Below, one piece after another: positions 1-56,449 of a stretch of DNA of 56,449 nt. The notes under the pieces were generated by a model, which saw only the letters and a program-made list of their open reading frames with translations, did no database searches and was not told where the DNA came from. The DNA comes from a virus. Taxonomy: Duplodnaviria > Caudoviricetes. Each line of letters opens with the position of its first letter. The stretch's first letter is position 1. Both the position numbers and the translations under genes were made by a program. The stretch lies in the IMG/VR virus record IMGVR_UViG_3300020159_000747, positions 1-56,449 of that record. One strand, 5' to 3'.

Positions 1-1
1 C

Positions 2-77
2 TGTGGATAACTTCCCTGGAAACGTTATCAAAAATTTACCGTAGTGGGTTGCACGAGAGACTACTTACTATTAGATT
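2..77 (+). promoter_or_regulatory. Early promoter copy 1: DnaA box + GTTAT motif + -35/-10
   Basis: TGTGGATAA (reverse complement of DnaA box TTATCCACA) at 2-10, then CGTTATCAAAAATTTA; TTGCAC(49-54)-17 nt-TAGATT(72-77). Confidence 0.65.
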
Positions 78-116
78 AGGACATGTAGGAGATACCTACA
101 GAGAAGAGGGGATAAA

Positions 117-611
117 GTGATTATCCAAGACGGGGTCACTCTATATGGTGAGAGTGACGTTACCGAACTCAAAGTAGTTTGGGAAAAGCAGTGCGTTGAG
201 AATGTCACCGCACGAGTAGAGGGACAGATACAGGATAGCCTTATTACTGTATTCAAGCGCGAGATTGGTCATGGCAACATGTCCAAGGATTACGCCGTTG
301 AACTTTACAACAAAATAGCCGACGAAAATCGTTGGACACATGTAGAACAAATTGCAGTTACATACAATGTAACAGTAACCCTATTCGGCGACAGTATCTT
401 GTTCGTTGAAAATGTCGAGGCTGACTCTGAGGAAGACGCCTGCGATAAGGTTACCGAAGAACTTGACTTCTCAGATATCGAGGTCAACTTCACCGTTAGC
501 GCCCTTGGCGAGGACGCTTCTGCTACCGTCAGCGACGATTCATACTATGTGGATTTCGCTGGTATCCTGCGCGACAACATTGAGGTTAGCGCAGAAGAAA
601 ACGAGGATTAG
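117..611 (+). CDS. Acidic hypothetical early protein
   Basis: 164 aa ORF, GAGGGG RBS before GTG, followed by terminator. Confidence 0.75.
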   Translation: MIIQDGVTLYGESDVTELKVVWEKQCVENVTARVEGQIQDSLITVFKREIGHGNMSKDYAVELYNKIADENRWTHVEQIAVTYNVTVTLFGDSILFVENVEADSEEDACDKVTEELDFSDIEVNFTVSALGEDASATVSDDSYYVDFAGILRDNIEVSAEENED

Positions 612-627
612 TAGCCCCTCTACTAAT

Positions 628-666
628 AAGCCCCCTGCCACGGACGTGTGGCAGGGGGCTTCTTTC
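628..666 (+). terminator. Rho-independent terminator
   Basis: AAGCCCCCTGCCAC / GTGGCAGGGGGCTT stem followed by CTTTC. Confidence 0.8.
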
Positions 667-681
667 TGCCGTAAGACTATT

Positions 682-766
682 GTTTGTGTTGGGCTTGCTT
701 AGCTATTACTGCTTTATATGCTTTTATAGCGTAGCTATAAAAGCGCTAAGCAAGCCCAACACAAAC
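682..766. repeat. Nested inverted-repeat element copy 1
   Basis: Perfect 22-bp arms GTTTGTGTTGGGCTTGCTTAGC (682-703) / GCTAAGCAAGCCCAACACAAAC (745-766); inner hairpin GCTTTTATAGC-GTA-GCTATAAAAGC (720-744). Confidence 0.85.
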
Positions 767-772
767 TCTGCC

Positions 773-849
773 TGTGGATAACCTACGAGAAATTGTTATA
801 CAAATGTAATCGTGAGAGTGTTCCCTATATATAAGAGATAGGGTAGATT
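773..849 (+). promoter_or_regulatory. Early promoter copy 2 with DnaA box
   Basis: TGTGGATAAC-N11-TGTTATACAAATGTAATC; TTCCCT(821-826)-17 nt-TAGATT(844-849). Confidence 0.6.
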
Positions 850-881
850 AGCAACCGCACCAAAGGGAAAAGGAGACATAT

Positions 882-1391
882 ATGTCTATGACGAGAGATG
901 AGCGAAAGTATCGCTTTTCAGAAATCATCAGCGCAATACATCTACAAGATAATGAAGCAGATAATCCTACGCTACCGCAAGGAACACTAGGGCTATCAGA
1001 CGGCAGACTAAAGAGCGCGATTATGTGCCAAGTATTCAAGGAGAAAGAGGAGTTTCAGATGAAACTCGTCAATGCGCTCGCCAATACTGCGTTAGAACCG
1101 CTAAGTGAGGAAAACGAACCTAGCGAGGACGACCTATCAGCACTATCTATCGCTATCCACACCGCTTGGGGTATGGGTGCTTTCCAACCACTACTAGGTC
1201 TATTGGGCGTGGCTGGTAAGATTAGCGCGGTCTATGATATTGACCTACCTGAGGACATAAGCCTAGTGCTTCGTCCTAATGCGTTTGCCAAGAAGTTCGG
1301 CAAGTTTGACCCATATATGATTATGGACGAGGAACAAGATGAGCAAGTCCGCTCATTACTAAAGGGAGAACAAGACAATGACGACGACTAA
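882..1391 (+). CDS. Hypothetical protein (possible DUF4192-like helical domain)
   Basis: 169 aa, AAGGAG RBS; LSDGRLKSAIM and ALSIAIHTAWGMG loosely resemble DUF4192. Confidence 0.55.
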   Translation: MSMTRDERKYRFSEIISAIHLQDNEADNPTLPQGTLGLSDGRLKSAIMCQVFKEKEEFQMKLVNALANTALEPLSEENEPSEDDLSALSIAIHTAWGMGAFQPLLGLLGVAGKISAVYDIDLPEDISLVLRPNAFAKKFGKFDPYMIMDEEQDEQVRSLLKGEQDNDDD

Positions 1392-1605
1392 GGTTATCAA
1401 CGGCGTAAAAATGGTAGAGATACCATTCGCTATCAACTTCAATGTATGTATCGAGGAACACAAGTATCTCGAATATGCCACAAGTGGAGTGCCCAATGAG
1501 GCACTCGCTCAGGCTGGTATGGAATGTGTAGGCGATAGTCTTATCTCTGTTATGGAGAAGGCTAACGAAGGCTGGACAACTATGATGATAGAGGTGGCAA
1601 AGTGA
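1378..1605 (+). CDS. Hypothetical protein
   Basis: 75 aa, overlaps upstream gene end, GGGAG RBS. Confidence 0.65.
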   Translation: MTTTKVINGVKMVEIPFAINFNVCIEEHKYLEYATSGVPNEALAQAGMECVGDSLISVMEKANEGWTTMMIEVAK

Positions 1606-1751
1606 TAAAGGGATACGACTTTAGAACCTTGTTAGCAACTATCTGCCCTGATTACTCTATAGATACGGACAATGACGGACAGTTAGTTATTTATACCAAC
1701 CTACAAGACGACGGAGACGATAACTATATTCGTTTCCAATACCAAGACTAG
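1602..1751 (+). CDS. Small hypothetical protein (49 aa)
   Basis: GTGA coupling, GAGGTG RBS; MIKGYDF...DNDGQLVIYTNL; below the ORF-track cutoff. Confidence 0.6.
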   Translation: MIKGYDFRTLLATICPDYSIDTDNDGQLVIYTNLQDDGDDNYIRFQYQD

Positions 1752-1760
1752 GAGACGACT

Positions 1761-2282
1761 ATGGGTATGGATGTATATGGTATCGCTCCAACTAGCGAGC
1801 GCGGTGAGTATTTCCGTAATAATGTATGGTGGTGGCGACCACTATGGGATTACTGCTGTGAAGTAGATAGCACTCTAGAGGCTAGAGTGCCACAAGGTCA
1901 TTACAACGACGGCGACGGGCTAAAGACCGCAGAGGAAGCACAGGCGCTAAGCCTATTGTTGCTTCTAAAATTAGAAAGCGGTGAGGCGCTCGCCTATATC
2001 AAGGAACGAGATATGCAAATTGCCCAACTAGAATGGGATACCTGCCGTATCTGTGAAGGTTCAGGTATCAGAGAAGATAAGGTTGGCGTTGAAGGTGGTA
2101 TGCCTACTAAAGAACTGACCGAAGATATTGCTATCTTGGTAGGAAGAACGCATGGCACATGTAATGGATGTCGCGGTTTTGGTAAAACAGAACCCTTTGC
2201 AAGTCATTACCCACTAACAGAGGACAATATACGAGAGTTTGCAGAGTTTCTCCGCGATAGCGGTGGATTCCAAATCTGCTAA
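1761..2282 (+). CDS. Phage protein with DnaJ-type zinc finger insert
   Basis: YFRNNVWWWRPLWDY motif; CRICEGSG and CNGCRGFG (CxxCxGxG). Confidence 0.75.
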   Translation: MGMDVYGIAPTSERGEYFRNNVWWWRPLWDYCCEVDSTLEARVPQGHYNDGDGLKTAEEAQALSLLLLLKLESGEALAYIKERDMQIAQLEWDTCRICEGSGIREDKVGVEGGMPTKELTEDIAILVGRTHGTCNGCRGFGKTEPFASHYPLTEDNIREFAEFLRDSGGFQIC

Positions 2283-2317
2283 CAACCTTATCCCTTCCCC
2301 TTTGGCGATAAGAGAGG

Positions 2318-2352
2318 TAAGCCTACCGTTGCATGGGCGGTAGGCTTATTTC
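2318..2352 (+). terminator. Rho-independent terminator
   Basis: TAAGCCTACCG / CGGTAGGCTTA stem followed by TTT. Confidence 0.7.
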
Positions 2353-2363
2353 ATGCCCGAAAT

Positions 2364-2479
2364 GTTTGTGTTGAATCCCACCCACCCACCCTAGGGGAAT
2401 CCCCTTGAAACCCCTATTGCTATAAATACTTTGTATTTATAGCAATATTGGCTATAACGAAGTTATAGCCAACACAAAC
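2364..2479. repeat. Nested inverted-repeat element copy 2
   Basis: GTTTGTGTTG (2364-73) ... CAACACAAAC (2470-79); inner hairpins TATTGCTATAAATAC-TTT-GTATTTATAGCAATA (2415-47) and TTGGCTATAAC-GAA-GTTATAGCCAA (2448-72). Confidence 0.8.
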
Positions 2480-2481
2480 CC

Positions 2482-2554
2482 TACGGCGTGTGGCGCTTAT
2501 CACATGAGAGATACGGCGTGTCGGCTTGAAAGGAGAGAGAGCAGAGAGTAAGTT
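2482..2554 (+). promoter_or_regulatory. Promoter with upstream TACGGCGTGT direct repeat
   Basis: TACGGCGTGT at 2482 and 2512; TTGAAA(2526-31)-17 nt-TAAGTT(2549-54). Confidence 0.55.
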
Positions 2555-2560
2555 AGGAAG

Positions 2561-2700
2561 TTTAGGCTACTGCCGAGAGAGCCGATAGGCTTATCGGGCG
2601 CAAAGCCAGACTTACGACAGGGTAGCCCTATCGGCTATATGATAAGAAGCAGAGAGAGCAGAGAGAGCAGTAGTCCTATCCCTTACCTATATCTCTCTCT
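2561..2700 (+). ncRNA. Candidate structured non-coding RNA
   Basis: Lies downstream of a promoter with no annotated ORF; stems 2563-73/2667-78 and 2580-89/2627-36. Confidence 0.45.
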
Positions 2701-2756
2701 ATATAACAAGAGATAACCCTATTACCGCGCCGATTTTTCACAGAGAGGCATAAGAA

Positions 2757-2870
2757 GGTTGTTCATAGGTTGTTCAACAGGTTGTGGATAACCCACCAAT
2801 AATCGTTATAAAAATGTAATCAAATATATGCCCTGCTACCTTGCGTCAAATACGGAAATAGACTTAGATA
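2757..2870 (+). promoter_or_regulatory. Early promoter copy 3 with DnaA box and GTTCA direct repeats
   Basis: AGGTTGTTCA x2, then TGTGGATAAC(2783)-N11-CGTTATAAAAATGTAATC; TTGCGT(2841) and TAGACT/TAGATA downstream. Confidence 0.55.
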
Positions 2871-2910
2871 GGAACTAAGCCAATAATGGCGACTAAGAAG
2901 GGTTACACAG

Positions 2911-4377
2911 ATGTCCTTAGCACTAATGGTCGTATCCGACGACCAACTCGAAGGACTACCTGCACAGGCACAGACACTTATCCTATCCGACGATACAGAG
3001 GTATTTATCTACCACCGCGTATCGAACGGCATGAAGGGCAGAGGTCAGGCATGGAAGCAGGTAGCCTTATCACAACTACCAAATACTCCTATCTCACACG
3101 AAGTATGCGCCGTCGTTATCAGCGACCGCGACCGCGACATGATGAAACTAGGGCAGATTACCAATATCGGTATCAAGGCGCTATACGCACTAGAAACCGC
3201 AGAAGCCGTCAATGATGAGGTTATCAGCAACCACAATGAGGTTGCAGGTAGTCTTATCGCTCGCCTAGAAATTGGCGACAATAGCCTCAATGATTACATT
3301 ACGGACAAACGCCGTAATCAGGGCGTATCTATTAAGCCTATCTTTAAGGGTGCAGATACGCCTATCGCGGAAGCAAAGACAGAGGTAGCAACCACCACTA
3401 ATAAGGTTATCGAGGTTCGACCAACCAACGAAACAAGCCTATCGCTCGTCAATGCTATGGTGAGCGTTCCCGACAAGAAGTGGGCGCAGACCTATATCAA
3501 CCGCAAGGTCGTTGATAACCTTACCGACTTCGAGGTATATGACCACGCACTAGCCAACTCCATGAATATCCTTATCGAGGGTCATGCAGGAAGCGGTAAG
3601 ACTATGAGCGCACAGGCTTACGCTAGTGCTCGTAATATGCGTTACTTCAATGTCGCTTGCCATATCGGGCTAGAGGCTTCGCACCTAGTCGGTCGTTGGA
3701 TACCAACTCCCGACGGACACTTCCGTTGGCAAGACGGCGCGGTTACGGAGATAGTCCGTAATGGTGGCGTTCTATTGTTCAACGAGATTAACTTCGCACC
3801 CGAGCGCTTTCTTACCTTTATCTTTTCTTTATTAGATTACCGCCGAGAGATACAACTAATGGAAAATGGTGGAGAAGTAATCAAGGCTCACCCCGACCTA
3901 CTAATCATGGGCGACATGAACCCCGACTATCGTGGCACACGCCCACTAAATCAGGCGCTCGCCGACCGCTTCGCAGTAAGACTATCGTTCCCATACGATA
4001 AGCCTATTGAACAGAAGTTATTAAAGAATAAATCGCTAGTGGAAATGGCAAACCAACTACGCGCCGAGTTCAACAAGGGCACACTCGCTACGCCAGTATC
4101 GACACGCTCGCTAGTAGCCTTCGTTACCAACGCCAAAGCGTTCGGCATGGAGTTCGCTACCTACAACTACATTAACTCGTTCGAGGGTGATGAGGAAAGG
4201 TCAGCAGTAAGGTTAGTAGTCAATACTCACCGCGACAATATCGCAGAGGAGTTAGGCTTAGCGGTTACTTCAATTAAAACAGAGGAAACCATTACCGAAA
4301 TGCTAGAGGATAAGATTAGCGACACTTCCGTTATGAATATCCCTATCACCAACTACCAAGCATACGCAGGTAACTAA
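2911..4377 (+). CDS. MoxR-family (CobS/CbbQ-like) AAA+ ATPase
   Basis: Walker A GHAGSGKT, variant Walker B LLFNEIN, WQDGAVT, MNPDYRGTRPLNQALADRF. Confidence 0.88.
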   Translation: MSLALMVVSDDQLEGLPAQAQTLILSDDTEVFIYHRVSNGMKGRGQAWKQVALSQLPNTPISHEVCAVVISDRDRDMMKLGQITNIGIKALYALETAEAVNDEVISNHNEVAGSLIARLEIGDNSLNDYITDKRRNQGVSIKPIFKGADTPIAEAKTEVATTTNKVIEVRPTNETSLSLVNAMVSVPDKKWAQTYINRKVVDNLTDFEVYDHALANSMNILIEGHAGSGKTMSAQAYASARNMRYFNVACHIGLEASHLVGRWIPTPDGHFRWQDGAVTEIVRNGGVLLFNEINFAPERFLTFIFSLLDYRREIQLMENGGEVIKAHPDLLIMGDMNPDYRGTRPLNQALADRFAVRLSFPYDKPIEQKLLKNKSLVEMANQLRAEFNKGTLATPVSTRSLVAFVTNAKAFGMEFATYNYINSFEGDEERSAVRLVVNTHRDNIAEELGLAVTSIKTEETITEMLEDKISDTSVMNIPITNYQAYAGN

Positions 4378-4379
4378 TC

Positions 4380-6284
4380 GTGTGGCGCAACGAGCAAGAT
4401 AGCCTAGATAGGCTTATGAACGAGATATATCAGAGTGCGACATGGAATAGCGATACCGCAACTATGGAATATGGCGTTGATATTGAAGCCAAGCAAGAAG
4501 CCTATCAGGAACACAAAGAGGCGCTATCAAGCGTTGGAGTTATCTACTCTCGCGCCGATAGTATTATCACAGGCGACAAGGTAGAGGTTAAGATAGACGA
4601 CGACCCCAACTTAGATACCACCGCTTACAACGACGGCAAGGCTATCGTGTTCAACGCCTCACTATTAGAGGATATTGACGATAACACTATCGTTAGCCTT
4701 CATGGGTTCAACTACCATGAGGTCGGACATATCCAATACACGCCACGCGCCAATAGCGAGTTAGGTCAATGGGTTATACAAAATAAGTATAAGCGTTGCC
4801 TAAATATCCTAGAGGATAGTCGTATCGAACGACTATTGGTAGCAAAGTATCCTGCAACGCAACCTTTCCTAGAGGCTTCGACCCTTGAATATATATTAAA
4901 GGGCGACAGTAGCGAGTGGGCTTCCCTATTTATCCTTATCACAGGTAGAAAATACCTTGATATAAATATCCGACAAGAAATTGCTACACGCTTCGCCACA
5001 AACTTCGGGCAAGCGACCGCGATAACCTTAGCGGATATTATCCATGAGTATCGGACATTATCTTTCCCCAAAGATTATGACCGCGCTAAAAGGCTTATCG
5101 CAGAGTTCTCTAAATACATGGGAACAGATGAGGATACGCCACCACCACTAATGCCAACTAACGGCAAAGGTGAGTGCGACGGACATATTGACCGAAGCAT
5201 GATGAAAAAGGGTCGCGTCGAAAGCGCTAAGGAACAAGACCGCTTACAGGAAAAAGCCGACCGCATGGAAGGTTCAACCAAGCGCGAAAACTTAGACGAT
5301 AAGCCTAGCGAGGAAGCACAACAAAGCGAAGGCGCAGGTGGCGGTGATAGTCCTATCACTACTAAAGAAGTTCAAGATAAGATGAACGACAACGATAAGG
5401 CTATTAAAGACCTTATCAACCAACAATTATCTAATCTCCAAAACAACGAAGTGGTGAAGCGCGATACCGCAGAAGTGCGTAGAGCGATTATGGATAATGA
5501 GGAAATGCGTAGCGGAGTTAAATCTGCTTCCTATTCTAATATGTCCGTAAGCATGACGGCTTCCGCAAGCGCTCGACGCTTCGCGGTGGAGTTAGAGCGA
5601 CTACGCATAGATAACGACCCTGCATGGCTACTAGAAGTAGAAAGCGGTCGCCTCAATGTCGGTCGAGCCATGAACGCCGATATAAATAACATAGATAAGT
5701 TATTTGATAGGTGGGAACAAGGTAACGATAGCAACGATATTGAAGCGGTAATCTTAGTAGATACTAGCGGTAGCATGGGCGGTCGTATCTATAAGACAAT
5801 GGAAACGGCATGGACACTAAAGCGCGGTATCGAGCGTATCAACGGCAGGGTTACTGTCTATAAGTTCAACCACGATAGTCGTATCGTATATAAAGCAGAC
5901 GATAAGGCTAAGAGTGATGAGTTTAGGTTCTGCCAAACTAGCGGTAGCACTAATCCCTTTAAGGGCTTAATCGAGGCAGAGCGTATCCTCAACGCAAGCC
6001 GTAAGGGGATAAAGATATGCTTCATTATCACCGACGGCGAGTGGGATAGCGACGACCTCAATAATCAGATTATCTCTCGCATGAATAACGCAGGTGTCTT
6101 AACACAGGTGGTATTTATCGGTAGCCTAGAGTGGTATAAAGAAAACCACCCCGACGACTACGAGAAAATGATTATCCGCTATCGTCATGGCGCTAAGTTC
6201 TTTAAGGTAGTAGATGAGGAGAAAGATATTATCGCTATCGCCAAAGACTTAGTGAAGTCGCAGATGAAGGTAGTCAGACGATAA
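4380..6284 (+). CDS. VWA-domain protein with N-terminal HExxH domain (MoxR partner, CobT-like)
   Basis: YHEVGH, NILEDSRIE, MIDAS DTSGS, ITDGE. Confidence 0.85.
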   Translation: MWRNEQDSLDRLMNEIYQSATWNSDTATMEYGVDIEAKQEAYQEHKEALSSVGVIYSRADSIITGDKVEVKIDDDPNLDTTAYNDGKAIVFNASLLEDIDDNTIVSLHGFNYHEVGHIQYTPRANSELGQWVIQNKYKRCLNILEDSRIERLLVAKYPATQPFLEASTLEYILKGDSSEWASLFILITGRKYLDINIRQEIATRFATNFGQATAITLADIIHEYRTLSFPKDYDRAKRLIAEFSKYMGTDEDTPPPLMPTNGKGECDGHIDRSMMKKGRVESAKEQDRLQEKADRMEGSTKRENLDDKPSEEAQQSEGAGGGDSPITTKEVQDKMNDNDKAIKDLINQQLSNLQNNEVVKRDTAEVRRAIMDNEEMRSGVKSASYSNMSVSMTASASARRFAVELERLRIDNDPAWLLEVESGRLNVGRAMNADINNIDKLFDRWEQGNDSNDIEAVILVDTSGSMGGRIYKTMETAWTLKRGIERINGRVTVYKFNHDSRIVYKADDKAKSDEFRFCQTSGSTNPFKGLIEAERILNASRKGIKICFIITDGEWDSDDLNNQIISRMNNAGVLTQVVFIGSLEWYKENHPDDYEKMIIRYRHGAKFFKVVDEEKDIIAIAKDLVKSQMKVVRR

Positions 6285-6371
6285 GATAAATATAGAGTTA
6301 GGGCGTGGGCTAACCCTTCCCCCCACGCCCTACACAAACTAGGGAAGTCAGGAATTAAACGGAGATGGAAC

Positions 6372-6563
6372 ATGGACATAGAAATCGAGCAAGGCACAGA
6401 CAATATAAATATAGATTACAAGGAAATGCTTAAAGTAACGCTTAACAAGATACTAGACATAGTGCAAGATACCAACCACCCGCAAGCGGAAAATCTAAAT
6501 AACCTAGCGCTTAGTGCTATTGACTATGCGTTCTACCTAGAGGACAATACTAAAATCAGATAG
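6372..6563 (+). CDS. Hypothetical protein
   Basis: 63 aa, GGAG RBS. Confidence 0.6.
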   Translation: MDIEIEQGTDNINIDYKEMLKVTLNKILDIVQDTNHPQAENLNNLALSAIDYAFYLEDNTKIR

Positions 6564-6571
6564 GGGATAAA

Positions 6572-6826
6572 GTGATATACGACGAAGTATGCAAGAAATA
6601 CCTAGAGGGCGATAGTTCGGCTATTATCCTTATAGATACGGCGTTAGGTGCAAGCCTTGACCTAAACTACTTACGCGGTAGCAAGGATACCCGACTAGAT
6701 AACCTTGATTACTATGATGAACGACAAGATATTGACGAGTGGGTTGATAGCCTTACTAAGGTTATCGCAGACTTAAATCTGCAAGCGCCTATGATTACCC
6801 GATTAGATGAGATAGATGAGGAATAA
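6572..6826 (+). CDS. Hypothetical protein
   Basis: 84 aa, AGGGG RBS. Confidence 0.6.
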   Translation: MIYDEVCKKYLEGDSSAIILIDTALGASLDLNYLRGSKDTRLDNLDYYDERQDIDEWVDSLTKVIADLNLQAPMITRLDEIDEE

Positions 6827-6832
6827 AAATAA

Positions 6833-7000
6833 ATGGACTATACAAAGGAAAACCTATACTCTATGGTAAATGCGGTAGAGGAAGCGCGTAGCACAGTAAC
6901 CGACCCAAAGTTAAAAGGTAGGTTGGGAAATATATCAGACCTATTAGATAGTCTAATAGTAGAAGGATACCTAGAAAGGGAAGTAGAGGAATATGCCTAG
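6833..7000 (+). CDS. Small hypothetical protein (55 aa)
   Basis: MDYTKENLYSM...LIVEGYLEREVEEYA; GAGG RBS; translated by hand. Confidence 0.55.
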   Translation: MDYTKENLYSMVNAVEEARSTVTDPKLKGRLGNISDLLDSLIVEGYLEREVEEYA

Positions 7001-7148
7001 ATACGAAGTGCAAGTAATCGTCAATATGGCGACAACATGGGAAGCGGAAAACGCAGACCAAGCGATAGCCCTAGCCGACGAGTGGGTCGGAGAAGAATAT
7101 GGCAACCTGAAGCACAAAGCAGACTATCGCGTCAGAGCGTTAGTTTAA
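6993..7148 (+). CDS. Small hypothetical protein (51 aa)
   Basis: MPRYEVQVIVN...WEAENADQAIALA; GAGG RBS. Confidence 0.6.
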   Translation: MPRYEVQVIVNMATTWEAENADQAIALADEWVGEEYGNLKHKADYRVRALV

Positions 7149-7178
7149 TATATACAACAACTATTAGAGAGAAAACAA

Positions 7179-7598
7179 ATGACGGATTACGACGCTAATG
7201 GTAATGAGATTATCGACGCAGAAGTTATCGAGCATGACGACGACGCGGTAGAGGAGTTATCACCGCTACACACAGAGGTCGCGTATCACCTACAAAACAA
7301 GTTCGATAAGACTATCCCACTAAGTATGCTTGACCCATGCGTTAATGCTATTAACAAGGCTAACGAGGGGGAGTGGTATGCAGATATAGACCTTAATGGA
7401 AATAAATATAAGGGAGAGAGTGTCGCTAGTGTTGAAACTATTATCAACTCCCATGCCCTACAACAATGGGTTAAAGACCCCGATAACCTTATTACTATTA
7501 GCGACCCCGAAGGCAATATCGTGTGGAAAGGTTACGGAGAGAAACTAACCCTAGCCGACGGAAAGATACAGGAAGGAGAGGCGGTGATAGATAAATGA
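7179..7598 (+). CDS. Hypothetical protein
   Basis: 139 aa ORF in the + strand run. Confidence 0.7.
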   Translation: MTDYDANGNEIIDAEVIEHDDDAVEELSPLHTEVAYHLQNKFDKTIPLSMLDPCVNAINKANEGEWYADIDLNGNKYKGESVASVETIINSHALQQWVKDPDNLITISDPEGNIVWKGYGEKLTLADGKIQEGEAVIDK

Positions 7599-7765
7599 TA
7601 AGTGCAGATGTGCTAGAGGATATTAAAGACCAAGCCTCACAAATTATGTATTTCGAGGCTTCAATGCCTAATATAGACAATGCAACAAATATGCTAGTGG
7701 AGAGATTATCCGCTATTTATATGGCAGGATACGACGACGCTAACACCGACGCTGGTGATAAATAA
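7595..7765 (+). CDS. Small hypothetical protein (56 aa)
   Basis: ATGA coupling; MISADVLEDIKDQ... Confidence 0.55.
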   Translation: MISADVLEDIKDQASQIMYFEASMPNIDNATNMLVERLSAIYMAGYDDANTDAGDK

Positions 7766-7887
7766 TGGAGAGAGTGTGTTGTTGGGAGTTACCCGAAAGT
7801 AACTCCCATGTCTATGATAGTTACTGCACCTGCTGTAGCGGAGAGTGCGATACCTGCTCTACCCCTATACCTTATGTAGTCCTTTAA
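7765..7887 (+). CDS. Cys-rich microprotein (40 aa, 7 Cys)
   Basis: TAATG coupling; MERVCCWELPESNSHVYDSYCTCCSGECDTCSTPIPYVVL. Confidence 0.5.
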   Translation: MERVCCWELPESNSHVYDSYCTCCSGECDTCSTPIPYVVL

Positions 7888-7907
7888 TATAGAAAAGAGA
7901 TAATCAA

Positions 7908-8075
7908 ATGAGAGATAACGCTGGACAAGAAATACTTTACACCCAAGAAAATGCACCTACGCTGAGTGGCGGCGGTGGTGGCGGTTGTGGTTGCGGAAAC
8001 TGTGCGTGTGGAGAGAAAGATAAAGGATTAAATATAGAAAAGAAGTCTGTTACTGAAATGGACGGCGTATCGTGA
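7908..8075 (+). CDS. Gly/Cys-rich microprotein (55 aa)
   Basis: MRDNAGQ...SGGGGGGCGCGNCACGEK... Confidence 0.55.
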   Translation: MRDNAGQEILYTQENAPTLSGGGGGGCGCGNCACGEKDKGLNIEKKSVTEMDGVS

Positions 8076-8215
8076 GGTGCGCCAGATGTTTTTTAGAGTT
8101 CGATAAGGGAGAGATGTTATTTCCTGATGATGTATATAATGAAGAAGCAGGAGAGATTGGCTTAGCGTTCTGTGTATTATGCGCTATACCGCAAGGTAGC
8201 CCCGATAAAGTATAA
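8072..8215 (+). CDS. Small zinc-finger protein (47 aa)
   Basis: GTGA coupling; CARC...CVLC. Confidence 0.5.
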   Translation: MRCARCFLEFDKGEMLFPDDVYNEEAGEIGLAFCVLCAIPQGSPDKV

Positions 8216-8229
8216 AAAAGGAGAGAGAA

Positions 8230-8337
8230 ATGTCGCAGTGTAATTGGTGCGGAGATAATTACGAGAGTAGCCTATGGACTACTCACCTATGTATTGAACC
8301 AAAGGAGAGAGATGCAGACTTTCCTACCGCTATCTAA
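8230..8337 (+). CDS. Small zinc-finger protein (35 aa)
   Basis: AAGGAG RBS; CNWC...HLC. Confidence 0.5.
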   Translation: MSQCNWCGDNYESSLWTTHLCIEPKERDADFPTAI

Positions 8338-8725
8338 TTTTAGAGAGAGTGCTAGGGTGCTGGACATGCGCCGATTAGGTAAGCAAAGAGTTGAGGCTTA
8401 CCAAATTATGAGAGTTCTTAACGGAGAGAGTAAGGGTGGCGGTTGGCGTAACCACCCTGCCGTTCTCATGTGGAGAGATTACGAACCTGCCCTTTACGAG
8501 TATGGGCGCATAGTTTGTGTTGAGTGGCGAGAGAGAGGTTACAAGGACACCCTACTAGACAAGTTCCCTGTTGAGCCTGTAGTCTATCCTTCATGGCTAG
8601 GCGACCCCGACTTTCATAGGTCGCACCAAGCGAACCTAGTTAGGAAGTTTGCAGAGCATTATCGGCAATACTTCCCTGATGTAGATGAAACCTTGCCATA
8701 CCATTGGCCTATTACTAAGGAGTAA
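8312..8725 (+). CDS. Pyrimidine-dimer DNA glycosylase / endonuclease V family (MSMEG_6728-like)
   Basis: MQTFLP...LDMRRLGKQRVEAYQI, WRNHPAVLMW, HRSHQANL; AAGGAG RBS. Confidence 0.85.
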   Translation: MQTFLPLSNFRESARVLDMRRLGKQRVEAYQIMRVLNGESKGGGWRNHPAVLMWRDYEPALYEYGRIVCVEWRERGYKDTLLDKFPVEPVVYPSWLGDPDFHRSHQANLVRKFAEHYRQYFPDVDETLPYHWPITKE

Positions 8726-8728
8726 CAA

Positions 8729-9016
8729 GTGGGTAAAAAAGTAAATGTAGTATTTGACGCAACACTAAAGAAGAACCCTGAAAAAGGTGGCGCATGGTTA
8801 GCCCGCGTTACTACTTATGATGAGGGTATCGACGAAGGTAATGTAATTGTAACAACCGCATGGTCTAACGCGAGCGCAGGTAAGCGTTGGATTAAAGAGA
8901 TGGTTATCAAGATGACCACACGCAAGTCTGTAAAAATGGGCCCAGGAGCTACGCTTGACGCGAAGGGAAAACCGACAGAGTTTGCAGGCCAAGTTATATT
9001 TAAGAGAGAGATTTAA
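8729..9016 (+). CDS. Hypothetical protein
   Basis: 95 aa, AAGGAG RBS. Confidence 0.7.
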   Translation: MGKKVNVVFDATLKKNPEKGGAWLARVTTYDEGIDEGNVIVTTAWSNASAGKRWIKEMVIKMTTRKSVKMGPGATLDAKGKPTEFAGQVIFKREI

Positions 9017-9023
9017 TATTTAA

Positions 9024-9149
9024 ATGTCTACTTTTAACTATTCTTTTGACCCTATTGTCCCTAACGGCGATTGGAACATATCTTCACCAGTTGAAGAGAG
9101 TGAAGAAGAGTTTGAAGAGTTTGAGGTAGGTGACGACGATGAAGATTAA
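9024..9149 (+). CDS. Small acidic peptide (41 aa)
   Basis: MSTFNYSFDPIVPNGDWNISSPVEESEEEFEEFEVGDDDED. Confidence 0.45.
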   Translation: MSTFNYSFDPIVPNGDWNISSPVEESEEEFEEFEVGDDDED

Positions 9150-9291
9150 TGTAAGTAACTACGAAGTTCTAATAGAGTTACATAAGAGACGCAGGAATAC
9201 AGAAATGGTGTCCTGCTATCACTGCGGTAGGTCTTTCTTAATTGTTAAAAACAATAAGAGAGTCTATAATTACTGCAATAGTTGTGGTTAG
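9139..9291 (+). CDS. Small zinc-ribbon protein (50 aa)
   Basis: AGGTG RBS; CYHC...CNSC. Confidence 0.5.
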   Translation: MKINVSNYEVLIELHKRRRNTEMVSCYHCGRSFLIVKNNKRVYNYCNSCG

Positions 9292-9298
9292 GATTTAA

Positions 9299-9415
9299 TA
9301 GCGCTGGGTGTTCCTCATCTCCGCCCTTAATTATGGCTTCCGTCCCTTCGCCATAATTAACGCTATAGCATAAAGAAAGCCCCCCTAGTTCGGGTCTAGG
9401 GGGGCTCTCTACTTT
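9299..9415 (+). ncRNA. Candidate sRNA with two C/U-rich loops
   Basis: -10 TAGGAT (9289-94); closing stem TAGCG/CGCTA, two hairpins with pyrimidine loops, then a terminator. Confidence 0.45.
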
Positions 9416-9416
9416 A
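9372..9416. terminator. Bidirectional terminator between convergent gene blocks
   Basis: AGCCCCCCTAG-TTCGGGT-CTAGGGGGGCT flanked by A-rich and T-rich tracts. Confidence 0.8.
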
Positions 9417-9421
9417 TATAT

Positions 9422-11458
9422 TTAATTATCTTTTATAGGCACTTCGCAGAAGTCTGTTGAGCAATATTTTTCACCGATTGCATCCGCTGCCATTCCTGCA
9501 TAGACATCAGTAAAGTCAATAGGCAATAACTTCATAGTAGATTTGTCGTATTCTTCTTTAGTTATCTGCGTGTATGGCATTTGTGGGTAAGTCTCGTTCC
9601 CCATAGGTAGGAAGGAAACGGTTTTGAGTTGCCCATCAAACATATGTAGCACTGTTCCTACGGCGTCTTTTTCAGTATTTGCGTTAAAGGATACTGTAAC
9701 GCTAACGCTGTTGTCTGACCAATAACGCTGTGCCATCGCCGCGAGAGACATCTTCTCGTAGATAGAAACATCCTTTTCCGACCTTTTTGCAGAGGACTTA
9801 ATAGGGAAAAACACCACGCTAGTAGTCTTAGGAGATTCCGAAGCTTTTTCTACTTTATAACCTGACGCCTTAAAGAGAGGAAGCATAGGGTCATCGTTTC
9901 CAAAGCGGATTGCACGAAGGAAATACTCACCACCAGGAGTCCAATGCACCCCAGGAGATTCACCAGCAAGGATAGATACTGTTCCTGATGGTTTAACTGT
10001 CGTAGTCTTAATAGATTCGCGGATACCTAACCATTCGGAGTATGTGCGGTCGTAGTTTTGGATGACTGCGTATCCCTCGTCCATCCACACACGAAGAGTT
10101 GGTAGCCCTACGCGGTCTGCAAAGTTGGCTACACCAGACATAGAAGTTCCGATGCGACGATTGCGCTGCATGATTGCGTTAGTTTCTTCCCAGTGGGTAG
10201 GTAGCAATGTGACGGTCTTCGCGTAAAGGTAAGCAAACTTCAATGTGCGCTTGTAATCTTCTATAGAGTCGTGGCGGTTGAGGTAAGTTTCAACCAGAGT
10301 GCAACACTCAAATGATTCCAAAGACTGTTCAGCGCATGGATTGTAACCAGCGGCTCGATGGTCTTTATTATTGATTGGGTCAATAAGACGACCATACTGA
10401 CGAGTAACATCCATCCAGATAACACCAGGCTCACCGTTCAGGGCAATACCCTCAACAATGTGTTCTAAATTAGAACCGACTGATACCTCAACGGAGTTGT
10501 TAGACATCCAGGCCCAACCAGGAGCTGAGCTGTCGTATGAGTTGCGCTCTGGGAACTTGGCAGGGTTCTTTAAATTTAAAAAGGTTTGGTCATCTAATCT
10601 ACCCATGAGTAGCTCGGCTGAGCGGCGGACGTTGCCAGAGACAACACACACTCCGATTAAATTACCTAAATCGGCAATATCTACCCTTGTTAATTTAGAA
10701 TTGGCTCTTTTCTTGTTAAAGACAGAGCGGACGTGATTGTGCAGCTTCTCCAGCGGCTCGTGGCCCGCGGCCGTGCCTCCGAAAGTCTTGATGGGAACAC
10801 CTGCTGGACGGATTAGGGAATAATCAAATACATACACAGGCTGTTCTGGTTTTAAGTAGGAGTTTATGAGCATGCTGACTGACTCAACCCAGCCCTCACG
10901 GGTATCTGGAATCTGGATGGTTACTTCTGGCAACTTAGGCTCGTAGATTGTGAAGTCCTTGTCCGCACCCTTGTCGTCAAAGCCAACACCTACGCCCAAC
11001 ATTGATGCTTCCATTAGAAAAGCAAACGGCTTAGCGGGGTCTAATTTAGACATGCTAGAAGTAGAGACAAAAGCACAGTTCTGCAGTGCTGCTGAGTTCT
11101 TGAGCTCATTGACAAGCGGGGTGCCCATAACCCACAGACCTCGGCCTGGTGGAGTCCACTTTAAATTAAACAAACGGTCAAAGGCTTCCTTAGCCGAAGC
11201 CTGGGCCCTGGAGTCATTCCAGGGTAAACGCTGAGACTTGCAGTGGTCTTTCTGGATGGAATACATGCCCTCAATTACGCGTTGGCAAACATCGGTCCAA
11301 GTTTCCTTTTCCCCATTTTCTTTTAATCGGGAGTAGGTTCTTAAAAAGGTAATTTCGCCAACTGAGTTACCAGCGGCATCTTGGTATCCCCAAGGCACTT
11401 TCTTTTCGCGGTAGTCCTTTAAAAAATCTTCTGCTAGGCGAAAAGTTAATGCCATCAT
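9422..11458 (-). CDS. nrdJ: Class II (adenosylcobalamin-dependent) ribonucleotide reductase
   Basis: TPPGRGLW, LQNCAF, GNVRRSA, NPCAEQ, TTVKPSGT, C-terminal CSTDFC. Confidence 0.93.
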   Translation of the reverse strand: MMALTFRLAEDFLKDYREKKVPWGYQDAAGNSVGEITFLRTYSRLKENGEKETWTDVCQRVIEGMYSIQKDHCKSQRLPWNDSRAQASAKEAFDRLFNLKWTPPGRGLWVMGTPLVNELKNSAALQNCAFVSTSSMSKLDPAKPFAFLMEASMLGVGVGFDDKGADKDFTIYEPKLPEVTIQIPDTREGWVESVSMLINSYLKPEQPVYVFDYSLIRPAGVPIKTFGGTAAGHEPLEKLHNHVRSVFNKKRANSKLTRVDIADLGNLIGVCVVSGNVRRSAELLMGRLDDQTFLNLKNPAKFPERNSYDSSAPGWAWMSNNSVEVSVGSNLEHIVEGIALNGEPGVIWMDVTRQYGRLIDPINNKDHRAAGYNPCAEQSLESFECCTLVETYLNRHDSIEDYKRTLKFAYLYAKTVTLLPTHWEETNAIMQRNRRIGTSMSGVANFADRVGLPTLRVWMDEGYAVIQNYDRTYSEWLGIRESIKTTTVKPSGTVSILAGESPGVHWTPGGEYFLRAIRFGNDDPMLPLFKASGYKVEKASESPKTTSVVFFPIKSSAKRSEKDVSIYEKMSLAAMAQRYWSDNSVSVTVSFNANTEKDAVGTVLHMFDGQLKTVSFLPMGNETYPQMPYTQITKEEYDKSTMKLLPIDFTDVYAGMAADAIGEKYCSTDFCEVPIKDN

Positions 11459-11568
11459 AGTCTCCTCTTGTTTAATTGAACGTATAGTTTATACGTGCGT
11501 TACATCTGTTTTGGAACTAACCCTGTTCCAGGGTGTTGCTAAGGTCTCTTATATGATAATAGGAAATC

Positions 11569-13035
11569 CTATTCTTCTATAGCGCCCTTGATTATTTCTG
11601 TGGTTTGGGCTTCGTTGAACCCGCCATTTGGTAACTCTTTTAGGGCTTGAGCCTTGTCTCCGAAGATAGAACTTAGCACACCAGCAGAGCCTTGTCGCTC
11701 TACAGTCATGCGAATAAACTCACGTGAGTCGTCCAACTCTTTGGTAGTTTTAATCAATTTAAATAGGCGGTCAATTTCCTGAGAAACGTTAGGGTCAGCG
11801 TATCCGCCGTTCATTTCTTCAGCAAAACGCATAAAAGCAACGCGTTGTCCCTGCATTTCTATAATTGCATTAATCAAACTCTTAAGTTGGTCTTTAGTCT
11901 TTACTTCTATTGGTAACTTAAAAGCACATACAGATTGAGGCTTGAAAGCGGGGCAGTTAGTGGCTACAAAACAAGTGTCGCATGCACGAAGTGAGGTCTG
12001 TTGGGAGTTGATTGAGGTGACATCTTTGATAGTCCCATCCTCATCAATTTCGGTCTTTGTATTAAATCCGAAGACTGGAAGATTGCCCATTTCAGCAGGG
12101 TTTCGCGGCTCAAGTTTCCGCATATCTACCCCCCTATTATCATATACGGCAGGAGCACTTTCCCCACTTTGCTCCACTTCACTCCCCTCACTGTTATCAT
12201 ATAACATTGGGTCTTCTGGATTACCGTTCATCTTGTTCATCCTTACTTCAAACTGTTCGTATGACCACACGGCTAACTTAGCAACTTCTTGTGGGTCGTC
12301 CTCAAGAATCTTATCTATATCCAAGCCAGCCTTTTCATAGGTCGCCTTGTATCTAGCACGTGCTTGGTCTTTCATTTTCTTTGGGTAGCGGACAAGCCTA
12401 GTGCCATCCCAAATAATAGTCTCACCATGCATCATTGGTGATAGCCACGATAAGGTGCTTGCGGAGTCAAATGGGACTTGACGCAGGTTATCTGGCTTGG
12501 CGCATCCTAACGCATGCCAGCGTGTCCCCTGACGCTTGCTATGGATACGAGTAGCGCTTGCCAACTGGGTCTCTGTCTCGATGGCGTCGCCTGGAATAGC
12601 AATATCTAGGTAATACTCAACTAGGTTCTTTAGGCCTTCGTAACCTGTCTGTGGCTGCCATACAGGCACGAACTTAGCAGGTGGGACCTCTGACCACACA
12701 TCCTTGCGTTGTTGGTCTATGAACTCAGGGTCAATGCCGTAGCCGTTAATCTCATAAAAGGTGGTAAGCCTGTCCATATTTACAGCCACGAAATGCTCGT
12801 AACCAGCTGCAAACTCTTCTAGCTCAGCTGGGCCCAGCTTCAGCGTCTTGGGCAGGCCAGGGGATACATAAATATAGAAATCTTTATTAAAGTAGTTTTC
12901 TAATAGATACTCTTTGGTCTTTGGCAGGCCACGTTGCACCAGGCGGTAGTAGCTCACTCCCACATGGTTGGCTGTGGTTTCCTCAAGTATTACTCTATTT
13001 GAAGGAACCTCAGCACCTAAGTAAATAATCTTCAT
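11569..13035 (-). CDS. Degenerate DpdA/TGT-fold protein fused to a 4-Cys C-terminal domain
   Basis: IYLG, VSYY, VPVW, DIAIPG, HALG and PFDSASTLSW follow the phage TGT-like motif order; C-terminal CDTC-x5-C-x8-C. Confidence 0.55.
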   Translation of the reverse strand: MKIIYLGAEVPSNRVILEETTANHVGVSYYRLVQRGLPKTKEYLLENYFNKDFYIYVSPGLPKTLKLGPAELEEFAAGYEHFVAVNMDRLTTFYEINGYGIDPEFIDQQRKDVWSEVPPAKFVPVWQPQTGYEGLKNLVEYYLDIAIPGDAIETETQLASATRIHSKRQGTRWHALGCAKPDNLRQVPFDSASTLSWLSPMMHGETIIWDGTRLVRYPKKMKDQARARYKATYEKAGLDIDKILEDDPQEVAKLAVWSYEQFEVRMNKMNGNPEDPMLYDNSEGSEVEQSGESAPAVYDNRGVDMRKLEPRNPAEMGNLPVFGFNTKTEIDEDGTIKDVTSINSQQTSLRACDTCFVATNCPAFKPQSVCAFKLPIEVKTKDQLKSLINAIIEMQGQRVAFMRFAEEMNGGYADPNVSQEIDRLFKLIKTTKELDDSREFIRMTVERQGSAGVLSSIFGDKAQALKELPNGGFNEAQTTEIIKGAIEE

Positions 13036-13142
13036 TCACGGCCCCAGGTATGGCCACACTTGGAACATAACCAGGCTTTATCTCCAACATATTCCAGAGT
13101 TTTGGAATCGCATCCTTGTGGACACTTTGGTGTGTCTGTCAT
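13032..13142 (-). CDS. Zinc-ribbon microprotein (36 aa)
   Basis: MTDTPKCPQGCDSKTLEYVGDKAWLCSKCGHTWGRE, ATGA-coupled on both sides. Confidence 0.65.
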   Translation of the reverse strand: MTDTPKCPQGCDSKTLEYVGDKAWLCSKCGHTWGRE

Positions 13143-13600
13143 ATCCGTGGGTCCTCCTTATACGCGGCGTTCTGTGAGTCTATCTCTTCTACAATCTTTT
13201 TCCAAGACTTGACACCCTTTCGGCTATCAGGCCTGAACTCTTCCCTAATGTAGGTAGGAGCCATAAATACTAGGGTAGTAATACCAACAGACAATAACTT
13301 AACAGTCAAGTCGGGGTCGGAAGTAATAACCAACTCCACTGGACCTTGGCTTTTAATCCACTCTACCAGTCTAAAGTCTGGGTCATCACCAAGTGCGGGG
13401 ACGTTGGATTTATCTACAACATCATCGATATTATTAATGCGTTGCTGACGAAGCCAGTGGTCTCCTTTTGTGACGTCATCACAAAGGATTAAAACACGGT
13501 TTTTTTCTTTAAGTGTTCTATATAAAGACATGCCGTCTTGAATAGGGCCACCAAGCCTAGTGTCTTTTAATACCCCGTCTAGAAAAACTAATATTGCCAC
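13139..13600 (-). CDS. HAD-fold protein (degenerate motif I)
   Basis: ILVFLDGVL in place of DxDGVL; LVITSDP in place of motif IV. Confidence 0.55.
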   Translation of the reverse strand: MAILVFLDGVLKDTRLGGPIQDGMSLYRTLKEKNRVLILCDDVTKGDHWLRQQRINNIDDVVDKSNVPALGDDPDFRLVEWIKSQGPVELVITSDPDLTVKLLSVGITTLVFMAPTYIREEFRPDSRKGVKSWKKIVEEIDSQNAAYKEDPRI

Positions 13601-13612
13601 GTATATACCCTA

Positions 13613-14545
13613 TCAGTTGTAGTGTGTAGCTGCTCTCCGTATTAGAGTGCTAGTTGTTGGTAGTTCCATGCCGTATGTCTGTGCTTCAAATTCTTGTTTT
13701 GTTTTCTTAGAAATTTCTTTTAGTTCTTTTAGTGCTTGTACAACTCCGCTTGCTTTTCCTGACTGCCAGCGATAATTATATACATCACCGTAACCTTGTC
13801 CACTAGGGCTAAATGCGTGTTTTCTACCCTGGTGAATATCTTCAAACAACGCAGCTCCCTGGTCTACAGCTAACTTTAGTGCAGCTTCAGCATTGCGTCT
13901 AGCAACATCTGTAGAAGCAGAACCTATATTAGATAAAGCCTCTGAATACCTAGATAAAATATCTACAGCTAGGGACTTATCTTGAGCTACGCGTCGGTCC
14001 CAGATTTTATTGTTAGGCACAGCTCTAACTTCAGGCTGCACAGTCCAGTCATCAGTTGTCAGTGAGTAAGCTGCGTATGGCTTTATAGTACGGATATCGG
14101 ACTGAACATTAACATAGAATGTCAATTCAAATATATCCAGAAAGTTTCCAGTGTTAGGGTGCAATTCCTTATTAAAATCCTCATTAAACATCTGGGAAAT
14201 CTCGCGGTCGCTCAACCCTTTGTACTTTGGATTAGCTTGACGGAATGACAAGTAGTTGACGCCAATCAAACAATCAAGGTCTGCTGGCTTTCTTGCTGCT
14301 GACCATTGGTATGACACGGCTGAGCCAGCTAACCAAACATGGATATAGGATTCTGGGTTACTGTAGCGAGCGCGTAAATGCTCAAGAAGGATTCTATAAA
14401 TTAAAGAACGGATATGGGGAACAATCTTCCCATTTCTAAACAGACGAGGGTCCAACCCAGCACCTGGGGTGCTGAAGTAGGAAGTCTCGGAGGGCTCTAT
14501 GGTGACTGGCTTAGCCTGCTTCACCAGCTCGTCATAGAAGTTCAT
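13613..14545 (-). CDS. Pol-beta-superfamily nucleotidyltransferase
   Basis: LAGSAVSYQW...ADLDCLIG (hGS-xn-DxD). Confidence 0.7.
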   Translation of the reverse strand: MNFYDELVKQAKPVTIEPSETSYFSTPGAGLDPRLFRNGKIVPHIRSLIYRILLEHLRARYSNPESYIHVWLAGSAVSYQWSAARKPADLDCLIGVNYLSFRQANPKYKGLSDREISQMFNEDFNKELHPNTGNFLDIFELTFYVNVQSDIRTIKPYAAYSLTTDDWTVQPEVRAVPNNKIWDRRVAQDKSLAVDILSRYSEALSNIGSASTDVARRNAEAALKLAVDQGAALFEDIHQGRKHAFSPSGQGYGDVYNYRWQSGKASGVVQALKELKEISKKTKQEFEAQTYGMELPTTSTLIRRAATHYN

Positions 14546-14552
14546 CTAGGTA

Positions 14553-14777
14553 TTATAGTTCTTTTTCTTTTTTCTCTTTGTGCATAACGTCGGTTTCGAA
14601 CTCAAATTTACGGTGCTTCTCTGGGGTATCGGTCTTAACTGGGTTCATATAGCCACACTGTTGATGCGCGGAAACAAACTGCTGGGCCCACATAATCACT
14701 AGGGACTCATTTGCAACTTCTTGCACATCTGCTTGGAACGACGCCATGCAATTGCATGACATTTCTATGAACGCCAT
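14553..14777 (-). CDS. Hypothetical protein
   Basis: 74 aa, AAGGGG RBS, CxC and HxxC. Confidence 0.65.
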   Translation of the reverse strand: MAFIEMSCNCMASFQADVQEVANESLVIMWAQQFVSAHQQCGYMNPVKTDTPEKHRKFEFETDVMHKEKKEKEL

Positions 14778-14798
14778 AGGAACACCCCTTAACTGTAC

Positions 14799-15125
14799 TT
14801 ACAGTATATCGCGCTCCTGCAGTGCTTGTTTGATTGAACTAGCAACGGAATCATCACTATCTTCTACAATAGGCTTCAAAAGGGCCATAACTTGGTAAGC
14901 AATAGCGCTTTGCATCATGCTGTCCACAATGTCCTGACACCCATGCTTGATGTCGTCAACTGTAGCCTCACGTTCAACTGTAATAGTGGTTGATAAATCC
15001 GCTGTAGCGTACCAATCGTTATTACCTTGTTTAATAATAATAAATGCTGTTTGTGCGTCAGGTTCTGCAGGGGTATTTTCTGCGATAGTTTCAATAACCT
15101 GTGCATCTTCAATGTTTTCTGTCAT
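14799..15125 (-). CDS. Hypothetical protein
   Basis: 108 aa, ATGA coupling. Confidence 0.7.
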   Translation of the reverse strand: MTENIEDAQVIETIAENTPAEPDAQTAFIIIKQGNNDWYATADLSTTITVEREATVDDIKHGCQDIVDSMMQSAIAYQVMALLKPIVEDSDDSVASSIKQALQERDIL

Positions 15126-15679
15126 TTGTATAGTCCTCTCGCTTGGTAAGCGCGTTTCTGGTTGTACATCTTAACAGGGCAGAAGTCACATAGGTGAATC
15201 TTTGCGTTTGATGCTTTTAACCCTGCTTCTAGACGGTCTTTTGCTGTATCTGGTTTTAGTTCTTTGCGGTCCGACTTATAGTCAGGACACTGGCCCTGTG
15301 GGCGATTATGGATAGCGTAACACTTCATCGCATCTGCTGAATACGTGTCTTTAACATTGTAGAAGTTAGTACCAAGGATGTCTAAGCCCCTAGAACCTCC
15401 GCCTAATATCTGTTCTTTAATCTGGTTAAGTATGCCCTCTTTAAGACTAGGGTTACCCATCCACGCAACCGTTAAACAGTCTGTAAGAACACCAAAGTGT
15501 CCTTGACGTTCGCAGTCGCCAATATACATTTGGATAAAGGGATTATCAGATTGGTCATAACGACCTTCACCTAAAGACTTACCAGTCTTGGTGTATGGAA
15601 TTTCTTGGATAGTTTTACACTGCTTACATACAAGCAGGTTCATTCTATCTGGCTCTAGCTCGTCAACGATGTTACCCAT
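15122..15679 (-). CDS. Cys-rich hypothetical protein
   Basis: CKQC, CYAIHNRP...CPDY, LCDFCP; leaderless start. Confidence 0.7.
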   Translation of the reverse strand: MGNIVDELEPDRMNLLVCKQCKTIQEIPYTKTGKSLGEGRYDQSDNPFIQMYIGDCERQGHFGVLTDCLTVAWMGNPSLKEGILNQIKEQILGGGSRGLDILGTNFYNVKDTYSADAMKCYAIHNRPQGQCPDYKSDRKELKPDTAKDRLEAGLKASNAKIHLCDFCPVKMYNQKRAYQARGLYK

Positions 15680-15696
15680 GACGGTAGCCTATCACA

Positions 15697-16224
15697 CTAC
15701 TTAGACTTTTTTAAAGCTGCCCTTGCTTTTGACATTTTTGCTTCTTTAGCGGCAAACTCAGCATCTGAAATCTTTTCGGTTTTCTTACCAGTTACAGTGT
15801 CAATTGTGGTCTTACGCTGGGTGCTTGGTCCAAGCTTTGCGGCTACTGCTTCAAGTGGTGAAGGTCCTGTTGATTTTTTTGTACCCCTTGGTGTTGGAGT
15901 AACTTTAGACCTGTCTTGCCCACCAGCCATGGCGTCTGTAATAAGCTTATGGCGTCTGTGGTCCGCTGCAGGGGAGTAATTATTTGGTTTACGAATTGCT
16001 GTGTTAGGGATAGAAAAATGACCACCAGCGTGGATTGCGGTTCCAGCAATATAGTTTGGGTGCTCTTTATCTGCTGATGCGGAAAGGATGGCGCGTTGAG
16101 CAGCGTTTTCTTTATCAAATTTAATAAACTTATGCTCTTTAGGGTTCATCGCCTCTTGAGCGCTTATCTTAATTTCGCCGTTTGCGTCCCTTGTTCCGCT
16201 AAGCTGGAACTCACTAGGGTTCAT
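15697..16224 (-). CDS. Basic low-complexity hypothetical protein
   Basis: 175 aa, Lys/Ala-rich C-terminus. Confidence 0.65.
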   Translation of the reverse strand: MNPSEFQLSGTRDANGEIKISAQEAMNPKEHKFIKFDKENAAQRAILSASADKEHPNYIAGTAIHAGGHFSIPNTAIRKPNNYSPAADHRRHKLITDAMAGGQDRSKVTPTPRGTKKSTGPSPLEAVAAKLGPSTQRKTTIDTVTGKKTEKISDAEFAAKEAKMSKARAALKKSK

Positions 16225-16403
16225 TTGTTACGCGCCTCAATAATATCGGCGCCTATTTTGCGCTCGTAATACTCAGAATCTTCCAACTTAGTTACATTAC
16301 TAGTTGGACCTGATGATTTATTGCCAAGCTTATCTAACGCAGAACCAAACTTTTGAAATTGGCGTACGCTATCAAACTCACGGCGACGTGGTGTCTTTGC
16401 CAT
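16221..16403 (-). CDS. Hypothetical protein
   Basis: 60 aa, translationally coupled. Confidence 0.55.
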   Translation of the reverse strand: MAKTPRRREFDSVRQFQKFGSALDKLGNKSSGPTSNVTKLEDSEYYERKIGADIIEARNK

Positions 16404-16404
16404 G

Positions 16405-16614
16405 TTAGTTACCCGCTGGGTTAACCTTGGCTTGTTCTTCTGAGTTAATAAAACCGTAGTTCATGTATGGATGTAGACCTGCGCGGTTCTTAACCACATC
16501 TTGGTCGCCCATTCCAGCAGCAACAGTTGTATTAGGACGGCGCTTACGATACTTGCCGTCTGTTGCACCGTCGGACATATCTCCGTTAAGTGAACGTGAT
16601 TGATTGACTGCCAT
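16405..16614 (-). CDS. Hypothetical protein
   Basis: 69 aa, TAATG coupling. Confidence 0.65.
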   Translation of the reverse strand: MAVNQSRSLNGDMSDGATDGKYRKRRPNTTVAAGMGDQDVVKNRAGLHPYMNYGFINSEEQAKVNPAGN

Positions 16615-16826
16615 TATGACATGCGTCCTTTCACTAATCGATGGGCCTTACGACGGTTGCAGTTTGGGCAAACGTCTTGGTCCCTCAATGATTGTACTGG
16701 GTTCATGCTTGAACCACAGGCTTTACAGCTTTTAGTGCCGTTATAAATGGTCTCAAGACTGACATCTGTAGCCCCAGCCATGCCTTCGCCAGTGCTATCT
16801 GTAAATAATCCTGGGTCTTTGCTCAT
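16614..16826 (-). CDS. Zinc-ribbon protein
   Basis: CKAC...CPNC. Confidence 0.65.
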   Translation of the reverse strand: MSKDPGLFTDSTGEGMAGATDVSLETIYNGTKSCKACGSSMNPVQSLRDQDVCPNCNRRKAHRLVKGRMS

Positions 16827-17002
16827 GAGCCTATTTTTCCTTCGCCTTCTACCTTATACCCTGTTGCTGCAGCTTGGGATTTTGCATGCTCAGGGCTTTT
16901 AGACATAAAAGTATGTGAGCCAGACCAACTGCCGTCTTTTGATGACATTTGAAAAGTAACAGGAACCTGACCTTTTTTAAAATCTTCGTTGTTACGTGGC
17001 AT
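16823..17002 (-). CDS. Small hypothetical protein (59 aa)
   Basis: MPRNNEDFKKGQVPV...; AGGAGG RBS; coupled on both sides. Confidence 0.6.
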   Translation of the reverse strand: MPRNNEDFKKGQVPVTFQMSSKDGSWSGSHTFMSKSPEHAKSQAAATGYKVEGEGKIGS

Positions 17003-17391
17003 TATACAGAGCCTCCTAATGTGTTGCGGCTTGTTGATTGTGTAGTGTTAGGGGTATTGGAGTAGTCAGACTCTACACGCTGACCAACCTGGTTTTCGTT
17101 TCTACCAGGTAGTTCAATTATATCTTGAATACCAATTTCCTCAGTTACATATCCATATCTCTCTGGAAATAACTTTATCTGGGGTAGATTTGGTCTTACT
17201 AATTCTTGTAGTTCCGCACCACTCATGGTCCATGTTGCCAAGGATTGGTTAAGTAAGCGGTCTTGATTAGATTGAAAAGGTCCTAGGTATTCCTGTGGGG
17301 GAAACGCCGCTTCTTCTGGAGTATTGACTCCAGCGCGGTCTTTATCCCACGGCTTGTGACCATAGACACCATCTGCGTATTTACCTGGCAT
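17002..17391 (-). CDS. Hypothetical protein
   Basis: 129 aa, Pro/Gln/Thr-rich. Confidence 0.7.
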   Translation of the reverse strand: MPGKYADGVYGHKPWDKDRAGVNTPEEAAFPPQEYLGPFQSNQDRLLNQSLATWTMSGAELQELVRPNLPQIKLFPERYGYVTEEIGIQDIIELPGRNENQVGQRVESDYSNTPNTTQSTSRNTLGGSV

Positions 17392-17394
17392 ATT

Positions 17395-17940
17395 TTACTT
17401 CCATTGTGGTCGCATACGCGACATCTGCTCTTGGCGTACCTTGTTAATGTTAACAGGTGAATCGCTTTTAACAGTTGGACCCGCTTTACCGTCGTTAGGA
17501 AGGTGTGGAGCAGGTACCAAGTTGTAGGCTTCGACGTGACGCTTGACCTTGTATACGTTTCCCTCTTTAGCTGCTTGCATCTGTCGAGCGATGCCTCTTG
17601 TGTTTTCTAAACCTGCGGGATAGTAATAATCAGACTGGTCAATACGTTCACCACGGTGAACACCGCGTTGGTATGAACGTTGAGTGACACGAGTCTTTAG
17701 ACTGTCAAGTACATTTTCTGATGTTCCGTTTGGTTTGCCACGGCCACGGTCATCACGTCGTGTACGAATAGTTCCAAGATATCCGTCTGGATACTCGGCT
17801 TGCGGTACGCGGCCGACACCCATACGCACGAAATCCATCTCGCTACGTGCAACAGGAGTTCCACCTCCACCATAATTGGTGTAGGTGCCCTGCATACCTG
17901 CAGCGCCTAGATTTTGTGTGTTTTGGTGTGGGCCAGCCAT
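17395..17940 (-). CDS. Hypothetical Gly/Arg-rich protein
   Basis: 181 aa; EYPDGYLGTI, RSYQRGVHRGERID; leaderless start. Confidence 0.7.
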   Translation of the reverse strand: MAGPHQNTQNLGAAGMQGTYTNYGGGGTPVARSEMDFVRMGVGRVPQAEYPDGYLGTIRTRRDDRGRGKPNGTSENVLDSLKTRVTQRSYQRGVHRGERIDQSDYYYPAGLENTRGIARQMQAAKEGNVYKVKRHVEAYNLVPAPHLPNDGKAGPTVKSDSPVNINKVRQEQMSRMRPQWK

Positions 17941-17963
17941 ACCTCAATCATACGCCTGTATGT

Positions 17964-18995
17964 TTAGACGGTCGCCTTAAACTCTTTACCCTCGTAAATA
18001 GCTTCGCCATCCATAATATGAATAGGTTGCAAGGTGAAATGGCCGTCATCTTCATGGACCCAGCCAATCATAATTCCCTGCTGCCAATCTTCCCAGTGTT
18101 TAACTGGTCGTCCCTGGTCATTTAAACCAGAACCATATGAAGGAACAGCACCATCTACACGGCATAGGCATCCTGGTGACGCTGATACTGAACGGATAGG
18201 ACCATCGCCATTAGCCACAGTTTTGTACTGCATCTCTTGACGGTGAGCGTGACCAAACACTGTTGATACGTGTGGGTTTTTGTTTACATACGCTGAAGCG
18301 GTTGAACCACCAGAACGGACGGTAGTTCCGTGTACAGCACGAAGGTGTGGAGTAATCCAATATTCTCCTGCTGGGTAGGCTCCTACGTAATCAACTTTAA
18401 TTTCATCTAAGCGAAGTAGGTAAGGAATGGACATAACAGGCCAGTCTTCTGGGGTTGCGCCTGCGCGTTTAATCCCCTTAGATGCCATGGCGTTCATTGT
18501 TACATACTTCTGCATACGGCAATCGTGGTTACCTTCAATTAAAGTAATCTTTGCAGTTGGGCATGTAGCACGTTGCTTAGCTAGTAGTGCGTGACCGTAG
18601 TCAAGTGCTGGTTGCACAGTGTGTGCAAACATTTCTTCTTGCGCATACTTACCCATTGTTGGTAGGTCTAGGTAATCGCCAAGGTGCACAATTTCATCTA
18701 CTCCGTAGCGTTTTTCCATATATGCAAGCAACTGAAAATGAACATCAATTGCTGCTTCATCATGAAATGGGTCTAGTGTTCCGTCTTCATATTTGCGGTA
18801 ACCAATCTGTGGGTCGGGTACAAATACAAATAATTTAAATCCGTTTTTTGTTGCTTGCTTTTCTTTATATTCTGCTGGCTTAATAACTGTTGGCTTTGCT
18901 TGTTGTATTGGTGGCCAAGCCCAGTTAGTAGGAGCGACTTCCGCATCTACCATAGCCATGTCTAAAATATCGTTCAGGCTTAATTTTGTTGTCAT
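17964..18995 (-). CDS. Calcineurin-like metallophosphoesterase
   Basis: PDPQ, LGDYLD, GNHD, HG, GHAHR. Confidence 0.85.
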   Translation of the reverse strand: MTTKLSLNDILDMAMVDAEVAPTNWAWPPIQQAKPTVIKPAEYKEKQATKNGFKLFVFVPDPQIGYRKYEDGTLDPFHDEAAIDVHFQLLAYMEKRYGVDEIVHLGDYLDLPTMGKYAQEEMFAHTVQPALDYGHALLAKQRATCPTAKITLIEGNHDCRMQKYVTMNAMASKGIKRAGATPEDWPVMSIPYLLRLDEIKVDYVGAYPAGEYWITPHLRAVHGTTVRSGGSTASAYVNKNPHVSTVFGHAHRQEMQYKTVANGDGPIRSVSASPGCLCRVDGAVPSYGSGLNDQGRPVKHWEDWQQGIMIGWVHEDDGHFTLQPIHIMDGEAIYEGKEFKATV

Positions 18996-19294
18996 TAGGC
19001 ATTATCTCCGTTGTTTCTATAGCATGAGCATTTTCTTCTAAAGTGCATATAGAACGTTGTCTTTTCTAATGGAATCTCTGGATACACTTCTTTAATTGCA
19101 TAAAAATAATTAGAAATATCTACAAGAATTTTTGTTCCACCAAAAGCCTTATACATACGCTCTACTGTATCTTTATCGATAGTTGTTAACCATCTACCAC
19201 AGATACATGCACCTGCGCTTTTGCTTCTCTTTGGATTTGCCTCTAATTCTGTAAGCAAATCGCCCAGACTCTTTTTATCTGGCTCCTTAGGCAT
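18995..19294 (-). CDS. Small Cys/His protein, possibly DNA-binding
   Basis: CICGRW...HFRRKCSC. Confidence 0.65.
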   Translation of the reverse strand: MPKEPDKKSLGDLLTELEANPKRSKSAGACICGRWLTTIDKDTVERMYKAFGGTKILVDISNYFYAIKEVYPEIPLEKTTFYMHFRRKCSCYRNNGDNA

Positions 19295-19361
19295 TGGTTG
19301 TCCTTTCGCCCCGTCTCGTGTGTGATAGTAAGCGTATCATAAAGAATCAGTGGCGGTAAGT

Positions 19362-19453
19362 AAAGTAAACCCCCTGCTAAATATTTTATTTAGCAGGGGG
19401 TCACGGTACAAGAAGGGGGAGTCGTACTATAACAGGGTTACAGTACGTCTTGC
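19362..19453 (-). ncRNA. Candidate ~90-nt sRNA with CUCCCCCUU segment and its own terminator
   Basis: -10 TATTAT (19460-65); hairpin 19423-47; C-rich tract 19413-21; terminator 19369-19401. Confidence 0.5.
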
Positions 19454-19501
19454 AATCATATAATAACACTGGTGAACGTCAGTGGACGTCCACGGACAGC
19501 T

Positions 19502-20041
19502 TTATTTAATCTTGATTGTTTTTTCTTTTTTGCCTTCGGGAATGAGGCGCTCTAGCTCAATGATTAAGAAACCATCAGATAGTTTTGCGTCTCCTACAAT
19601 TACGTCGTCTGCAACTGCAAATTTCTGTACAAAATTACGTGTTGCAATACCCTTATATGAGTACTCCGCATCGTCTTCGCCGCGGTTGCCTTCGACTGTG
19701 ATGATGTTATCTTTGTAGGTAATCTTAACATCATCTTTCTTGAAACCCGCAATAGCAAGCTCAATTTCTGCCTTATTATCGGGCAGTGTCTTGATATTGT
19801 ACGGGGGGTAGTTGGACTTAATACGAACGTCTTCTAGGTTCTGGAAGAACTCTAAGTGGCGCTCAAACCCAAATGTCCATGGGTCTAGCATGTTGTGTAG
19901 CAGTTTAAATGGGTCTACGGAACGTTCTGCAGCTAGTTGGTAGCCATTAATAAGCTGTTGAGTTCCTGCTGGTATTTGCTTTGGTTGATGGGGCCACTGA
20001 TTTCTTTCATGTGGTGAGCCCATTGGGTAGCCTGAAGCCAT
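19502..20041 (-). CDS. hsp20: Small heat-shock protein Hsp20 (IbpA-like)
   Basis: NYPPYNI, ELAIAGF, YKGIATRNF, DGFLII, LIPEGKKEKTIKI. Confidence 0.92.
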   Translation of the reverse strand: MASGYPMGSPHERNQWPHQPKQIPAGTQQLINGYQLAAERSVDPFKLLHNMLDPWTFGFERHLEFFQNLEDVRIKSNYPPYNIKTLPDNKAEIELAIAGFKKDDVKITYKDNIITVEGNRGEDDAEYSYKGIATRNFVQKFAVADDVIVGDAKLSDGFLIIELERLIPEGKKEKTIKIK

Positions 20042-20137
20042 AATATATCTCCTTAGACGATATAAGTTAAGTGACCCTCGGTTGAGCGGTCATCTATAGT
20101 ATACAACAATCTAATATAAAATATATTCCTGAAATGC

Positions 20138-20163
20138 AAAAAGCCCCGCATATAGCGGGGCCT
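20138..20163 (-). terminator. Rho-independent terminator
   Basis: GCCCCGC-TATAT-GCGGGGC-TTTTT on the minus strand. Confidence 0.75.
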
Positions 20164-20177
20164 CTAGCTATTAAGTT

Positions 20178-20519
20178 TTAGTTGTTGCTGCCGTCTTTGA
20201 AGTTAGGGCGCTGACGATTAATGGCTGAGCTAAACATGCGGCCGTTACTCTGAGTAGCACCTGCTTCTGGAGCAACACTCTTCTGGAACTTAACACGAAT
20301 GCCGTAGCGAGCGCCACCGCGAGCGAGCTGTCCAAGAATGTTCTTACGTGCTGGCTTTGCCTGTGTATATGGGTCTGTTCCACCCTTAGCGTTACCAGTC
20401 TTCTTCACAAGTGTTCCCTTTACAGGCTTAGCAACTTGTGGCTTTGAACCTGCAGCGTTTGATGGTTCCGCAGATGTCGGAGCAATCGGTGCTGAGTTCT
20501 TAGTTGAGTCTTTTTTCAT
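20178..20519 (-). CDS. Basic low-complexity hypothetical protein
   Basis: 113 aa, AAGGA RBS. Confidence 0.65.
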   Translation of the reverse strand: MKKDSTKNSAPIAPTSAEPSNAAGSKPQVAKPVKGTLVKKTGNAKGGTDPYTQAKPARKNILGQLARGGARYGIRVKFQKSVAPEAGATQSNGRMFSSAINRQRPNFKDGSNN

Positions 20520-20580
20520 ATGGTTTCCTTTGGCCTTAGGAGTACTAACAGAGTATCTCTATTGGGGTAGAAATGCAGGG

Positions 20581-20859
20581 TTAACTTGCTTTAACGTCAA
20601 AAACAATTGCTGAAATCTGACCATCGTGGCTATCAATGCTTGAGAAGCCAGGGATGCAGAGTAGGTCTAGACCTCGTGGGGCTGTGTATCCACGGGCAAT
20701 AGCAATAGCCTTGACTGCTTGGTTTACTGCGCCAGCTCCAACCGCACGAATTTTGCAAGTGCGTGTCTCATAAATGCTGTGTGCAATAGCTGATGCTACA
20801 GCTTGTGGGTTGCTTCCTGCGCCTACGCGTAGGATTTGTTCATCTTTTGGTTCGGACAT
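20581..20859 (-). CDS. spoVS: SpoVS-family protein
   Basis: LRVGAGSNPQAVASAIA...AVGAGAVNQAVKAIAIARG. Confidence 0.9.
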   Translation of the reverse strand: MSEPKDEQILRVGAGSNPQAVASAIAHSIYETRTCKIRAVGAGAVNQAVKAIAIARGYTAPRGLDLLCIPGFSSIDSHDGQISAIVFDVKAS

Positions 20860-20911
20860 GTGTACCTCGGTTTACGAATAGTGTGGAACCCCGTAGATAC
20901 AATTATGCAGT

Positions 20912-21133
20912 CTAAATTAAAGTTGGTCTGTCTAAAGGCGTGGGAGCCTTGGCATAGCTGCCGCAGACGGAACACTCCATATCCAGCAAATACTGGGCTA
21001 ACTCGTAATCTTGAAAACTAGCCTTTATGTTCCACAGACTGGACTCACAGTTAGGGCATTCATGGCAAATCTGGTCTGCATACTCCATAGTGCCTGTGTA
21101 ATCAGGCTTTAGTTCTCTAATTCCCTTTACCAT
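20912..21133 (-). CDS. Zinc-ribbon protein
   Basis: CPNC...CSVC...APTPLD. Confidence 0.65.
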   Translation of the reverse strand: MVKGIRELKPDYTGTMEYADQICHECPNCESSLWNIKASFQDYELAQYLLDMECSVCGSYAKAPTPLDRPTLI

Positions 21134-21350
21134 GGCGACATCCGCTAAAATCTGCAATAACTCTGTAGGCAACTTCCATATAAACTGAGGATGTTGTAGC
21201 TAGGTCTTCTGGATGATGTAATGCACCCTTGGCATGCCCCCAATTAGAGTTTAAATACTCCCTAAGTCCGAGGGTGAGACGGTCTACAAACTCATCAGAG
21301 GTCATCCAGCCATCTTCTAATAGGTCCGTATGCTTATGCCTCTTTGCCAT
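21117..21350 (-). CDS. Hypothetical protein
   Basis: 77 aa. Confidence 0.6.
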   Translation of the reverse strand: MAKRHKHTDLLEDGWMTSDEFVDRLTLGLREYLNSNWGHAKGALHHPEDLATTSSVYMEVAYRVIADFSGCRHGKGN

Positions 21351-21579
21351 CTAGGCCCCACTCCTTTTTTATATTATGGATTAGGGTTAGGTTATCTTCA
21401 ATCTCTTTATCAATAAGGGCAATTTCTTCTTCTGACATCTTGTCTTTGTTGTCATTATAAAACTGTAAACCAGCGTTAAAGTTAGACTCAAAAACTGCTA
21501 GTTGAGCTGTACGGCGTTTCTTAATAAACTCTTTTTGTTCAGCCATACGTGCCGCTCTCTTGTCTTGCGTCTTACTCAT
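21334..21579 (-). CDS. Hypothetical protein
   Basis: 81 aa, AAGGAG RBS. Confidence 0.65.
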   Translation of the reverse strand: MSKTQDKRAARMAEQKEFIKKRRTAQLAVFESNFNAGLQFYNDNKDKMSEEEIALIDKEIEDNLTLIHNIKKEWGLDGKEA

Positions 21580-21715
21580 TTACGTTCTCCTTAGCCCAAT
21601 CAACCCATTCAAGGGATAACTCAGCAATATCAATAGTTTCACTGTAACCCTGTTCGTGAAGGTGCTCGATAAAATCATCGTCTGCAACTAATACTGGTAA
21701 ACCTTTGTAGTTCAT
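21572..21715 (-). CDS. Small hypothetical protein (47 aa)
   Basis: MNYKGLPVLVADDDFIEHL...; GGAGG RBS. Confidence 0.55.
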   Translation of the reverse strand: MNYKGLPVLVADDDFIEHLHEQGYSETIDIAELSLEWVDWAKENVNE

Positions 21716-21882
21716 CCTTGGCCTCCCCAGCCTCCGCCTTTAAACTGCACTGATGGTGGTGTGTAAGACTTAATCATAAATTCTCCGCAACTTTCGCAGG
21801 TAGGGCGTTGTGTGGCATCAAATGCAAAGTGCATTTCTACTGTACGGTCACAGTTCATACATGTAAAATCATACTTTGGCAT
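21712..21882 (-). CDS. FmdB-family zinc-ribbon protein
   Basis: MPKYDFTCMNC...CESCG...VQFKGGGW. Confidence 0.8.
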   Translation of the reverse strand: MPKYDFTCMNCDRTVEMHFAFDATQRPTCESCGEFMIKSYTPPSVQFKGGGWGGQG

Positions 21883-22433
21883 CAGCCTACCTTTTCTTGT
21901 TCTATTACGTGAAATGGCCCTGAGGTATAAGCGTCTAGTTTTTCTGCAATTTCTAATGCCTCTTCGGCTTTAGCACCAGCATGAAGCGCTCCTAAAGCAT
22001 ATGCTGAGCCATTACCTACGGCATATAACCCGTCTTGAGAACGAGTTACCGAAAGGTCATCACTAATATCAAAAATCTCACCGCCAACGGCAATGAGAAA
22101 ATGGAAACGCTGCTCGTTTGTGTTTTTATCGCGCTCTTCTTCAAAGTTATAGCCGTTATCTTTTAAACATTTACGTAAAGACGGAACAACTTTAGTAATG
22201 GCAAAATGATAGACGTCTTTTCTATGTGCTGCTGTTAGCTTAGGTGGGTTCCAAATGTGCTGTGCAATATCGCAAGGATTAACCTCACCAGAGCCAGCTA
22301 TAAGAAGGTCTCCACGTTGAGAAATTTTTACCATCTGGGAATGCCTTTGAATACGCCCATCAGGGTCGGTCACCTGACTGTCTGCACCTAATACGCATTT
22401 ATCTTCGTATTGAACACCAACAATTGTTGTCAT
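21882..22433 (-). CDS. Proteasome-beta / HslV-like Ntn-hydrolase peptidase
   Basis: MTTIVGV...GADSQVT...VKI...AGSG...AVGNGSAYALGAL...DAYTSGP. Confidence 0.82.
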   Translation of the reverse strand: MTTIVGVQYEDKCVLGADSQVTDPDGRIQRHSQMVKISQRGDLLIAGSGEVNPCDIAQHIWNPPKLTAAHRKDVYHFAITKVVPSLRKCLKDNGYNFEEERDKNTNEQRFHFLIAVGGEIFDISDDLSVTRSQDGLYAVGNGSAYALGALHAGAKAEEALEIAEKLDAYTSGPFHVIEQEKVG

Positions 22434-22996
22434 TATCGTTCCCTATGTTTGACGTCTTGTAGTTTATCGTACACATCTTTTTCATACGTTAATTCATGCT
22501 TGCCAGAAACCACCCTAGCTAGGGAGTAGGAATCTGCGGCGTTGTCGTCCGTGAATTCTACACCCCACTTCTTATAAATGTGAAGTAACATCTGGTTCTT
22601 TTGTATACCTGTTCCCTTGCCTGTCACATACTTCTTTAGGCTGGTAGGCGGTACTAGTAAGGGGTAATGCCCAGCCTCATGACATTCAAGCTTAACCATA
22701 CCTCCTAACTCACCTAAATGGAACACTCTTCCTGAGCCTGCGTAAGCGTAATCTTCCATAGCTACATCTAATATCTTGATGGGCATATCAAATAGGACAT
22801 TACTAAGAAATAGCCTAATTTCTACTAAACGGTCTATACCTCGTAAATCAGATTTAAACACTTTAGTAAAAAAAGTGTTGTCATCTCCTAACAGGGTTAT
22901 AGCAAATCCACTATATGACTGGTCTATGCCTACATACACTGGAACAGGGCTACTGCCTGCGAGGTCGAGACCTCCATCAAAATTTTTAATGGTCAT
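22433..22996 (-). CDS. ruvC: RuvC-like Holliday junction resolvase
   Basis: VGIDQS, VAMEDY, LGELGG, PTSLKKYVTGKG, DNAADS. Confidence 0.85.
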   Translation of the reverse strand: MTIKNFDGGLDLAGSSPVPVYVGIDQSYSGFAITLLGDDNTFFTKVFKSDLRGIDRLVEIRLFLSNVLFDMPIKILDVAMEDYAYAGSGRVFHLGELGGMVKLECHEAGHYPLLVPPTSLKKYVTGKGTGIQKNQMLLHIYKKWGVEFTDDNAADSYSLARVVSGKHELTYEKDVYDKLQDVKHRER

Positions 22997-23484
22997 GGTA
23001 CAAATCTATTTCCCATCATCCGACTGCTAGATGTACGTCGGGTTAGCTCACGACTTGTCAACGAGTAGTAACGTTCTAGGTTTTCTAACGCAGTCTCCAA
23101 CAGCTTTCTATATGCGTGGGCATAGTTCTTTGCTTTGTCTAAAACCATGATGTAATCATCGGTAGCAACAGCTGCCTTTAACATGACGGCTTTTTCTGTG
23201 CTCTTACCAGTGGTTTTCATTAGCAACCCTTTAGCAACCTCAAGGTCATAGGAGTTCGTGGCCTCTAACTCCGCAAGGTTAGCGCAGGCTACCTGGGTAC
23301 GTAAGAAGTTTAAGTTCTCCATATATTTACCAGCCATAACCATTAGTTCTTGGTCATCAACCAGAGTAATATCCGCTGGAAACTCGGGTGGTTGGATGTT
23401 CATTGAGCGTTTTAATGGCAGCCCTTGGGACTCCAACTGTTGTAGGACAATCTCGCTGATGCCTGTTGCTACTATCTCACTCAT
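22993..23484 (-). CDS. Helical hypothetical protein (possible recombination mediator)
   Basis: 163 aa coiled-coil-like protein within the recombination cluster. Confidence 0.55.
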   Translation of the reverse strand: MSEIVATGISEIVLQQLESQGLPLKRSMNIQPPEFPADITLVDDQELMVMAGKYMENLNFLRTQVACANLAELEATNSYDLEVAKGLLMKTTGKSTEKAVMLKAAVATDDYIMVLDKAKNYAHAYRKLLETALENLERYYSLTSRELTRRTSSSRMMGNRFVP

Positions 23485-24334
23485 TATAACCTCCGCACTT
23501 AGAACATCCGCCCCACTTGTCTAAATTACAAACAGGAGGGGTGTTGGTATTAATGGCTTCCATAATCATTGCTGCTGCCTCAAACATAGGGGCAATAGCA
23601 AAATCAGACTTAGGTACTACAAATTCCTTTACATCCTGTGATGCTTTGTTTTCGTATATAAGCACTGCTTCTCTTGGATAATCTGGCAACTCTAACAACT
23701 CAGCAAGCTTCATATAAATCTGTACTTGAGTAATGTGCTTAGCAAAAGGCTCTTTAATATCTGCCCAAATCTTTTCCATATTACCGCTGTGTTGTGCTAC
23801 TAACTCTGGGTTTTCCCAGCGGATAGTTCCAATACCTATGGATTTAACCTCTAGCATTAGTGGGTCACCTAGGTTTACTAACCATCCATCAGCATGACCT
23901 GAGATGCGTAGTGGCTCGTAGAACAATGGGACTTCACAATACTCAAGTGGGCCTTCGTGGCAATCAGAACCGCCAAAGAAGTACTCATCACAATCCTTGC
24001 AGTACCACTTGCCATACAGACAGTTCATTTCTTGGAACCACTTCTGCCATTTAGCGTGGATACCGTGTCCTTCAGCAAAAACAGACTGCAATCTAAGACT
24101 GTTAGTGCGATTACTTTCTAAGGGATGGTGGCCCTTTAACTGGAAGTAAGAAGCTCTGTAGCACCACTCACCGCTTGCCATCTCTGATGGATGCAGTACG
24201 TCAGTGCGACGACTCATGTCTTTTGGTTTAGAAAGTACATGTCTTTCTACTGAAGTTAATACTCTGCTTGGTTTTTTACCAGCATTTACAAAGTTCTTTA
24301 ATGCCCCCGAAGGCTTGTACTTAGGTTGTGTCAT
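23477..24334 (-). CDS. Cas4-like PD-(D/E)XK exonuclease
   Basis: HPSE..C, GHGIH, SGHADG, LEVKS, QVQIY, C-terminal Cys cluster. Confidence 0.8.
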   Translation of the reverse strand: MTQPKYKPSGALKNFVNAGKKPSRVLTSVERHVLSKPKDMSRRTDVLHPSEMASGEWCYRASYFQLKGHHPLESNRTNSLRLQSVFAEGHGIHAKWQKWFQEMNCLYGKWYCKDCDEYFFGGSDCHEGPLEYCEVPLFYEPLRISGHADGWLVNLGDPLMLEVKSIGIGTIRWENPELVAQHSGNMEKIWADIKEPFAKHITQVQIYMKLAELLELPDYPREAVLIYENKASQDVKEFVVPKSDFAIAPMFEAAAMIMEAINTNTPPVCNLDKWGGCSKCGGYNE

Positions 24335-24346
24335 ATTCAGACCCTA

Positions 24347-24664
24347 TCACACATCAAGGTCAAGCACCCATTCCTCAAGTGTTTTTCCTTGTTTCTTAGC
24401 TTTACGTTTTAACGCGTTACGTTCACGGTGAGACATACCGCCCCATATACCGTGCTGTTCATCCATTGACTCTGCGTATAACAAACACTCTTTACGTACA
24501 GGACACTCTGGCAAACCGTCCTTACCAAAGCAGACTGCTTTAGATACGGTTGCTACTTTTTTATACTTTGCTTTATCTCTTGGTGGATACCACAACTCAG
24601 TATCCATACCGCGACACTTGGCTTTATGTCTCCAGCCTTCTACGTGTCCGATGTCTTCGTGCAC
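24347..24664 (-). CDS. whiB: WhiB-family transcription factor
   Basis: WRHKAKC...VC...CPVRKECL...GIWGG..ER. Confidence 0.92.
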   Translation of the reverse strand: MHEDIGHVEGWRHKAKCRGMDTELWYPPRDKAKYKKVATVSKAVCFGKDGLPECPVRKECLLYAESMDEQHGIWGGMSHRERNALKRKAKKQGKTLEEWVLDLDV

Positions 24665-24984
24665 TCAATAAACTCCTGAAGTCTCTGGCGTAGTTCCAGA
24701 AAGTCATCTTCAGTTAGCATCACGTAATTTTCATTATTGAGACTGAAACCGAGGACAGGCATCCGACTGTCAAGAATTGCTTCTGTAACAATCTTTTCTA
24801 GAACCGTAGCTTTAATTGTTACGGTGGCTTTGCCAGTCCACTTGTGTTCTATTAACAAGTCTTTAGACCGAACATCACCTTTACGACTCCAAAATGCACC
24901 GCTGGCAGCTGTACGCTGACCACCAATAGCTTTTGCTAGTCGGTCCTCATGCTTCTTCGACTCCTTTTGTCCTTTACTCTTCAT
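24640..24984 (-). CDS. Hjc-like PD-(D/E)XK resolvase/endonuclease
   Basis: HEDRLA...SGA...GDV...LIEHK. Confidence 0.72.
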   Translation of the reverse strand: MKSKGQKESKKHEDRLAKAIGGQRTAASGAFWSRKGDVRSKDLLIEHKWTGKATVTIKATVLEKIVTEAILDSRMPVLGFSLNNENYVMLTEDDFLELRQRLQEFIECTKTSDT

Positions 24985-26026
24985 TCTCGGCTACCAGTTT
25001 GGAGCCTGCTTTGATGGAGTCAAGTACATCGCGTTCTAAAGTCTCTTTTAAATCAATTTCTTCCCGTATAGCGTCAAGCATAGCATCAGAACCCTGCCAC
25101 TGTCTATCCGCGTAACGATAGTAGGCACCAGCCCTGCTAATCACCTTGTTTAGTATGCCAATAGCAAGGATTTCTTTAGCAAAATCAATGTCGCCAGCAT
25201 GTAAACCATTGCCCTTTGAGAAGTAAAAGTCAAAGGTAGCCACCTGTGATGGTGGGGCTGACTTGTTCTTAATAACTCTGGCTTTAATACTCTGCCCTAC
25301 ACGACGTTTATCCTGACCAGTGCCTACTTCAATCCAGTCATCGCGACGGACTTCAATACGGGTAAAGAACGCATAATCTTTACCCAACCCACCTGGGGTA
25401 GTACGTGGGTCACCATACATGACACCAATCTTGGAACGCCACTGGTTAATAACAATACCAATAAACGGGCGCTCTTCTTCTGTAAGACTTCTTTTAGATG
25501 CTTTGCCTACCTTACGGAAAAACTTATTAGTTAGAAGGGCGCTACGACCTACAGTAGATTCCTCCATCTCCTTATCGTTTTCTGTTGTAGGGACCAAGGC
25601 AGGTAAAGAATCAAGAACAATACAATCGACCGCTTTACTTTCTGTAAGTTGGATGACAGATTCATATGCTTGCTCCATAACGTTAGTTGAAACTACGTAT
25701 ACACGAGTGGAATCTACGCCACACATTTCTGCGTATGTAGGAACCCACTGTTCTGCTGCTACCCACACTGTTGTAAACTCGGGGTCGCGCTTTTGATTAG
25801 CAGCAATAGTTTTTAATGCAATAGCAGTCTTACCATTACTAGCTTCACCAATGATTTCATGCCACTGGTTTACTGGCCACCCACCGCCTAATGCAACGTC
25901 CAGTGATACTGAGCCAGTTGTGTAACGCTGAGCAACATCAGTCTTAATGTCAGACCCGAGAATGATGGTGTCATCCCCGTACTTCTTGTTAATATTCTTT
26001 AAGACTTTTATTAGCTCTGCATTCAT
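24974..26026 (-). CDS. recA: RecA recombinase
   Basis: TGSVSLDVALGGG, GEASNGKT, VLDSL, INQWR, YGDPRTTPGG, KNK. Confidence 0.92.
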   Translation of the reverse strand: MNAELIKVLKNINKKYGDDTIILGSDIKTDVAQRYTTGSVSLDVALGGGWPVNQWHEIIGEASNGKTAIALKTIAANQKRDPEFTTVWVAAEQWVPTYAEMCGVDSTRVYVVSTNVMEQAYESVIQLTESKAVDCIVLDSLPALVPTTENDKEMEESTVGRSALLTNKFFRKVGKASKRSLTEEERPFIGIVINQWRSKIGVMYGDPRTTPGGLGKDYAFFTRIEVRRDDWIEVGTGQDKRRVGQSIKARVIKNKSAPPSQVATFDFYFSKGNGLHAGDIDFAKEILAIGILNKVISRAGAYYRYADRQWQGSDAMLDAIREEIDLKETLERDVLDSIKAGSKLVAENEE

Positions 26027-26376
26027 TAAATGTGTCCTATGATTGTGTTTGGATTAAAACCGCCTGCTTGTACTTGTTTTGCTGCTTGAGTAGGACCATC
26101 TGCTCTTGGACTATTTACTCCAGCAACACCAGTTCCAGATTGAACAATTGGATAACCGCAATCATAGCAGCGTTTGCGAGACTCGGGGGTTGCCCCACCG
26201 TAGTTGTTACTTCCACATCCAGGACAACGTTCTGATAAAGGAACTGTTTGCTGAACTGTTGGGTATGAAGGAGGCTGTTGATAAACTGGTTGCTGTGGTT
26301 GAGCCTGTGGTGTTACAGGTTGAGGTCGCGGAGCGGGTGTGCCCCCTAATTTATTAGCCCACCAATTACTGCTCAT
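26026..26376 (-). CDS. Pro/Gln-rich zinc-ribbon protein
   Basis: CPGC...CYDCGYP. Confidence 0.7.
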   Translation of the reverse strand: MSSNWWANKLGGTPAPRPQPVTPQAQPQQPVYQQPPSYPTVQQTVPLSERCPGCGSNNYGGATPESRKRCYDCGYPIVQSGTGVAGVNSPRADGPTQAAKQVQAGGFNPNTIIGHI

Positions 26377-26869
26377 CGTCCTCTACCTTTCTGTAAGCCA
26401 GGTCAGTTGCGTGAACTTCCCCAGGCACTATTAAACCAATTTTCATGGCGCTTGACAAGCCCCCTAACAAAGATGAAAAACCAATCATCCTATACATCAT
26501 ATGCATCATTTCGGTTTCTCTTTCAATTTCTTTTTCTAAGAAACCGTCTGGCTCTCGTTTTTTAATCTCATCTACTTGCATAGCAACAATGACATCAGCA
26601 CCTAACTCTGCAATCGTAGATATAAAAGGTATTAGATATTCAATCTTATCTAAGCGTGAGTCGCTTTCACCCTCCTCATGCTCATGCCCCTCATCACTTA
26701 CTGGGTTCATACCTAGTAGTAATGCTAACTCGTTAGGGTGCTCAGCTAAATCTGTATCGTATAGATACCAACGCATTAGTGTACCTAGCGGTATTTCTTC
26801 TTTAAAATGCTCAAAAGATACATTAATTGGGTCACCATTTTTTTTAAAGAAACGACTAAACCAACTCAC
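26366..26869 (-). CDS. Hypothetical protein
   Basis: GTG start coupled to the polA stop. Confidence 0.7.
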   Translation of the reverse strand: MSWFSRFFKKNGDPINVSFEHFKEEIPLGTLMRWYLYDTDLAEHPNELALLLGMNPVSDEGHEHEEGESDSRLDKIEYLIPFISTIAELGADVIVAMQVDEIKKREPDGFLEKEIERETEMMHMMYRMIGFSSLLGGLSSAMKIGLIVPGEVHATDLAYRKVEDDEQ

Positions 26870-28836
26870 TTTGCTTCTCCCCATCGCTGGACTACCCTTA
26901 CGTCTGCAATAAGAGGTACCTCTAGTAGGTTGATGCCTTCCATGGCTTCTCTAATAGCTTCTTTAGTTTCATCAACAAGACTATCTGGAGTCAAAGTAAC
27001 AAGTTCATCGTGCACCGTTAACAAGATACTAGCCCCCTTAGGAATCATCTGATGAGCCCTAATCATAGCAAGCTTCATGATGTCAGCAGCAGACCCTTGA
27101 ATGCGTGTGTTGAACGCCTGACGCTCAGCTCCACCACGCTTTAGAAAATCTCTGGAGTTAATTTCAGGTAGGTAACGCTTACGTCCCATCAATGTGGAGA
27201 CGTACTGTTTACTTCTAGTAGCCCCAATAACCTTAATGCGATAGATATTTACGGACTTAAACTTATCCGCAAAGTCTCCTAGTAAAGTACGCGCTTCGGT
27301 AACAGTGCAACCAATAGAACGAGCAATCTTATCTGGACCTACTCCGTACGCCATAGATAAAACAAGAACCTTTCCAGCCTGACGGTTTACCTTCATGACG
27401 TCCCCAACAGTTGTATAGATGTCCCCACCCTCTACATAGTTTTTAACCATAGTTGGGTCCTTAGACATAGACGCAATGATGCGAGGTTCAATCTGTGAGT
27501 AGTCAGCGACCACTAGTTTGTATCCTGGCGGTGCATAAAACAAGTTACGGATAGCCTTACCGTGTGCGGTAGCGGGGTTAGGAACGTTCTGTAAGTTTGG
27601 GTTACGGCTAGAGAAGCGACCAGTCTCAGCTCCGTGTTGGATAAAGTCAGCGTGGATGCGCCCATCAACTAATAGGCTTTCTTTGTACTCTACTTTAGAT
27701 TTACCACCAACTGTACGAACAACGTCACCGCCCAGGTATGGGATTACGTATGTGCTCTGTAACTTATTTAAGTCTGCGTAGGTAAGCAAGGCGTGTACTA
27801 ACAAGTTCTTCTCACGGTAAGGCTCTAGGGCCTCGGCTGACACGGAGTAATCCATGTAGTCAAGGTCCATGCCTTTCATCTCTTTGTCTTGACCCTTTGC
27901 GGTAAGAATCTTTGGGCTTAGTCCCTGACCCCCATCAGACTTCTTGCTATATAAAAGATATTGTTTTTCCTGATTAGAGTTAATGTTAAACACGCGTCCA
28001 GCAATCTTATAAATCTCTGACCTAGCTTTTTCTATATCTATCTCTAGCTGAGTATTAAGTATGGCTAACTGCTCAGTATCAATAGGTGCGCCGTGCAGCT
28101 TCATATGACATAAGACCTCTAACACACCCATCTCTAGGTTCATGATGTTATCTAGGTCAGCTTCTGTAAGCTTTTTAGCCACTTCTTTCCATAGTAGGAA
28201 CGTGTACTTAGCATCTAAGTATGCGTATTTAGCCACAATGCTAAACGGGTGGACCTCGACCTGAGCACCAACACCCTTCTCCATTTCATAACCCAACTCA
28301 CGCTTTAAGCAATCGTCAAGGCCACACTTGTTTTTATTACGGTTGTCATATACAAATGAACCAACCATGGTGTCAAAATAAGGTCCTGTAGGTATTTTTT
28401 TATCTAGATACTTAGAGACGGAGCACAAGTCAAAGACTAAGTTGTGCCCTACTTTTAACTTGTCACTAAAAAATAAAGGTTTTAATGCTTCAAAGACTTC
28501 GGCTGGGAAGAGTTGTTCAGGAGCAGGGCCGAAAGTTTTAGTAGCTTTTTTGCGGTCACGAGAGTAATCACTCTCTCTAGCCTGTAAGCCCGCGAGAACG
28601 CGCTTCTCCCCTTGCCCCGTGAGTGGGAAGCTCTCTGATATAAATTCACCATTTGGGTGGCCCAACGGAATAACATCCCCGCGACCATGTGTCGCAAGGC
28701 TAATCCATAATACTTGGTTGACAACTGGGACTCCTCGTCTTGCTCCAACAGTTTCTACGTCAAAAGCAAAAGCATCTTGCTTAAGATAGTAAGCAACCAT
28801 CTCATCTAGTTGTTCTCTTGTTGTAATGATGTTCAA
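26866..28836 (-). CDS. polA: Family A DNA polymerase with 3'-5' exonuclease domain
   Basis: FDVET, HNLVFD, YAYLDA, TGRFSSRNPNLQN, DYSQIE, RQAGK...YG, VHDE; probable TTG start after AAGGGG. Confidence 0.93.
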   Translation of the reverse strand: MNIITTREQLDEMVAYYLKQDAFAFDVETVGARRGVPVVNQVLWISLATHGRGDVIPLGHPNGEFISESFPLTGQGEKRVLAGLQARESDYSRDRKKATKTFGPAPEQLFPAEVFEALKPLFFSDKLKVGHNLVFDLCSVSKYLDKKIPTGPYFDTMVGSFVYDNRNKNKCGLDDCLKRELGYEMEKGVGAQVEVHPFSIVAKYAYLDAKYTFLLWKEVAKKLTEADLDNIMNLEMGVLEVLCHMKLHGAPIDTEQLAILNTQLEIDIEKARSEIYKIAGRVFNINSNQEKQYLLYSKKSDGGQGLSPKILTAKGQDKEMKGMDLDYMDYSVSAEALEPYREKNLLVHALLTYADLNKLQSTYVIPYLGGDVVRTVGGKSKVEYKESLLVDGRIHADFIQHGAETGRFSSRNPNLQNVPNPATAHGKAIRNLFYAPPGYKLVVADYSQIEPRIIASMSKDPTMVKNYVEGGDIYTTVGDVMKVNRQAGKVLVLSMAYGVGPDKIARSIGCTVTEARTLLGDFADKFKSVNIYRIKVIGATRSKQYVSTLMGRKRYLPEINSRDFLKRGGAERQAFNTRIQGSAADIMKLAMIRAHQMIPKGASILLTVHDELVTLTPDSLVDETKEAIREAMEGINLLEVPLIADVRVVQRWGEAK

Positions 28837-28853
28837 TTGATACCCCTTAAGAG

Positions 28854-28900
28854 TCTGGGGAGCCATATTAGAAAGGGGATTAAGAACATGGCTCCCCAGA
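28854..28900 (-). other. 13-bp intergenic stem-loop with TCCCCTTT in the loop
   Basis: TCTGGGGAGCCAT / ATGGCTCCCCAGA between the ssb-like gene and polA. Confidence 0.65.
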
Positions 28901-28910
28901 ACGCTAGTTG

Positions 28911-29576
28911 TTAGAGAAGTGAGTTGGCGATTTCTTCAAGTTCCGCCCATGTGTGTTCCTTGATAACGGAACGTTCGAACGGCTTGACTTCGGCAACACC
29001 CTTTTCTGCCATGTCTGAATCGATTCCCCAGTCTTCCATGAGGTCGCGAGACTTAACTGCGTTGAGGTGATACACAGTTTGCTGCATCTTTCCAGTGCGG
29101 CTGATAGCCCAGTAGTTCTTGGTCAAAGGACCTTGTGGTGAGAACTCTGCTGCGTACAATGTTTTGTACAAGCGTGGGCTTGCGATAAGCATCTGACGTA
29201 CAACACCTGCTGGAGTAACCACTGCAATAGTGAATGCTCGCTTGTCCTCAGGCTTGCTGCCTAGCTTTACGCATAGTGGGTCGTTAGCCCCAAGTGATAC
29301 ATACGAGCGCTTGCCCACAGTTTTCTGCTGTAGGAAGTGTTGCTTGTAGATAGCAAAGGGACCATTCTGGTCAATGAACTTAACAATTGTGAACTCACCA
29401 TCAACAAACTTAAACTCTGTTGGGTAGTCACCTGCGGATACGGTGAGCTTTTCGGCTGCATCCCATCCTGATAGTACTGCGTTACTGCTTGATTGAGTCG
29501 GACGCTCATCAATTTGTGAGTCCACTGAGAACTCGTCTACTTTTGGAAGAAAATCTTCCGTGCGATTTATTGACAT
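28911..29576 (-). CDS. Single-stranded DNA-binding protein (gp32-like)
   Basis: IVKFID..PFAIYKQHF, YWAISRTG..QTVY; adjacent to the polymerase. Confidence 0.6.
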   Translation of the reverse strand: MSINRTEDFLPKVDEFSVDSQIDERPTQSSSNAVLSGWDAAEKLTVSAGDYPTEFKFVDGEFTIVKFIDQNGPFAIYKQHFLQQKTVGKRSYVSLGANDPLCVKLGSKPEDKRAFTIAVVTPAGVVRQMLIASPRLYKTLYAAEFSPQGPLTKNYWAISRTGKMQQTVYHLNAVKSRDLMEDWGIDSDMAEKGVAEVKPFERSVIKEHTWAELEEIANSLL

Positions 29577-29577
29577 A

Positions 29578-30051
29578 TCATTCCTTTGTTTCGTTTGTTT
29601 TAGCATCTTCGACTTGGATACGTTTCCAAGTATCAGCAATAGCATTTGTTAATTGCTGATTTGGCCAGTCTATACGTTTCACGTGCAAAACTCCAGACTT
29701 ACCAAACAGTTCAACAACTGCTTCTATCTGGGCCCGAGAGTACAGTCTCCGACCTTTATGGTCATCCCCGTTACGGTTCTTCTTTGTGGGAAGTCGGTAA
29801 GGTGATGGCGGTAGGTATCCCTCTTTAATCCATGTACGGACTGTTATTACAGGTCTTCCTAACGCTTGTGCGAGAGCGCCAATGGTATAGAACTCTATGT
29901 CCTTACCATTAGGTAGAGTCTTTTTATAGGATTTTGTATCCCATGTATCTGGAACATCTACCTCGGGTTTTTTTGATTCCCGACGCTTTCGTTTACTGTT
30001 TGGATAATAAGTATCCAAATCAGAAAACATCTTATCTATCTCGTCTGACAT
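29578..30051 (-). CDS. MerR-like HTH DNA-binding protein
   Basis: YTIGALAQALGRPVITVRTWIKEGYLP...RRLYSRAQI. Confidence 0.78.
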   Translation of the reverse strand: MSDEIDKMFSDLDTYYPNSKRKRRESKKPEVDVPDTWDTKSYKKTLPNGKDIEFYTIGALAQALGRPVITVRTWIKEGYLPPSPYRLPTKKNRNGDDHKGRRLYSRAQIEAVVELFGKSGVLHVKRIDWPNQQLTNAIADTWKRIQVEDAKTNETKE

Positions 30052-30060
30052 TTAAGCCTA

Positions 30061-30471
30061 TTACTTTCCTACGATAAATGCATAAGTAACTTTAGATGGG
30101 AACATTGTGTCAATGTCATCCTCTGTTAAATACCCCTCATAGAAAGCAGCCATGATTGCTGCTTCATCAATTTGTGGAACCATCTTAATACACTTATCGC
30201 GGATACCTTTTTTAGTAAGGATATCTTCTGCTACATCCATGTCTAGGTTTTTTGCAACACGACGTTGCTTCATAATAGTTACATCTTGTTCCTCTGACAT
30301 CTCTGCAGGGACTGTAAGAACGATGTGACCGCGTTCATCGGCGGCGCCAAACTCATCAATAGACTGAGTTAGTCGACCTTTAATTTCTGTTTGTCTTTTA
30401 CTTAAAAAATCTACTTCATCTTTAAGTTTTTGATATTGATTAATAAACGAGCGGATAGCTGTTGTATCCAT
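30061..30471 (-). CDS. Hypothetical protein with N-terminal coiled coil
   Basis: 136 aa, AGGGG RBS. Confidence 0.7.
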   Translation of the reverse strand: MDTTAIRSFINQYQKLKDEVDFLSKRQTEIKGRLTQSIDEFGAADERGHIVLTVPAEMSEEQDVTIMKQRRVAKNLDMDVAEDILTKKGIRDKCIKMVPQIDEAAIMAAFYEGYLTEDDIDTMFPSKVTYAFIVGK

Positions 30472-30501
30472 GAAAATCCCCTATCTGTTGAACTTGGTTA
30501 T

Positions 30502-30531
30502 AACCTAATACCAAGTCCTAGGGTCTGTCAA
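30502..30531 (-). promoter_or_regulatory. Housekeeping-sigma-type promoter
   Basis: TTGACA(30531-26)-18 nt-TAGGTT(30507-02). Confidence 0.65.
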
Positions 30532-30535
30532 CTTA

Positions 30536-30679
30536 CTATTTGGCGTTGTTAGCCTTGATGCCTCTGTAGCCAGTTTTCTTCTTGTTCATGCTACCAGGCT
30601 TCTTATAACCAGAGCCATTGGGAGTTGACGCTTGACGCTGAGCCAGGGCCTTGGCAATCTTATCGTGGTGCTTGCCCAT
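30536..30679 (-). CDS. Small basic protein (47 aa)
   Basis: MGKHHDKIAKALAQRQASTPNGSGYKKPGSMNKKKTGY... Confidence 0.6.
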   Translation of the reverse strand: MGKHHDKIAKALAQRQASTPNGSGYKKPGSMNKKKTGYRGIKANNAK

Positions 30680-30680
30680 G

Positions 30681-30824
30681 TTACTTGTTAAGGTAATCTT
30701 CTAGCGCCTTAATAATTACGCTGGTAACTGTAATCTTTTCTGCCTTAGCCTTCTTCTGGACAGCAGTCCAAAGGCTATCAGAGACGCGGATAGTACGCGT
30801 TGGTGTCTTAGGTGCGTTAGGCAT
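30681..30824 (-). CDS. Ribbon-helix-helix DNA-binding protein
   Basis: TPTRTIRVSDSLWTAVQKKA...TSVIIKALEDYL; leaderless TATACT-N6-ATG. Confidence 0.8.
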   Translation of the reverse strand: MPNAPKTPTRTIRVSDSLWTAVQKKAKAEKITVTSVIIKALEDYLNK

Positions 30825-30866
30825 CCTACAAGTATACCTGCCCAACGATAATCGTTGGGTGTAAAG

Positions 30867-30937
30867 CTCCCACCCATGGATTCGAACCACGATAGACGCC
30901 TCCAGAGGGCGCCGTCCTGCCGTTAGACGAGGTGGGA
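30867..30937 (-). tRNA. tRNA-Gln(CTG)
   Basis: TCCCACC acceptor, anticodon loop CT-CTG-GA, GGTTCGAATCC; no encoded CCA. Confidence 0.9.
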
Positions 30938-30938
30938 C

Positions 30939-31014
30939 TGGAGCGGTTGACGAGGCTCGAACTCGCGACCTGCACCTTGGCAAGGTGCCGCTCTACCAAC
31001 TGAGCTACAACCGC
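30939..31014 (-). tRNA. tRNA-Gly(GCC)
   Basis: GCGGTTG...TT-GCC-AA...GTTCGAG...TCCA. Confidence 0.95.
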
Positions 31015-31018
31015 ATTG

Positions 31019-31091
31019 CTGCCCCACCTGGGCTCGAACCAGGGACCTAGCGATTAACAGTCGCTCGCTCTGCCAGCTGAGCTATAGGGCA
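31019..31091 (-). tRNA. tRNA-Asn(GTT)
   Basis: TGCCCTA...CT-GTT-AA...GGTTCGAGCC...TGGGGCAG. Confidence 0.92.
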
Positions 31092-32681
31092 TTAAACATT
31101 TGCTGCAAGTAAAAATTGTCTTAAACTACCAACACTCAATGGTACCCCACCATCTTCTGTCATACCAGTGCCGTCAATGATAGCGCTAGCAACAGAGTTT
31201 TTCTGTTGCAGCGCCTCATGTTGACGTTCTTCAATTGAGCCAGCGATAAGAATATCTTGGATTACGATTGTGGGCCACGTGGAGGACGCTCTTTGAATAC
31301 GACCATTCCTTTGCGTAGCGTTTCCTGAACTCCAAGGTAAATCATAGTTGATAAGAAGGTTAGCAGCAGGGAGGTCCACACCGTAGCCCCCAGCATCAGA
31401 GCTAACAAGAACACGAATAGTGGGGTCAGTGTTGAAGGCAATTTTATTTTCTTCTTTAGTTTTAGCATCTAGTTTTCCCGAGTACTTTCTACACATGTCA
31501 ACGCCCAGTGCGTCAACGACTTTATCTAACATATCAACATAGGTAGCAAATATAACTACCTTGTTGTCTTCGCTCTGTTCTAGGTGGTCTTTTACATATT
31601 GAACTAGGTAATCTAATTTAGGAGAGTTAGTTAATCCATCTAACTTACCAGTGTCTACAAGCTCGGCAATATAAGCTGAGCCTTCTCCACCCATTTGTTT
31701 AAACTTTTTAGCGCTAGTTGTTAACAACTCTGGGTGAGAACACAGCATTTTTAATGCGCCAATCTTAGACATAATCTTGCCACGCATCTCGTCTTCTGGA
31801 CCACCCCTACGAGACTCAACACCGTAGTGAGCTAAAAGATTAAAGTTGTGCCCAAATAAATCTTGAGCTTCGTCTAAGTCACTGATTAAATCAGCAGTTA
31901 TTTGGCTGTATAGCTTAGAAGCTTTGCGGTCAAAGACAATCTTTATAGGGTCTTTGTGGATAGTGTCTGGAAGATAGGGAGCAACATCGGGGTCTTTCTG
32001 AGCTTTACGTACAGAAGCCTCTTTCATCTTCTCGTGCAAAGTCTTTAAGTTACGGTAGTACTGTGGCGCACCCCAAGAATTTCTTACAATAAAAGCGGCA
32101 TCAAAGATGTCAAACCTACCAAGTACGTTGGCGTCAACGAACTGCATAATGCTGTACAGCTCTTCAGGCTTACCGTTTTCAATTGGAGTACCAGTGAGTG
32201 CAAATCTAAATGGCGCATTTACTAACTTCTTTACTGCTCGGGAGCGTTTGGATTTAAAAGACTTGATGGCTGTGGCTTCGTCAAGGACGACAAATCCTCG
32301 TGGTAATTCCTTGATGGTATCCCAGTCGTTAACAACTTGCTCATAGTTAAGGACAATGTAATCAACCCCTGTATTCCGCCAGTCCATTGCTTCGGCGTAT
32401 TGTTCTGCACGTTTCTTCGGCGTTCCATCAATGACCAGAGCTTTAGAAGTTCCATTGGTAAATTTCTCAATCTGATTAGCCCATTGGTATTTGAGGCTAG
32501 ACAGACAAATTATAAGCCCTGGTTCAGTAATTCGGCTAGCATCCATCAAACGTTCTATAGCCGCAATAGTCAAGACAGTCTTACCCAAACCAAGGTCATA
32601 GGCAACCAACATCTTCTGACGCTCGCACATGCGGTCGACAGCCTCAGGCTGGTAAGGCAGAAGGGTTCCTGTAAATGTCAC
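31092..32681 (-). CDS. SNF2-family helicase
   Basis: DLGLGKT, LDEA, LTGTPIEN, GGYGVDL, QRNGRIQR. Confidence 0.88.
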   Translation of the reverse strand: MTFTGTLLPYQPEAVDRMCERQKMLVAYDLGLGKTVLTIAAIERLMDASRITEPGLIICLSSLKYQWANQIEKFTNGTSKALVIDGTPKKRAEQYAEAMDWRNTGVDYIVLNYEQVVNDWDTIKELPRGFVVLDEATAIKSFKSKRSRAVKKLVNAPFRFALTGTPIENGKPEELYSIMQFVDANVLGRFDIFDAAFIVRNSWGAPQYYRNLKTLHEKMKEASVRKAQKDPDVAPYLPDTIHKDPIKIVFDRKASKLYSQITADLISDLDEAQDLFGHNFNLLAHYGVESRRGGPEDEMRGKIMSKIGALKMLCSHPELLTTSAKKFKQMGGEGSAYIAELVDTGKLDGLTNSPKLDYLVQYVKDHLEQSEDNKVVIFATYVDMLDKVVDALGVDMCRKYSGKLDAKTKEENKIAFNTDPTIRVLVSSDAGGYGVDLPAANLLINYDLPWSSGNATQRNGRIQRASSTWPTIVIQDILIAGSIEERQHEALQQKNSVASAIIDGTGMTEDGGVPLSVGSLRQFLLAANV

Positions 32682-32917
32682 AGAGGTATCTCGTTAACTC
32701 TATCTTTAGACCAATGGATATAAGACCTAATATAGACAAGAGCGTAGGCAAGAGCAGAGAAGATAAAACCGTACTGGTCAGTAGTTAGCGCGTAACCAAT
32801 CCACAAGACTTCGTTAAAAAGAAGCACTAGCCAGCCCCAAATAGTTTTACGTCCAACAAAGTAAATCCCGCCAACGCCTATAACAGCAAGGACCCAGGAC
32901 CCATACTCCATAATCAT
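32678..32917 (-). CDS. Small PnuC-like membrane protein
   Basis: Three hydrophobic segments, GRKTIWGWLV. Confidence 0.55.
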   Translation of the reverse strand: MIMEYGSWVLAVIGVGGIYFVGRKTIWGWLVLLFNEVLWIGYALTTDQYGFIFSALAYALVYIRSYIHWSKDRVNEIPL

Positions 32918-33456
32918 GAGTACCCTCTCATTCTAGTTTGTATAAGAATCTTAAGGTCATCAAGGGTGCCGTTGTTAAGAAATATCTGGTTAACCTTTTC
33001 ACCATCCATAGCAGTCTCTGACGCGTGAGCGTTTACTGGGATGACTCCACTGCGCTTTATGCGCCAAATCTGTGAGTTGTCGTAGTCTCTAATAGCCTTA
33101 GCTTCGTTTGGGTACCTAACATCCGTAATAACATAGTTAACTTCTCCAAACAACTGAAGTTCATTTAATGCTTGCTTTACCCAAAACATATCACCAAAAG
33201 TTTTACGAGCGCCTACACCTAAACTTTGTAACATAGTGCGAATTTCTGGGAAAGCAGTCTTGGCAACATCCCAACCATAACTGTCAACGACGGGCTGAAC
33301 CCTATACCCGCCATCTTTAACTATAGGGTTCATCTCATAAAGAAGTTTGCGAATAGGGTCTGCAAAAGCGATACGTGTATAGCCATAGTGTTTAACAAGG
33401 ATGTCAGCAACAGAGTCTTTGCCAGACTGAGCATAACCTGTAAGTCCAATAATCAT
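32914..33456 (-). CDS. Deoxynucleoside monophosphate kinase
   Basis: IIGLTGYAQSGKD, FADP, LQSLG, ITDVRYPNE, HASE. Confidence 0.88.
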   Translation of the reverse strand: MIIGLTGYAQSGKDSVADILVKHYGYTRIAFADPIRKLLYEMNPIVKDGGYRVQPVVDSYGWDVAKTAFPEIRTMLQSLGVGARKTFGDMFWVKQALNELQLFGEVNYVITDVRYPNEAKAIRDYDNSQIWRIKRSGVIPVNAHASETAMDGEKVNQIFLNNGTLDDLKILIQTRMRGYS

Positions 33457-34382
33457 CGAAGCGCCTTCTTTCCATGAACCATGTGACGAGCCTTCTCTAA
33501 GCCGTACTGTATCTCGGCTTTGCTCATTCCGCCAACATCTTTCATTTCAGTCTGCTCATAATTAAAGAACCAAGCTTCCTTGCCGTACTCTTGACAAAGA
33601 ATTAACAGGTTTACGGACGACTCACGCCCAGACGTGTCATTGTCCATAGCAAAAATAACCCTATCGGCTCCTCTAATAACATTAAACTGTTGCATAGATA
33701 CTATTGAACCGTAAGTACTAACCCCACCTTTAATCCCTACAGATGCTAAACGAACAACATCTAACGGCGACTCAACAACAATCATGTCTCCGCCTGTGTA
33801 TTGTTTAAAACCAAATAAGGAATTACTTTTCTGTACGCCAGTAGGTTGGTTTCTAAAAAACCTAGACTTGTGACCCTTCTCCTGCCATCCCAAAAGCTTG
33901 TGGGTATATGGGTCGCGTATAACAGTAATCCAATTGCTGTGTCGGTTGTCCCACAGAACTTCGTAGTCTGCTGCCGCAGACGCTGCTAAACCTCTAGCCT
34001 TTAATGCTTCCTCTGGTGGCGTACCAAACGCAGATAACATTGACTCAGTTATATAAGTCAGCTCTTCAAATACTTTTTTAGGCTTTACTGCTTTTTGTAA
34101 TGCAGCACTAAGATTTGTTGTTCCATCTTCAAGCCACTCTTTAGATTTGTCGAAGTCCCATTTTTGAATATAAGAGACCAGGGACAACAACCCACCTTTG
34201 AAGTGGCATGAAAAACAGATATGAGCACCTGTGTCTGAGTTAATCCACCACGACGGGTTACGGTCTTCGTGACCTGTACGCTCAACGTGTGCTGGGCAAT
34301 AGCCTTGGATTTCGGAACCTCTAGTAGAGACAACTTCAATACCTAACCTTTCGAGTGTGTCTTCCATTTCCTCTATGGTCAT
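33453..34382 (-). CDS. dnaG: DNA primase (CHC2 zinc finger + TOPRIM)
   Basis: CPAH...CFSC; VVESPLD; MDNDTSG. Confidence 0.85.
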   Translation of the reverse strand: MTIEEMEDTLERLGIEVVSTRGSEIQGYCPAHVERTGHEDRNPSWWINSDTGAHICFSCHFKGGLLSLVSYIQKWDFDKSKEWLEDGTTNLSAALQKAVKPKKVFEELTYITESMLSAFGTPPEEALKARGLAASAAADYEVLWDNRHSNWITVIRDPYTHKLLGWQEKGHKSRFFRNQPTGVQKSNSLFGFKQYTGGDMIVVESPLDVVRLASVGIKGGVSTYGSIVSMQQFNVIRGADRVIFAMDNDTSGRESSVNLLILCQEYGKEAWFFNYEQTEMKDVGGMSKAEIQYGLEKARHMVHGKKALR

Positions 34383-35602
34383 AGGTCACTTCCATCAATC
34401 TCACGGAACTGGCCATTATTCCAATCCCACATAAGTGATACTTCTGCGCGACCAGAGTTACGACTGTCAAGAATCTTTAATAGACGTGTGTCGTCTACCG
34501 CTTCATCTTCACGCTGTAAACCAAACAAAACGTCTGCGTCTTGATGGAAAGATGATGAGTAACCAATAGAGTCAGCAGTTACTTGACCCTTGCTCATCTT
34601 CCATTTCAATGCCTGAGTTGATACAACAATAGGCACTTTAAACTTTTGAGCCATGCGCTTTAAAGAACGGGTGATGTTAGTGATAGCAAGGGGCTCGTTT
34701 GACTTACCAGTCTGCTCATCAATCATTAAGTAAGTACCATCAATAAAAACAATGTCTGGATGCAGTACCTGAATCTTGCTGGCGATACCAGTTACGGTCA
34801 TGCCTGATGCGGCATCAACTAACCAAAACTTCTCACGCATCTTTGTAATGTTCTCAAGCTTTTGCTTATACCGTGCTTCTTCTTCTGGTGTTAGCAAGCC
34901 ATTGATTAATCGACTGTGGGAAATGCGAGCTCGCATAGAGTCATAACGGGTAATTTGTTCGCTGTTGCTCATCTCAAACGACTGGAACATAACTTTCTTG
35001 TCTTGCATGTGCACGTTCTGTGCAATCTGTAATGCAAGTGTTGACTTACCAGTCTTAGGTGGAGCCACAATAACAATTAACTGACCGTCTTGTAGACCAC
35101 CAGTTGCTAGGTCCATAGTTGGGAACCCTGTTGGAACTCCAAGAAGCCCTGGGTTGTTCTTTCGGTACTCATACTCATCCCAACGAGATAGAGGCTCGTT
35201 AGTTACATCTAGGTCGCTGCTCTTACTTAGGCCGTCTTCTTCAAGACTAGAGATACCACTCTGTAATGTAAGCAACGCTGTCTCATGGTCTTGAGCATCA
35301 ATAAATTTAATAGCCCCATCAATCATCCTGATGGTGGCTGCAACGCGGCGCTCTTTAACTACAACATCAATTAGATACTCTAAAGAATCATGTACATCTA
35401 CTAACTTATAGTTAGGGAAGTTTTGTCTGATTACATCAAGGCTTGGAACTTCAGCATAAGTGGTGAAGTGTTCACGGGTTAGTTTCCATACCTGTTTATT
35501 ATCTGGGTCAACAAACCAGGAGTCATGGACACCGCGTTCAAATAGAAGAGCTAGGTCGCGGTCAGCAAGTACTTTGCTTAATAATTTAGTTTCATTGTTC
35601 AT
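34379..35602 (-). CDS. dnaB: DnaB-like replicative helicase
   Basis: PTGFPTMD, APPKTGKS, SFEM, FIDG, QDAD. Confidence 0.9.
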   Translation of the reverse strand: MNNETKLLSKVLADRDLALLFERGVHDSWFVDPDNKQVWKLTREHFTTYAEVPSLDVIRQNFPNYKLVDVHDSLEYLIDVVVKERRVAATIRMIDGAIKFIDAQDHETALLTLQSGISSLEEDGLSKSSDLDVTNEPLSRWDEYEYRKNNPGLLGVPTGFPTMDLATGGLQDGQLIVIVAPPKTGKSTLALQIAQNVHMQDKKVMFQSFEMSNSEQITRYDSMRARISHSRLINGLLTPEEEARYKQKLENITKMREKFWLVDAASGMTVTGIASKIQVLHPDIVFIDGTYLMIDEQTGKSNEPLAITNITRSLKRMAQKFKVPIVVSTQALKWKMSKGQVTADSIGYSSSFHQDADVLFGLQREDEAVDDTRLLKILDSRNSGRAEVSLMWDWNNGQFREIDGSDL

Positions 35603-36006
35603 AAGCCTTTAAAGTCTCGCCCCCAGTGCCCGTATCGTAGAAGTCTTGATTGTATATCAACAACACCTACAACTTCGGGTCTGAGAGGTAACTCAGATAC
35701 CAAATGGTTGACCGTGTCGTATGCCGTGAAGTATCTAAACGGGTTAGTACCTGCCTTGTCAAGCTGGTCAACCAATGTAGATAAATCTTGTTCCGTTAAA
35801 TCATATGAGACAAGCTCTAATGTAAAGCCTGTTTTGTTTGTATACAGATACAACCAGCTAAGGATGGCTCTGTCAATCTTTTTGTCTATCTTAACAGTTG
35901 GAATTATTTTAAACTTTTTGCCTTTTTTAATTTCAAGTGTTAAAAAAATGTCGGTGGTAACAAGTAGCCTTTTTGGTAACTCGTTACTTATATCCCCATG
36001 CTTCAT
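35599..36006 (-). CDS. Hypothetical protein (possibly a degenerate HAD-like fold)
   Basis: 135 aa within the replication operon. Confidence 0.6.
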   Translation of the reverse strand: MKHGDISNELPKRLLVTTDIFLTLEIKKGKKFKIIPTVKIDKKIDRAILSWLYLYTNKTGFTLELVSYDLTEQDLSTLVDQLDKAGTNPFRYFTAYDTVNHLVSELPLRPEVVGVVDIQSRLLRYGHWGRDFKGL

Positions 36007-36010
36007 GGGG

Positions 36011-36325
36011 TTAGAATACCTCTATCTTTCCAAACTTGATAACAAATTCTCGAAAGTCTGTATTAGATTGGCGAGCCTTGTCCGCATCGTCTTTGGATGC
36101 ACGGCTAGAAATTTCTAAAGGATAGTTGCCGTTATTATTTTCAATGCGCGTCTTTACAAACTTAACATGCTTGCAAGTGGCACGACCTTTAAAGCCAGGG
36201 CATGTACAAAATAATTTCTCAGTTCCTTCTTGAACCGATACTTCGTAGATTCCTGGACCTGGGGTCTGAGTCTGGCTTAGGAAAACCTGCACCAGTCTGT
36301 ACTCTTCATTCACAGCATTCCTCAT
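36011..36325 (-). CDS. SWIM zinc-finger protein
   Basis: YEV...CTCPGF...CKHV. Confidence 0.75.
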   Translation of the reverse strand: MRNAVNEEYRLVQVFLSQTQTPGPGIYEVSVQEGTEKLFCTCPGFKGRATCKHVKFVKTRIENNNGNYPLEISSRASKDDADKARQSNTDFREFVIKFGKIEVF

Positions 36326-37011
36326 TTACGTAGGTCTCCTCTTTGTGACACGACTGGTAGATAGGCAAACGCACCTCTTGCGAAACTCTCTGTTGCGTCT
36401 CCATAGAGGCCTGCCCAATCATTTAATTCTACGTTTGTTGTAATGATAGTTGGTAATCCGTTGTTATATCTAGTGCGCAAAAGATGGTGGAGCATGTTCT
36501 TTTGCCACCCAGAGAGACCCGCATGTTCCTTGCCAATATCGTCTAAAACTAATACACGAATATTGTAGGCATCCGCTAAAGACTCACCTAGAACACCATG
36601 ATAGAGGGTGTCCTGGTCATCTGTCGGCTCATTCATCATAGAACCTTTGAGGTTTAAGAAATCATTAAAGGTCATAAAGTAACAAGGCCTAATCAATGAC
36701 TCGCTAGCCTTTACGTCAAAAGCCTCAATTGGCAGGGTTAACATCATTTCTTGGATAGTCGACAAAGCTAAAGTAGTTTTTCCACGCCCTGGGTTGCCGT
36801 ATAATAGAAGACCTTTTCCACATGATGGATTACCAGCGGCCCGTACTACTTTGCCATCAGCCACAGCCTGAACCCAAGCACGTATTTTTTTAATATCTTC
36901 TTGGTCTGATTGTTGGCAGTCATCTAAAGTCCAACCCTGAAGTAGGTAGGGAATACCAGCAGACTGTATCCAAGAACGACGTCTAACTTTTTGTTCTTCT
37001 AACTTATACAT
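36322..37011 (-). CDS. DnaC/IstB-like AAA+ helicase loader
   Basis: AGIP, GLLLYGNPGRGKT, VLVLDDIGKE, RY..LPTIITTN. Confidence 0.85.
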   Translation of the reverse strand: MYKLEEQKVRRRSWIQSAGIPYLLQGWTLDDCQQSDQEDIKKIRAWVQAVADGKVVRAAGNPSCGKGLLLYGNPGRGKTTLALSTIQEMMLTLPIEAFDVKASESLIRPCYFMTFNDFLNLKGSMMNEPTDDQDTLYHGVLGESLADAYNIRVLVLDDIGKEHAGLSGWQKNMLHHLLRTRYNNGLPTIITTNVELNDWAGLYGDATESFARGAFAYLPVVSQRGDLRK

Positions 37012-37924
37012 TAAAACCCTCCCATGATTTAGATGCGTCATCCTTAAGTGCTGCAACATCGACGTCAGTGTTATTACTTCTGCGGATGTCTGGAAGCATA
37101 TCTGGCGCCCTCTTTATAAACATACGCCACACCCTATCTGGGTTGTCAAGTCTCTTGTCGTGCTTGATAGTTGATAAAAACTTATCAATTAAAGTTCTTT
37201 CTTCTTCGCCGTTGGTTCCGTGTTTTTCGCGGAGCAACTCGATAGCGCCATTTAATCCAGAGCGGTTGGTTGTCCACTCAGCGATGTGCCAGATTTGTTT
37301 CATCTGGTCCGCAAAGTATGTAGAGACCTGGCTAGGTGTCCAGTCCTTAGTCTCACGGCTAGCAAGTTCAATAACTTTATCCGAGTGACGACTTTGACGA
37401 GCCTCTGTTTTTTCGCGGCGCTTTCGCTCGCGGTCCTTTGCCTTTAGTTCCGCCAAATCATCAGGGTCAATTGGGTCCCCGCCTAACATCTGTTCTCCAA
37501 TCTTTAGGTCCATAGTTTCAAAAGTTTCATTGTGGTCCGACTCCGTCGGACCCTCTTTTAATAAAGAATTTGTATATAGACTATTAGGATAATTAGCTAT
37601 ATTGCTATTCTGTGAAATGGAGTTGCCTTTTTTGGCATGCGGTCCGCGTTCCTTTTTGGCACTCCGTCCGTCTGCCTTTTCGGCATACCGTGATAGATAC
37701 TCTAGTCCCTCTTCAGTGATTAGCAACTGACTCCAGTAGTGACCGCCCTGACCCCTACCCTTCTCTAGGGCCACGTAGCCCCTAGAACGGAGCTCAGTCA
37801 GCCCTGAGCGGATTACCTTCACACCCGTCTGGAAGGCCTCAGAAAGGCCCTCAGCGCCTCGTAGAGCCCCGAATGAGCGAATATGTAGGAGTATACCTAG
37901 GGCTTTAGGGCTTATCGGTTCCAT
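37004..37924 (-). CDS. Putative replication initiator (N-terminal wHTH)
   Basis: ISPKALGILLHI...IRSGLTELRSRGYV; directly upstream of the loader. Confidence 0.6.
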   Translation of the reverse strand: MEPISPKALGILLHIRSFGALRGAEGLSEAFQTGVKVIRSGLTELRSRGYVALEKGRGQGGHYWSQLLITEEGLEYLSRYAEKADGRSAKKERGPHAKKGNSISQNSNIANYPNSLYTNSLLKEGPTESDHNETFETMDLKIGEQMLGGDPIDPDDLAELKAKDRERKRREKTEARQSRHSDKVIELASRETKDWTPSQVSTYFADQMKQIWHIAEWTTNRSGLNGAIELLREKHGTNGEEERTLIDKFLSTIKHDKRLDNPDRVWRMFIKRAPDMLPDIRRSNNTDVDVAALKDDASKSWEGFNV

Positions 37925-38573
37925 CACCCTTAGCCTTCTCCAATTCTTCAATAAATACTTTAGCAAAGATACGGGCTATGGCTTCTATTCCTTGATGGAG
38001 ATTCTCCATATCCTCGACCTCGTCTTCTTCTTCGTCGTCTTCCCAATCTTCTTCTTCTTCGTAATCTTCTTCCTCCTCCTGAACAATAGGAGCCTCTTTC
38101 TTTTCTATAACCTCTTCCTTTGGAAACTCTGGCTCTTTGATTGCCTTGATATCTGGAGCAGCAGAGATAGGTGAGAGTCCATCACTTAAATCAAAACAAG
38201 GAACATCGTTCTCTTTACAGACTGCCAAGATGTGCTGGGAGTCCTGGTCTTCATCATCCCACAAGATAAATGCTGAGGTCTTAGAGCTCTTTAATTTTGA
38301 TGCAGCTTCCTCGAACGGCTTTATAGTTACGTTCATACTGGCCGCGGGGATGCCTTCGTGTGTTGCATCCTCTGGGGCAAAGATTAAAATATCTTTGTGT
38401 TTATCTTTTGCGTACTGGGCAGCAAAGACCTGACCCTGTGACGGCTTTAATTTATACGGGAGTACTAAGAATCCCTCATTACCATTTGCATAGTAATAAT
38501 CTTCCATAAGGGCTTCAATGTTTGCCCGACTTGTTTCCCCGTTACCACCTACGATAACAAAGTACTTTTCCAT
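37905..38573 (-). CDS. Hypothetical protein with acidic tract
   Basis: 222 aa, AAGGAGG RBS, poly-E/D segment. Confidence 0.7.
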   Translation of the reverse strand: MEKYFVIVGGNGETSRANIEALMEDYYYANGNEGFLVLPYKLKPSQGQVFAAQYAKDKHKDILIFAPEDATHEGIPAASMNVTIKPFEEAASKLKSSKTSAFILWDDEDQDSQHILAVCKENDVPCFDLSDGLSPISAAPDIKAIKEPEFPKEEVIEKKEAPIVQEEEEDYEEEEDWEDDEEEDEVEDMENLHQGIEAIARIFAKVFIEELEKAKGDGTDKP

Positions 38574-38611
38574 AAGACCTCCTTGTTAGGAGACCCATAC
38601 TACACAATTTC

Positions 38612-38893
38612 TTATTCTGGTCTAGTCGGGTTAACAATGGCTGGTTTGTATACAGCTACTCGTTCTACAATAGCTAACAGAGCTGAGCCAAGAAACGCAC
38701 CAGATACGGCATATAGTACGACTCCCTTGGTAGTTGAAACTTCAACTAACCAGCATGCGATGCTTGAAAAACTAATTGAGGAAATAGCATTGGTAACCCT
38801 ATTACTAATAAAAATACTTAGAATAGAAACTAGCGGCTCTATGACTGCAAGCAAAAATGCTGTAAAGCATCCGATGAGTATTAGGTCTAGCAT
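38612..38893 (-). CDS. Membrane protein (holin-like)
   Basis: Three hydrophobic segments; leaderless start. Confidence 0.5.
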   Translation of the reverse strand: MLDLILIGCFTAFLLAVIEPLVSILSIFISNRVTNAISSISFSSIACWLVEVSTTKGVVLYAVSGAFLGSALLAIVERVAVYKPAIVNPTRPE

Positions 38894-38905
38894 AGGGCTA
38901 TCCTA

Positions 38906-41695
38906 CTACGTCTTTGGTTGAGCAAGATACACGGCATAGGAAGCACCTAGGCCAACGTACTCGTCAAGGGCTCCTGCGTTCATACGGCTTTCAATAGCCA
39001 CGCGGTTCTTGTAGTAGTGGCTACGCCCAGCATTAGGAGCAGCGCCTTCCCAGAAGAGCTCAGCTGTAGAGCTAAAACCTACGCTGCCGTCAAAGTACTC
39101 TAATACAAAGAAGCTATTTTCAAATAGAGAAGCGTCTGTATAAAGGATGTCTGATGCCGCTAGTGGGGTCCAGGCTAGCTGCACGTGTGCGTAAGCTGCG
39201 TTATCTGGAGCTACAGCTGTGACTGAAGCTCGTACCCATCCAGTAGCGTTAACAGGGAATGCACTTCCCGACGCCGTACTAATAACTGTCTTGCTTGAGT
39301 TGTACCAAACAATAGATGGTGTTACAGGGTTAGAGGTCTGCCCAGCTTTTACGTACACGCTAAATGAGTACGCAGTCTCAGGGTAGTAGATTCCCATAAG
39401 GTCAGCAGATGTTGTAGTTGACTTAACCAATACTTGGGTAGTTCCTGAAGATGTAACTCTAAACGCGTTTCCAGATTTGTACACTTCTCCAACAGTAACC
39501 GCTGTAGGAACGACAGTTGAACCAGATGCATTAAAGGTTAACTCATTATCACCAGCTGAGAGTAACGTTTTTACTCCATCAAATGGGGCACCCATATTTG
39601 TAACAACTACAACATCGCCAGATTTGTAAGTATGAACTATATCTGTAATAAGTTTTGCTACTCCAGCTGTTAGCTGCTTACTTGTTACTTTGTAAAAATC
39701 AATGTTAGGTTCTGCGGAACCACTAACTACAGAAGAAGTTGCGTTGGTCACTGACCATGGGGTGGTAGGGGATTCAAACCTAGGGTTCTTAAGTTCATTA
39801 ATTCTGTTTGCTTTAAAAGTTAAATGTACAGTTCTAGCATCATCATAAGAGGTTACCGTTGCTGATTTTTCAAACTGAGCGGCGTCAATAAAATGATACT
39901 CATTTAAAGAGCTAGCGCCAACGCTTGAGATAATAATTTGTGGTACAGCGTAGTAACACTCTTGAGCTTTCTGTACAGATAATAGAAGACCAGAACCTGT
40001 TCCACCAAGTAATGAGTTGTTGATAGTAAACACTGTAGTTGTATCAGCACCAGCTCCACCATTAGGGATAGATGCAGATAGTACTACACCGCCGCTAATA
40101 AATACGTTTGCTAAAGGAGTAATGGTTGGTTGTTTTCCAGATACATAAGTTAGGGGAACGTTGGTAAATGAGCCATTACCATACCCAGTTCCACCACTAG
40201 TAATAGCATTTAAAAATAGTTTTGTAGGGGCAACGTCTGTTACGTATGGGCGAGCGCCCAGTGACCCAACAGTATTATTTACAGAAGTACCAGTAGAAGT
40301 TTGGATTAAAACGCCAAAGCGGTCGTACCATTTAACAGCTGCCTGCATAGAACGAGAGTTTAAATTAGAACCGCTGTAGAAACTAAAGGTATAAGTTTGA
40401 CCACTGTCAACAGGTACGCCATCAGTAACAGGGTTGTTATCTCCACAAGATACAGTTACTTCAGCAGTTTCATTTAAAGCATTTTTTATGGCTAACAAGC
40501 CTTTTCTTTTATTAGGAAACAAAGCTGGAGTTGTTGCTTCAACCCATGGCTCTGGTTGCGGAACAATGTAGGGCGCCTCATCAATTGTGTAATTGTAGGC
40601 ATTACGTAAAGATATATCAGGTGAAGTTAAAGAGTAAGAAATAGAATTGTTGTCTACCGCTGTGATAGCTACAGACGTAACTGTTTTATTAAAGATAGGG
40701 TAAGGAACATTAAAAATAAAAATCTTCATTCCAACTTTATATCCGTGGGAACCCACGTATAAACGGCCAGTGTTACTTACTACCGAAACTTGAGTGATTT
40801 CTTTTCTAGCAACTTGGGATAAGGTACCGCTAGAGTTTGGAGACACCCAGTGTCCAACGCCTTCTTCAAAAGAAGCATCGTTGTAATCAAGCAAAATATT
40901 GTGGCTTATTTGAATGCCTTCAGTTGGCTTGTTTGCTACTGTAGCGTCTTTGTTCTCAATAACACCCCATCCAGTAAACCCACGAACATAGTTGCGAAGT
41001 CCGTCACGGCTTCCCTTTGATTTCTCTACAATAAGCGCATCTCTTAGTAGTACACGAGAGCGCTCAAACCCAATCTCAGGTTCATAGTTAATACCAAACT
41101 GAGTTAACAATGGTGCTAGAAGTACTCCAGGAGTTTTTTCTGGGTTGTACTTCTCTCTAGATATCTGAGCTAATGATTTAATATAGTCAAACTGAAACCC
41201 AAAAAGACCTAAGAAGTTTCGTAAATCTGCGTTATCTGTTCCAGAGTTTGCTGTGTATGGCTGGGTTAACTTCATAGCTTCTGGTATGTACTCATATAGC
41301 TTTGTTTGCATTTTGTAATTAAATACAGACAAGCCAGATACTCGTCCAGCAATTACCCACTGCAGCTGTGTTGTTTCTAATACAAATAGAGAGTAATAAA
41401 AGATTCTTGGCTCTGTAGCTGGAAGTGTGTCGTCAAAGAACTGAGGGTCTAAGCCACGTGTAGTATCAAAGACAGTCAAGCCATCCGTAATATTCACAGG
41501 GTAGCCGTACTTGTTTCTTACAATCTTGAGTTTTGCCCAGGCTCCAACAGGAGTAATCCATGACAAAGTAATCTTTCCATAGGAAGTAGAAAGAGCCTGA
41601 AAGTCTTCGGCTACAAATGAAAGCGGAGAATCGGGACCATAGTAGCTTAGAGGAAAATCTAAACTGCTATAGTAATCAAGACCGTAACGTGCCAT
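38906..41695 (-). CDS. Baseplate wedge / tail protein with carbohydrate-binding-like domains
   Basis: P2 gpI-like LRNFL..FGF...KSKGS; repeated YTFS/YSFSVYVK...DAAQFE beta-sandwich motifs. Confidence 0.7.
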   Translation of the reverse strand: MARYGLDYYSSLDFPLSYYGPDSPLSFVAEDFQALSTSYGKITLSWITPVGAWAKLKIVRNKYGYPVNITDGLTVFDTTRGLDPQFFDDTLPATEPRIFYYSLFVLETTQLQWVIAGRVSGLSVFNYKMQTKLYEYIPEAMKLTQPYTANSGTDNADLRNFLGLFGFQFDYIKSLAQISREKYNPEKTPGVLLAPLLTQFGINYEPEIGFERSRVLLRDALIVEKSKGSRDGLRNYVRGFTGWGVIENKDATVANKPTEGIQISHNILLDYNDASFEEGVGHWVSPNSSGTLSQVARKEITQVSVVSNTGRLYVGSHGYKVGMKIFIFNVPYPIFNKTVTSVAITAVDNNSISYSLTSPDISLRNAYNYTIDEAPYIVPQPEPWVEATTPALFPNKRKGLLAIKNALNETAEVTVSCGDNNPVTDGVPVDSGQTYTFSFYSGSNLNSRSMQAAVKWYDRFGVLIQTSTGTSVNNTVGSLGARPYVTDVAPTKLFLNAITSGGTGYGNGSFTNVPLTYVSGKQPTITPLANVFISGGVVLSASIPNGGAGADTTTVFTINNSLLGGTGSGLLLSVQKAQECYYAVPQIIISSVGASSLNEYHFIDAAQFEKSATVTSYDDARTVHLTFKANRINELKNPRFESPTTPWSVTNATSSVVSGSAEPNIDFYKVTSKQLTAGVAKLITDIVHTYKSGDVVVVTNMGAPFDGVKTLLSAGDNELTFNASGSTVVPTAVTVGEVYKSGNAFRVTSSGTTQVLVKSTTTSADLMGIYYPETAYSFSVYVKAGQTSNPVTPSIVWYNSSKTVISTASGSAFPVNATGWVRASVTAVAPDNAAYAHVQLAWTPLAASDILYTDASLFENSFFVLEYFDGSVGFSSTAELFWEGAAPNAGRSHYYKNRVAIESRMNAGALDEYVGLGASYAVYLAQPKT

Positions 41696-43407
41696 TAGAG
41701 AGTAATACCTCCAGAAGCACTAACAGTTAGACTTGAAAGTGTTGGGAGCTCACTCTTAGCACACTCAATATCATTAACTTCATATACGGTAATAGAGCCA
41801 GTAGCCGCAGCAGTGCTTACGTTGTTAAAAAGGGCTTCATATGAAATAGTATTGGCACCCTTAGCTGTCACTCTTGCAACACCATTAAAGGTACTGTCTA
41901 CACCAGTCACAGATATAAACTGACCAACAGTTACGTTGTGGTTTATTGAAGTTGTAAGTGTTGCAACTCCACTGCTAAGCACTTTATTAGTTACAGTAAA
42001 TGTCTGGTCGCTAGCTGTTCTTACAAGCTTCTGTAAGTTAGCACGGCTAACGCCTTCAACTCCATCCATAGCTTTTAGTACATCAGAGTAACTAATGTAA
42101 TCATTAAACACTACGTTATTAAAGTCGAATAGATTTTGAACTGCAGCCTTAACATTTTCCAACACCTTATCCTGTCGATAGGTAGGCAGAACAATAATGC
42201 CTCCAGCAACAGTTACTTGAACGTAAGTAGGTGGTTGAAGTGTTACCGTAGTTCCAGCTGGAATCTTATCAACTAGGTATTCGTCAATCTCAGTCTTCAA
42301 GTTGTTAAAGACTACGGATGTTGTAATACCATCGCTTTGTAGGCCGCTGTCTCCATAAGGAGCAAAGTAAACAGTTACGCTGCTATACACATCTGCAACA
42401 GATATAGCTTTAGCCACACCTGATACTTGAATTACAAGAGACGCGTAGTCACTTAGAGACACAGCTCTGTTCAAGGCTCTAATACTCTTAGGAGCATTAA
42501 TACGGATAGAGTCTGTTGACTCTTCATCCGCACCGCCAGAAGCAGCGCCAGAGATTAAACCTGAGTTTTGGTTATTTACAGACAGTCCGTTTGAGGCATT
42601 GGTCTTAATAAACTTAATTGTGTTAGCAGGAATATTTCCAGATGTGCCACCACCTACGCGGTAGGTAGCTTCAAGGCTCACACCATTTAATGGAATTCTT
42701 CCGCTGATGCTGTCACCAAATTGAACAAAGGTTGTTCCATCAGAGTTTGTATAAGTAGAGAACACTGGGTCGTATCCGCTGTAATCAACTAGGTAAGGAA
42801 CCTCTGTATAGATAACACCGTTGACGTCAATCAAGATGCTTCCTTTAATAACTGAAAGCTCTCCAAGTTCAAAGACTTGGTTAGCACTACCATCAGATGT
42901 TCCAATAGTCTCTGCTTCAATAGTTTCACCCTGTGTAGCGATTACAGTATTAGAGCCATTAGTAGCACCAGACTTAGCTGGTACTGTAATTGCACTATTT
43001 GTTTCAAATAGAATCTGTGAGGTAACGCCGTTGTTAGTTATGTTAGCCGCAACTTTTGTACGTTTTGGTACAGTAATAATGTTGGCAGAAGAGTTCTGGA
43101 AAGTAAGAAGTACTTCTGACGGAGTTGTTCTTGTTGGGGTATAACCAAGTAGGCGGGCAATCTGAAGGACAGACTCTCGCTGGCTAGCAGTCTCAATGAA
43201 GGATTCGTTTGCTGTGCGGTCAATGTAGTAATGCAAACCATCGCCAATATAAGCAAACAACTCCAATATGGTCATGCCAAAATCCGCTGGGTCGCGGTTG
43301 GTCCACTGAGGAGCGTAGTAGGGGATTAACTCAATTAGGTCTTCTCGAATAGACGAGTAGTCTCTAGACGTATAATCAACTTGGGGTATGTAGTTATCGT
43401 CAGCCAT
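41695..43407 (-). CDS. Baseplate J / T4 gp6-like wedge protein
   Basis: DYTSRDYSSIREDL, DFGMTILE, FGD, YRVGGG, RAVSLSDY. Confidence 0.88.
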   Translation of the reverse strand: MADDNYIPQVDYTSRDYSSIREDLIELIPYYAPQWTNRDPADFGMTILELFAYIGDGLHYYIDRTANESFIETASQRESVLQIARLLGYTPTRTTPSEVLLTFQNSSANIITVPKRTKVAANITNNGVTSQILFETNSAITVPAKSGATNGSNTVIATQGETIEAETIGTSDGSANQVFELGELSVIKGSILIDVNGVIYTEVPYLVDYSGYDPVFSTYTNSDGTTFVQFGDSISGRIPLNGVSLEATYRVGGGTSGNIPANTIKFIKTNASNGLSVNNQNSGLISGAASGGADEESTDSIRINAPKSIRALNRAVSLSDYASLVIQVSGVAKAISVADVYSSVTVYFAPYGDSGLQSDGITTSVVFNNLKTEIDEYLVDKIPAGTTVTLQPPTYVQVTVAGGIIVLPTYRQDKVLENVKAAVQNLFDFNNVVFNDYISYSDVLKAMDGVEGVSRANLQKLVRTASDQTFTVTNKVLSSGVATLTTSINHNVTVGQFISVTGVDSTFNGVARVTAKGANTISYEALFNNVSTAAATGSITVYEVNDIECAKSELPTLSSLTVSASGGITL

Positions 43408-43817
43408 TATCTAGGCACCTCCAGTAGTGTCTCTCCTGCTCTGCTTAGGATAGCAGTCTTTATCGTTACACTCTCGCTTATCGTGTCTCCCGCATATGTG
43501 TAAAAGACATCGAAGTAGTGCTGCTCGCTACTATCTAAGTTATAAGTAACCTTGGTTAAACTTAATGGCTTTAGCCACATACCAAAGGCAGTTGTTACAG
43601 CCTGATTGATTAAACTTTTAGCAAGTTCTTCTGGTTCAAATACAGCGCTTTTAGCTCCGCTTCCAAAGTTTGGTCGCATAACTCTTTCACCGTAGGCAGT
43701 CATAATTGCAATAACAACTCGGTCCTGCCATATTTTTTTAGGGTCGTTTGTTACAGTAATCGACCCATTTGAGTTAAAAGAAAACGGCAAGCTTATAGCC
43801 GTTGATACATCACTCAT
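43407..43817 (-). CDS. Baseplate wedge gp25-like protein
   Basis: T..GERVMRPNFGS...FEP. Confidence 0.88.
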   Translation of the reverse strand: MSDVSTAISLPFSFNSNGSITVTNDPKKIWQDRVVIAIMTAYGERVMRPNFGSGAKSAVFEPEELAKSLINQAVTTAFGMWLKPLSLTKVTYNLDSSEQHYFDVFYTYAGDTISESVTIKTAILSRAGETLLEVPR

Positions 43818-44368
43818 AGTTCTACTCCCATCCATACTGGAAAGTTAGGGTCTCCAGCAATAAACATAACCCAAACTTTTTGTCCTACCGCTGGCACCAA
43901 CCTGTGTGGCGTGTGCTCAGGGAATTCTGTAGTTATTTCTAAATCATCATTCCATTTGTTCTCTGTATCAGCGTCAGTCTCATGAGCATGGTCTAAGTTC
44001 CACGTACTGTCAGGACTTTTACCTGTGTGGTTATTAGTGTGAGCATCATGAGCCAGGCTGATGGCTACGGTGTGGGTGTGAGAACCAAAGGTACTAACAG
44101 TTGCACCGCTTGTTGTAATGGTTTCTGAGTGAGTAGCGTGAGTGGCATGAGCCTGTAAAAGGGCAGCAACTTCAGAGGCTAGATGTTTCTTATGGTCAGG
44201 GTGATTAGAGTTAGAGGTTACAGGAAGGCATGGTCTTGCCCACTCTGTCATCTCCTGTCCCATGACTTGAGGAACTTGAAGCTTAATTTTGTTTTCGCCT
44301 TCAGGGTCATCGTTATCAGCACAGAGGCCTTCATAAAGTCCGTAGAACTTTGCGTCGTAGTCTTTCAT
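43814..44368 (-). CDS. Baseplate spike (gp5/gpV OB-fold) with His-rich insert
   Basis: YEG...DP...IKLQVP...WARPC; VPAVGQKVWVMFIAGDPNFPVWMG. Confidence 0.8.
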   Translation of the reverse strand: MKDYDAKFYGLYEGLCADNDDPEGENKIKLQVPQVMGQEMTEWARPCLPVTSNSNHPDHKKHLASEVAALLQAHATHATHSETITTSGATVSTFGSHTHTVAISLAHDAHTNNHTGKSPDSTWNLDHAHETDADTENKWNDDLEITTEFPEHTPHRLVPAVGQKVWVMFIAGDPNFPVWMGVEL

Positions 44369-45705
44369 CGTGTTCTTGCCACCGCCTTAGCAACACGTGC
44401 GGCAGTAGCAGCCGTACGCTTAGGTTCTGTAGAAGCAGTTCGTTTTCCAATCGCTTTATTAGCAGTCTTCCAAACAGCTGCGCTGTTATTAACAGTGGTT
44501 ATCTTACTTCTATTTTTAATCTTTCCAAAACTGTCTTTTGTTGTTGGCGTATATTTAATACCTGTACGAACAAGTTTAGTCTTTGCTTTAATTTTTGTGT
44601 TTTTTTTATTAGGTATTATTACACGGTTTCCACCTACAGGATTTTGAATATCCTGCCCGTCTTCCCAACGATTAGCTTGACCTAAACCATCAGTACCTAA
44701 ACTAACAACAGTTGTATAAACGTAGCTCTTTAAATTTTCTTCTTTAATTTTATGCTCTGTACTTAGTACAGTCCAAAATCCAGAGTAGTTAGGCCCCAGT
44801 CCATTTAAATAAACAGGCATACCTGGTCTTAGTGAAGGATTACCTAAAAGCTCAGCCTCTGCTCTATATGGGAACGCGTTTCTAAGTTCGGCAGCTTCTG
44901 CTTCATACTCAGCTATTTCTGCGTTTGTAGTTACGGCGTCAGTGTTGTACCTATCAAAGAATTCTTCTTGAGTCTTAGCTCGTGTTTTTTTGTTACGCTT
45001 TTGTTTAGTAGCAGCGTAAGCAGACTTACTGTTTTTATCTACGCCGCCTACCGCAACAGCAGCTTTCATATCTCCATCAAAACTTAAAGACTCACTAATA
45101 ATTGGTTTAAAGCTATAGATGCTGCCGAGACCCATACCAACCTGTATTTGAGTAAAGGTTGGAGCTTCAGCCCTAAGCTCTTTGTAATCTTCTAGCAAAG
45201 GCTTTAGATAAACTTCAGTATTTTCGGTTCTTAAACCCCACCCAATTTGTTTAGCTAACTTAACAAGCATCTGCCAGTCCGTTAATCCAGGGTGAGATAT
45301 TTGTTCAAACACTCTGGGGTGTGGGTTAGTTATAGCTACAAGTCCATGCTTACTAGATATCTCATCTACAACCATATCGGCTGTGTAACCTTTATAGAGT
45401 CCTTGAGACGCTTGTTTCAATGGAAAAGAGCCACCAATACAAGTAACAGTAATAAAGTTTTTGCCAGCCGTTTGGTCGGTCTCTACATGATGAATATAAC
45501 CATAGAAATCTCGGCTATCAACCATAGATGAAAAAGTAGCTTCTACAGGAGTGCCTGGTCTAACGTTGTCGTAATCGTATCCCCAGTCTTTAAATGTAAA
45601 CTCTACTACTTCATGTTCATAAAATTTTTGTTTTAAAGTTGCCGAATAAACGTATGTTGGGTCATCAGCGGCATTTGGAAATGAGACAGTTACTCGATTA
45701 GACAT
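44365..45705 (-). CDS. Baseplate hub (gpD/gp27-like)
   Basis: TDWQMLVKLA..G, GNPSLRPG.PV.L.G, SGFWTV. Confidence 0.75.
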   Translation of the reverse strand: MSNRVTVSFPNAADDPTYVYSATLKQKFYEHEVVEFTFKDWGYDYDNVRPGTPVEATFSSMVDSRDFYGYIHHVETDQTAGKNFITVTCIGGSFPLKQASQGLYKGYTADMVVDEISSKHGLVAITNPHPRVFEQISHPGLTDWQMLVKLAKQIGWGLRTENTEVYLKPLLEDYKELRAEAPTFTQIQVGMGLGSIYSFKPIISESLSFDGDMKAAVAVGGVDKNSKSAYAATKQKRNKKTRAKTQEEFFDRYNTDAVTTNAEIAEYEAEAAELRNAFPYRAEAELLGNPSLRPGMPVYLNGLGPNYSGFWTVLSTEHKIKEENLKSYVYTTVVSLGTDGLGQANRWEDGQDIQNPVGGNRVIIPNKKNTKIKAKTKLVRTGIKYTPTTKDSFGKIKNRSKITTVNNSAAVWKTANKAIGKRTASTEPKRTAATAARVAKAVARTR

Positions 45706-45976
45706 TAGGAATCCTTAAGATGGTGCCATTAGGAATGTTCTCAAAGTCATCTACTTCAGGGTTAAATTCAGCAATTAACCACCATAAGCTTGGTCGTCTA
45801 TAGTATTTTTCAGCAATAGAGTCTAGTCTTTCACCAGTTATATATTTATGAGTGTCGTAAGTAACATAGCCAAGCTCACTAAAATCATAAAATACAACTG
45901 GGTTTTTACTAGCACCAGCTTCTACAGCGTAGAAATCAACTAGAGAAAACTCATATCTAGAGCCTGCTTTTATCAT
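45698..45976 (-). CDS. LysM / tail X-like baseplate protein
   Basis: GERLDSIAEKYY...WWLIAEFNP...GTILRIP. Confidence 0.82.
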   Translation of the reverse strand: MIKAGSRYEFSLVDFYAVEAGASKNPVVFYDFSELGYVTYDTHKYITGERLDSIAEKYYRRPSLWWLIAEFNPEVDDFENIPNGTILRIPNV

Positions 45977-45985
45977 CAGTATCTC

Positions 45986-47374
45986 CTATACAATCATTGA
46001 GCCAGCAAAACAGTCAACTGACATGTTTAGTACTGTTCTTAAAGGAACCATGTTTTCGGCAAAAGATGTGTGGTTGATAGATAAAGAACTTAACCACCCA
46101 ACGTATGACAAGCTGTTCATTGAGCTAATGCTACTGACGTCTCCGCCTAATTCAAAAGCTAAAAGCGTAGGTTGTAGGTATCCTAAGTCCGCTGTTTTTT
46201 TACCTAACAAGTTTTTCCAACCGTCTGCAGAAGCATCTCCAAACTTTCCATCACCATTGATAGCTTTAAATAGATACTCCAAATCAGCCATTGTTCCAAG
46301 CTCGGCAAGTTTTTTAATTTGTAGTGCATAATCTTCAGTTTTTGCTAATGGATGCTTTCCACCGTTTGTGTAATACTGATTAAAGTCTACATAGTTGCCA
46401 TCATTACCAATATTAGCAAGTTGATAAAAATTTCTAATACAAGCAAAATCATTAGTTCTATCTAATGTGATAGATAAGCTAACGCTTTCTTGACCTGGAA
46501 ACGCACCAGATACCGAAGTATACACATCGGCAGATGACGGAGTAATCTCCATGTTTCTATTAACACTGACAGAAATAGACTCAGGATTCCACAAAAATTG
46601 GAATCCGTATTTATAAGAGTCGTCGCCAATAATTGTTCGTCCATCAGGTTTGTAAGTTTTATTTCCAATTTCTTTTTGACGTTTGTCACCCATGGTAGAA
46701 ACTTCGCCAGTTGTTCTATCAATAGAGGTTGCATTAGCTGCGTTGTCGTAATACCAAATTCTACCTCGTCGTGAGCCGTGAAACGCGTACCCAAATCCAC
46801 CTACATCACCTGGGATAACCTCTTGAGGTCTTATTGGAAGGCTCCAATTGTGTGGGGGTAAATTAAAACTATAATTGTAAGGACTAGGAATTGGAGGAGT
46901 CTTTGAGGCTTTTTTACCGCCACCACCTTTGTTTCCACCCTTGCCGCCAGACCCACCAGACCCACCAGTGCCTCCAGGACCAGAGCCCGTTTTGTTTTTA
47001 TTAGCTAGCATCTTACTTAGAGCTAGTGCACCGATAGCTGCAACACCAGTACCAACTGGTCCAGCACTACCGCGGGCAGCAGTAGCGATTCCCGCTCTTG
47101 TAAAACCGTAAATCTTTGAAGCTAAGCTTGGAGCAGCAACTACTGCAGCTCCCTTAAGCGTAGTACCTGCCGTACTCTTAGTTGTTTTAACAACAGAAGT
47201 TTTTACTCCTGGATTTTTGCTCAACTTTAAAACAGTAGTTTTATTACTTTTTATCCCTGTCTTAGTAACGTTGACTGCAACTTTAGCGACGCTTACCGCA
47301 CGTGAGCGAGTAAGGACTGCGGCACCAACACGGATTGCACCTAATGCTAGCGGTACGGCTAATGGAAATGGCAT
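45986..47374 (-). CDS. Tail tube initiator-like protein with long basic/Gly-rich N-terminus
   Basis: FQFLWNPESISV...F.ENMVPLR; lies between TMP and the LysM gene. Confidence 0.65.
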   Translation of the reverse strand: MPFPLAVPLALGAIRVGAAVLTRSRAVSVAKVAVNVTKTGIKSNKTTVLKLSKNPGVKTSVVKTTKSTAGTTLKGAAVVAAPSLASKIYGFTRAGIATAARGSAGPVGTGVAAIGALALSKMLANKNKTGSGPGGTGGSGGSGGKGGNKGGGGKKASKTPPIPSPYNYSFNLPPHNWSLPIRPQEVIPGDVGGFGYAFHGSRRGRIWYYDNAANATSIDRTTGEVSTMGDKRQKEIGNKTYKPDGRTIIGDDSYKYGFQFLWNPESISVSVNRNMEITPSSADVYTSVSGAFPGQESVSLSITLDRTNDFACIRNFYQLANIGNDGNYVDFNQYYTNGGKHPLAKTEDYALQIKKLAELGTMADLEYLFKAINGDGKFGDASADGWKNLLGKKTADLGYLQPTLLAFELGGDVSSISSMNSLSYVGWLSSLSINHTSFAENMVPLRTVLNMSVDCFAGSMIV

Positions 47375-49632
47375 TATTGTCCTCCTAGTTGCTTGTTAAA
47401 GTTTTGACTAGATAAAAGTTGCTTAAGCGCTTCTGCAGTTGCAGCTGGGTTTCCGCCACCTTCAATTTTAATAGTTACTCCACCCATGTTGTATGTACTA
47501 GCAGAAGGTGTTGGTTGAGCAAATGCTTCTGGCTTTTCTTTTTTATCAAACCCCGCCCATCGGTCTGATTTTGATAAAAACTCTTTCCAAGATACGCCAC
47601 TAGCACCGTCACTACTATTACCAGGAAGCATCCCAGACCAACCAGAGTTAGTTGTTGGGGTCGTCTTGCCGTCAAAGTTATATGGACTTCCACCAACTTT
47701 ACCTGTAACCCAAGCAGAACTATTAATAGCAGCAAGAATATCTTCTTTACTCTTACCAGCTTTTAACGCTTCAATAATGTCTGTGTATCCACGCTTGTCT
47801 GCGCTCTTACCAGTAAGGGTATCGATAGTTGCATTAAGTCCATCTTCCCAGCTCTTATAAACCTTTACGCCTACGTGGTTCATAGACTCTGAGCCGTACT
47901 TGCCACCTAAAGTTGTATTAAGTGGGTTGTACTTAGCAGAGTTTTTAAAGTGACCACCCTCATGGTTCTGCCATATCTTTAAAGCATCAATAGAATCTTG
48001 GCTTTGAGGAGCACCAATCTTTTTTAAGAAAGCTTTAGCAAAGTCTTCGTTTGAAGATTTCTCATCTAATCCTGTGCCTTTTCCAAACACCCAACCACCG
48101 TCACCACGGAATGGGTAGTTCTTTAAATCGTGGTTAGGAACAATGTATCCATCTTCTTTAGGTACAAAGAGTTCTGGTCCGCGCTCGCCAACAATGTAAG
48201 GTGACTTTTTGTCTACGTCTCCGCCCTCAGCTTTAAATATTCCTGTAAGGGCTCTTGATACTGGGTTACCAACTAAGAAACCAGTGAGAGCACTTATGGC
48301 GTTATTACCGCCGCTACCTAGTGTTTCAAAGAAACCTTTAGTTGCACCTAGAGCAGATATAAGACCAGTAAACTTATCCATCTCGGTAAAGAAACCACTT
48401 ACATAAGACATAAGCTGGTCTGCTCTACCCTTAGCGTCAGCAATAGCTGGAGCTGTTGTAGAGATAAATTCTGATGCTTGAGCAGTTCTTTGCCCCTGCA
48501 TGTTTGCAGCAAAAGTAGAAAGACCTGCGTCTTGAGATAGCTTCTTCATTCTGTCGCCACTCATACCAGCAAACTGTGCTCCGCCTGTAGACGCCTTAAG
48601 TAGAAGTCCGTCTTCAATCATCTTTCTTAGGTACGGGTCATTACCAAAAAGATTATCAAGCATGGTGGCAATTGCGTTACCAGGCAATAAAGAAGTTTTA
48701 ATATCTTGAAGAGTAGAACCAGAACCACCAGTGCGTCTCTTTTGACTCTCAAGTTTATTCCACAAGTCATCAATGATAGCTCTTGGGTCGCGAGGCATTC
48801 CGTTTTCATCACGAACCCTAATACCAACCGCTCTTAACATGTTTACGCTTCTACCGCGGTTAAGTGCGCCCACTGCTTGAGCAGCGCCTTCTCCACCCAT
48901 ACCAGGAGTCATGTTAGATAAAACTGCAGAGCCCATAGCAACCTGCTGCATGTTTTGCTGGGAACCGCCATAGATACCACCTTGTGCAAAGGTAGCCATC
49001 ATTCGCATATTATCTAGCGGGTCTTTCATAAGACCAGCTTTTGCTATTTTGTTTAAGAAATCTCGTGTCTGGTCATAAGCGCCGTTCTTTCCGCTCATGT
49101 CAGATAATCCACCAAGCACTCCTGGCATACCCGCTTGAACGCGGCCTCCGCCACCTAAAGATATAGCAGCACGTGATGTATATAGCTGTGCTTTAAATGC
49201 ATCGTCTGTGCCTGGCATTGCCATGGCAGCAGCAGTAACACCAGCTGCAGCTATTTGAGCAGGTGATGGTTGTCTAAAGACGTTTGTATTTCCGCCACCT
49301 TGAGGTGCGCCTGCAGCAGCAGGACCTGTACCACCTGGACCAGCAGGACCAGCGGGGCCGCCTGGGCCGCCTGCTTGTGGAGTAGAAAAAGTAGGGCCAG
49401 CCATAACAGTATTGGCGCCACCTGGGCCACCAATACCGCTAAAGGCGTTTTTAAATTTAGCACCCATGCGGGTGATTTTTTGTTCGGCTGCATTAAGTGA
49501 GCTGTTAATTCTGTACTCAATGGTGCTAGCCATTTGTAAAAGGGTAGAGTGAGCCCCACGGCTTGATTGTTCAAACCGCTGCATGTTGTTCGCAGCATTT
49601 CCACTACTGGAGTTGCTAGGCATATTTAACAT
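47374..49632 (-). CDS. Tape measure protein with C-terminal muralytic-like domain
   Basis: Gly/Ala-rich; YIVGERGPELFVP; W..HEGG...YNPLNTT...GVKVYKSWEDGLNAT. Confidence 0.78.
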   Translation of the reverse strand: MLNMPSNSSSGNAANNMQRFEQSSRGAHSTLLQMASTIEYRINSSLNAAEQKITRMGAKFKNAFSGIGGPGGANTVMAGPTFSTPQAGGPGGPAGPAGPGGTGPAAAGAPQGGGNTNVFRQPSPAQIAAAGVTAAAMAMPGTDDAFKAQLYTSRAAISLGGGGRVQAGMPGVLGGLSDMSGKNGAYDQTRDFLNKIAKAGLMKDPLDNMRMMATFAQGGIYGGSQQNMQQVAMGSAVLSNMTPGMGGEGAAQAVGALNRGRSVNMLRAVGIRVRDENGMPRDPRAIIDDLWNKLESQKRRTGGSGSTLQDIKTSLLPGNAIATMLDNLFGNDPYLRKMIEDGLLLKASTGGAQFAGMSGDRMKKLSQDAGLSTFAANMQGQRTAQASEFISTTAPAIADAKGRADQLMSYVSGFFTEMDKFTGLISALGATKGFFETLGSGGNNAISALTGFLVGNPVSRALTGIFKAEGGDVDKKSPYIVGERGPELFVPKEDGYIVPNHDLKNYPFRGDGGWVFGKGTGLDEKSSNEDFAKAFLKKIGAPQSQDSIDALKIWQNHEGGHFKNSAKYNPLNTTLGGKYGSESMNHVGVKVYKSWEDGLNATIDTLTGKSADKRGYTDIIEALKAGKSKEDILAAINSSAWVTGKVGGSPYNFDGKTTPTTNSGWSGMLPGNSSDGASGVSWKEFLSKSDRWAGFDKKEKPEAFAQPTPSASTYNMGGVTIKIEGGGNPAATAEALKQLLSSQNFNKQLGGQ

Positions 49633-49781
49633 TATCTAGTCCTTCTAGAACGTTCTAACCAATTAAGACGCTCTCTGGGTGAGAGGCTTCTTATATCTGA
49701 TAGTGACCAACCAACGAAAGTTCTTGTAAGAATCTCGTACTGGTCTAACAGGCTTTCGTAATCTGTTTCACTAAATGCGAA
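49632..49781 (-). CDS. Frameshift extension of the tail assembly chaperone
   Basis: +1 frame FAFSETDYESLLDQYEILTRTFVGWSLSDIRSLSPRERLNWLERSRRTR, no ATG, stop overlaps the TMP ATG. Confidence 0.65.
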   Translation of the reverse strand, partial: FAFSETDYESLLDQYEILTRTFVGWSLSDIRSLSPRERLNWLERSRRTR

Positions 49782-50565
49782 ACAAGTCGAGCAAGGACAG
49801 CGGAAGAGCCATTAACTCACCACATGCCTTACAAGCCCTGGTCACCTCCCCAAGGCGTGGACCTGGGTTACGCTTGATGATTTCATCAACAAGCTTGGTT
49901 CTATCTGCCATACCCAAAGATAAAGCAGTCATAGCACCTTCAGATGGTTCTCCGTTTAGTGACACTAAGCATCCAGCTAGTAAAATTGTATTTACTTCTG
50001 CAGGTGTTCGTTCAAAGTTCTCCATGAGTTTTCTTTGAGTAACACCGTTTGGTAGAGCCACTATGGCTGTACCTGTTTTTGTTTCAACTTCAAAAGTTCT
50101 ATCTTCTTTAGCATCTTTTAATTCCACTACTGGAACGTCTGATGATAAAAGGATAGAGACATCTTGCGTATCACCACAGTCACGACAACGTGCGGTGATA
50201 TTAATGTCATCCCCGAAAGTCACCTTTCTAATTGCTAGAAGGATGGTGTCTCGGTCGCCAGCTAGGATAGAATCTAGGTCTGCCTTCTCAGCGTTCCTAG
50301 AGCCAATCTTTACAAGGCCTCGTTGCAAAAGGACATTGAGAGCTTTGCCTGAGGTACCTGCTTTTGCTACAGCTTCCTCGTCAGCCCCGTTAAGTTCTCG
50401 TACTTCAACTGTGTTGATTACTTCACCATTTGGCTCAATGAAGCCGCCTGGCAACTTAACAGAAGACTCTGAAGGGGCCCGCGTCTTAATGACTTGTGCG
50501 GGCTCCTCCATCGCCTTTGCTGCAAATTTCTGTATTAGTTCTGCGTCTGTGATAATTTCAGTCAC
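49771..50565 (-). CDS. Tail assembly chaperone / baseplate hub assembly protein (gp26-like)
   Basis: VRELNGADEE, GDRDTILLAIR.VTFG, two CxxC; lies between tube and TMP. Confidence 0.72.
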   Translation of the reverse strand: MTEIITDAELIQKFAAKAMEEPAQVIKTRAPSESSVKLPGGFIEPNGEVINTVEVRELNGADEEAVAKAGTSGKALNVLLQRGLVKIGSRNAEKADLDSILAGDRDTILLAIRKVTFGDDINITARCRDCGDTQDVSILLSSDVPVVELKDAKEDRTFEVETKTGTAIVALPNGVTQRKLMENFERTPAEVNTILLAGCLVSLNGEPSEGAMTALSLGMADRTKLVDEIIKRNPGPRLGEVTRACKACGELMALPLSLLDLFRI

Positions 50566-50590
50566 GATTTATGCTCCTAAGGTTTGTTAA

Positions 50591-51199
50591 TTAAGAAATT
50601 TTTCCTGCTGCGTCTTCTTCTTTGCCGTCCTTAGTAAAGAAGACTGACAAGCCTTCATGTACTAATGTCATTGACTCAAACAAGATTGCGCCATCTGCTG
50701 CGTTAAGGTCTGTATAGTTTAGCGCAGTAATCCATGCATTGTGAATCTTGAAACCCATCTTGTACTTCTGAACCTCTGTTGGTCCAGAGTTTGGATGGTC
50801 AGCTACAAACACCTTGATGTTAACGCGGAAGCTTTCAGCAGCTCCTGTTGTGCCGCCGTTTACAGCAATACCTTCTCCAGATGCTGCTGCAAATAGACCA
50901 CGCATCCATGTGATTGCCTGGTCATTACCAGCCAATACTCCACGCTGCATAGTGATTGGTGTAAAGGTAGTCATACCAGGTACCTGATGTACTGTGGTGT
51001 TGTAGCCACCTTCACGATATTGAATGGCCTGAGTGTTGATGCTCAACCCACTGATACTGCTAAATCCGCCAGACCAGGTGATAAGTTTCTGGTCAAAGAC
51101 CTTACCGTCCTTTGCTACCTCAAACTTAGCGAAGAACCGAAACGAGCGTAACGGGTCTGTTGCTAGTGTTGAGTGGCGATTGATTATGCTACTTGTCAT
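50591..51199 (-). CDS. Tail tube protein (T4 gp19-like)
   Basis: DPLRSFRF, GFSSISGL, YREGG, ITMQRG, ESMTLVHEG. Confidence 0.9.
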   Translation of the reverse strand: MTSSIINRHSTLATDPLRSFRFFAKFEVAKDGKVFDQKLITWSGGFSSISGLSINTQAIQYREGGYNTTVHQVPGMTTFTPITMQRGVLAGNDQAITWMRGLFAAASGEGIAVNGGTTGAAESFRVNIKVFVADHPNSGPTEVQKYKMGFKIHNAWITALNYTDLNAADGAILFESMTLVHEGLSVFFTKDGKEEDAAGKIS

Positions 51200-51214
51200 T
51201 GGTGGTTATCTCCT

Positions 51215-52732
51215 TTACGCCACAGTAACGGTGGTGCCACCGTCAAACTGTCCAATTTTAATAATGATAAATTCAGCTGGACGCTGTAGAGCAACGCCAA
51301 CTTCAATGTTTACGTACCCATTGTCAATCGAGCTTTGTGGGTTGTTTTCTGCATCAACCTTTACAAAGAACGCTGCTTGTGGGGTAGCGCCTCGTAGCCC
51401 ACCCTTGCTCCAGAAATCAGTAAGGAAAGTACTGATTGAAGAGTTAATGCGGTTCCACAAGAACTCGTCGTTTGGCTCAAAGATTGCAAACTGTGTAAGG
51501 TCTGTAAGAGACTTACGTAGATAGATAAGTGTGCGACGTACAGGTACGTACTTGTCTACATATCCACCCTTTAGAGTGCGTGAACCCATGATTACAATGC
51601 CTGAACCAGGTACAAACTTGATTGCGTTTACTGGATAAGCCGCAGAGTTAAGAGTATCAAGTTCACTATTTGTTAATGTTGCCACTGAAACAACGCCTGA
51701 TACGCGAGCAAGAAGACCAGCGGGGGCCTTGAATACTCCACGTGATGCATCAGTTGTTGCGATAACGCCCATAACCGCTGCGCCAGAACCAACTGCTCTT
51801 ACACGCCCTGTGCCAGAACCAGGAGCAAGTGTTGGGTCAGAAATAAGAAGATTTGGATAATAAACAGCGGCAAGTGAGCTTGCTGTGTACTGTGCAGCCA
51901 AAGCCAACTGTACAGAGGACTCATCATAGACGCCGTCAATAACTACAAACACATCTTGACGAGAGTTTGCATAACCAATAGCTGCGTTAATAACTGGAAC
52001 GGTTGAGTTACCAGGTATATTCAAAATTAAAGATTGTTTAATGGTGTCAAAGTTTAAAAGACCATTTGAATAATCTGTATTACCTATAGCGGTTCCATTG
52101 ATTCCAGTAGCTAAAGTTTGGTTTGTTACAACAGCTGGGTTACGAGTAGAACCTGTGTTTGCTGAGTTAAGGTCAGTTAGTCGTACGTAGCCAGAAGCTG
52201 CGTTAACGATAGCTGTTGCATAACGAGCATTTGTTGCTGTCATTGAAAGGTCAACGTGACGCTCAACTAGGTTTGCATCTGTATTGCCACCGTAGTAAAC
52301 AAACAAATCAAATAGACCTGTTGTTGCTGAGTTACCAATACTGATATTAATGTTGTTACCCCAAGCTCCAGCGTTATTAGCTTGAATTTGAAGTGTTGCT
52401 GATGGGCTTGCTGCTCGGTCGGAAAGTGAACGAGTTGCTGATGTTGCGCCTGGTGCAATGCGGTTAACGTAGCACTGGCTTCCACCGTTTGTAAAGAACA
52501 TGTACACAGCAAGTGGTAAATCATTACTAGCTGCTCCTGTTCCAGTACTTGTGTTCCAAGTACCGTACAGTGTTGAGTACTGGCTCCATGATGTAATTAA
52601 TTGAGGTATTCCAACTGGACCACGGTCGTTTGCGCCAATAAATGCGCCGACAGAATCTGAGTTTGGACCAACCACAGGTGCGACAGGATTTAACGTTTCT
52701 TCAACGTAAACTCCTGGACGTAGAACTGCCAT
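51215..52732 (-). CDS. Tail sheath protein
   Basis: RPGVYVEE, FFTNGG, GVFKAPAG, YVPVRR, FEPND..LW, RPAEFI. Confidence 0.93.
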   Translation of the reverse strand: MAVLRPGVYVEETLNPVAPVVGPNSDSVGAFIGANDRGPVGIPQLITSWSQYSTLYGTWNTSTGTGAASNDLPLAVYMFFTNGGSQCYVNRIAPGATSATRSLSDRAASPSATLQIQANNAGAWGNNINISIGNSATTGLFDLFVYYGGNTDANLVERHVDLSMTATNARYATAIVNAASGYVRLTDLNSANTGSTRNPAVVTNQTLATGINGTAIGNTDYSNGLLNFDTIKQSLILNIPGNSTVPVINAAIGYANSRQDVFVVIDGVYDESSVQLALAAQYTASSLAAVYYPNLLISDPTLAPGSGTGRVRAVGSGAAVMGVIATTDASRGVFKAPAGLLARVSGVVSVATLTNSELDTLNSAAYPVNAIKFVPGSGIVIMGSRTLKGGYVDKYVPVRRTLIYLRKSLTDLTQFAIFEPNDEFLWNRINSSISTFLTDFWSKGGLRGATPQAAFFVKVDAENNPQSSIDNGYVNIEVGVALQRPAEFIIIKIGQFDGGTTVTVA

Positions 52733-52770
52733 TAGATTTTCTCCTTTGTTTTAAACAAGTTTGACATTTT

Positions 52771-53412
52771 TTATACTTTTGTTAATCCAGTAGGGATGTT
52801 CGATGTTTGGTCCGTTAACTCAGGAAGGTTAACAAGTACTTCTTCAACTCGTGAAGCCCTACGGCCTGCATCAAGTGGAGTAAGTTCACTGATTACTCTT
52901 ACTGTGTAAATGTTGCGTAGCAATCTGCGGTTTCCAGTTTCTCCGTCTACCGCATCTCGTTTTGCAAACCCATCAAGAAACATATGGCGGCGTGAGGTCT
53001 CTGTGCCTAGTTCGTTTGGAACTAGTAGACCGCCATACTTTGATGGAAATTTGTGCGTCAATTGAAACATCATTGCCCTGTCGTGACGCGGGTGACGGGC
53101 ATAGGTTGTAATTTGATATATCAAATCAAAAGCTACTGGTACTTCATAGCGGTAAGTCTTGCCAGATAGTGGGGCAACTGTTCCGCGATAGTCATTGTCT
53201 ACCAGTTGACCAGATGTCTGACGGTCATTAGCTGGAATCATGTCTATCAAATCAATAGTCACAAATGGAAACTCCTGTGCTCTAATCTCAACATCAGGGT
53301 ATCCAAACCACACCTTAACTGGGCGTGAGGCTGTCTTCTCATCTCCCACAGTCATACCTTGGAGCAAAGTCTTAAGAGCAGTGTCCTCAGCAATTAGAAA
53401 CGGATTTCCCAT
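52771..53412 (-). CDS. Tail terminator / sheath stabilizer-like protein
   Basis: Position upstream of the sheath; FPFVTID, PVAFDLIYQI. Confidence 0.6.
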   Translation of the reverse strand: MGNPFLIAEDTALKTLLQGMTVGDEKTASRPVKVWFGYPDVEIRAQEFPFVTIDLIDMIPANDRQTSGQLVDNDYRGTVAPLSGKTYRYEVPVAFDLIYQITTYARHPRHDRAMMFQLTHKFPSKYGGLLVPNELGTETSRRHMFLDGFAKRDAVDGETGNRRLLRNIYTVRVISELTPLDAGRRASRVEEVLVNLPELTDQTSNIPTGLTKV

Positions 53413-53413
53413 T

Positions 53414-53737
53414 TTATAGGTTCACCTCTTCCAACATATCTTCAGGGTGGGTCTCGTAAATCTTTGTTGCAAAATCTTCCATCTGATACTGAAAAGAGCG
53501 AATAGCTGAAGCTGGGGCCTGCGCACCAGAGCCATACTCTAAGTCTTCAATTTTTTGTTTAAACTCTGCTGGGTAGTCAACAGCAAACACACCTTGCTTT
53601 ACCACAACAGAAAGGGCCTGAGAAACGTCATCGGGCCAGCCGCGAGTAGCTGCTTCCTTCCTTAGGCTAGCCGTAAGGGCAGGTGCAGCGGACTCTAAAT
53701 TAGAATCAAGATTTCTTTTTAGATTTTTTATTGACAC
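53414..53737 (-). CDS. Neck / tail-completion protein (putative)
   Basis: DLEYG...P motif; position in the module. Confidence 0.5.
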   Translation of the reverse strand: MSIKNLKRNLDSNLESAAPALTASLRKEAATRGWPDDVSQALSVVVKQGVFAVDYPAEFKQKIEDLEYGSGAQAPASAIRSFQYQMEDFATKIYETHPEDMLEEVNL

Positions 53738-53873
53738 CAGTAATTACCCCACGAGCTGCCGCTCCTAGTAGCAATGCTTTCCACACTCCTGCGCCCGTGC
53801 CTTTATTACTCTCGGCCAAAGCTTCAATGAACTCAACGTCCGAAGCCTTGTCAACGTGATTATCTTTAGGCAT
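53706..53873 (-). CDS. Small hypothetical protein
   Basis: MPKDNHVDKASDVEF...; GGAG RBS. Confidence 0.55.
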   Translation of the reverse strand: MPKDNHVDKASDVEFIEALAESNKGTGAGVWKALLLGAAARGVITGVNKKSKKKS

Positions 53874-53953
53874 GTCATCTCCATAGGAGTAGTAAGCAAA
53901 GTACATCGCAGGGGGTGGTGCTGTGAGCCCCGCATGGGCTCACTACTAGGATA

Positions 53954-53981
53954 AAGCAAAGAGGGGCCTTTCGGCCCCTCA
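53954..53981 (-). terminator. Rho-independent terminator
   Basis: GAGGGGCC-GAAA-GGCCCCTC-TTTGCTTT. Confidence 0.8.
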
Positions 53982-53986
53982 ACTAC

Positions 53987-54208
53987 TTACTTCTTTTTAT
54001 CGGACTTCTTAATCTTCTTAATAATCTTGGCGTCAATCTTCTTATCCTCGGCCATGGTCTTAGGCTTCTTCTTAGCTCCGTGAGCCTTGTCAGCCTTCTC
54101 AAACTTAGCCTTTTCGTCCTTGTCAAAGCCAGCCTTCTTAAGCATCTTAGAGTCCTTCTTCTTATCCTTAGACTCTGTGTACTTGCCCTTCATAAAACCT
54201 GCAGCCAT
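53987..54208 (-). CDS. Lys-rich small protein
   Basis: 73 aa, TAATG coupling. Confidence 0.65.
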   Translation of the reverse strand: MAAGFMKGKYTESKDKKKDSKMLKKAGFDKDEKAKFEKADKAHGAKKKPKTMAEDKKIDAKIIKKIKKSDKKK

Positions 54209-54351
54209 TACATGCCCTTCTTTCTGTTCATTACAGCTTTCTTAGCTGGGGCCTTAGTAGCAGCTTTCTTAGCAAACTTCTTGTTGGCGTCCTTTAGGGA
54301 CTTCATGCCGTGCTTATCCTTTGGCTTACCGCATCCACATGTTGCACACAT
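54208..54351 (-). CDS. Small basic protein with CxxCxC N-terminus
   Basis: MCATCGCGKPK...KKAATKAPAKK. Confidence 0.6.
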   Translation of the reverse strand: MCATCGCGKPKDKHGMKSLKDANKKFAKKAATKAPAKKAVMNRKKGM

Positions 54352-54352
54352 A

Positions 54353-54493
54353 TTATTTACTCGCTTTCTTTGGTTTAGAGACTTTCTTTTTTCCAGAACC
54401 TGCAGGGACGCAGTTCGGAACCTTCTTGCCACCCTTAGTCTTCATGCCTACTTGAACGTAGCCATCCCAACAAGGGTTAGTATCTTTAGCCAT
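54353..54493 (-). CDS. Small basic protein (46 aa)
   Basis: [30 protein letters not shown]... Confidence 0.65.
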   Translation of the reverse strand: MAKDTNPCWDGYVQVGMKTKGGKKVPNCVPAGSGKKKVSKPKKASK

Positions 54494-55524
54494 TATGCTG
54501 GTCCAATTGTTGTAATCGTTCCTGAAGAACCTCTGTACTTCAAGGCTCCAGCTTCTACATAAAGGATTCCGCCGCCTGTTAAGTTAGCGGTGGGGGCTGT
54601 TCCATTTTGCATAAGAAGCTTATCTGCGTTTATATTCTGGAAATAATCAATAGAGTTAGTAGTTCCACCAGTGCCTGATAGTGCCACTAGGGTTGACCCT
54701 GGCTTATCAAATACGCAGTTGAAGATTGAGTAAAAGCCGTTTAGTACAACTGGGGCAACACTGTTTAATGCTGAGGTTAGTAGTTGAGAGTTTGCTAGAG
54801 TAACAACGGTTCCAGCAGCAGAGGTAACAGCATTAGTTGCTGCGGCAACTACCACTGTCTGTACTAGGCTTAAACTTCCAGCAGTTAAAACTGGGGAGAC
54901 AGTGCTTCCGTTTTTAACAAGAACATTCGCGCTTGCGTTATTGACAGTTATAAAGTTTGTATTACCACCATAAATATCAACTATTCCGCTTCCAGTAATG
55001 CTTGCAGCACCAAAGTCTGTTAAACGAATAAGCGTGTATGGGGCAGTGCTGCTCTTTGTAAGAGTTCCAGAAATATCGCAGTTAAGTATGTTTACATTTC
55101 CCGCACCAGTTGGTGTAGTAACAGTTAAGTTTGTCATCTTTAATCCTGCAATAGTGCAACCAGTATTTGTGCTTACAGTTCCAGAAATTAAAGTGTTTCC
55201 TCCAACAAGACCAGGGGCAGTTAATACTGTGTATTGGTATGTAATTGATGGGTTTTCTGTATAGGTGCCTGGGTGAATAATAACTGTTCGTCTGTCACCT
55301 GCTACTAAGGTAAGCGCTTTAGTGATAGTAGCTACTGGTTTTAATAGGTCACCATTACCAGTAGTGTCGTTTCCATCTACTTGGCTAACGTGGATTTCTT
55401 GGTCATAGCCAGTAAATGTGGCTTGCTTTCCAGAGACTTCAGCGTCTAGAACGTCGAGAGCGGTGTTAAGAGTAACACCCCAACCGATAGCACCAATTGT
55501 AGGTTTAATAACTGCCATAATCAA
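54493..55524 (-). CDS. Beta-helix (pectin-lyase-like) fibre/appendage protein
   Basis: [32 protein letters not shown]; Thr/Val/Gly-rich. Confidence 0.65.
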
Positions 55525-56096
55525 GCTCCTCCGTAATATTCATTGCCGTAATAACCTTCACCGTAACCAACGTTAACAGAGGCATAGGTTAAAAATTGCG
55601 GGTCGTTGACCATTTCTTCAGGCATTAACTGAATACAGTCTACGCTTAGGATAGTGAACCTGTCTGCCACAATGCCGCGCTCTTGGATAGCAAATGGGCG
55701 ATATACCTGTCCACGCCAAACTACACGGTCGCGGTTATTGATATCTGGACGGATAATAATGTTAGGAGCAAACTTCTGTACATCTTCAATGTTGAAAGTT
55801 AGATGTAAAGTATCTGAGTTGTAGTAACCAACCGATGAAGTCTTGGCCTCACCCTGCTTGATAACAGCTCTGACTACAGGAACTGAGAACGGTCCAGTCC
55901 AGACTTTGCCACCCATAGAAGAGGAGATGTCTTGTCCGACATCATACAAAGGGTCTACATCAGAGTTAAAGGAATCAAATATATACCAAAGGGCTTTTGT
56001 TCCTACTGAGTGTTTTAAATCAGAATCGATACCTTTAAGAAGGTCAGTGGTCTCGTAGTCAGCGTCAAACCGACCCCCAGGTGTGTGAGCTCTCAC
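55521..56096 (-). CDS. Head closure / neck protein (putative)
   Basis: DPLYDVG...W.GP..VPV...DRVVW; position in the module. Confidence 0.55.
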
Positions 56097-56449
56097 TTAA
56101 CTCCCTCTCTGTAGAACTCTAGATTACTATTTAAACGCTCATCTGTAGGGTTAAGCTCTACCGCCTTCTTCCCATATTCCAAAGCTTGAGTGCGCTCGCC
56201 AAGCCAGTAAGCACAAACAGCAGCCAAGTCATACGGAACTGAGCCCCAAGCAAAGGCTTCATTAAGATAATCCATCTGCCTATCTTTTACATTTAAAGCT
56301 TTTTTGCAAAGTGTAAGACACTCGCTCCATCTGCCGTTGTCGTAATGGTATTGAGCTAGCTCAACATATGCTTCTCTTTTATTAGGCTCTTCTTGCATTG
56401 CCAACTTCCACCATTTAAGTTTCTCTTCTTCTTCAGTAGAACACTTAGC
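56093..56449 (-). CDS. TPR-repeat C-terminus, truncated by the window edge (possibly of a glycosyltransferase)
   Basis: Frame open to the window end; REAYVELAQYHY, PYDLAAVCAYWLG, AVELNPTDERLNSNL. Confidence 0.65.
   Translation of the reverse strand, partial: AKCSTEEEEKLKWWKLAMQEEPNKREAYVELAQYHYDNGRWSECLTLCKKALNVKDRQMDYLNEAFAWGSVPYDLAAVCAYWLGERTQALEYGKKAVELNPTDERLNSNLEFYREGVK

Follow-up and report, generated by a model that had tools for sequence, protein, structure and literature searches.

Putative cognate 5'-3' fold-back anti-Shine-Dalgarno elements at the ends of transcription units in an actinobacterial phage

Several transcription units of the phage sequence IMGVR_UViG_3300020159_000747 end in C-rich stretches that probably act as cognate anti-Shine-Dalgarno elements, folding back from the 3' end of a transcript onto its own 5' start region. 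For four elements (E1, E2, E3 and E6) we assign this reading, which draws on sequence comparison and thermodynamic modelling, a probability of roughly 0.6. In the proposed mechanism, the C-rich element would sit at the 3' end of the unit, either in a hairpin loop or in an unpaired tract before a terminator, and once this end had been transcribed it would pair with the 5' start region, in cis or between copies of the transcript. Such pairing would close the ribosome-binding site, leaving mainly the nascent transcript to be translated, and the duplex may also tag the RNA for decay. We infer that RNAs end at the elements, that the pairing occurs in cells and that it represses translation. All six C/U-rich elements listed in an initial annotation of the window, i.e. 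the whole analyzed stretch of 56,449 nucleotides, were located where it had placed them:

607-627, plus strand: E1, hairpin with an 8-bp stem and the loop CCCCT
628-661, plus strand: terminator hairpin 3' of E1, with a 15-bp stem
2287-2312, plus strand: E2, C/U tract CCCTTCCCCTTTGG 3' of gene 1761-2282, within a weak 6-bp stem
2318-2348 (approximate), plus strand: terminator hairpin 3' of E2, read from the sequence
6299-6332, plus strand: E3, hairpin with an 11-bp stem and the loop CTAACCCTTCCC, 3' of a CobT-like gene
9327-9360, plus strand: E4, hairpin with an 11-bp stem and the loop TTCCGTCCCTTC, followed by a terminator (9378-9406)
19413-19421, minus strand: E5, C/U stretch CTCCCCCTT in an unpaired tract, not in a loop
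19368-19455, minus strand: E5 unit by sequence and fold, with promoter-like TTGCAA-18-TATAGT (19455-19426), unpaired CTCCCCCTTCTT (19421-19410) and a terminator (19402-19368)
28854-28900, minus strand: E6, hairpin with a 16-bp stem and the loop CTTAATCCCCTTTCT, between gene 28911-29645 and the DNA polymerase gene

In all six cases the C-rich motif comes after the unit's final stop codon. E1, E2, E4 and E5 stand directly 5' of terminator hairpins, which are G+C-rich and followed by a U-rich tail, in agreement with the earlier count of four, while E3 and E6 do not. E3 is an intercistronic hairpin without a U tract, and so is E6 in the window; about 12 of 21 E6 orthologues have, by reading, three or more T directly 3'. 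Of 11 terminators on the sense strand in the polymerase-flank loci of relatives, none was preceded by a C-run, and thus the arrangement of an element before a terminator is not universal. The initial annotation would have given up its proposal if C/U-rich loops proved no more frequent than chance. Among the 26 intergenic sense-strand hairpin loops of the window with stems of at least 7 bp, seven contain CCC and one contains GGG; random intergenic segments matched in length to the loops gave an expectation of 2.16 for CCC (P=0.003). The G-run ribosome-binding sites that had been noted before positions 117, 6572, 14777, 28836 and 30471 are real but represent a minority, since the 81 start regions of the window comprise 25 of the GGAG type and four of the AGGGG type (five with the corrected polymerase start). 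As the annotation had held, the phage's own genes include G-run Shine-Dalgarno regions to which the C-rich stretches are complementary.

Partners were searched as the longest complement of each element against these 81 start regions. E1, E2, E3 and E6 each had their best partner 0.5-3.4 kb upstream, in the Shine-Dalgarno region of the gene that opens their own unit. These predicted partners, together with the ribosome-binding site of the polymerase gene, are:

105-111, plus strand: partner of E1, Shine-Dalgarno region AGAGGGG of gene 117-611, 7-nt complement
860-876, plus strand: partner of E2, start region CCAAAGGGAAAAGGAGA of gene 882-1391, the first gene of the operon, 8-nt complement
2897-2905, plus strand: partner of the E3 loop, GAAGGGTTA in the start region of the CobS-like gene 2911-4377, 9-nt complement
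30475-30482, minus strand: partner of the E6 loop, AGGGGATT in the start region of gene 30061-30471, about 1.6 kb upstream, 8-nt complement
28843-28848, minus strand: DNA polymerase ribosome-binding site AAGGGG, just 3' of E6

With 9 nt, the start region of its own unit is the sole one of the 81 to match E3 over more than 6 nt, and the 8-nt match of E6 is the top of the 81; gene 30061-30471 is the first in a three-gene unit that ends at E6. E1 (7 nt) and E2 (8 nt) rank their own start region joint first, as two of the 81 reach this length in each case. For E4 and E5 no cognate partner was found in this set, with 29 and 80 of the 81 start regions, respectively, matching equally well. The polymerase site was also considered as a partner of the E6 loop and rejected, as it probably lies too near the foot of the 16-bp stem to reach the loop. 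When elements and start regions of six units were permuted within a genome, the observed match length was reached in 7 of 720 arrangements for the window lineage (L004) and in 13 of 720 for the relative L006. The corresponding numbers for duplex energy were 25 and 2, and for cofolding 3 in L006 and 43 in the window lineage, a limited specificity by this measure. Judged from these comparisons, the complementarity is specific to the cognate unit.

Relatives comprise 232 polymerase loci and 293 E2-operon loci, and co-variation was followed in the subsets of rows given below. The alignment of relatives that the initial annotation had proposed, looking for a co-varying stem with a conserved loop, bore it out for E6: across 21 distinct sequences, both sides have changed in 13 of the 14 stem pairs, and 93.5% of the stem cells are paired, while slid controls pair to 27-50% and none of 500 shuffles reached the observed stem score. 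The CCCC core of the loop is kept and includes one invariant column. As the stem cells contain 32 G-U but only four A-C combinations, the structure is formed by RNA of the sense strand, and these conserved loops and co-varying stems support the view that the C-rich stretches function as RNA in the direction of transcription. E3 is the second-best match to the E6 model (14 bits, E=0.22).

The E6 relatives also connect the loop to the distant start region. An upstream G-run is present in the start region of all 18 rows with a C-loop and in none of the 11 rows without one. The predicted long-range helices differ between lineages (AGGGGATT, AAAGGGGATTA, GGGGATAGTC, GGGGATAAT and AGGGGGTG, the last with a G-U pair), and four G-U pairs occur in them, in 3 of 18 rows (L077, L051 and L086). 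Cognate pairs exceeded permuted pairs across 18 lineages in match length (P=0.00095), in duplex energy (P=0.0002) and when G-U pairs were allowed (P=0.0019), and did so with P=0.0075 after collapsing to 14 rows, although shared ancestry of the lineages means that these permutation values overstate independence.

The matched segments are formally short inverted repeats flanking a unit, and each early unit forms a module with a terminator, a long palindrome and a promoter at its boundaries. Inverted repeats that act at the DNA level, marking cassette ends for the recombination, inversion or transposition of moron-like units, could have these properties, but would not be expected to differ from unit to unit and to co-vary instead of staying constant. 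In addition, one copy always lies over the Shine-Dalgarno region, with its counterpart occupying a loop or preceding a terminator, and only sense-strand RNA would tolerate the G-U pairs present in both the E6 stem and the long-range helix. We consider a role as DNA repeats very improbable.

The fold-back reading is also supported by E2. The weak stem around its C/U tract is lost in relatives, where the tract is single-stranded, and the tract itself is retained in L006 and L011 and, by eye, in 13 of 15 distant orthologous loci that had been hand-picked from 57 distinct rows. These distant operons (45-98% protein identity) have differing matches of 8-11 nt to the start region 1.0-1.7 kb upstream, and the lineage-specific sequences are AAGGGATAAGG, AGAAAGGGGA, GAAGGGGGTA, GGAGATACTA, AGGGGGTA and GAGATTAGG. 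Over 14 lineages, misses included, the best matches sum to 116 compared with 84.8 for shuffled elements, and none of 2000 shuffles reached 116; individual P values were at or below 0.015 in 8 of the 14, and three to five of the 14 lacked a match. For both E2 and E6, the aligned sequences indicate that element and cognate start region co-vary among lineages. The initial annotation had regarded the six elements as unrelated and as decoys or general anti-RBS sequences that switch off host or early phage translation. This does not agree with E1, E2, E3 and E6 matching the first start region of their own unit, and cognate pairing and co-variation point to 5'-3' fold-back instead.

The stop codon of gene 117-611 lies within the E1 stem; in L006 and L179, the orthologous hairpin has an altered stem and a CCCC(C) loop. 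Partition-function folding of the full-length transcript gave a pair probability of about 0.57 between E1 and its start region. For E2, the 1541-nt fold contains 13 minimum-free-energy pairs with the start region, with pair probabilities of up to 0.99. Full-length folds of the L006 orthologues reached summed pair probabilities of 10.3 and 2.27, and the site with 2.27 ranked first of 434 distant windows. Six other units showed little or no 5'-3' pairing in such folds (summed probability 0 to 1.15), partly because nested folding cannot model loop contacts. Thermodynamically, 5'-3' pairing is thus predicted for two units.

If the elements had no shared function, the hairpins would stabilize 3' ends, the pyrimidine-rich loops would result from composition or from avoidance of RBS-likeness, and the matches would be chance meetings of purines and pyrimidines. 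The E4 loops of relatives, which are pyrimidine-rich without a conserved C-run, would fit such a scenario, as would the frequency of G-run ribosome-binding sites (5.3-14.6% across groups), which does not track the presence of C-loops, and the matches of about 6 nt that composition-preserving shuffles already reach. It is hardly credible in view of the loop core kept across the E6 sequences, the CCC enrichment in loops, the strict association of C-loop and upstream G-run, and the 9-11-nt matches that lie exactly on start regions, with an E2 sum beyond every shuffle. A site that a protein binds or cuts, be it a C-preferring endoribonuclease, a factor for antitermination ahead of terminators or an RNA-binding protein of phage or host, would leave unexplained why the nucleotides flanking CCCC co-vary with a start region 1-1.7 kb away, and no RNA-binding protein family was detected among the 50 + 23 open reading frames scanned. 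Conserved loops on variable stems are also typical of protein-recognized hairpins and four elements are located just upstream of terminators; we nevertheless judge protein sites to be quite improbable.

A further explanation is that cut-off or accumulating 3' ends, together with E5, bind several phage or host mRNAs as trans-acting anti-RBS RNAs. A AGAAAGGGG-like sequence is common to early start regions, and therefore one element can match several of them. For some elements, the start region of a foreign unit fits at least as well as that of their own unit; the E2 element of L006, for example, has an 11-nt match in the start region of another unit compared with 10 nt in its own, and thus trans action or cross-talk could occur. 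The better complementarity within cognate units than with other units argues against this as the general explanation, and so does E5, for which no phage target stands out (six near-matches versus 4.06 expected). Overall, we regard trans action of the elements as unlikely. Its actinobacterial precedent is the 6C sRNA, whose C-rich loops bind G-rich ribosome-binding sites without chaperones (PMC6486639). The phage elements resemble 6C in setting C-rich hairpin loops against G-rich ribosome-binding sites or 5'-UTR loops and in the phylum of the likely host, but 6C, with its two C-rich loops, is encoded by the host as a conserved RNA that stands alone (PMC6486639). The phage elements match no 6C model.

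An E-value search of positions 1-30000 with Rfam returned no 6C match at E<=5, and at the gathering threshold the whole window yielded three tRNAs only, with no element matching any family. RsaE-like sRNAs of Firmicutes are trans-acting host RNAs whose unpaired C-rich (UCCC) seed motifs target Shine-Dalgarno regions. They have only the C-run in common with the phage elements, show no further similarity in sequence or structure and belong to a different phylum.

Pairing between the 5' and 3' ends of bacterial mRNAs is known from a handful of single genes, for example icaR and type I toxin mRNAs. In the icaR mRNA of Staphylococcus aureus, the 3'-UTR motif UCCCCUG pairs with the mRNA's own G-rich Shine-Dalgarno region, similar to the CCCCU/CCCUU stretches described here, and its authors likewise leave open whether pairing occurs in cis or in trans (PMC3868564). 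In E1, E2, E3 and E6, as in icaR, the motif complements the Shine-Dalgarno region of the same transcript and the match survives compensatory changes, here in the form of natural variation instead of mutagenesis; this does not apply to E4 and E5. In icaR, the pairing belongs to one monocistronic host gene and was demonstrated by mutagenesis and RNase III assays (PMC3868564). The phage elements belong to several multi-gene units, are supported by natural co-variation and folding, and also differ in their position in a hairpin loop or directly before a terminator. In hok-type mRNAs, the 3' and 5' ends of the full-length transcript likewise pair with each other, and the tac/fbi stem keeps the hok mRNA untranslated; fbi pairs with tac and not with the Shine-Dalgarno sequence itself, which is the proposed target here, and hok is a small toxin mRNA with antisense RNA control and activation by 3' trimming (PMC9841398). 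The genes in the phage units encode 136-634 amino acids and not a small toxin, and Rfam and protein scans of these units found no toxin or antisense RNA families.

The suggestion of stand-alone small RNAs in the initial annotation agrees with the build of one element, E5, which combines conserved promoter-like hexamers, a C-rich tract and a terminator. In relatives, its -35 and -10 hexamers TTGCAA and TATAGT are invariant while the spacer varies between 17 and 18 nt, and a 28-nt segment is nearly invariant although the neighboring Hsp20 protein is only 55-61% identical. The fold has a z-score of -5.96. E5 probably forms an RNA in its own right, about 60 nt long, which would be transcribed from its own promoter and act in trans through a C-rich seed at its 5' side; since contigs assembled from RNA libraries extend from the Hsp20 gene through the E5 tract, it may equally be a 3' UTR.

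It is conceivable, at less than even odds, that the phage uses a genome-wide code of "transcript closure", in which every early or middle operon would carry a private anti-Shine-Dalgarno sequence at its 3' end, closing the ribosome site of the first cistron once the transcript is finished and serving as a built-in translational timer, and E5 would add a separately transcribed, generic anti-Shine-Dalgarno small RNA acting on host or phage messages. This would be the first case of 5'-3' mRNA closure as a recurrent, co-evolving principle of genome organization and not as a property of one gene. In the phage, the same logic extends over several operons and co-evolves across dozens of uncultured relatives. 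This would offer phages a general way to restrict or schedule how their early and replication genes are translated, with no need for a protein regulator, and would add an RNA layer to actinophages. The natural compensatory variants are available and directly testable in reporters. In the openly accessible main texts of the actinophage literature, no description of such elements was found.

The source is an uncultured freshwater actinobacterial phage, and by sequence its WhiB gene puts it among the actinophages. In the whole window, the hexamer CCCCTT is rarer than expected (14 versus 24.2 copies), and four of its seven sense-strand copies, by reading against the gene map, fall into intergenic regions, which make up roughly 10% of the window.

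The C/U-rich elements proposed in the initial annotation were recovered at all six of their positions, and the placement of four of them directly before terminators was likewise confirmed. Handles and structures are as follows:

607-627, plus strand: E1, hairpin with an 8-bp stem and a C/U-rich loop, adjoining a terminator hairpin
2287-2312, plus strand: E2, C/U tract within a weak 6-bp stem, adjoining a terminator hairpin
6299-6332, plus strand: E3, hairpin with an 11-bp stem and a C/U-rich loop, intergenic, without a U tract
9327-9360, plus strand: E4, hairpin with an 11-bp stem and a C/U-rich loop, adjoining a terminator hairpin
19413-19421, minus strand: E5, unpaired tract within the unit 19368-19455, adjoining a terminator hairpin
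28854-28900, minus strand: E6, hairpin with a 16-bp stem and a C/U-rich loop, just upstream of the DNA polymerase gene, intergenic, without a U tract

C-run loops are more frequent than chance would allow. Intergenic sense-strand hairpins whose stem has at least 7 bp number 26; seven carry CCC in the loop and one carries GGG, and 2.16 CCC loops are expected from random intergenic segments of matched length (P=0.003). The hexamer CCCCTT is scarce across the whole window (14 observed versus 24.2 expected), and four of its seven sense-strand copies are intergenic. The G-run ribosome-binding sites that had been named as targets are real, but they are not the usual type of this phage, which is GGAG-like (GGAG in 25 and AGGGG in 4 of the 81 start regions). 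The C-rich loops also appear similar to the end of 16S rRNA, whose 3' tail is pyrimidine-rich around a CCUCC core. No Rfam family matches any of the elements, the hits to mir-3910 and rli38 being weak and far under thresholds. In the polymerase-flank loci of relatives, none of 11 sense-strand terminators is preceded by a C-run, which rules out such runs as a general feature of terminators. Genome-wide usage of G-run ribosome-binding sites showed no clean association with the presence of the C-loop (10.8%, 5.3%, 8.7% and 14.6% in four groups).

The best-supported reading is a putative RNA-RNA pairing, intra- or intermolecular, in which an anti-Shine-Dalgarno element at the 3' end of a transcription unit contacts the start region of that unit's first cistron. 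Once the transcript is complete, the 3' element would pair with this start region and close the ribosome site, and the paired RNA might perhaps be directed to decay. Both effects are proposed by analogy with the 5'-3' UTR interaction of icaR, the tac/fbi fold-back stem of hok and the C-rich loops of the actinobacterial 6C sRNA, as described in passages of PMC3868564, PMC9841398 and PMC6486639, respectively. The principle of 5'-3' closure is already known from single genes. In the openly available full texts searched, no description of such elements in phages was found and, as far as we have seen, what is new is that they recur in multiple operons of a single phage and that natural compensatory variants occur in many lineages.

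Every element was searched for complementarity against the window's complete set of 81 start regions. The match of E1 with the start region of 117-611, the only gene in its unit, extends over 7 nt, and that of E2 with the start region of 882-1391, which opens the E2 operon, over 8 nt; each of these lengths is reached by 2 of the 81 regions. E3 matches, over 9 nt, the start region of the CobS-like gene (2911-4377) that opens its operon, and this is the only one of the 81 regions to exceed 6 nt. The best match of E6 among the 81, over 8 nt, is the start region of gene 30061-30471, which leads a run of three adjacent genes with E6 at its end. No partner among the 81 start regions was found for E4 or E5, for which 29 and 80 regions, respectively, do equally well. 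As an alternative for E6, a pseudoknot between its loop and the adjacent ribosome-binding site of the polymerase gene was considered and rejected: a linker of 3-8 nt would be unable to bridge a stem of 13-18 bp, and the group of relatives with 83% polymerase identity (L025, L030, L031) keeps the loop while the site there reads GAGG.

Cognate pairing of the kind proposed was also evaluated by permuting the six early units within a genome, in the relatives L004 and L006. The outcome was 7/720 (L004) and 13/720 (L006) for match length, 25/720 and 2/720 for duplex energy, and 43/720 and 3/720 for cofolding. Cross-talk is conceivable, as the start region of another early unit is matched by some elements no less well than their own. 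Full-length partition-function folds gave a pair probability with the own start region of up to 0.99 for E2 and of about 0.57 for E1. For the L006 orthologues of the E2 and E1 units, the summed pair probabilities were 10.3 and 2.27, and the site with the latter value ranked first of 434 distant windows. In six other units the summed 5'-3' pair probability was 0 to 1.15; nested folding cannot represent loop contacts, and these folds are therefore uninformative for E3 and E6.

Two side observations concern loops of early units in relatives. The unit that ends just before the first base of the window contains a pre-terminator hairpin with the loop CCCCAC (L004 4270-4318), whose C-run matches the G6 ribosome-binding site (TGGGGGG) of its own gene over 7 nt. 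Furthermore, some 5' UTRs of early units hold hairpins with G-rich loops (AAGGG) at L004 921-945 and L006 3440-3466 (plus strand), which mirror the C-rich loops at the 3' ends and may be partners in loop-loop contacts.

To follow the co-variation of E6 with its partner, the orthologue of gene 30061-30471 was located in relatives and the E6 loop was compared with the start region of this orthologue, leaving aside three rows in which no position could be assigned to the start codon. A G-run is present in the upstream start region in 18 of 18 rows with a C-run loop and in none of the 11 rows without one, all of which read TTAGGAAA instead. The helices vary among the C-loop rows (AGGGGATT, AAAGGGGATT(A), GGGGATAG(TC), GGGGATAAT, GGGGATA, AAAGGGG), and further ones include G-U pairs (AGGGGGTG or GGGGGTGGT). 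At least six contiguous pairs between loop and start region can form in 17 of the 18 C-loop rows, as compared to at most five in the other 11. Cognate pairs exceeded permuted pairs in match length (P=0.00095) and duplex energy (P=0.0002), as well as after collapsing close relatives to 14 rows (P=0.0075) and with G-U pairs allowed (P=0.0019).

For E2, the last gene of the operon has 293 relatives, 80 of which were taken and yielded 57 distinct downstream sequences; 15 of these were chosen by eye for a terminator-like hairpin after the gene. A C-run lies between stop codon and hairpin in 13 of these 15 hand-picked loci, also judged by eye. The E2-type elements have matches of 8-11 nt with a start region that lies 1.0-1.7 kb upstream; the sequences involved differ by lineage, and in one lineage the match is to a canonical GGAG site extending to the start codon (GGAGATACTA). 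Over 14 lineages, including misses, the best matches to the upstream start regions sum to 116, a value reached by none of 2000 composition-preserving shuffles (mean 84.8, maximum 101), and 8 of the 14 lineages reach P<=0.015 individually.

As for the conservation of E6 itself, the viral collection contains 232 relatives of the DNA polymerase, and loci from 80 of them gave 36 distinct sequences upstream of the polymerase gene, all 36 with a strong hairpin at the same place, built from more than 12 unrelated stem sequences. In the alignment of the 21 sequences with a C-run loop (the 15 without were left out), 93.5% of the stem cells are paired versus 27-50% in slid controls, 13 of 14 stem pairs have changed on both sides, the CCCC core of the loop is kept, and the alignment score was reached by none of 500 shuffles. 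The stem contains 32 G-U cells versus 4 A-C cells, an excess that places the structure in the sense-strand RNA. The expectation that the loops persist in relatives also holds for E3, E1 and the E2 tract, but not for E4, whose relatives have pyrimidine-rich loops in which the C-run is not conserved. E3 is kept in lineages at about 73% protein identity with a longer stem containing compensated changes and an almost unchanged loop, followed by a conserved ACACAAAC. E1 is kept in two further lineages with an altered stem and a CCCC(C) loop, two scans adding no new ones, and E2 retains its tract and loses the small stem. With a search model built on E6, the next candidate was E3 (14 bits, E=0.22, not significant), and E1 and E4 were not found. 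In the Streptomyces phage Alone3, a distant relative in culture (L096 2407-2460; polymerase 39% identical), a 12-bp hairpin with a pyrimidine-rich loop lacking a C-run sits between the SSB and DNA polymerase genes, a place analogous to that of E6.

The E5 unit has features of its own. Two lineages share a promoter-like TTGCAA-N17/18-TATAGT that is invariant apart from its spacer, and the 28 nt that follow the hexamers, including the C-rich tract, are nearly invariant, with the adjoining Hsp20 protein being 55-61% identical. An RNA of about 60 nt is predicted, with a C-rich 5' end left unpaired, a strong terminator and a fold z-score of -5.96. A phage target of its seed was not apparent, with 6 near-matches versus 4.06 expected and none at a start region. 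The E5 C-run is absent from lineages without the E6 C-loop. Upstream of the promoter (19465-19500, minus strand) lie repeated, operator-like GTCCA(N)GGAC / CCACTGACGT motifs, which in a lineage without the C-run are found downstream of a conserved GTTATAGTACGACTCC instead. RNA-library contigs from three studies (X1-X4) align to portions of the window with 90-99% identity, with DNA carry-over possible. Two contigs, each from a different study, extend from the Hsp20 gene to the foot of the terminator (19401 and 19417); transcript ends, strand and small RNAs are not visible in contigs. The highest contig word depth, which does not equal expression, is about 30-32 at 17429-17902 (RNA libraries of two lake samples, one study).

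The window comprises an entire IMG/VR virus record (56,449 bases; completeness judged to be about 59%), in which the plus strand carries the genes as far as about 9300 and the minus strand those from 9422 on. We interpret it as a freshwater actinobacterial phage because of its gene for a WhiB-like factor:

24347-24664: WhiB-like factor

and because the CobS/CobT-like pair has its best cultured-phage matches in phages of Gordonia and Brevibacterium, the family-A DNA polymerase shares about 39-40% identity with its counterparts in Streptomyces phages, and relatives of the phage come from lake and river samples. A near-identity search of the phage collection gave no match to the window. It also encodes a queuine tRNA-ribosyltransferase-like (DpdA-like) gene (11569-13035), the CobS/CobT-like pair (2911-6284), a SpoVS-like gene (20581-20859) and three tRNA genes (30867-31091).

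Further conserved motifs accompany the early units. The motif TGTGGATAA(C/G)-N12-GTTAT precedes every early unit (2-28, 773-799 and 2783-2809 in the window; also L004, L006 and L011); the window has 3 copies of it and relatives have 5-6. The nine bases at its start resemble a DnaA box, and the motif is probably the early promoter or an operator. Each terminator is separated from the next promoter by a long palindrome (681-767 and 2355-2480; also L004, L006 and L011), bounded by TTGTTTGTGTTGG...CCAACACAAAC and showing compensatory changes in relatives (TTAGC/GCTAA to TTGGC/GCCAA); its sole Rfam hit was a weak, spurious miRNA match. The ACACAAAC sequence likewise stands 3' of E3. Finally, about 300 non-coding nt upstream of the CobS promoter (2480-2780), which contain repeated GCAGAGAGAG motifs and show about 73-75% identity in relatives, may represent a structured RNA or a regulatory region.
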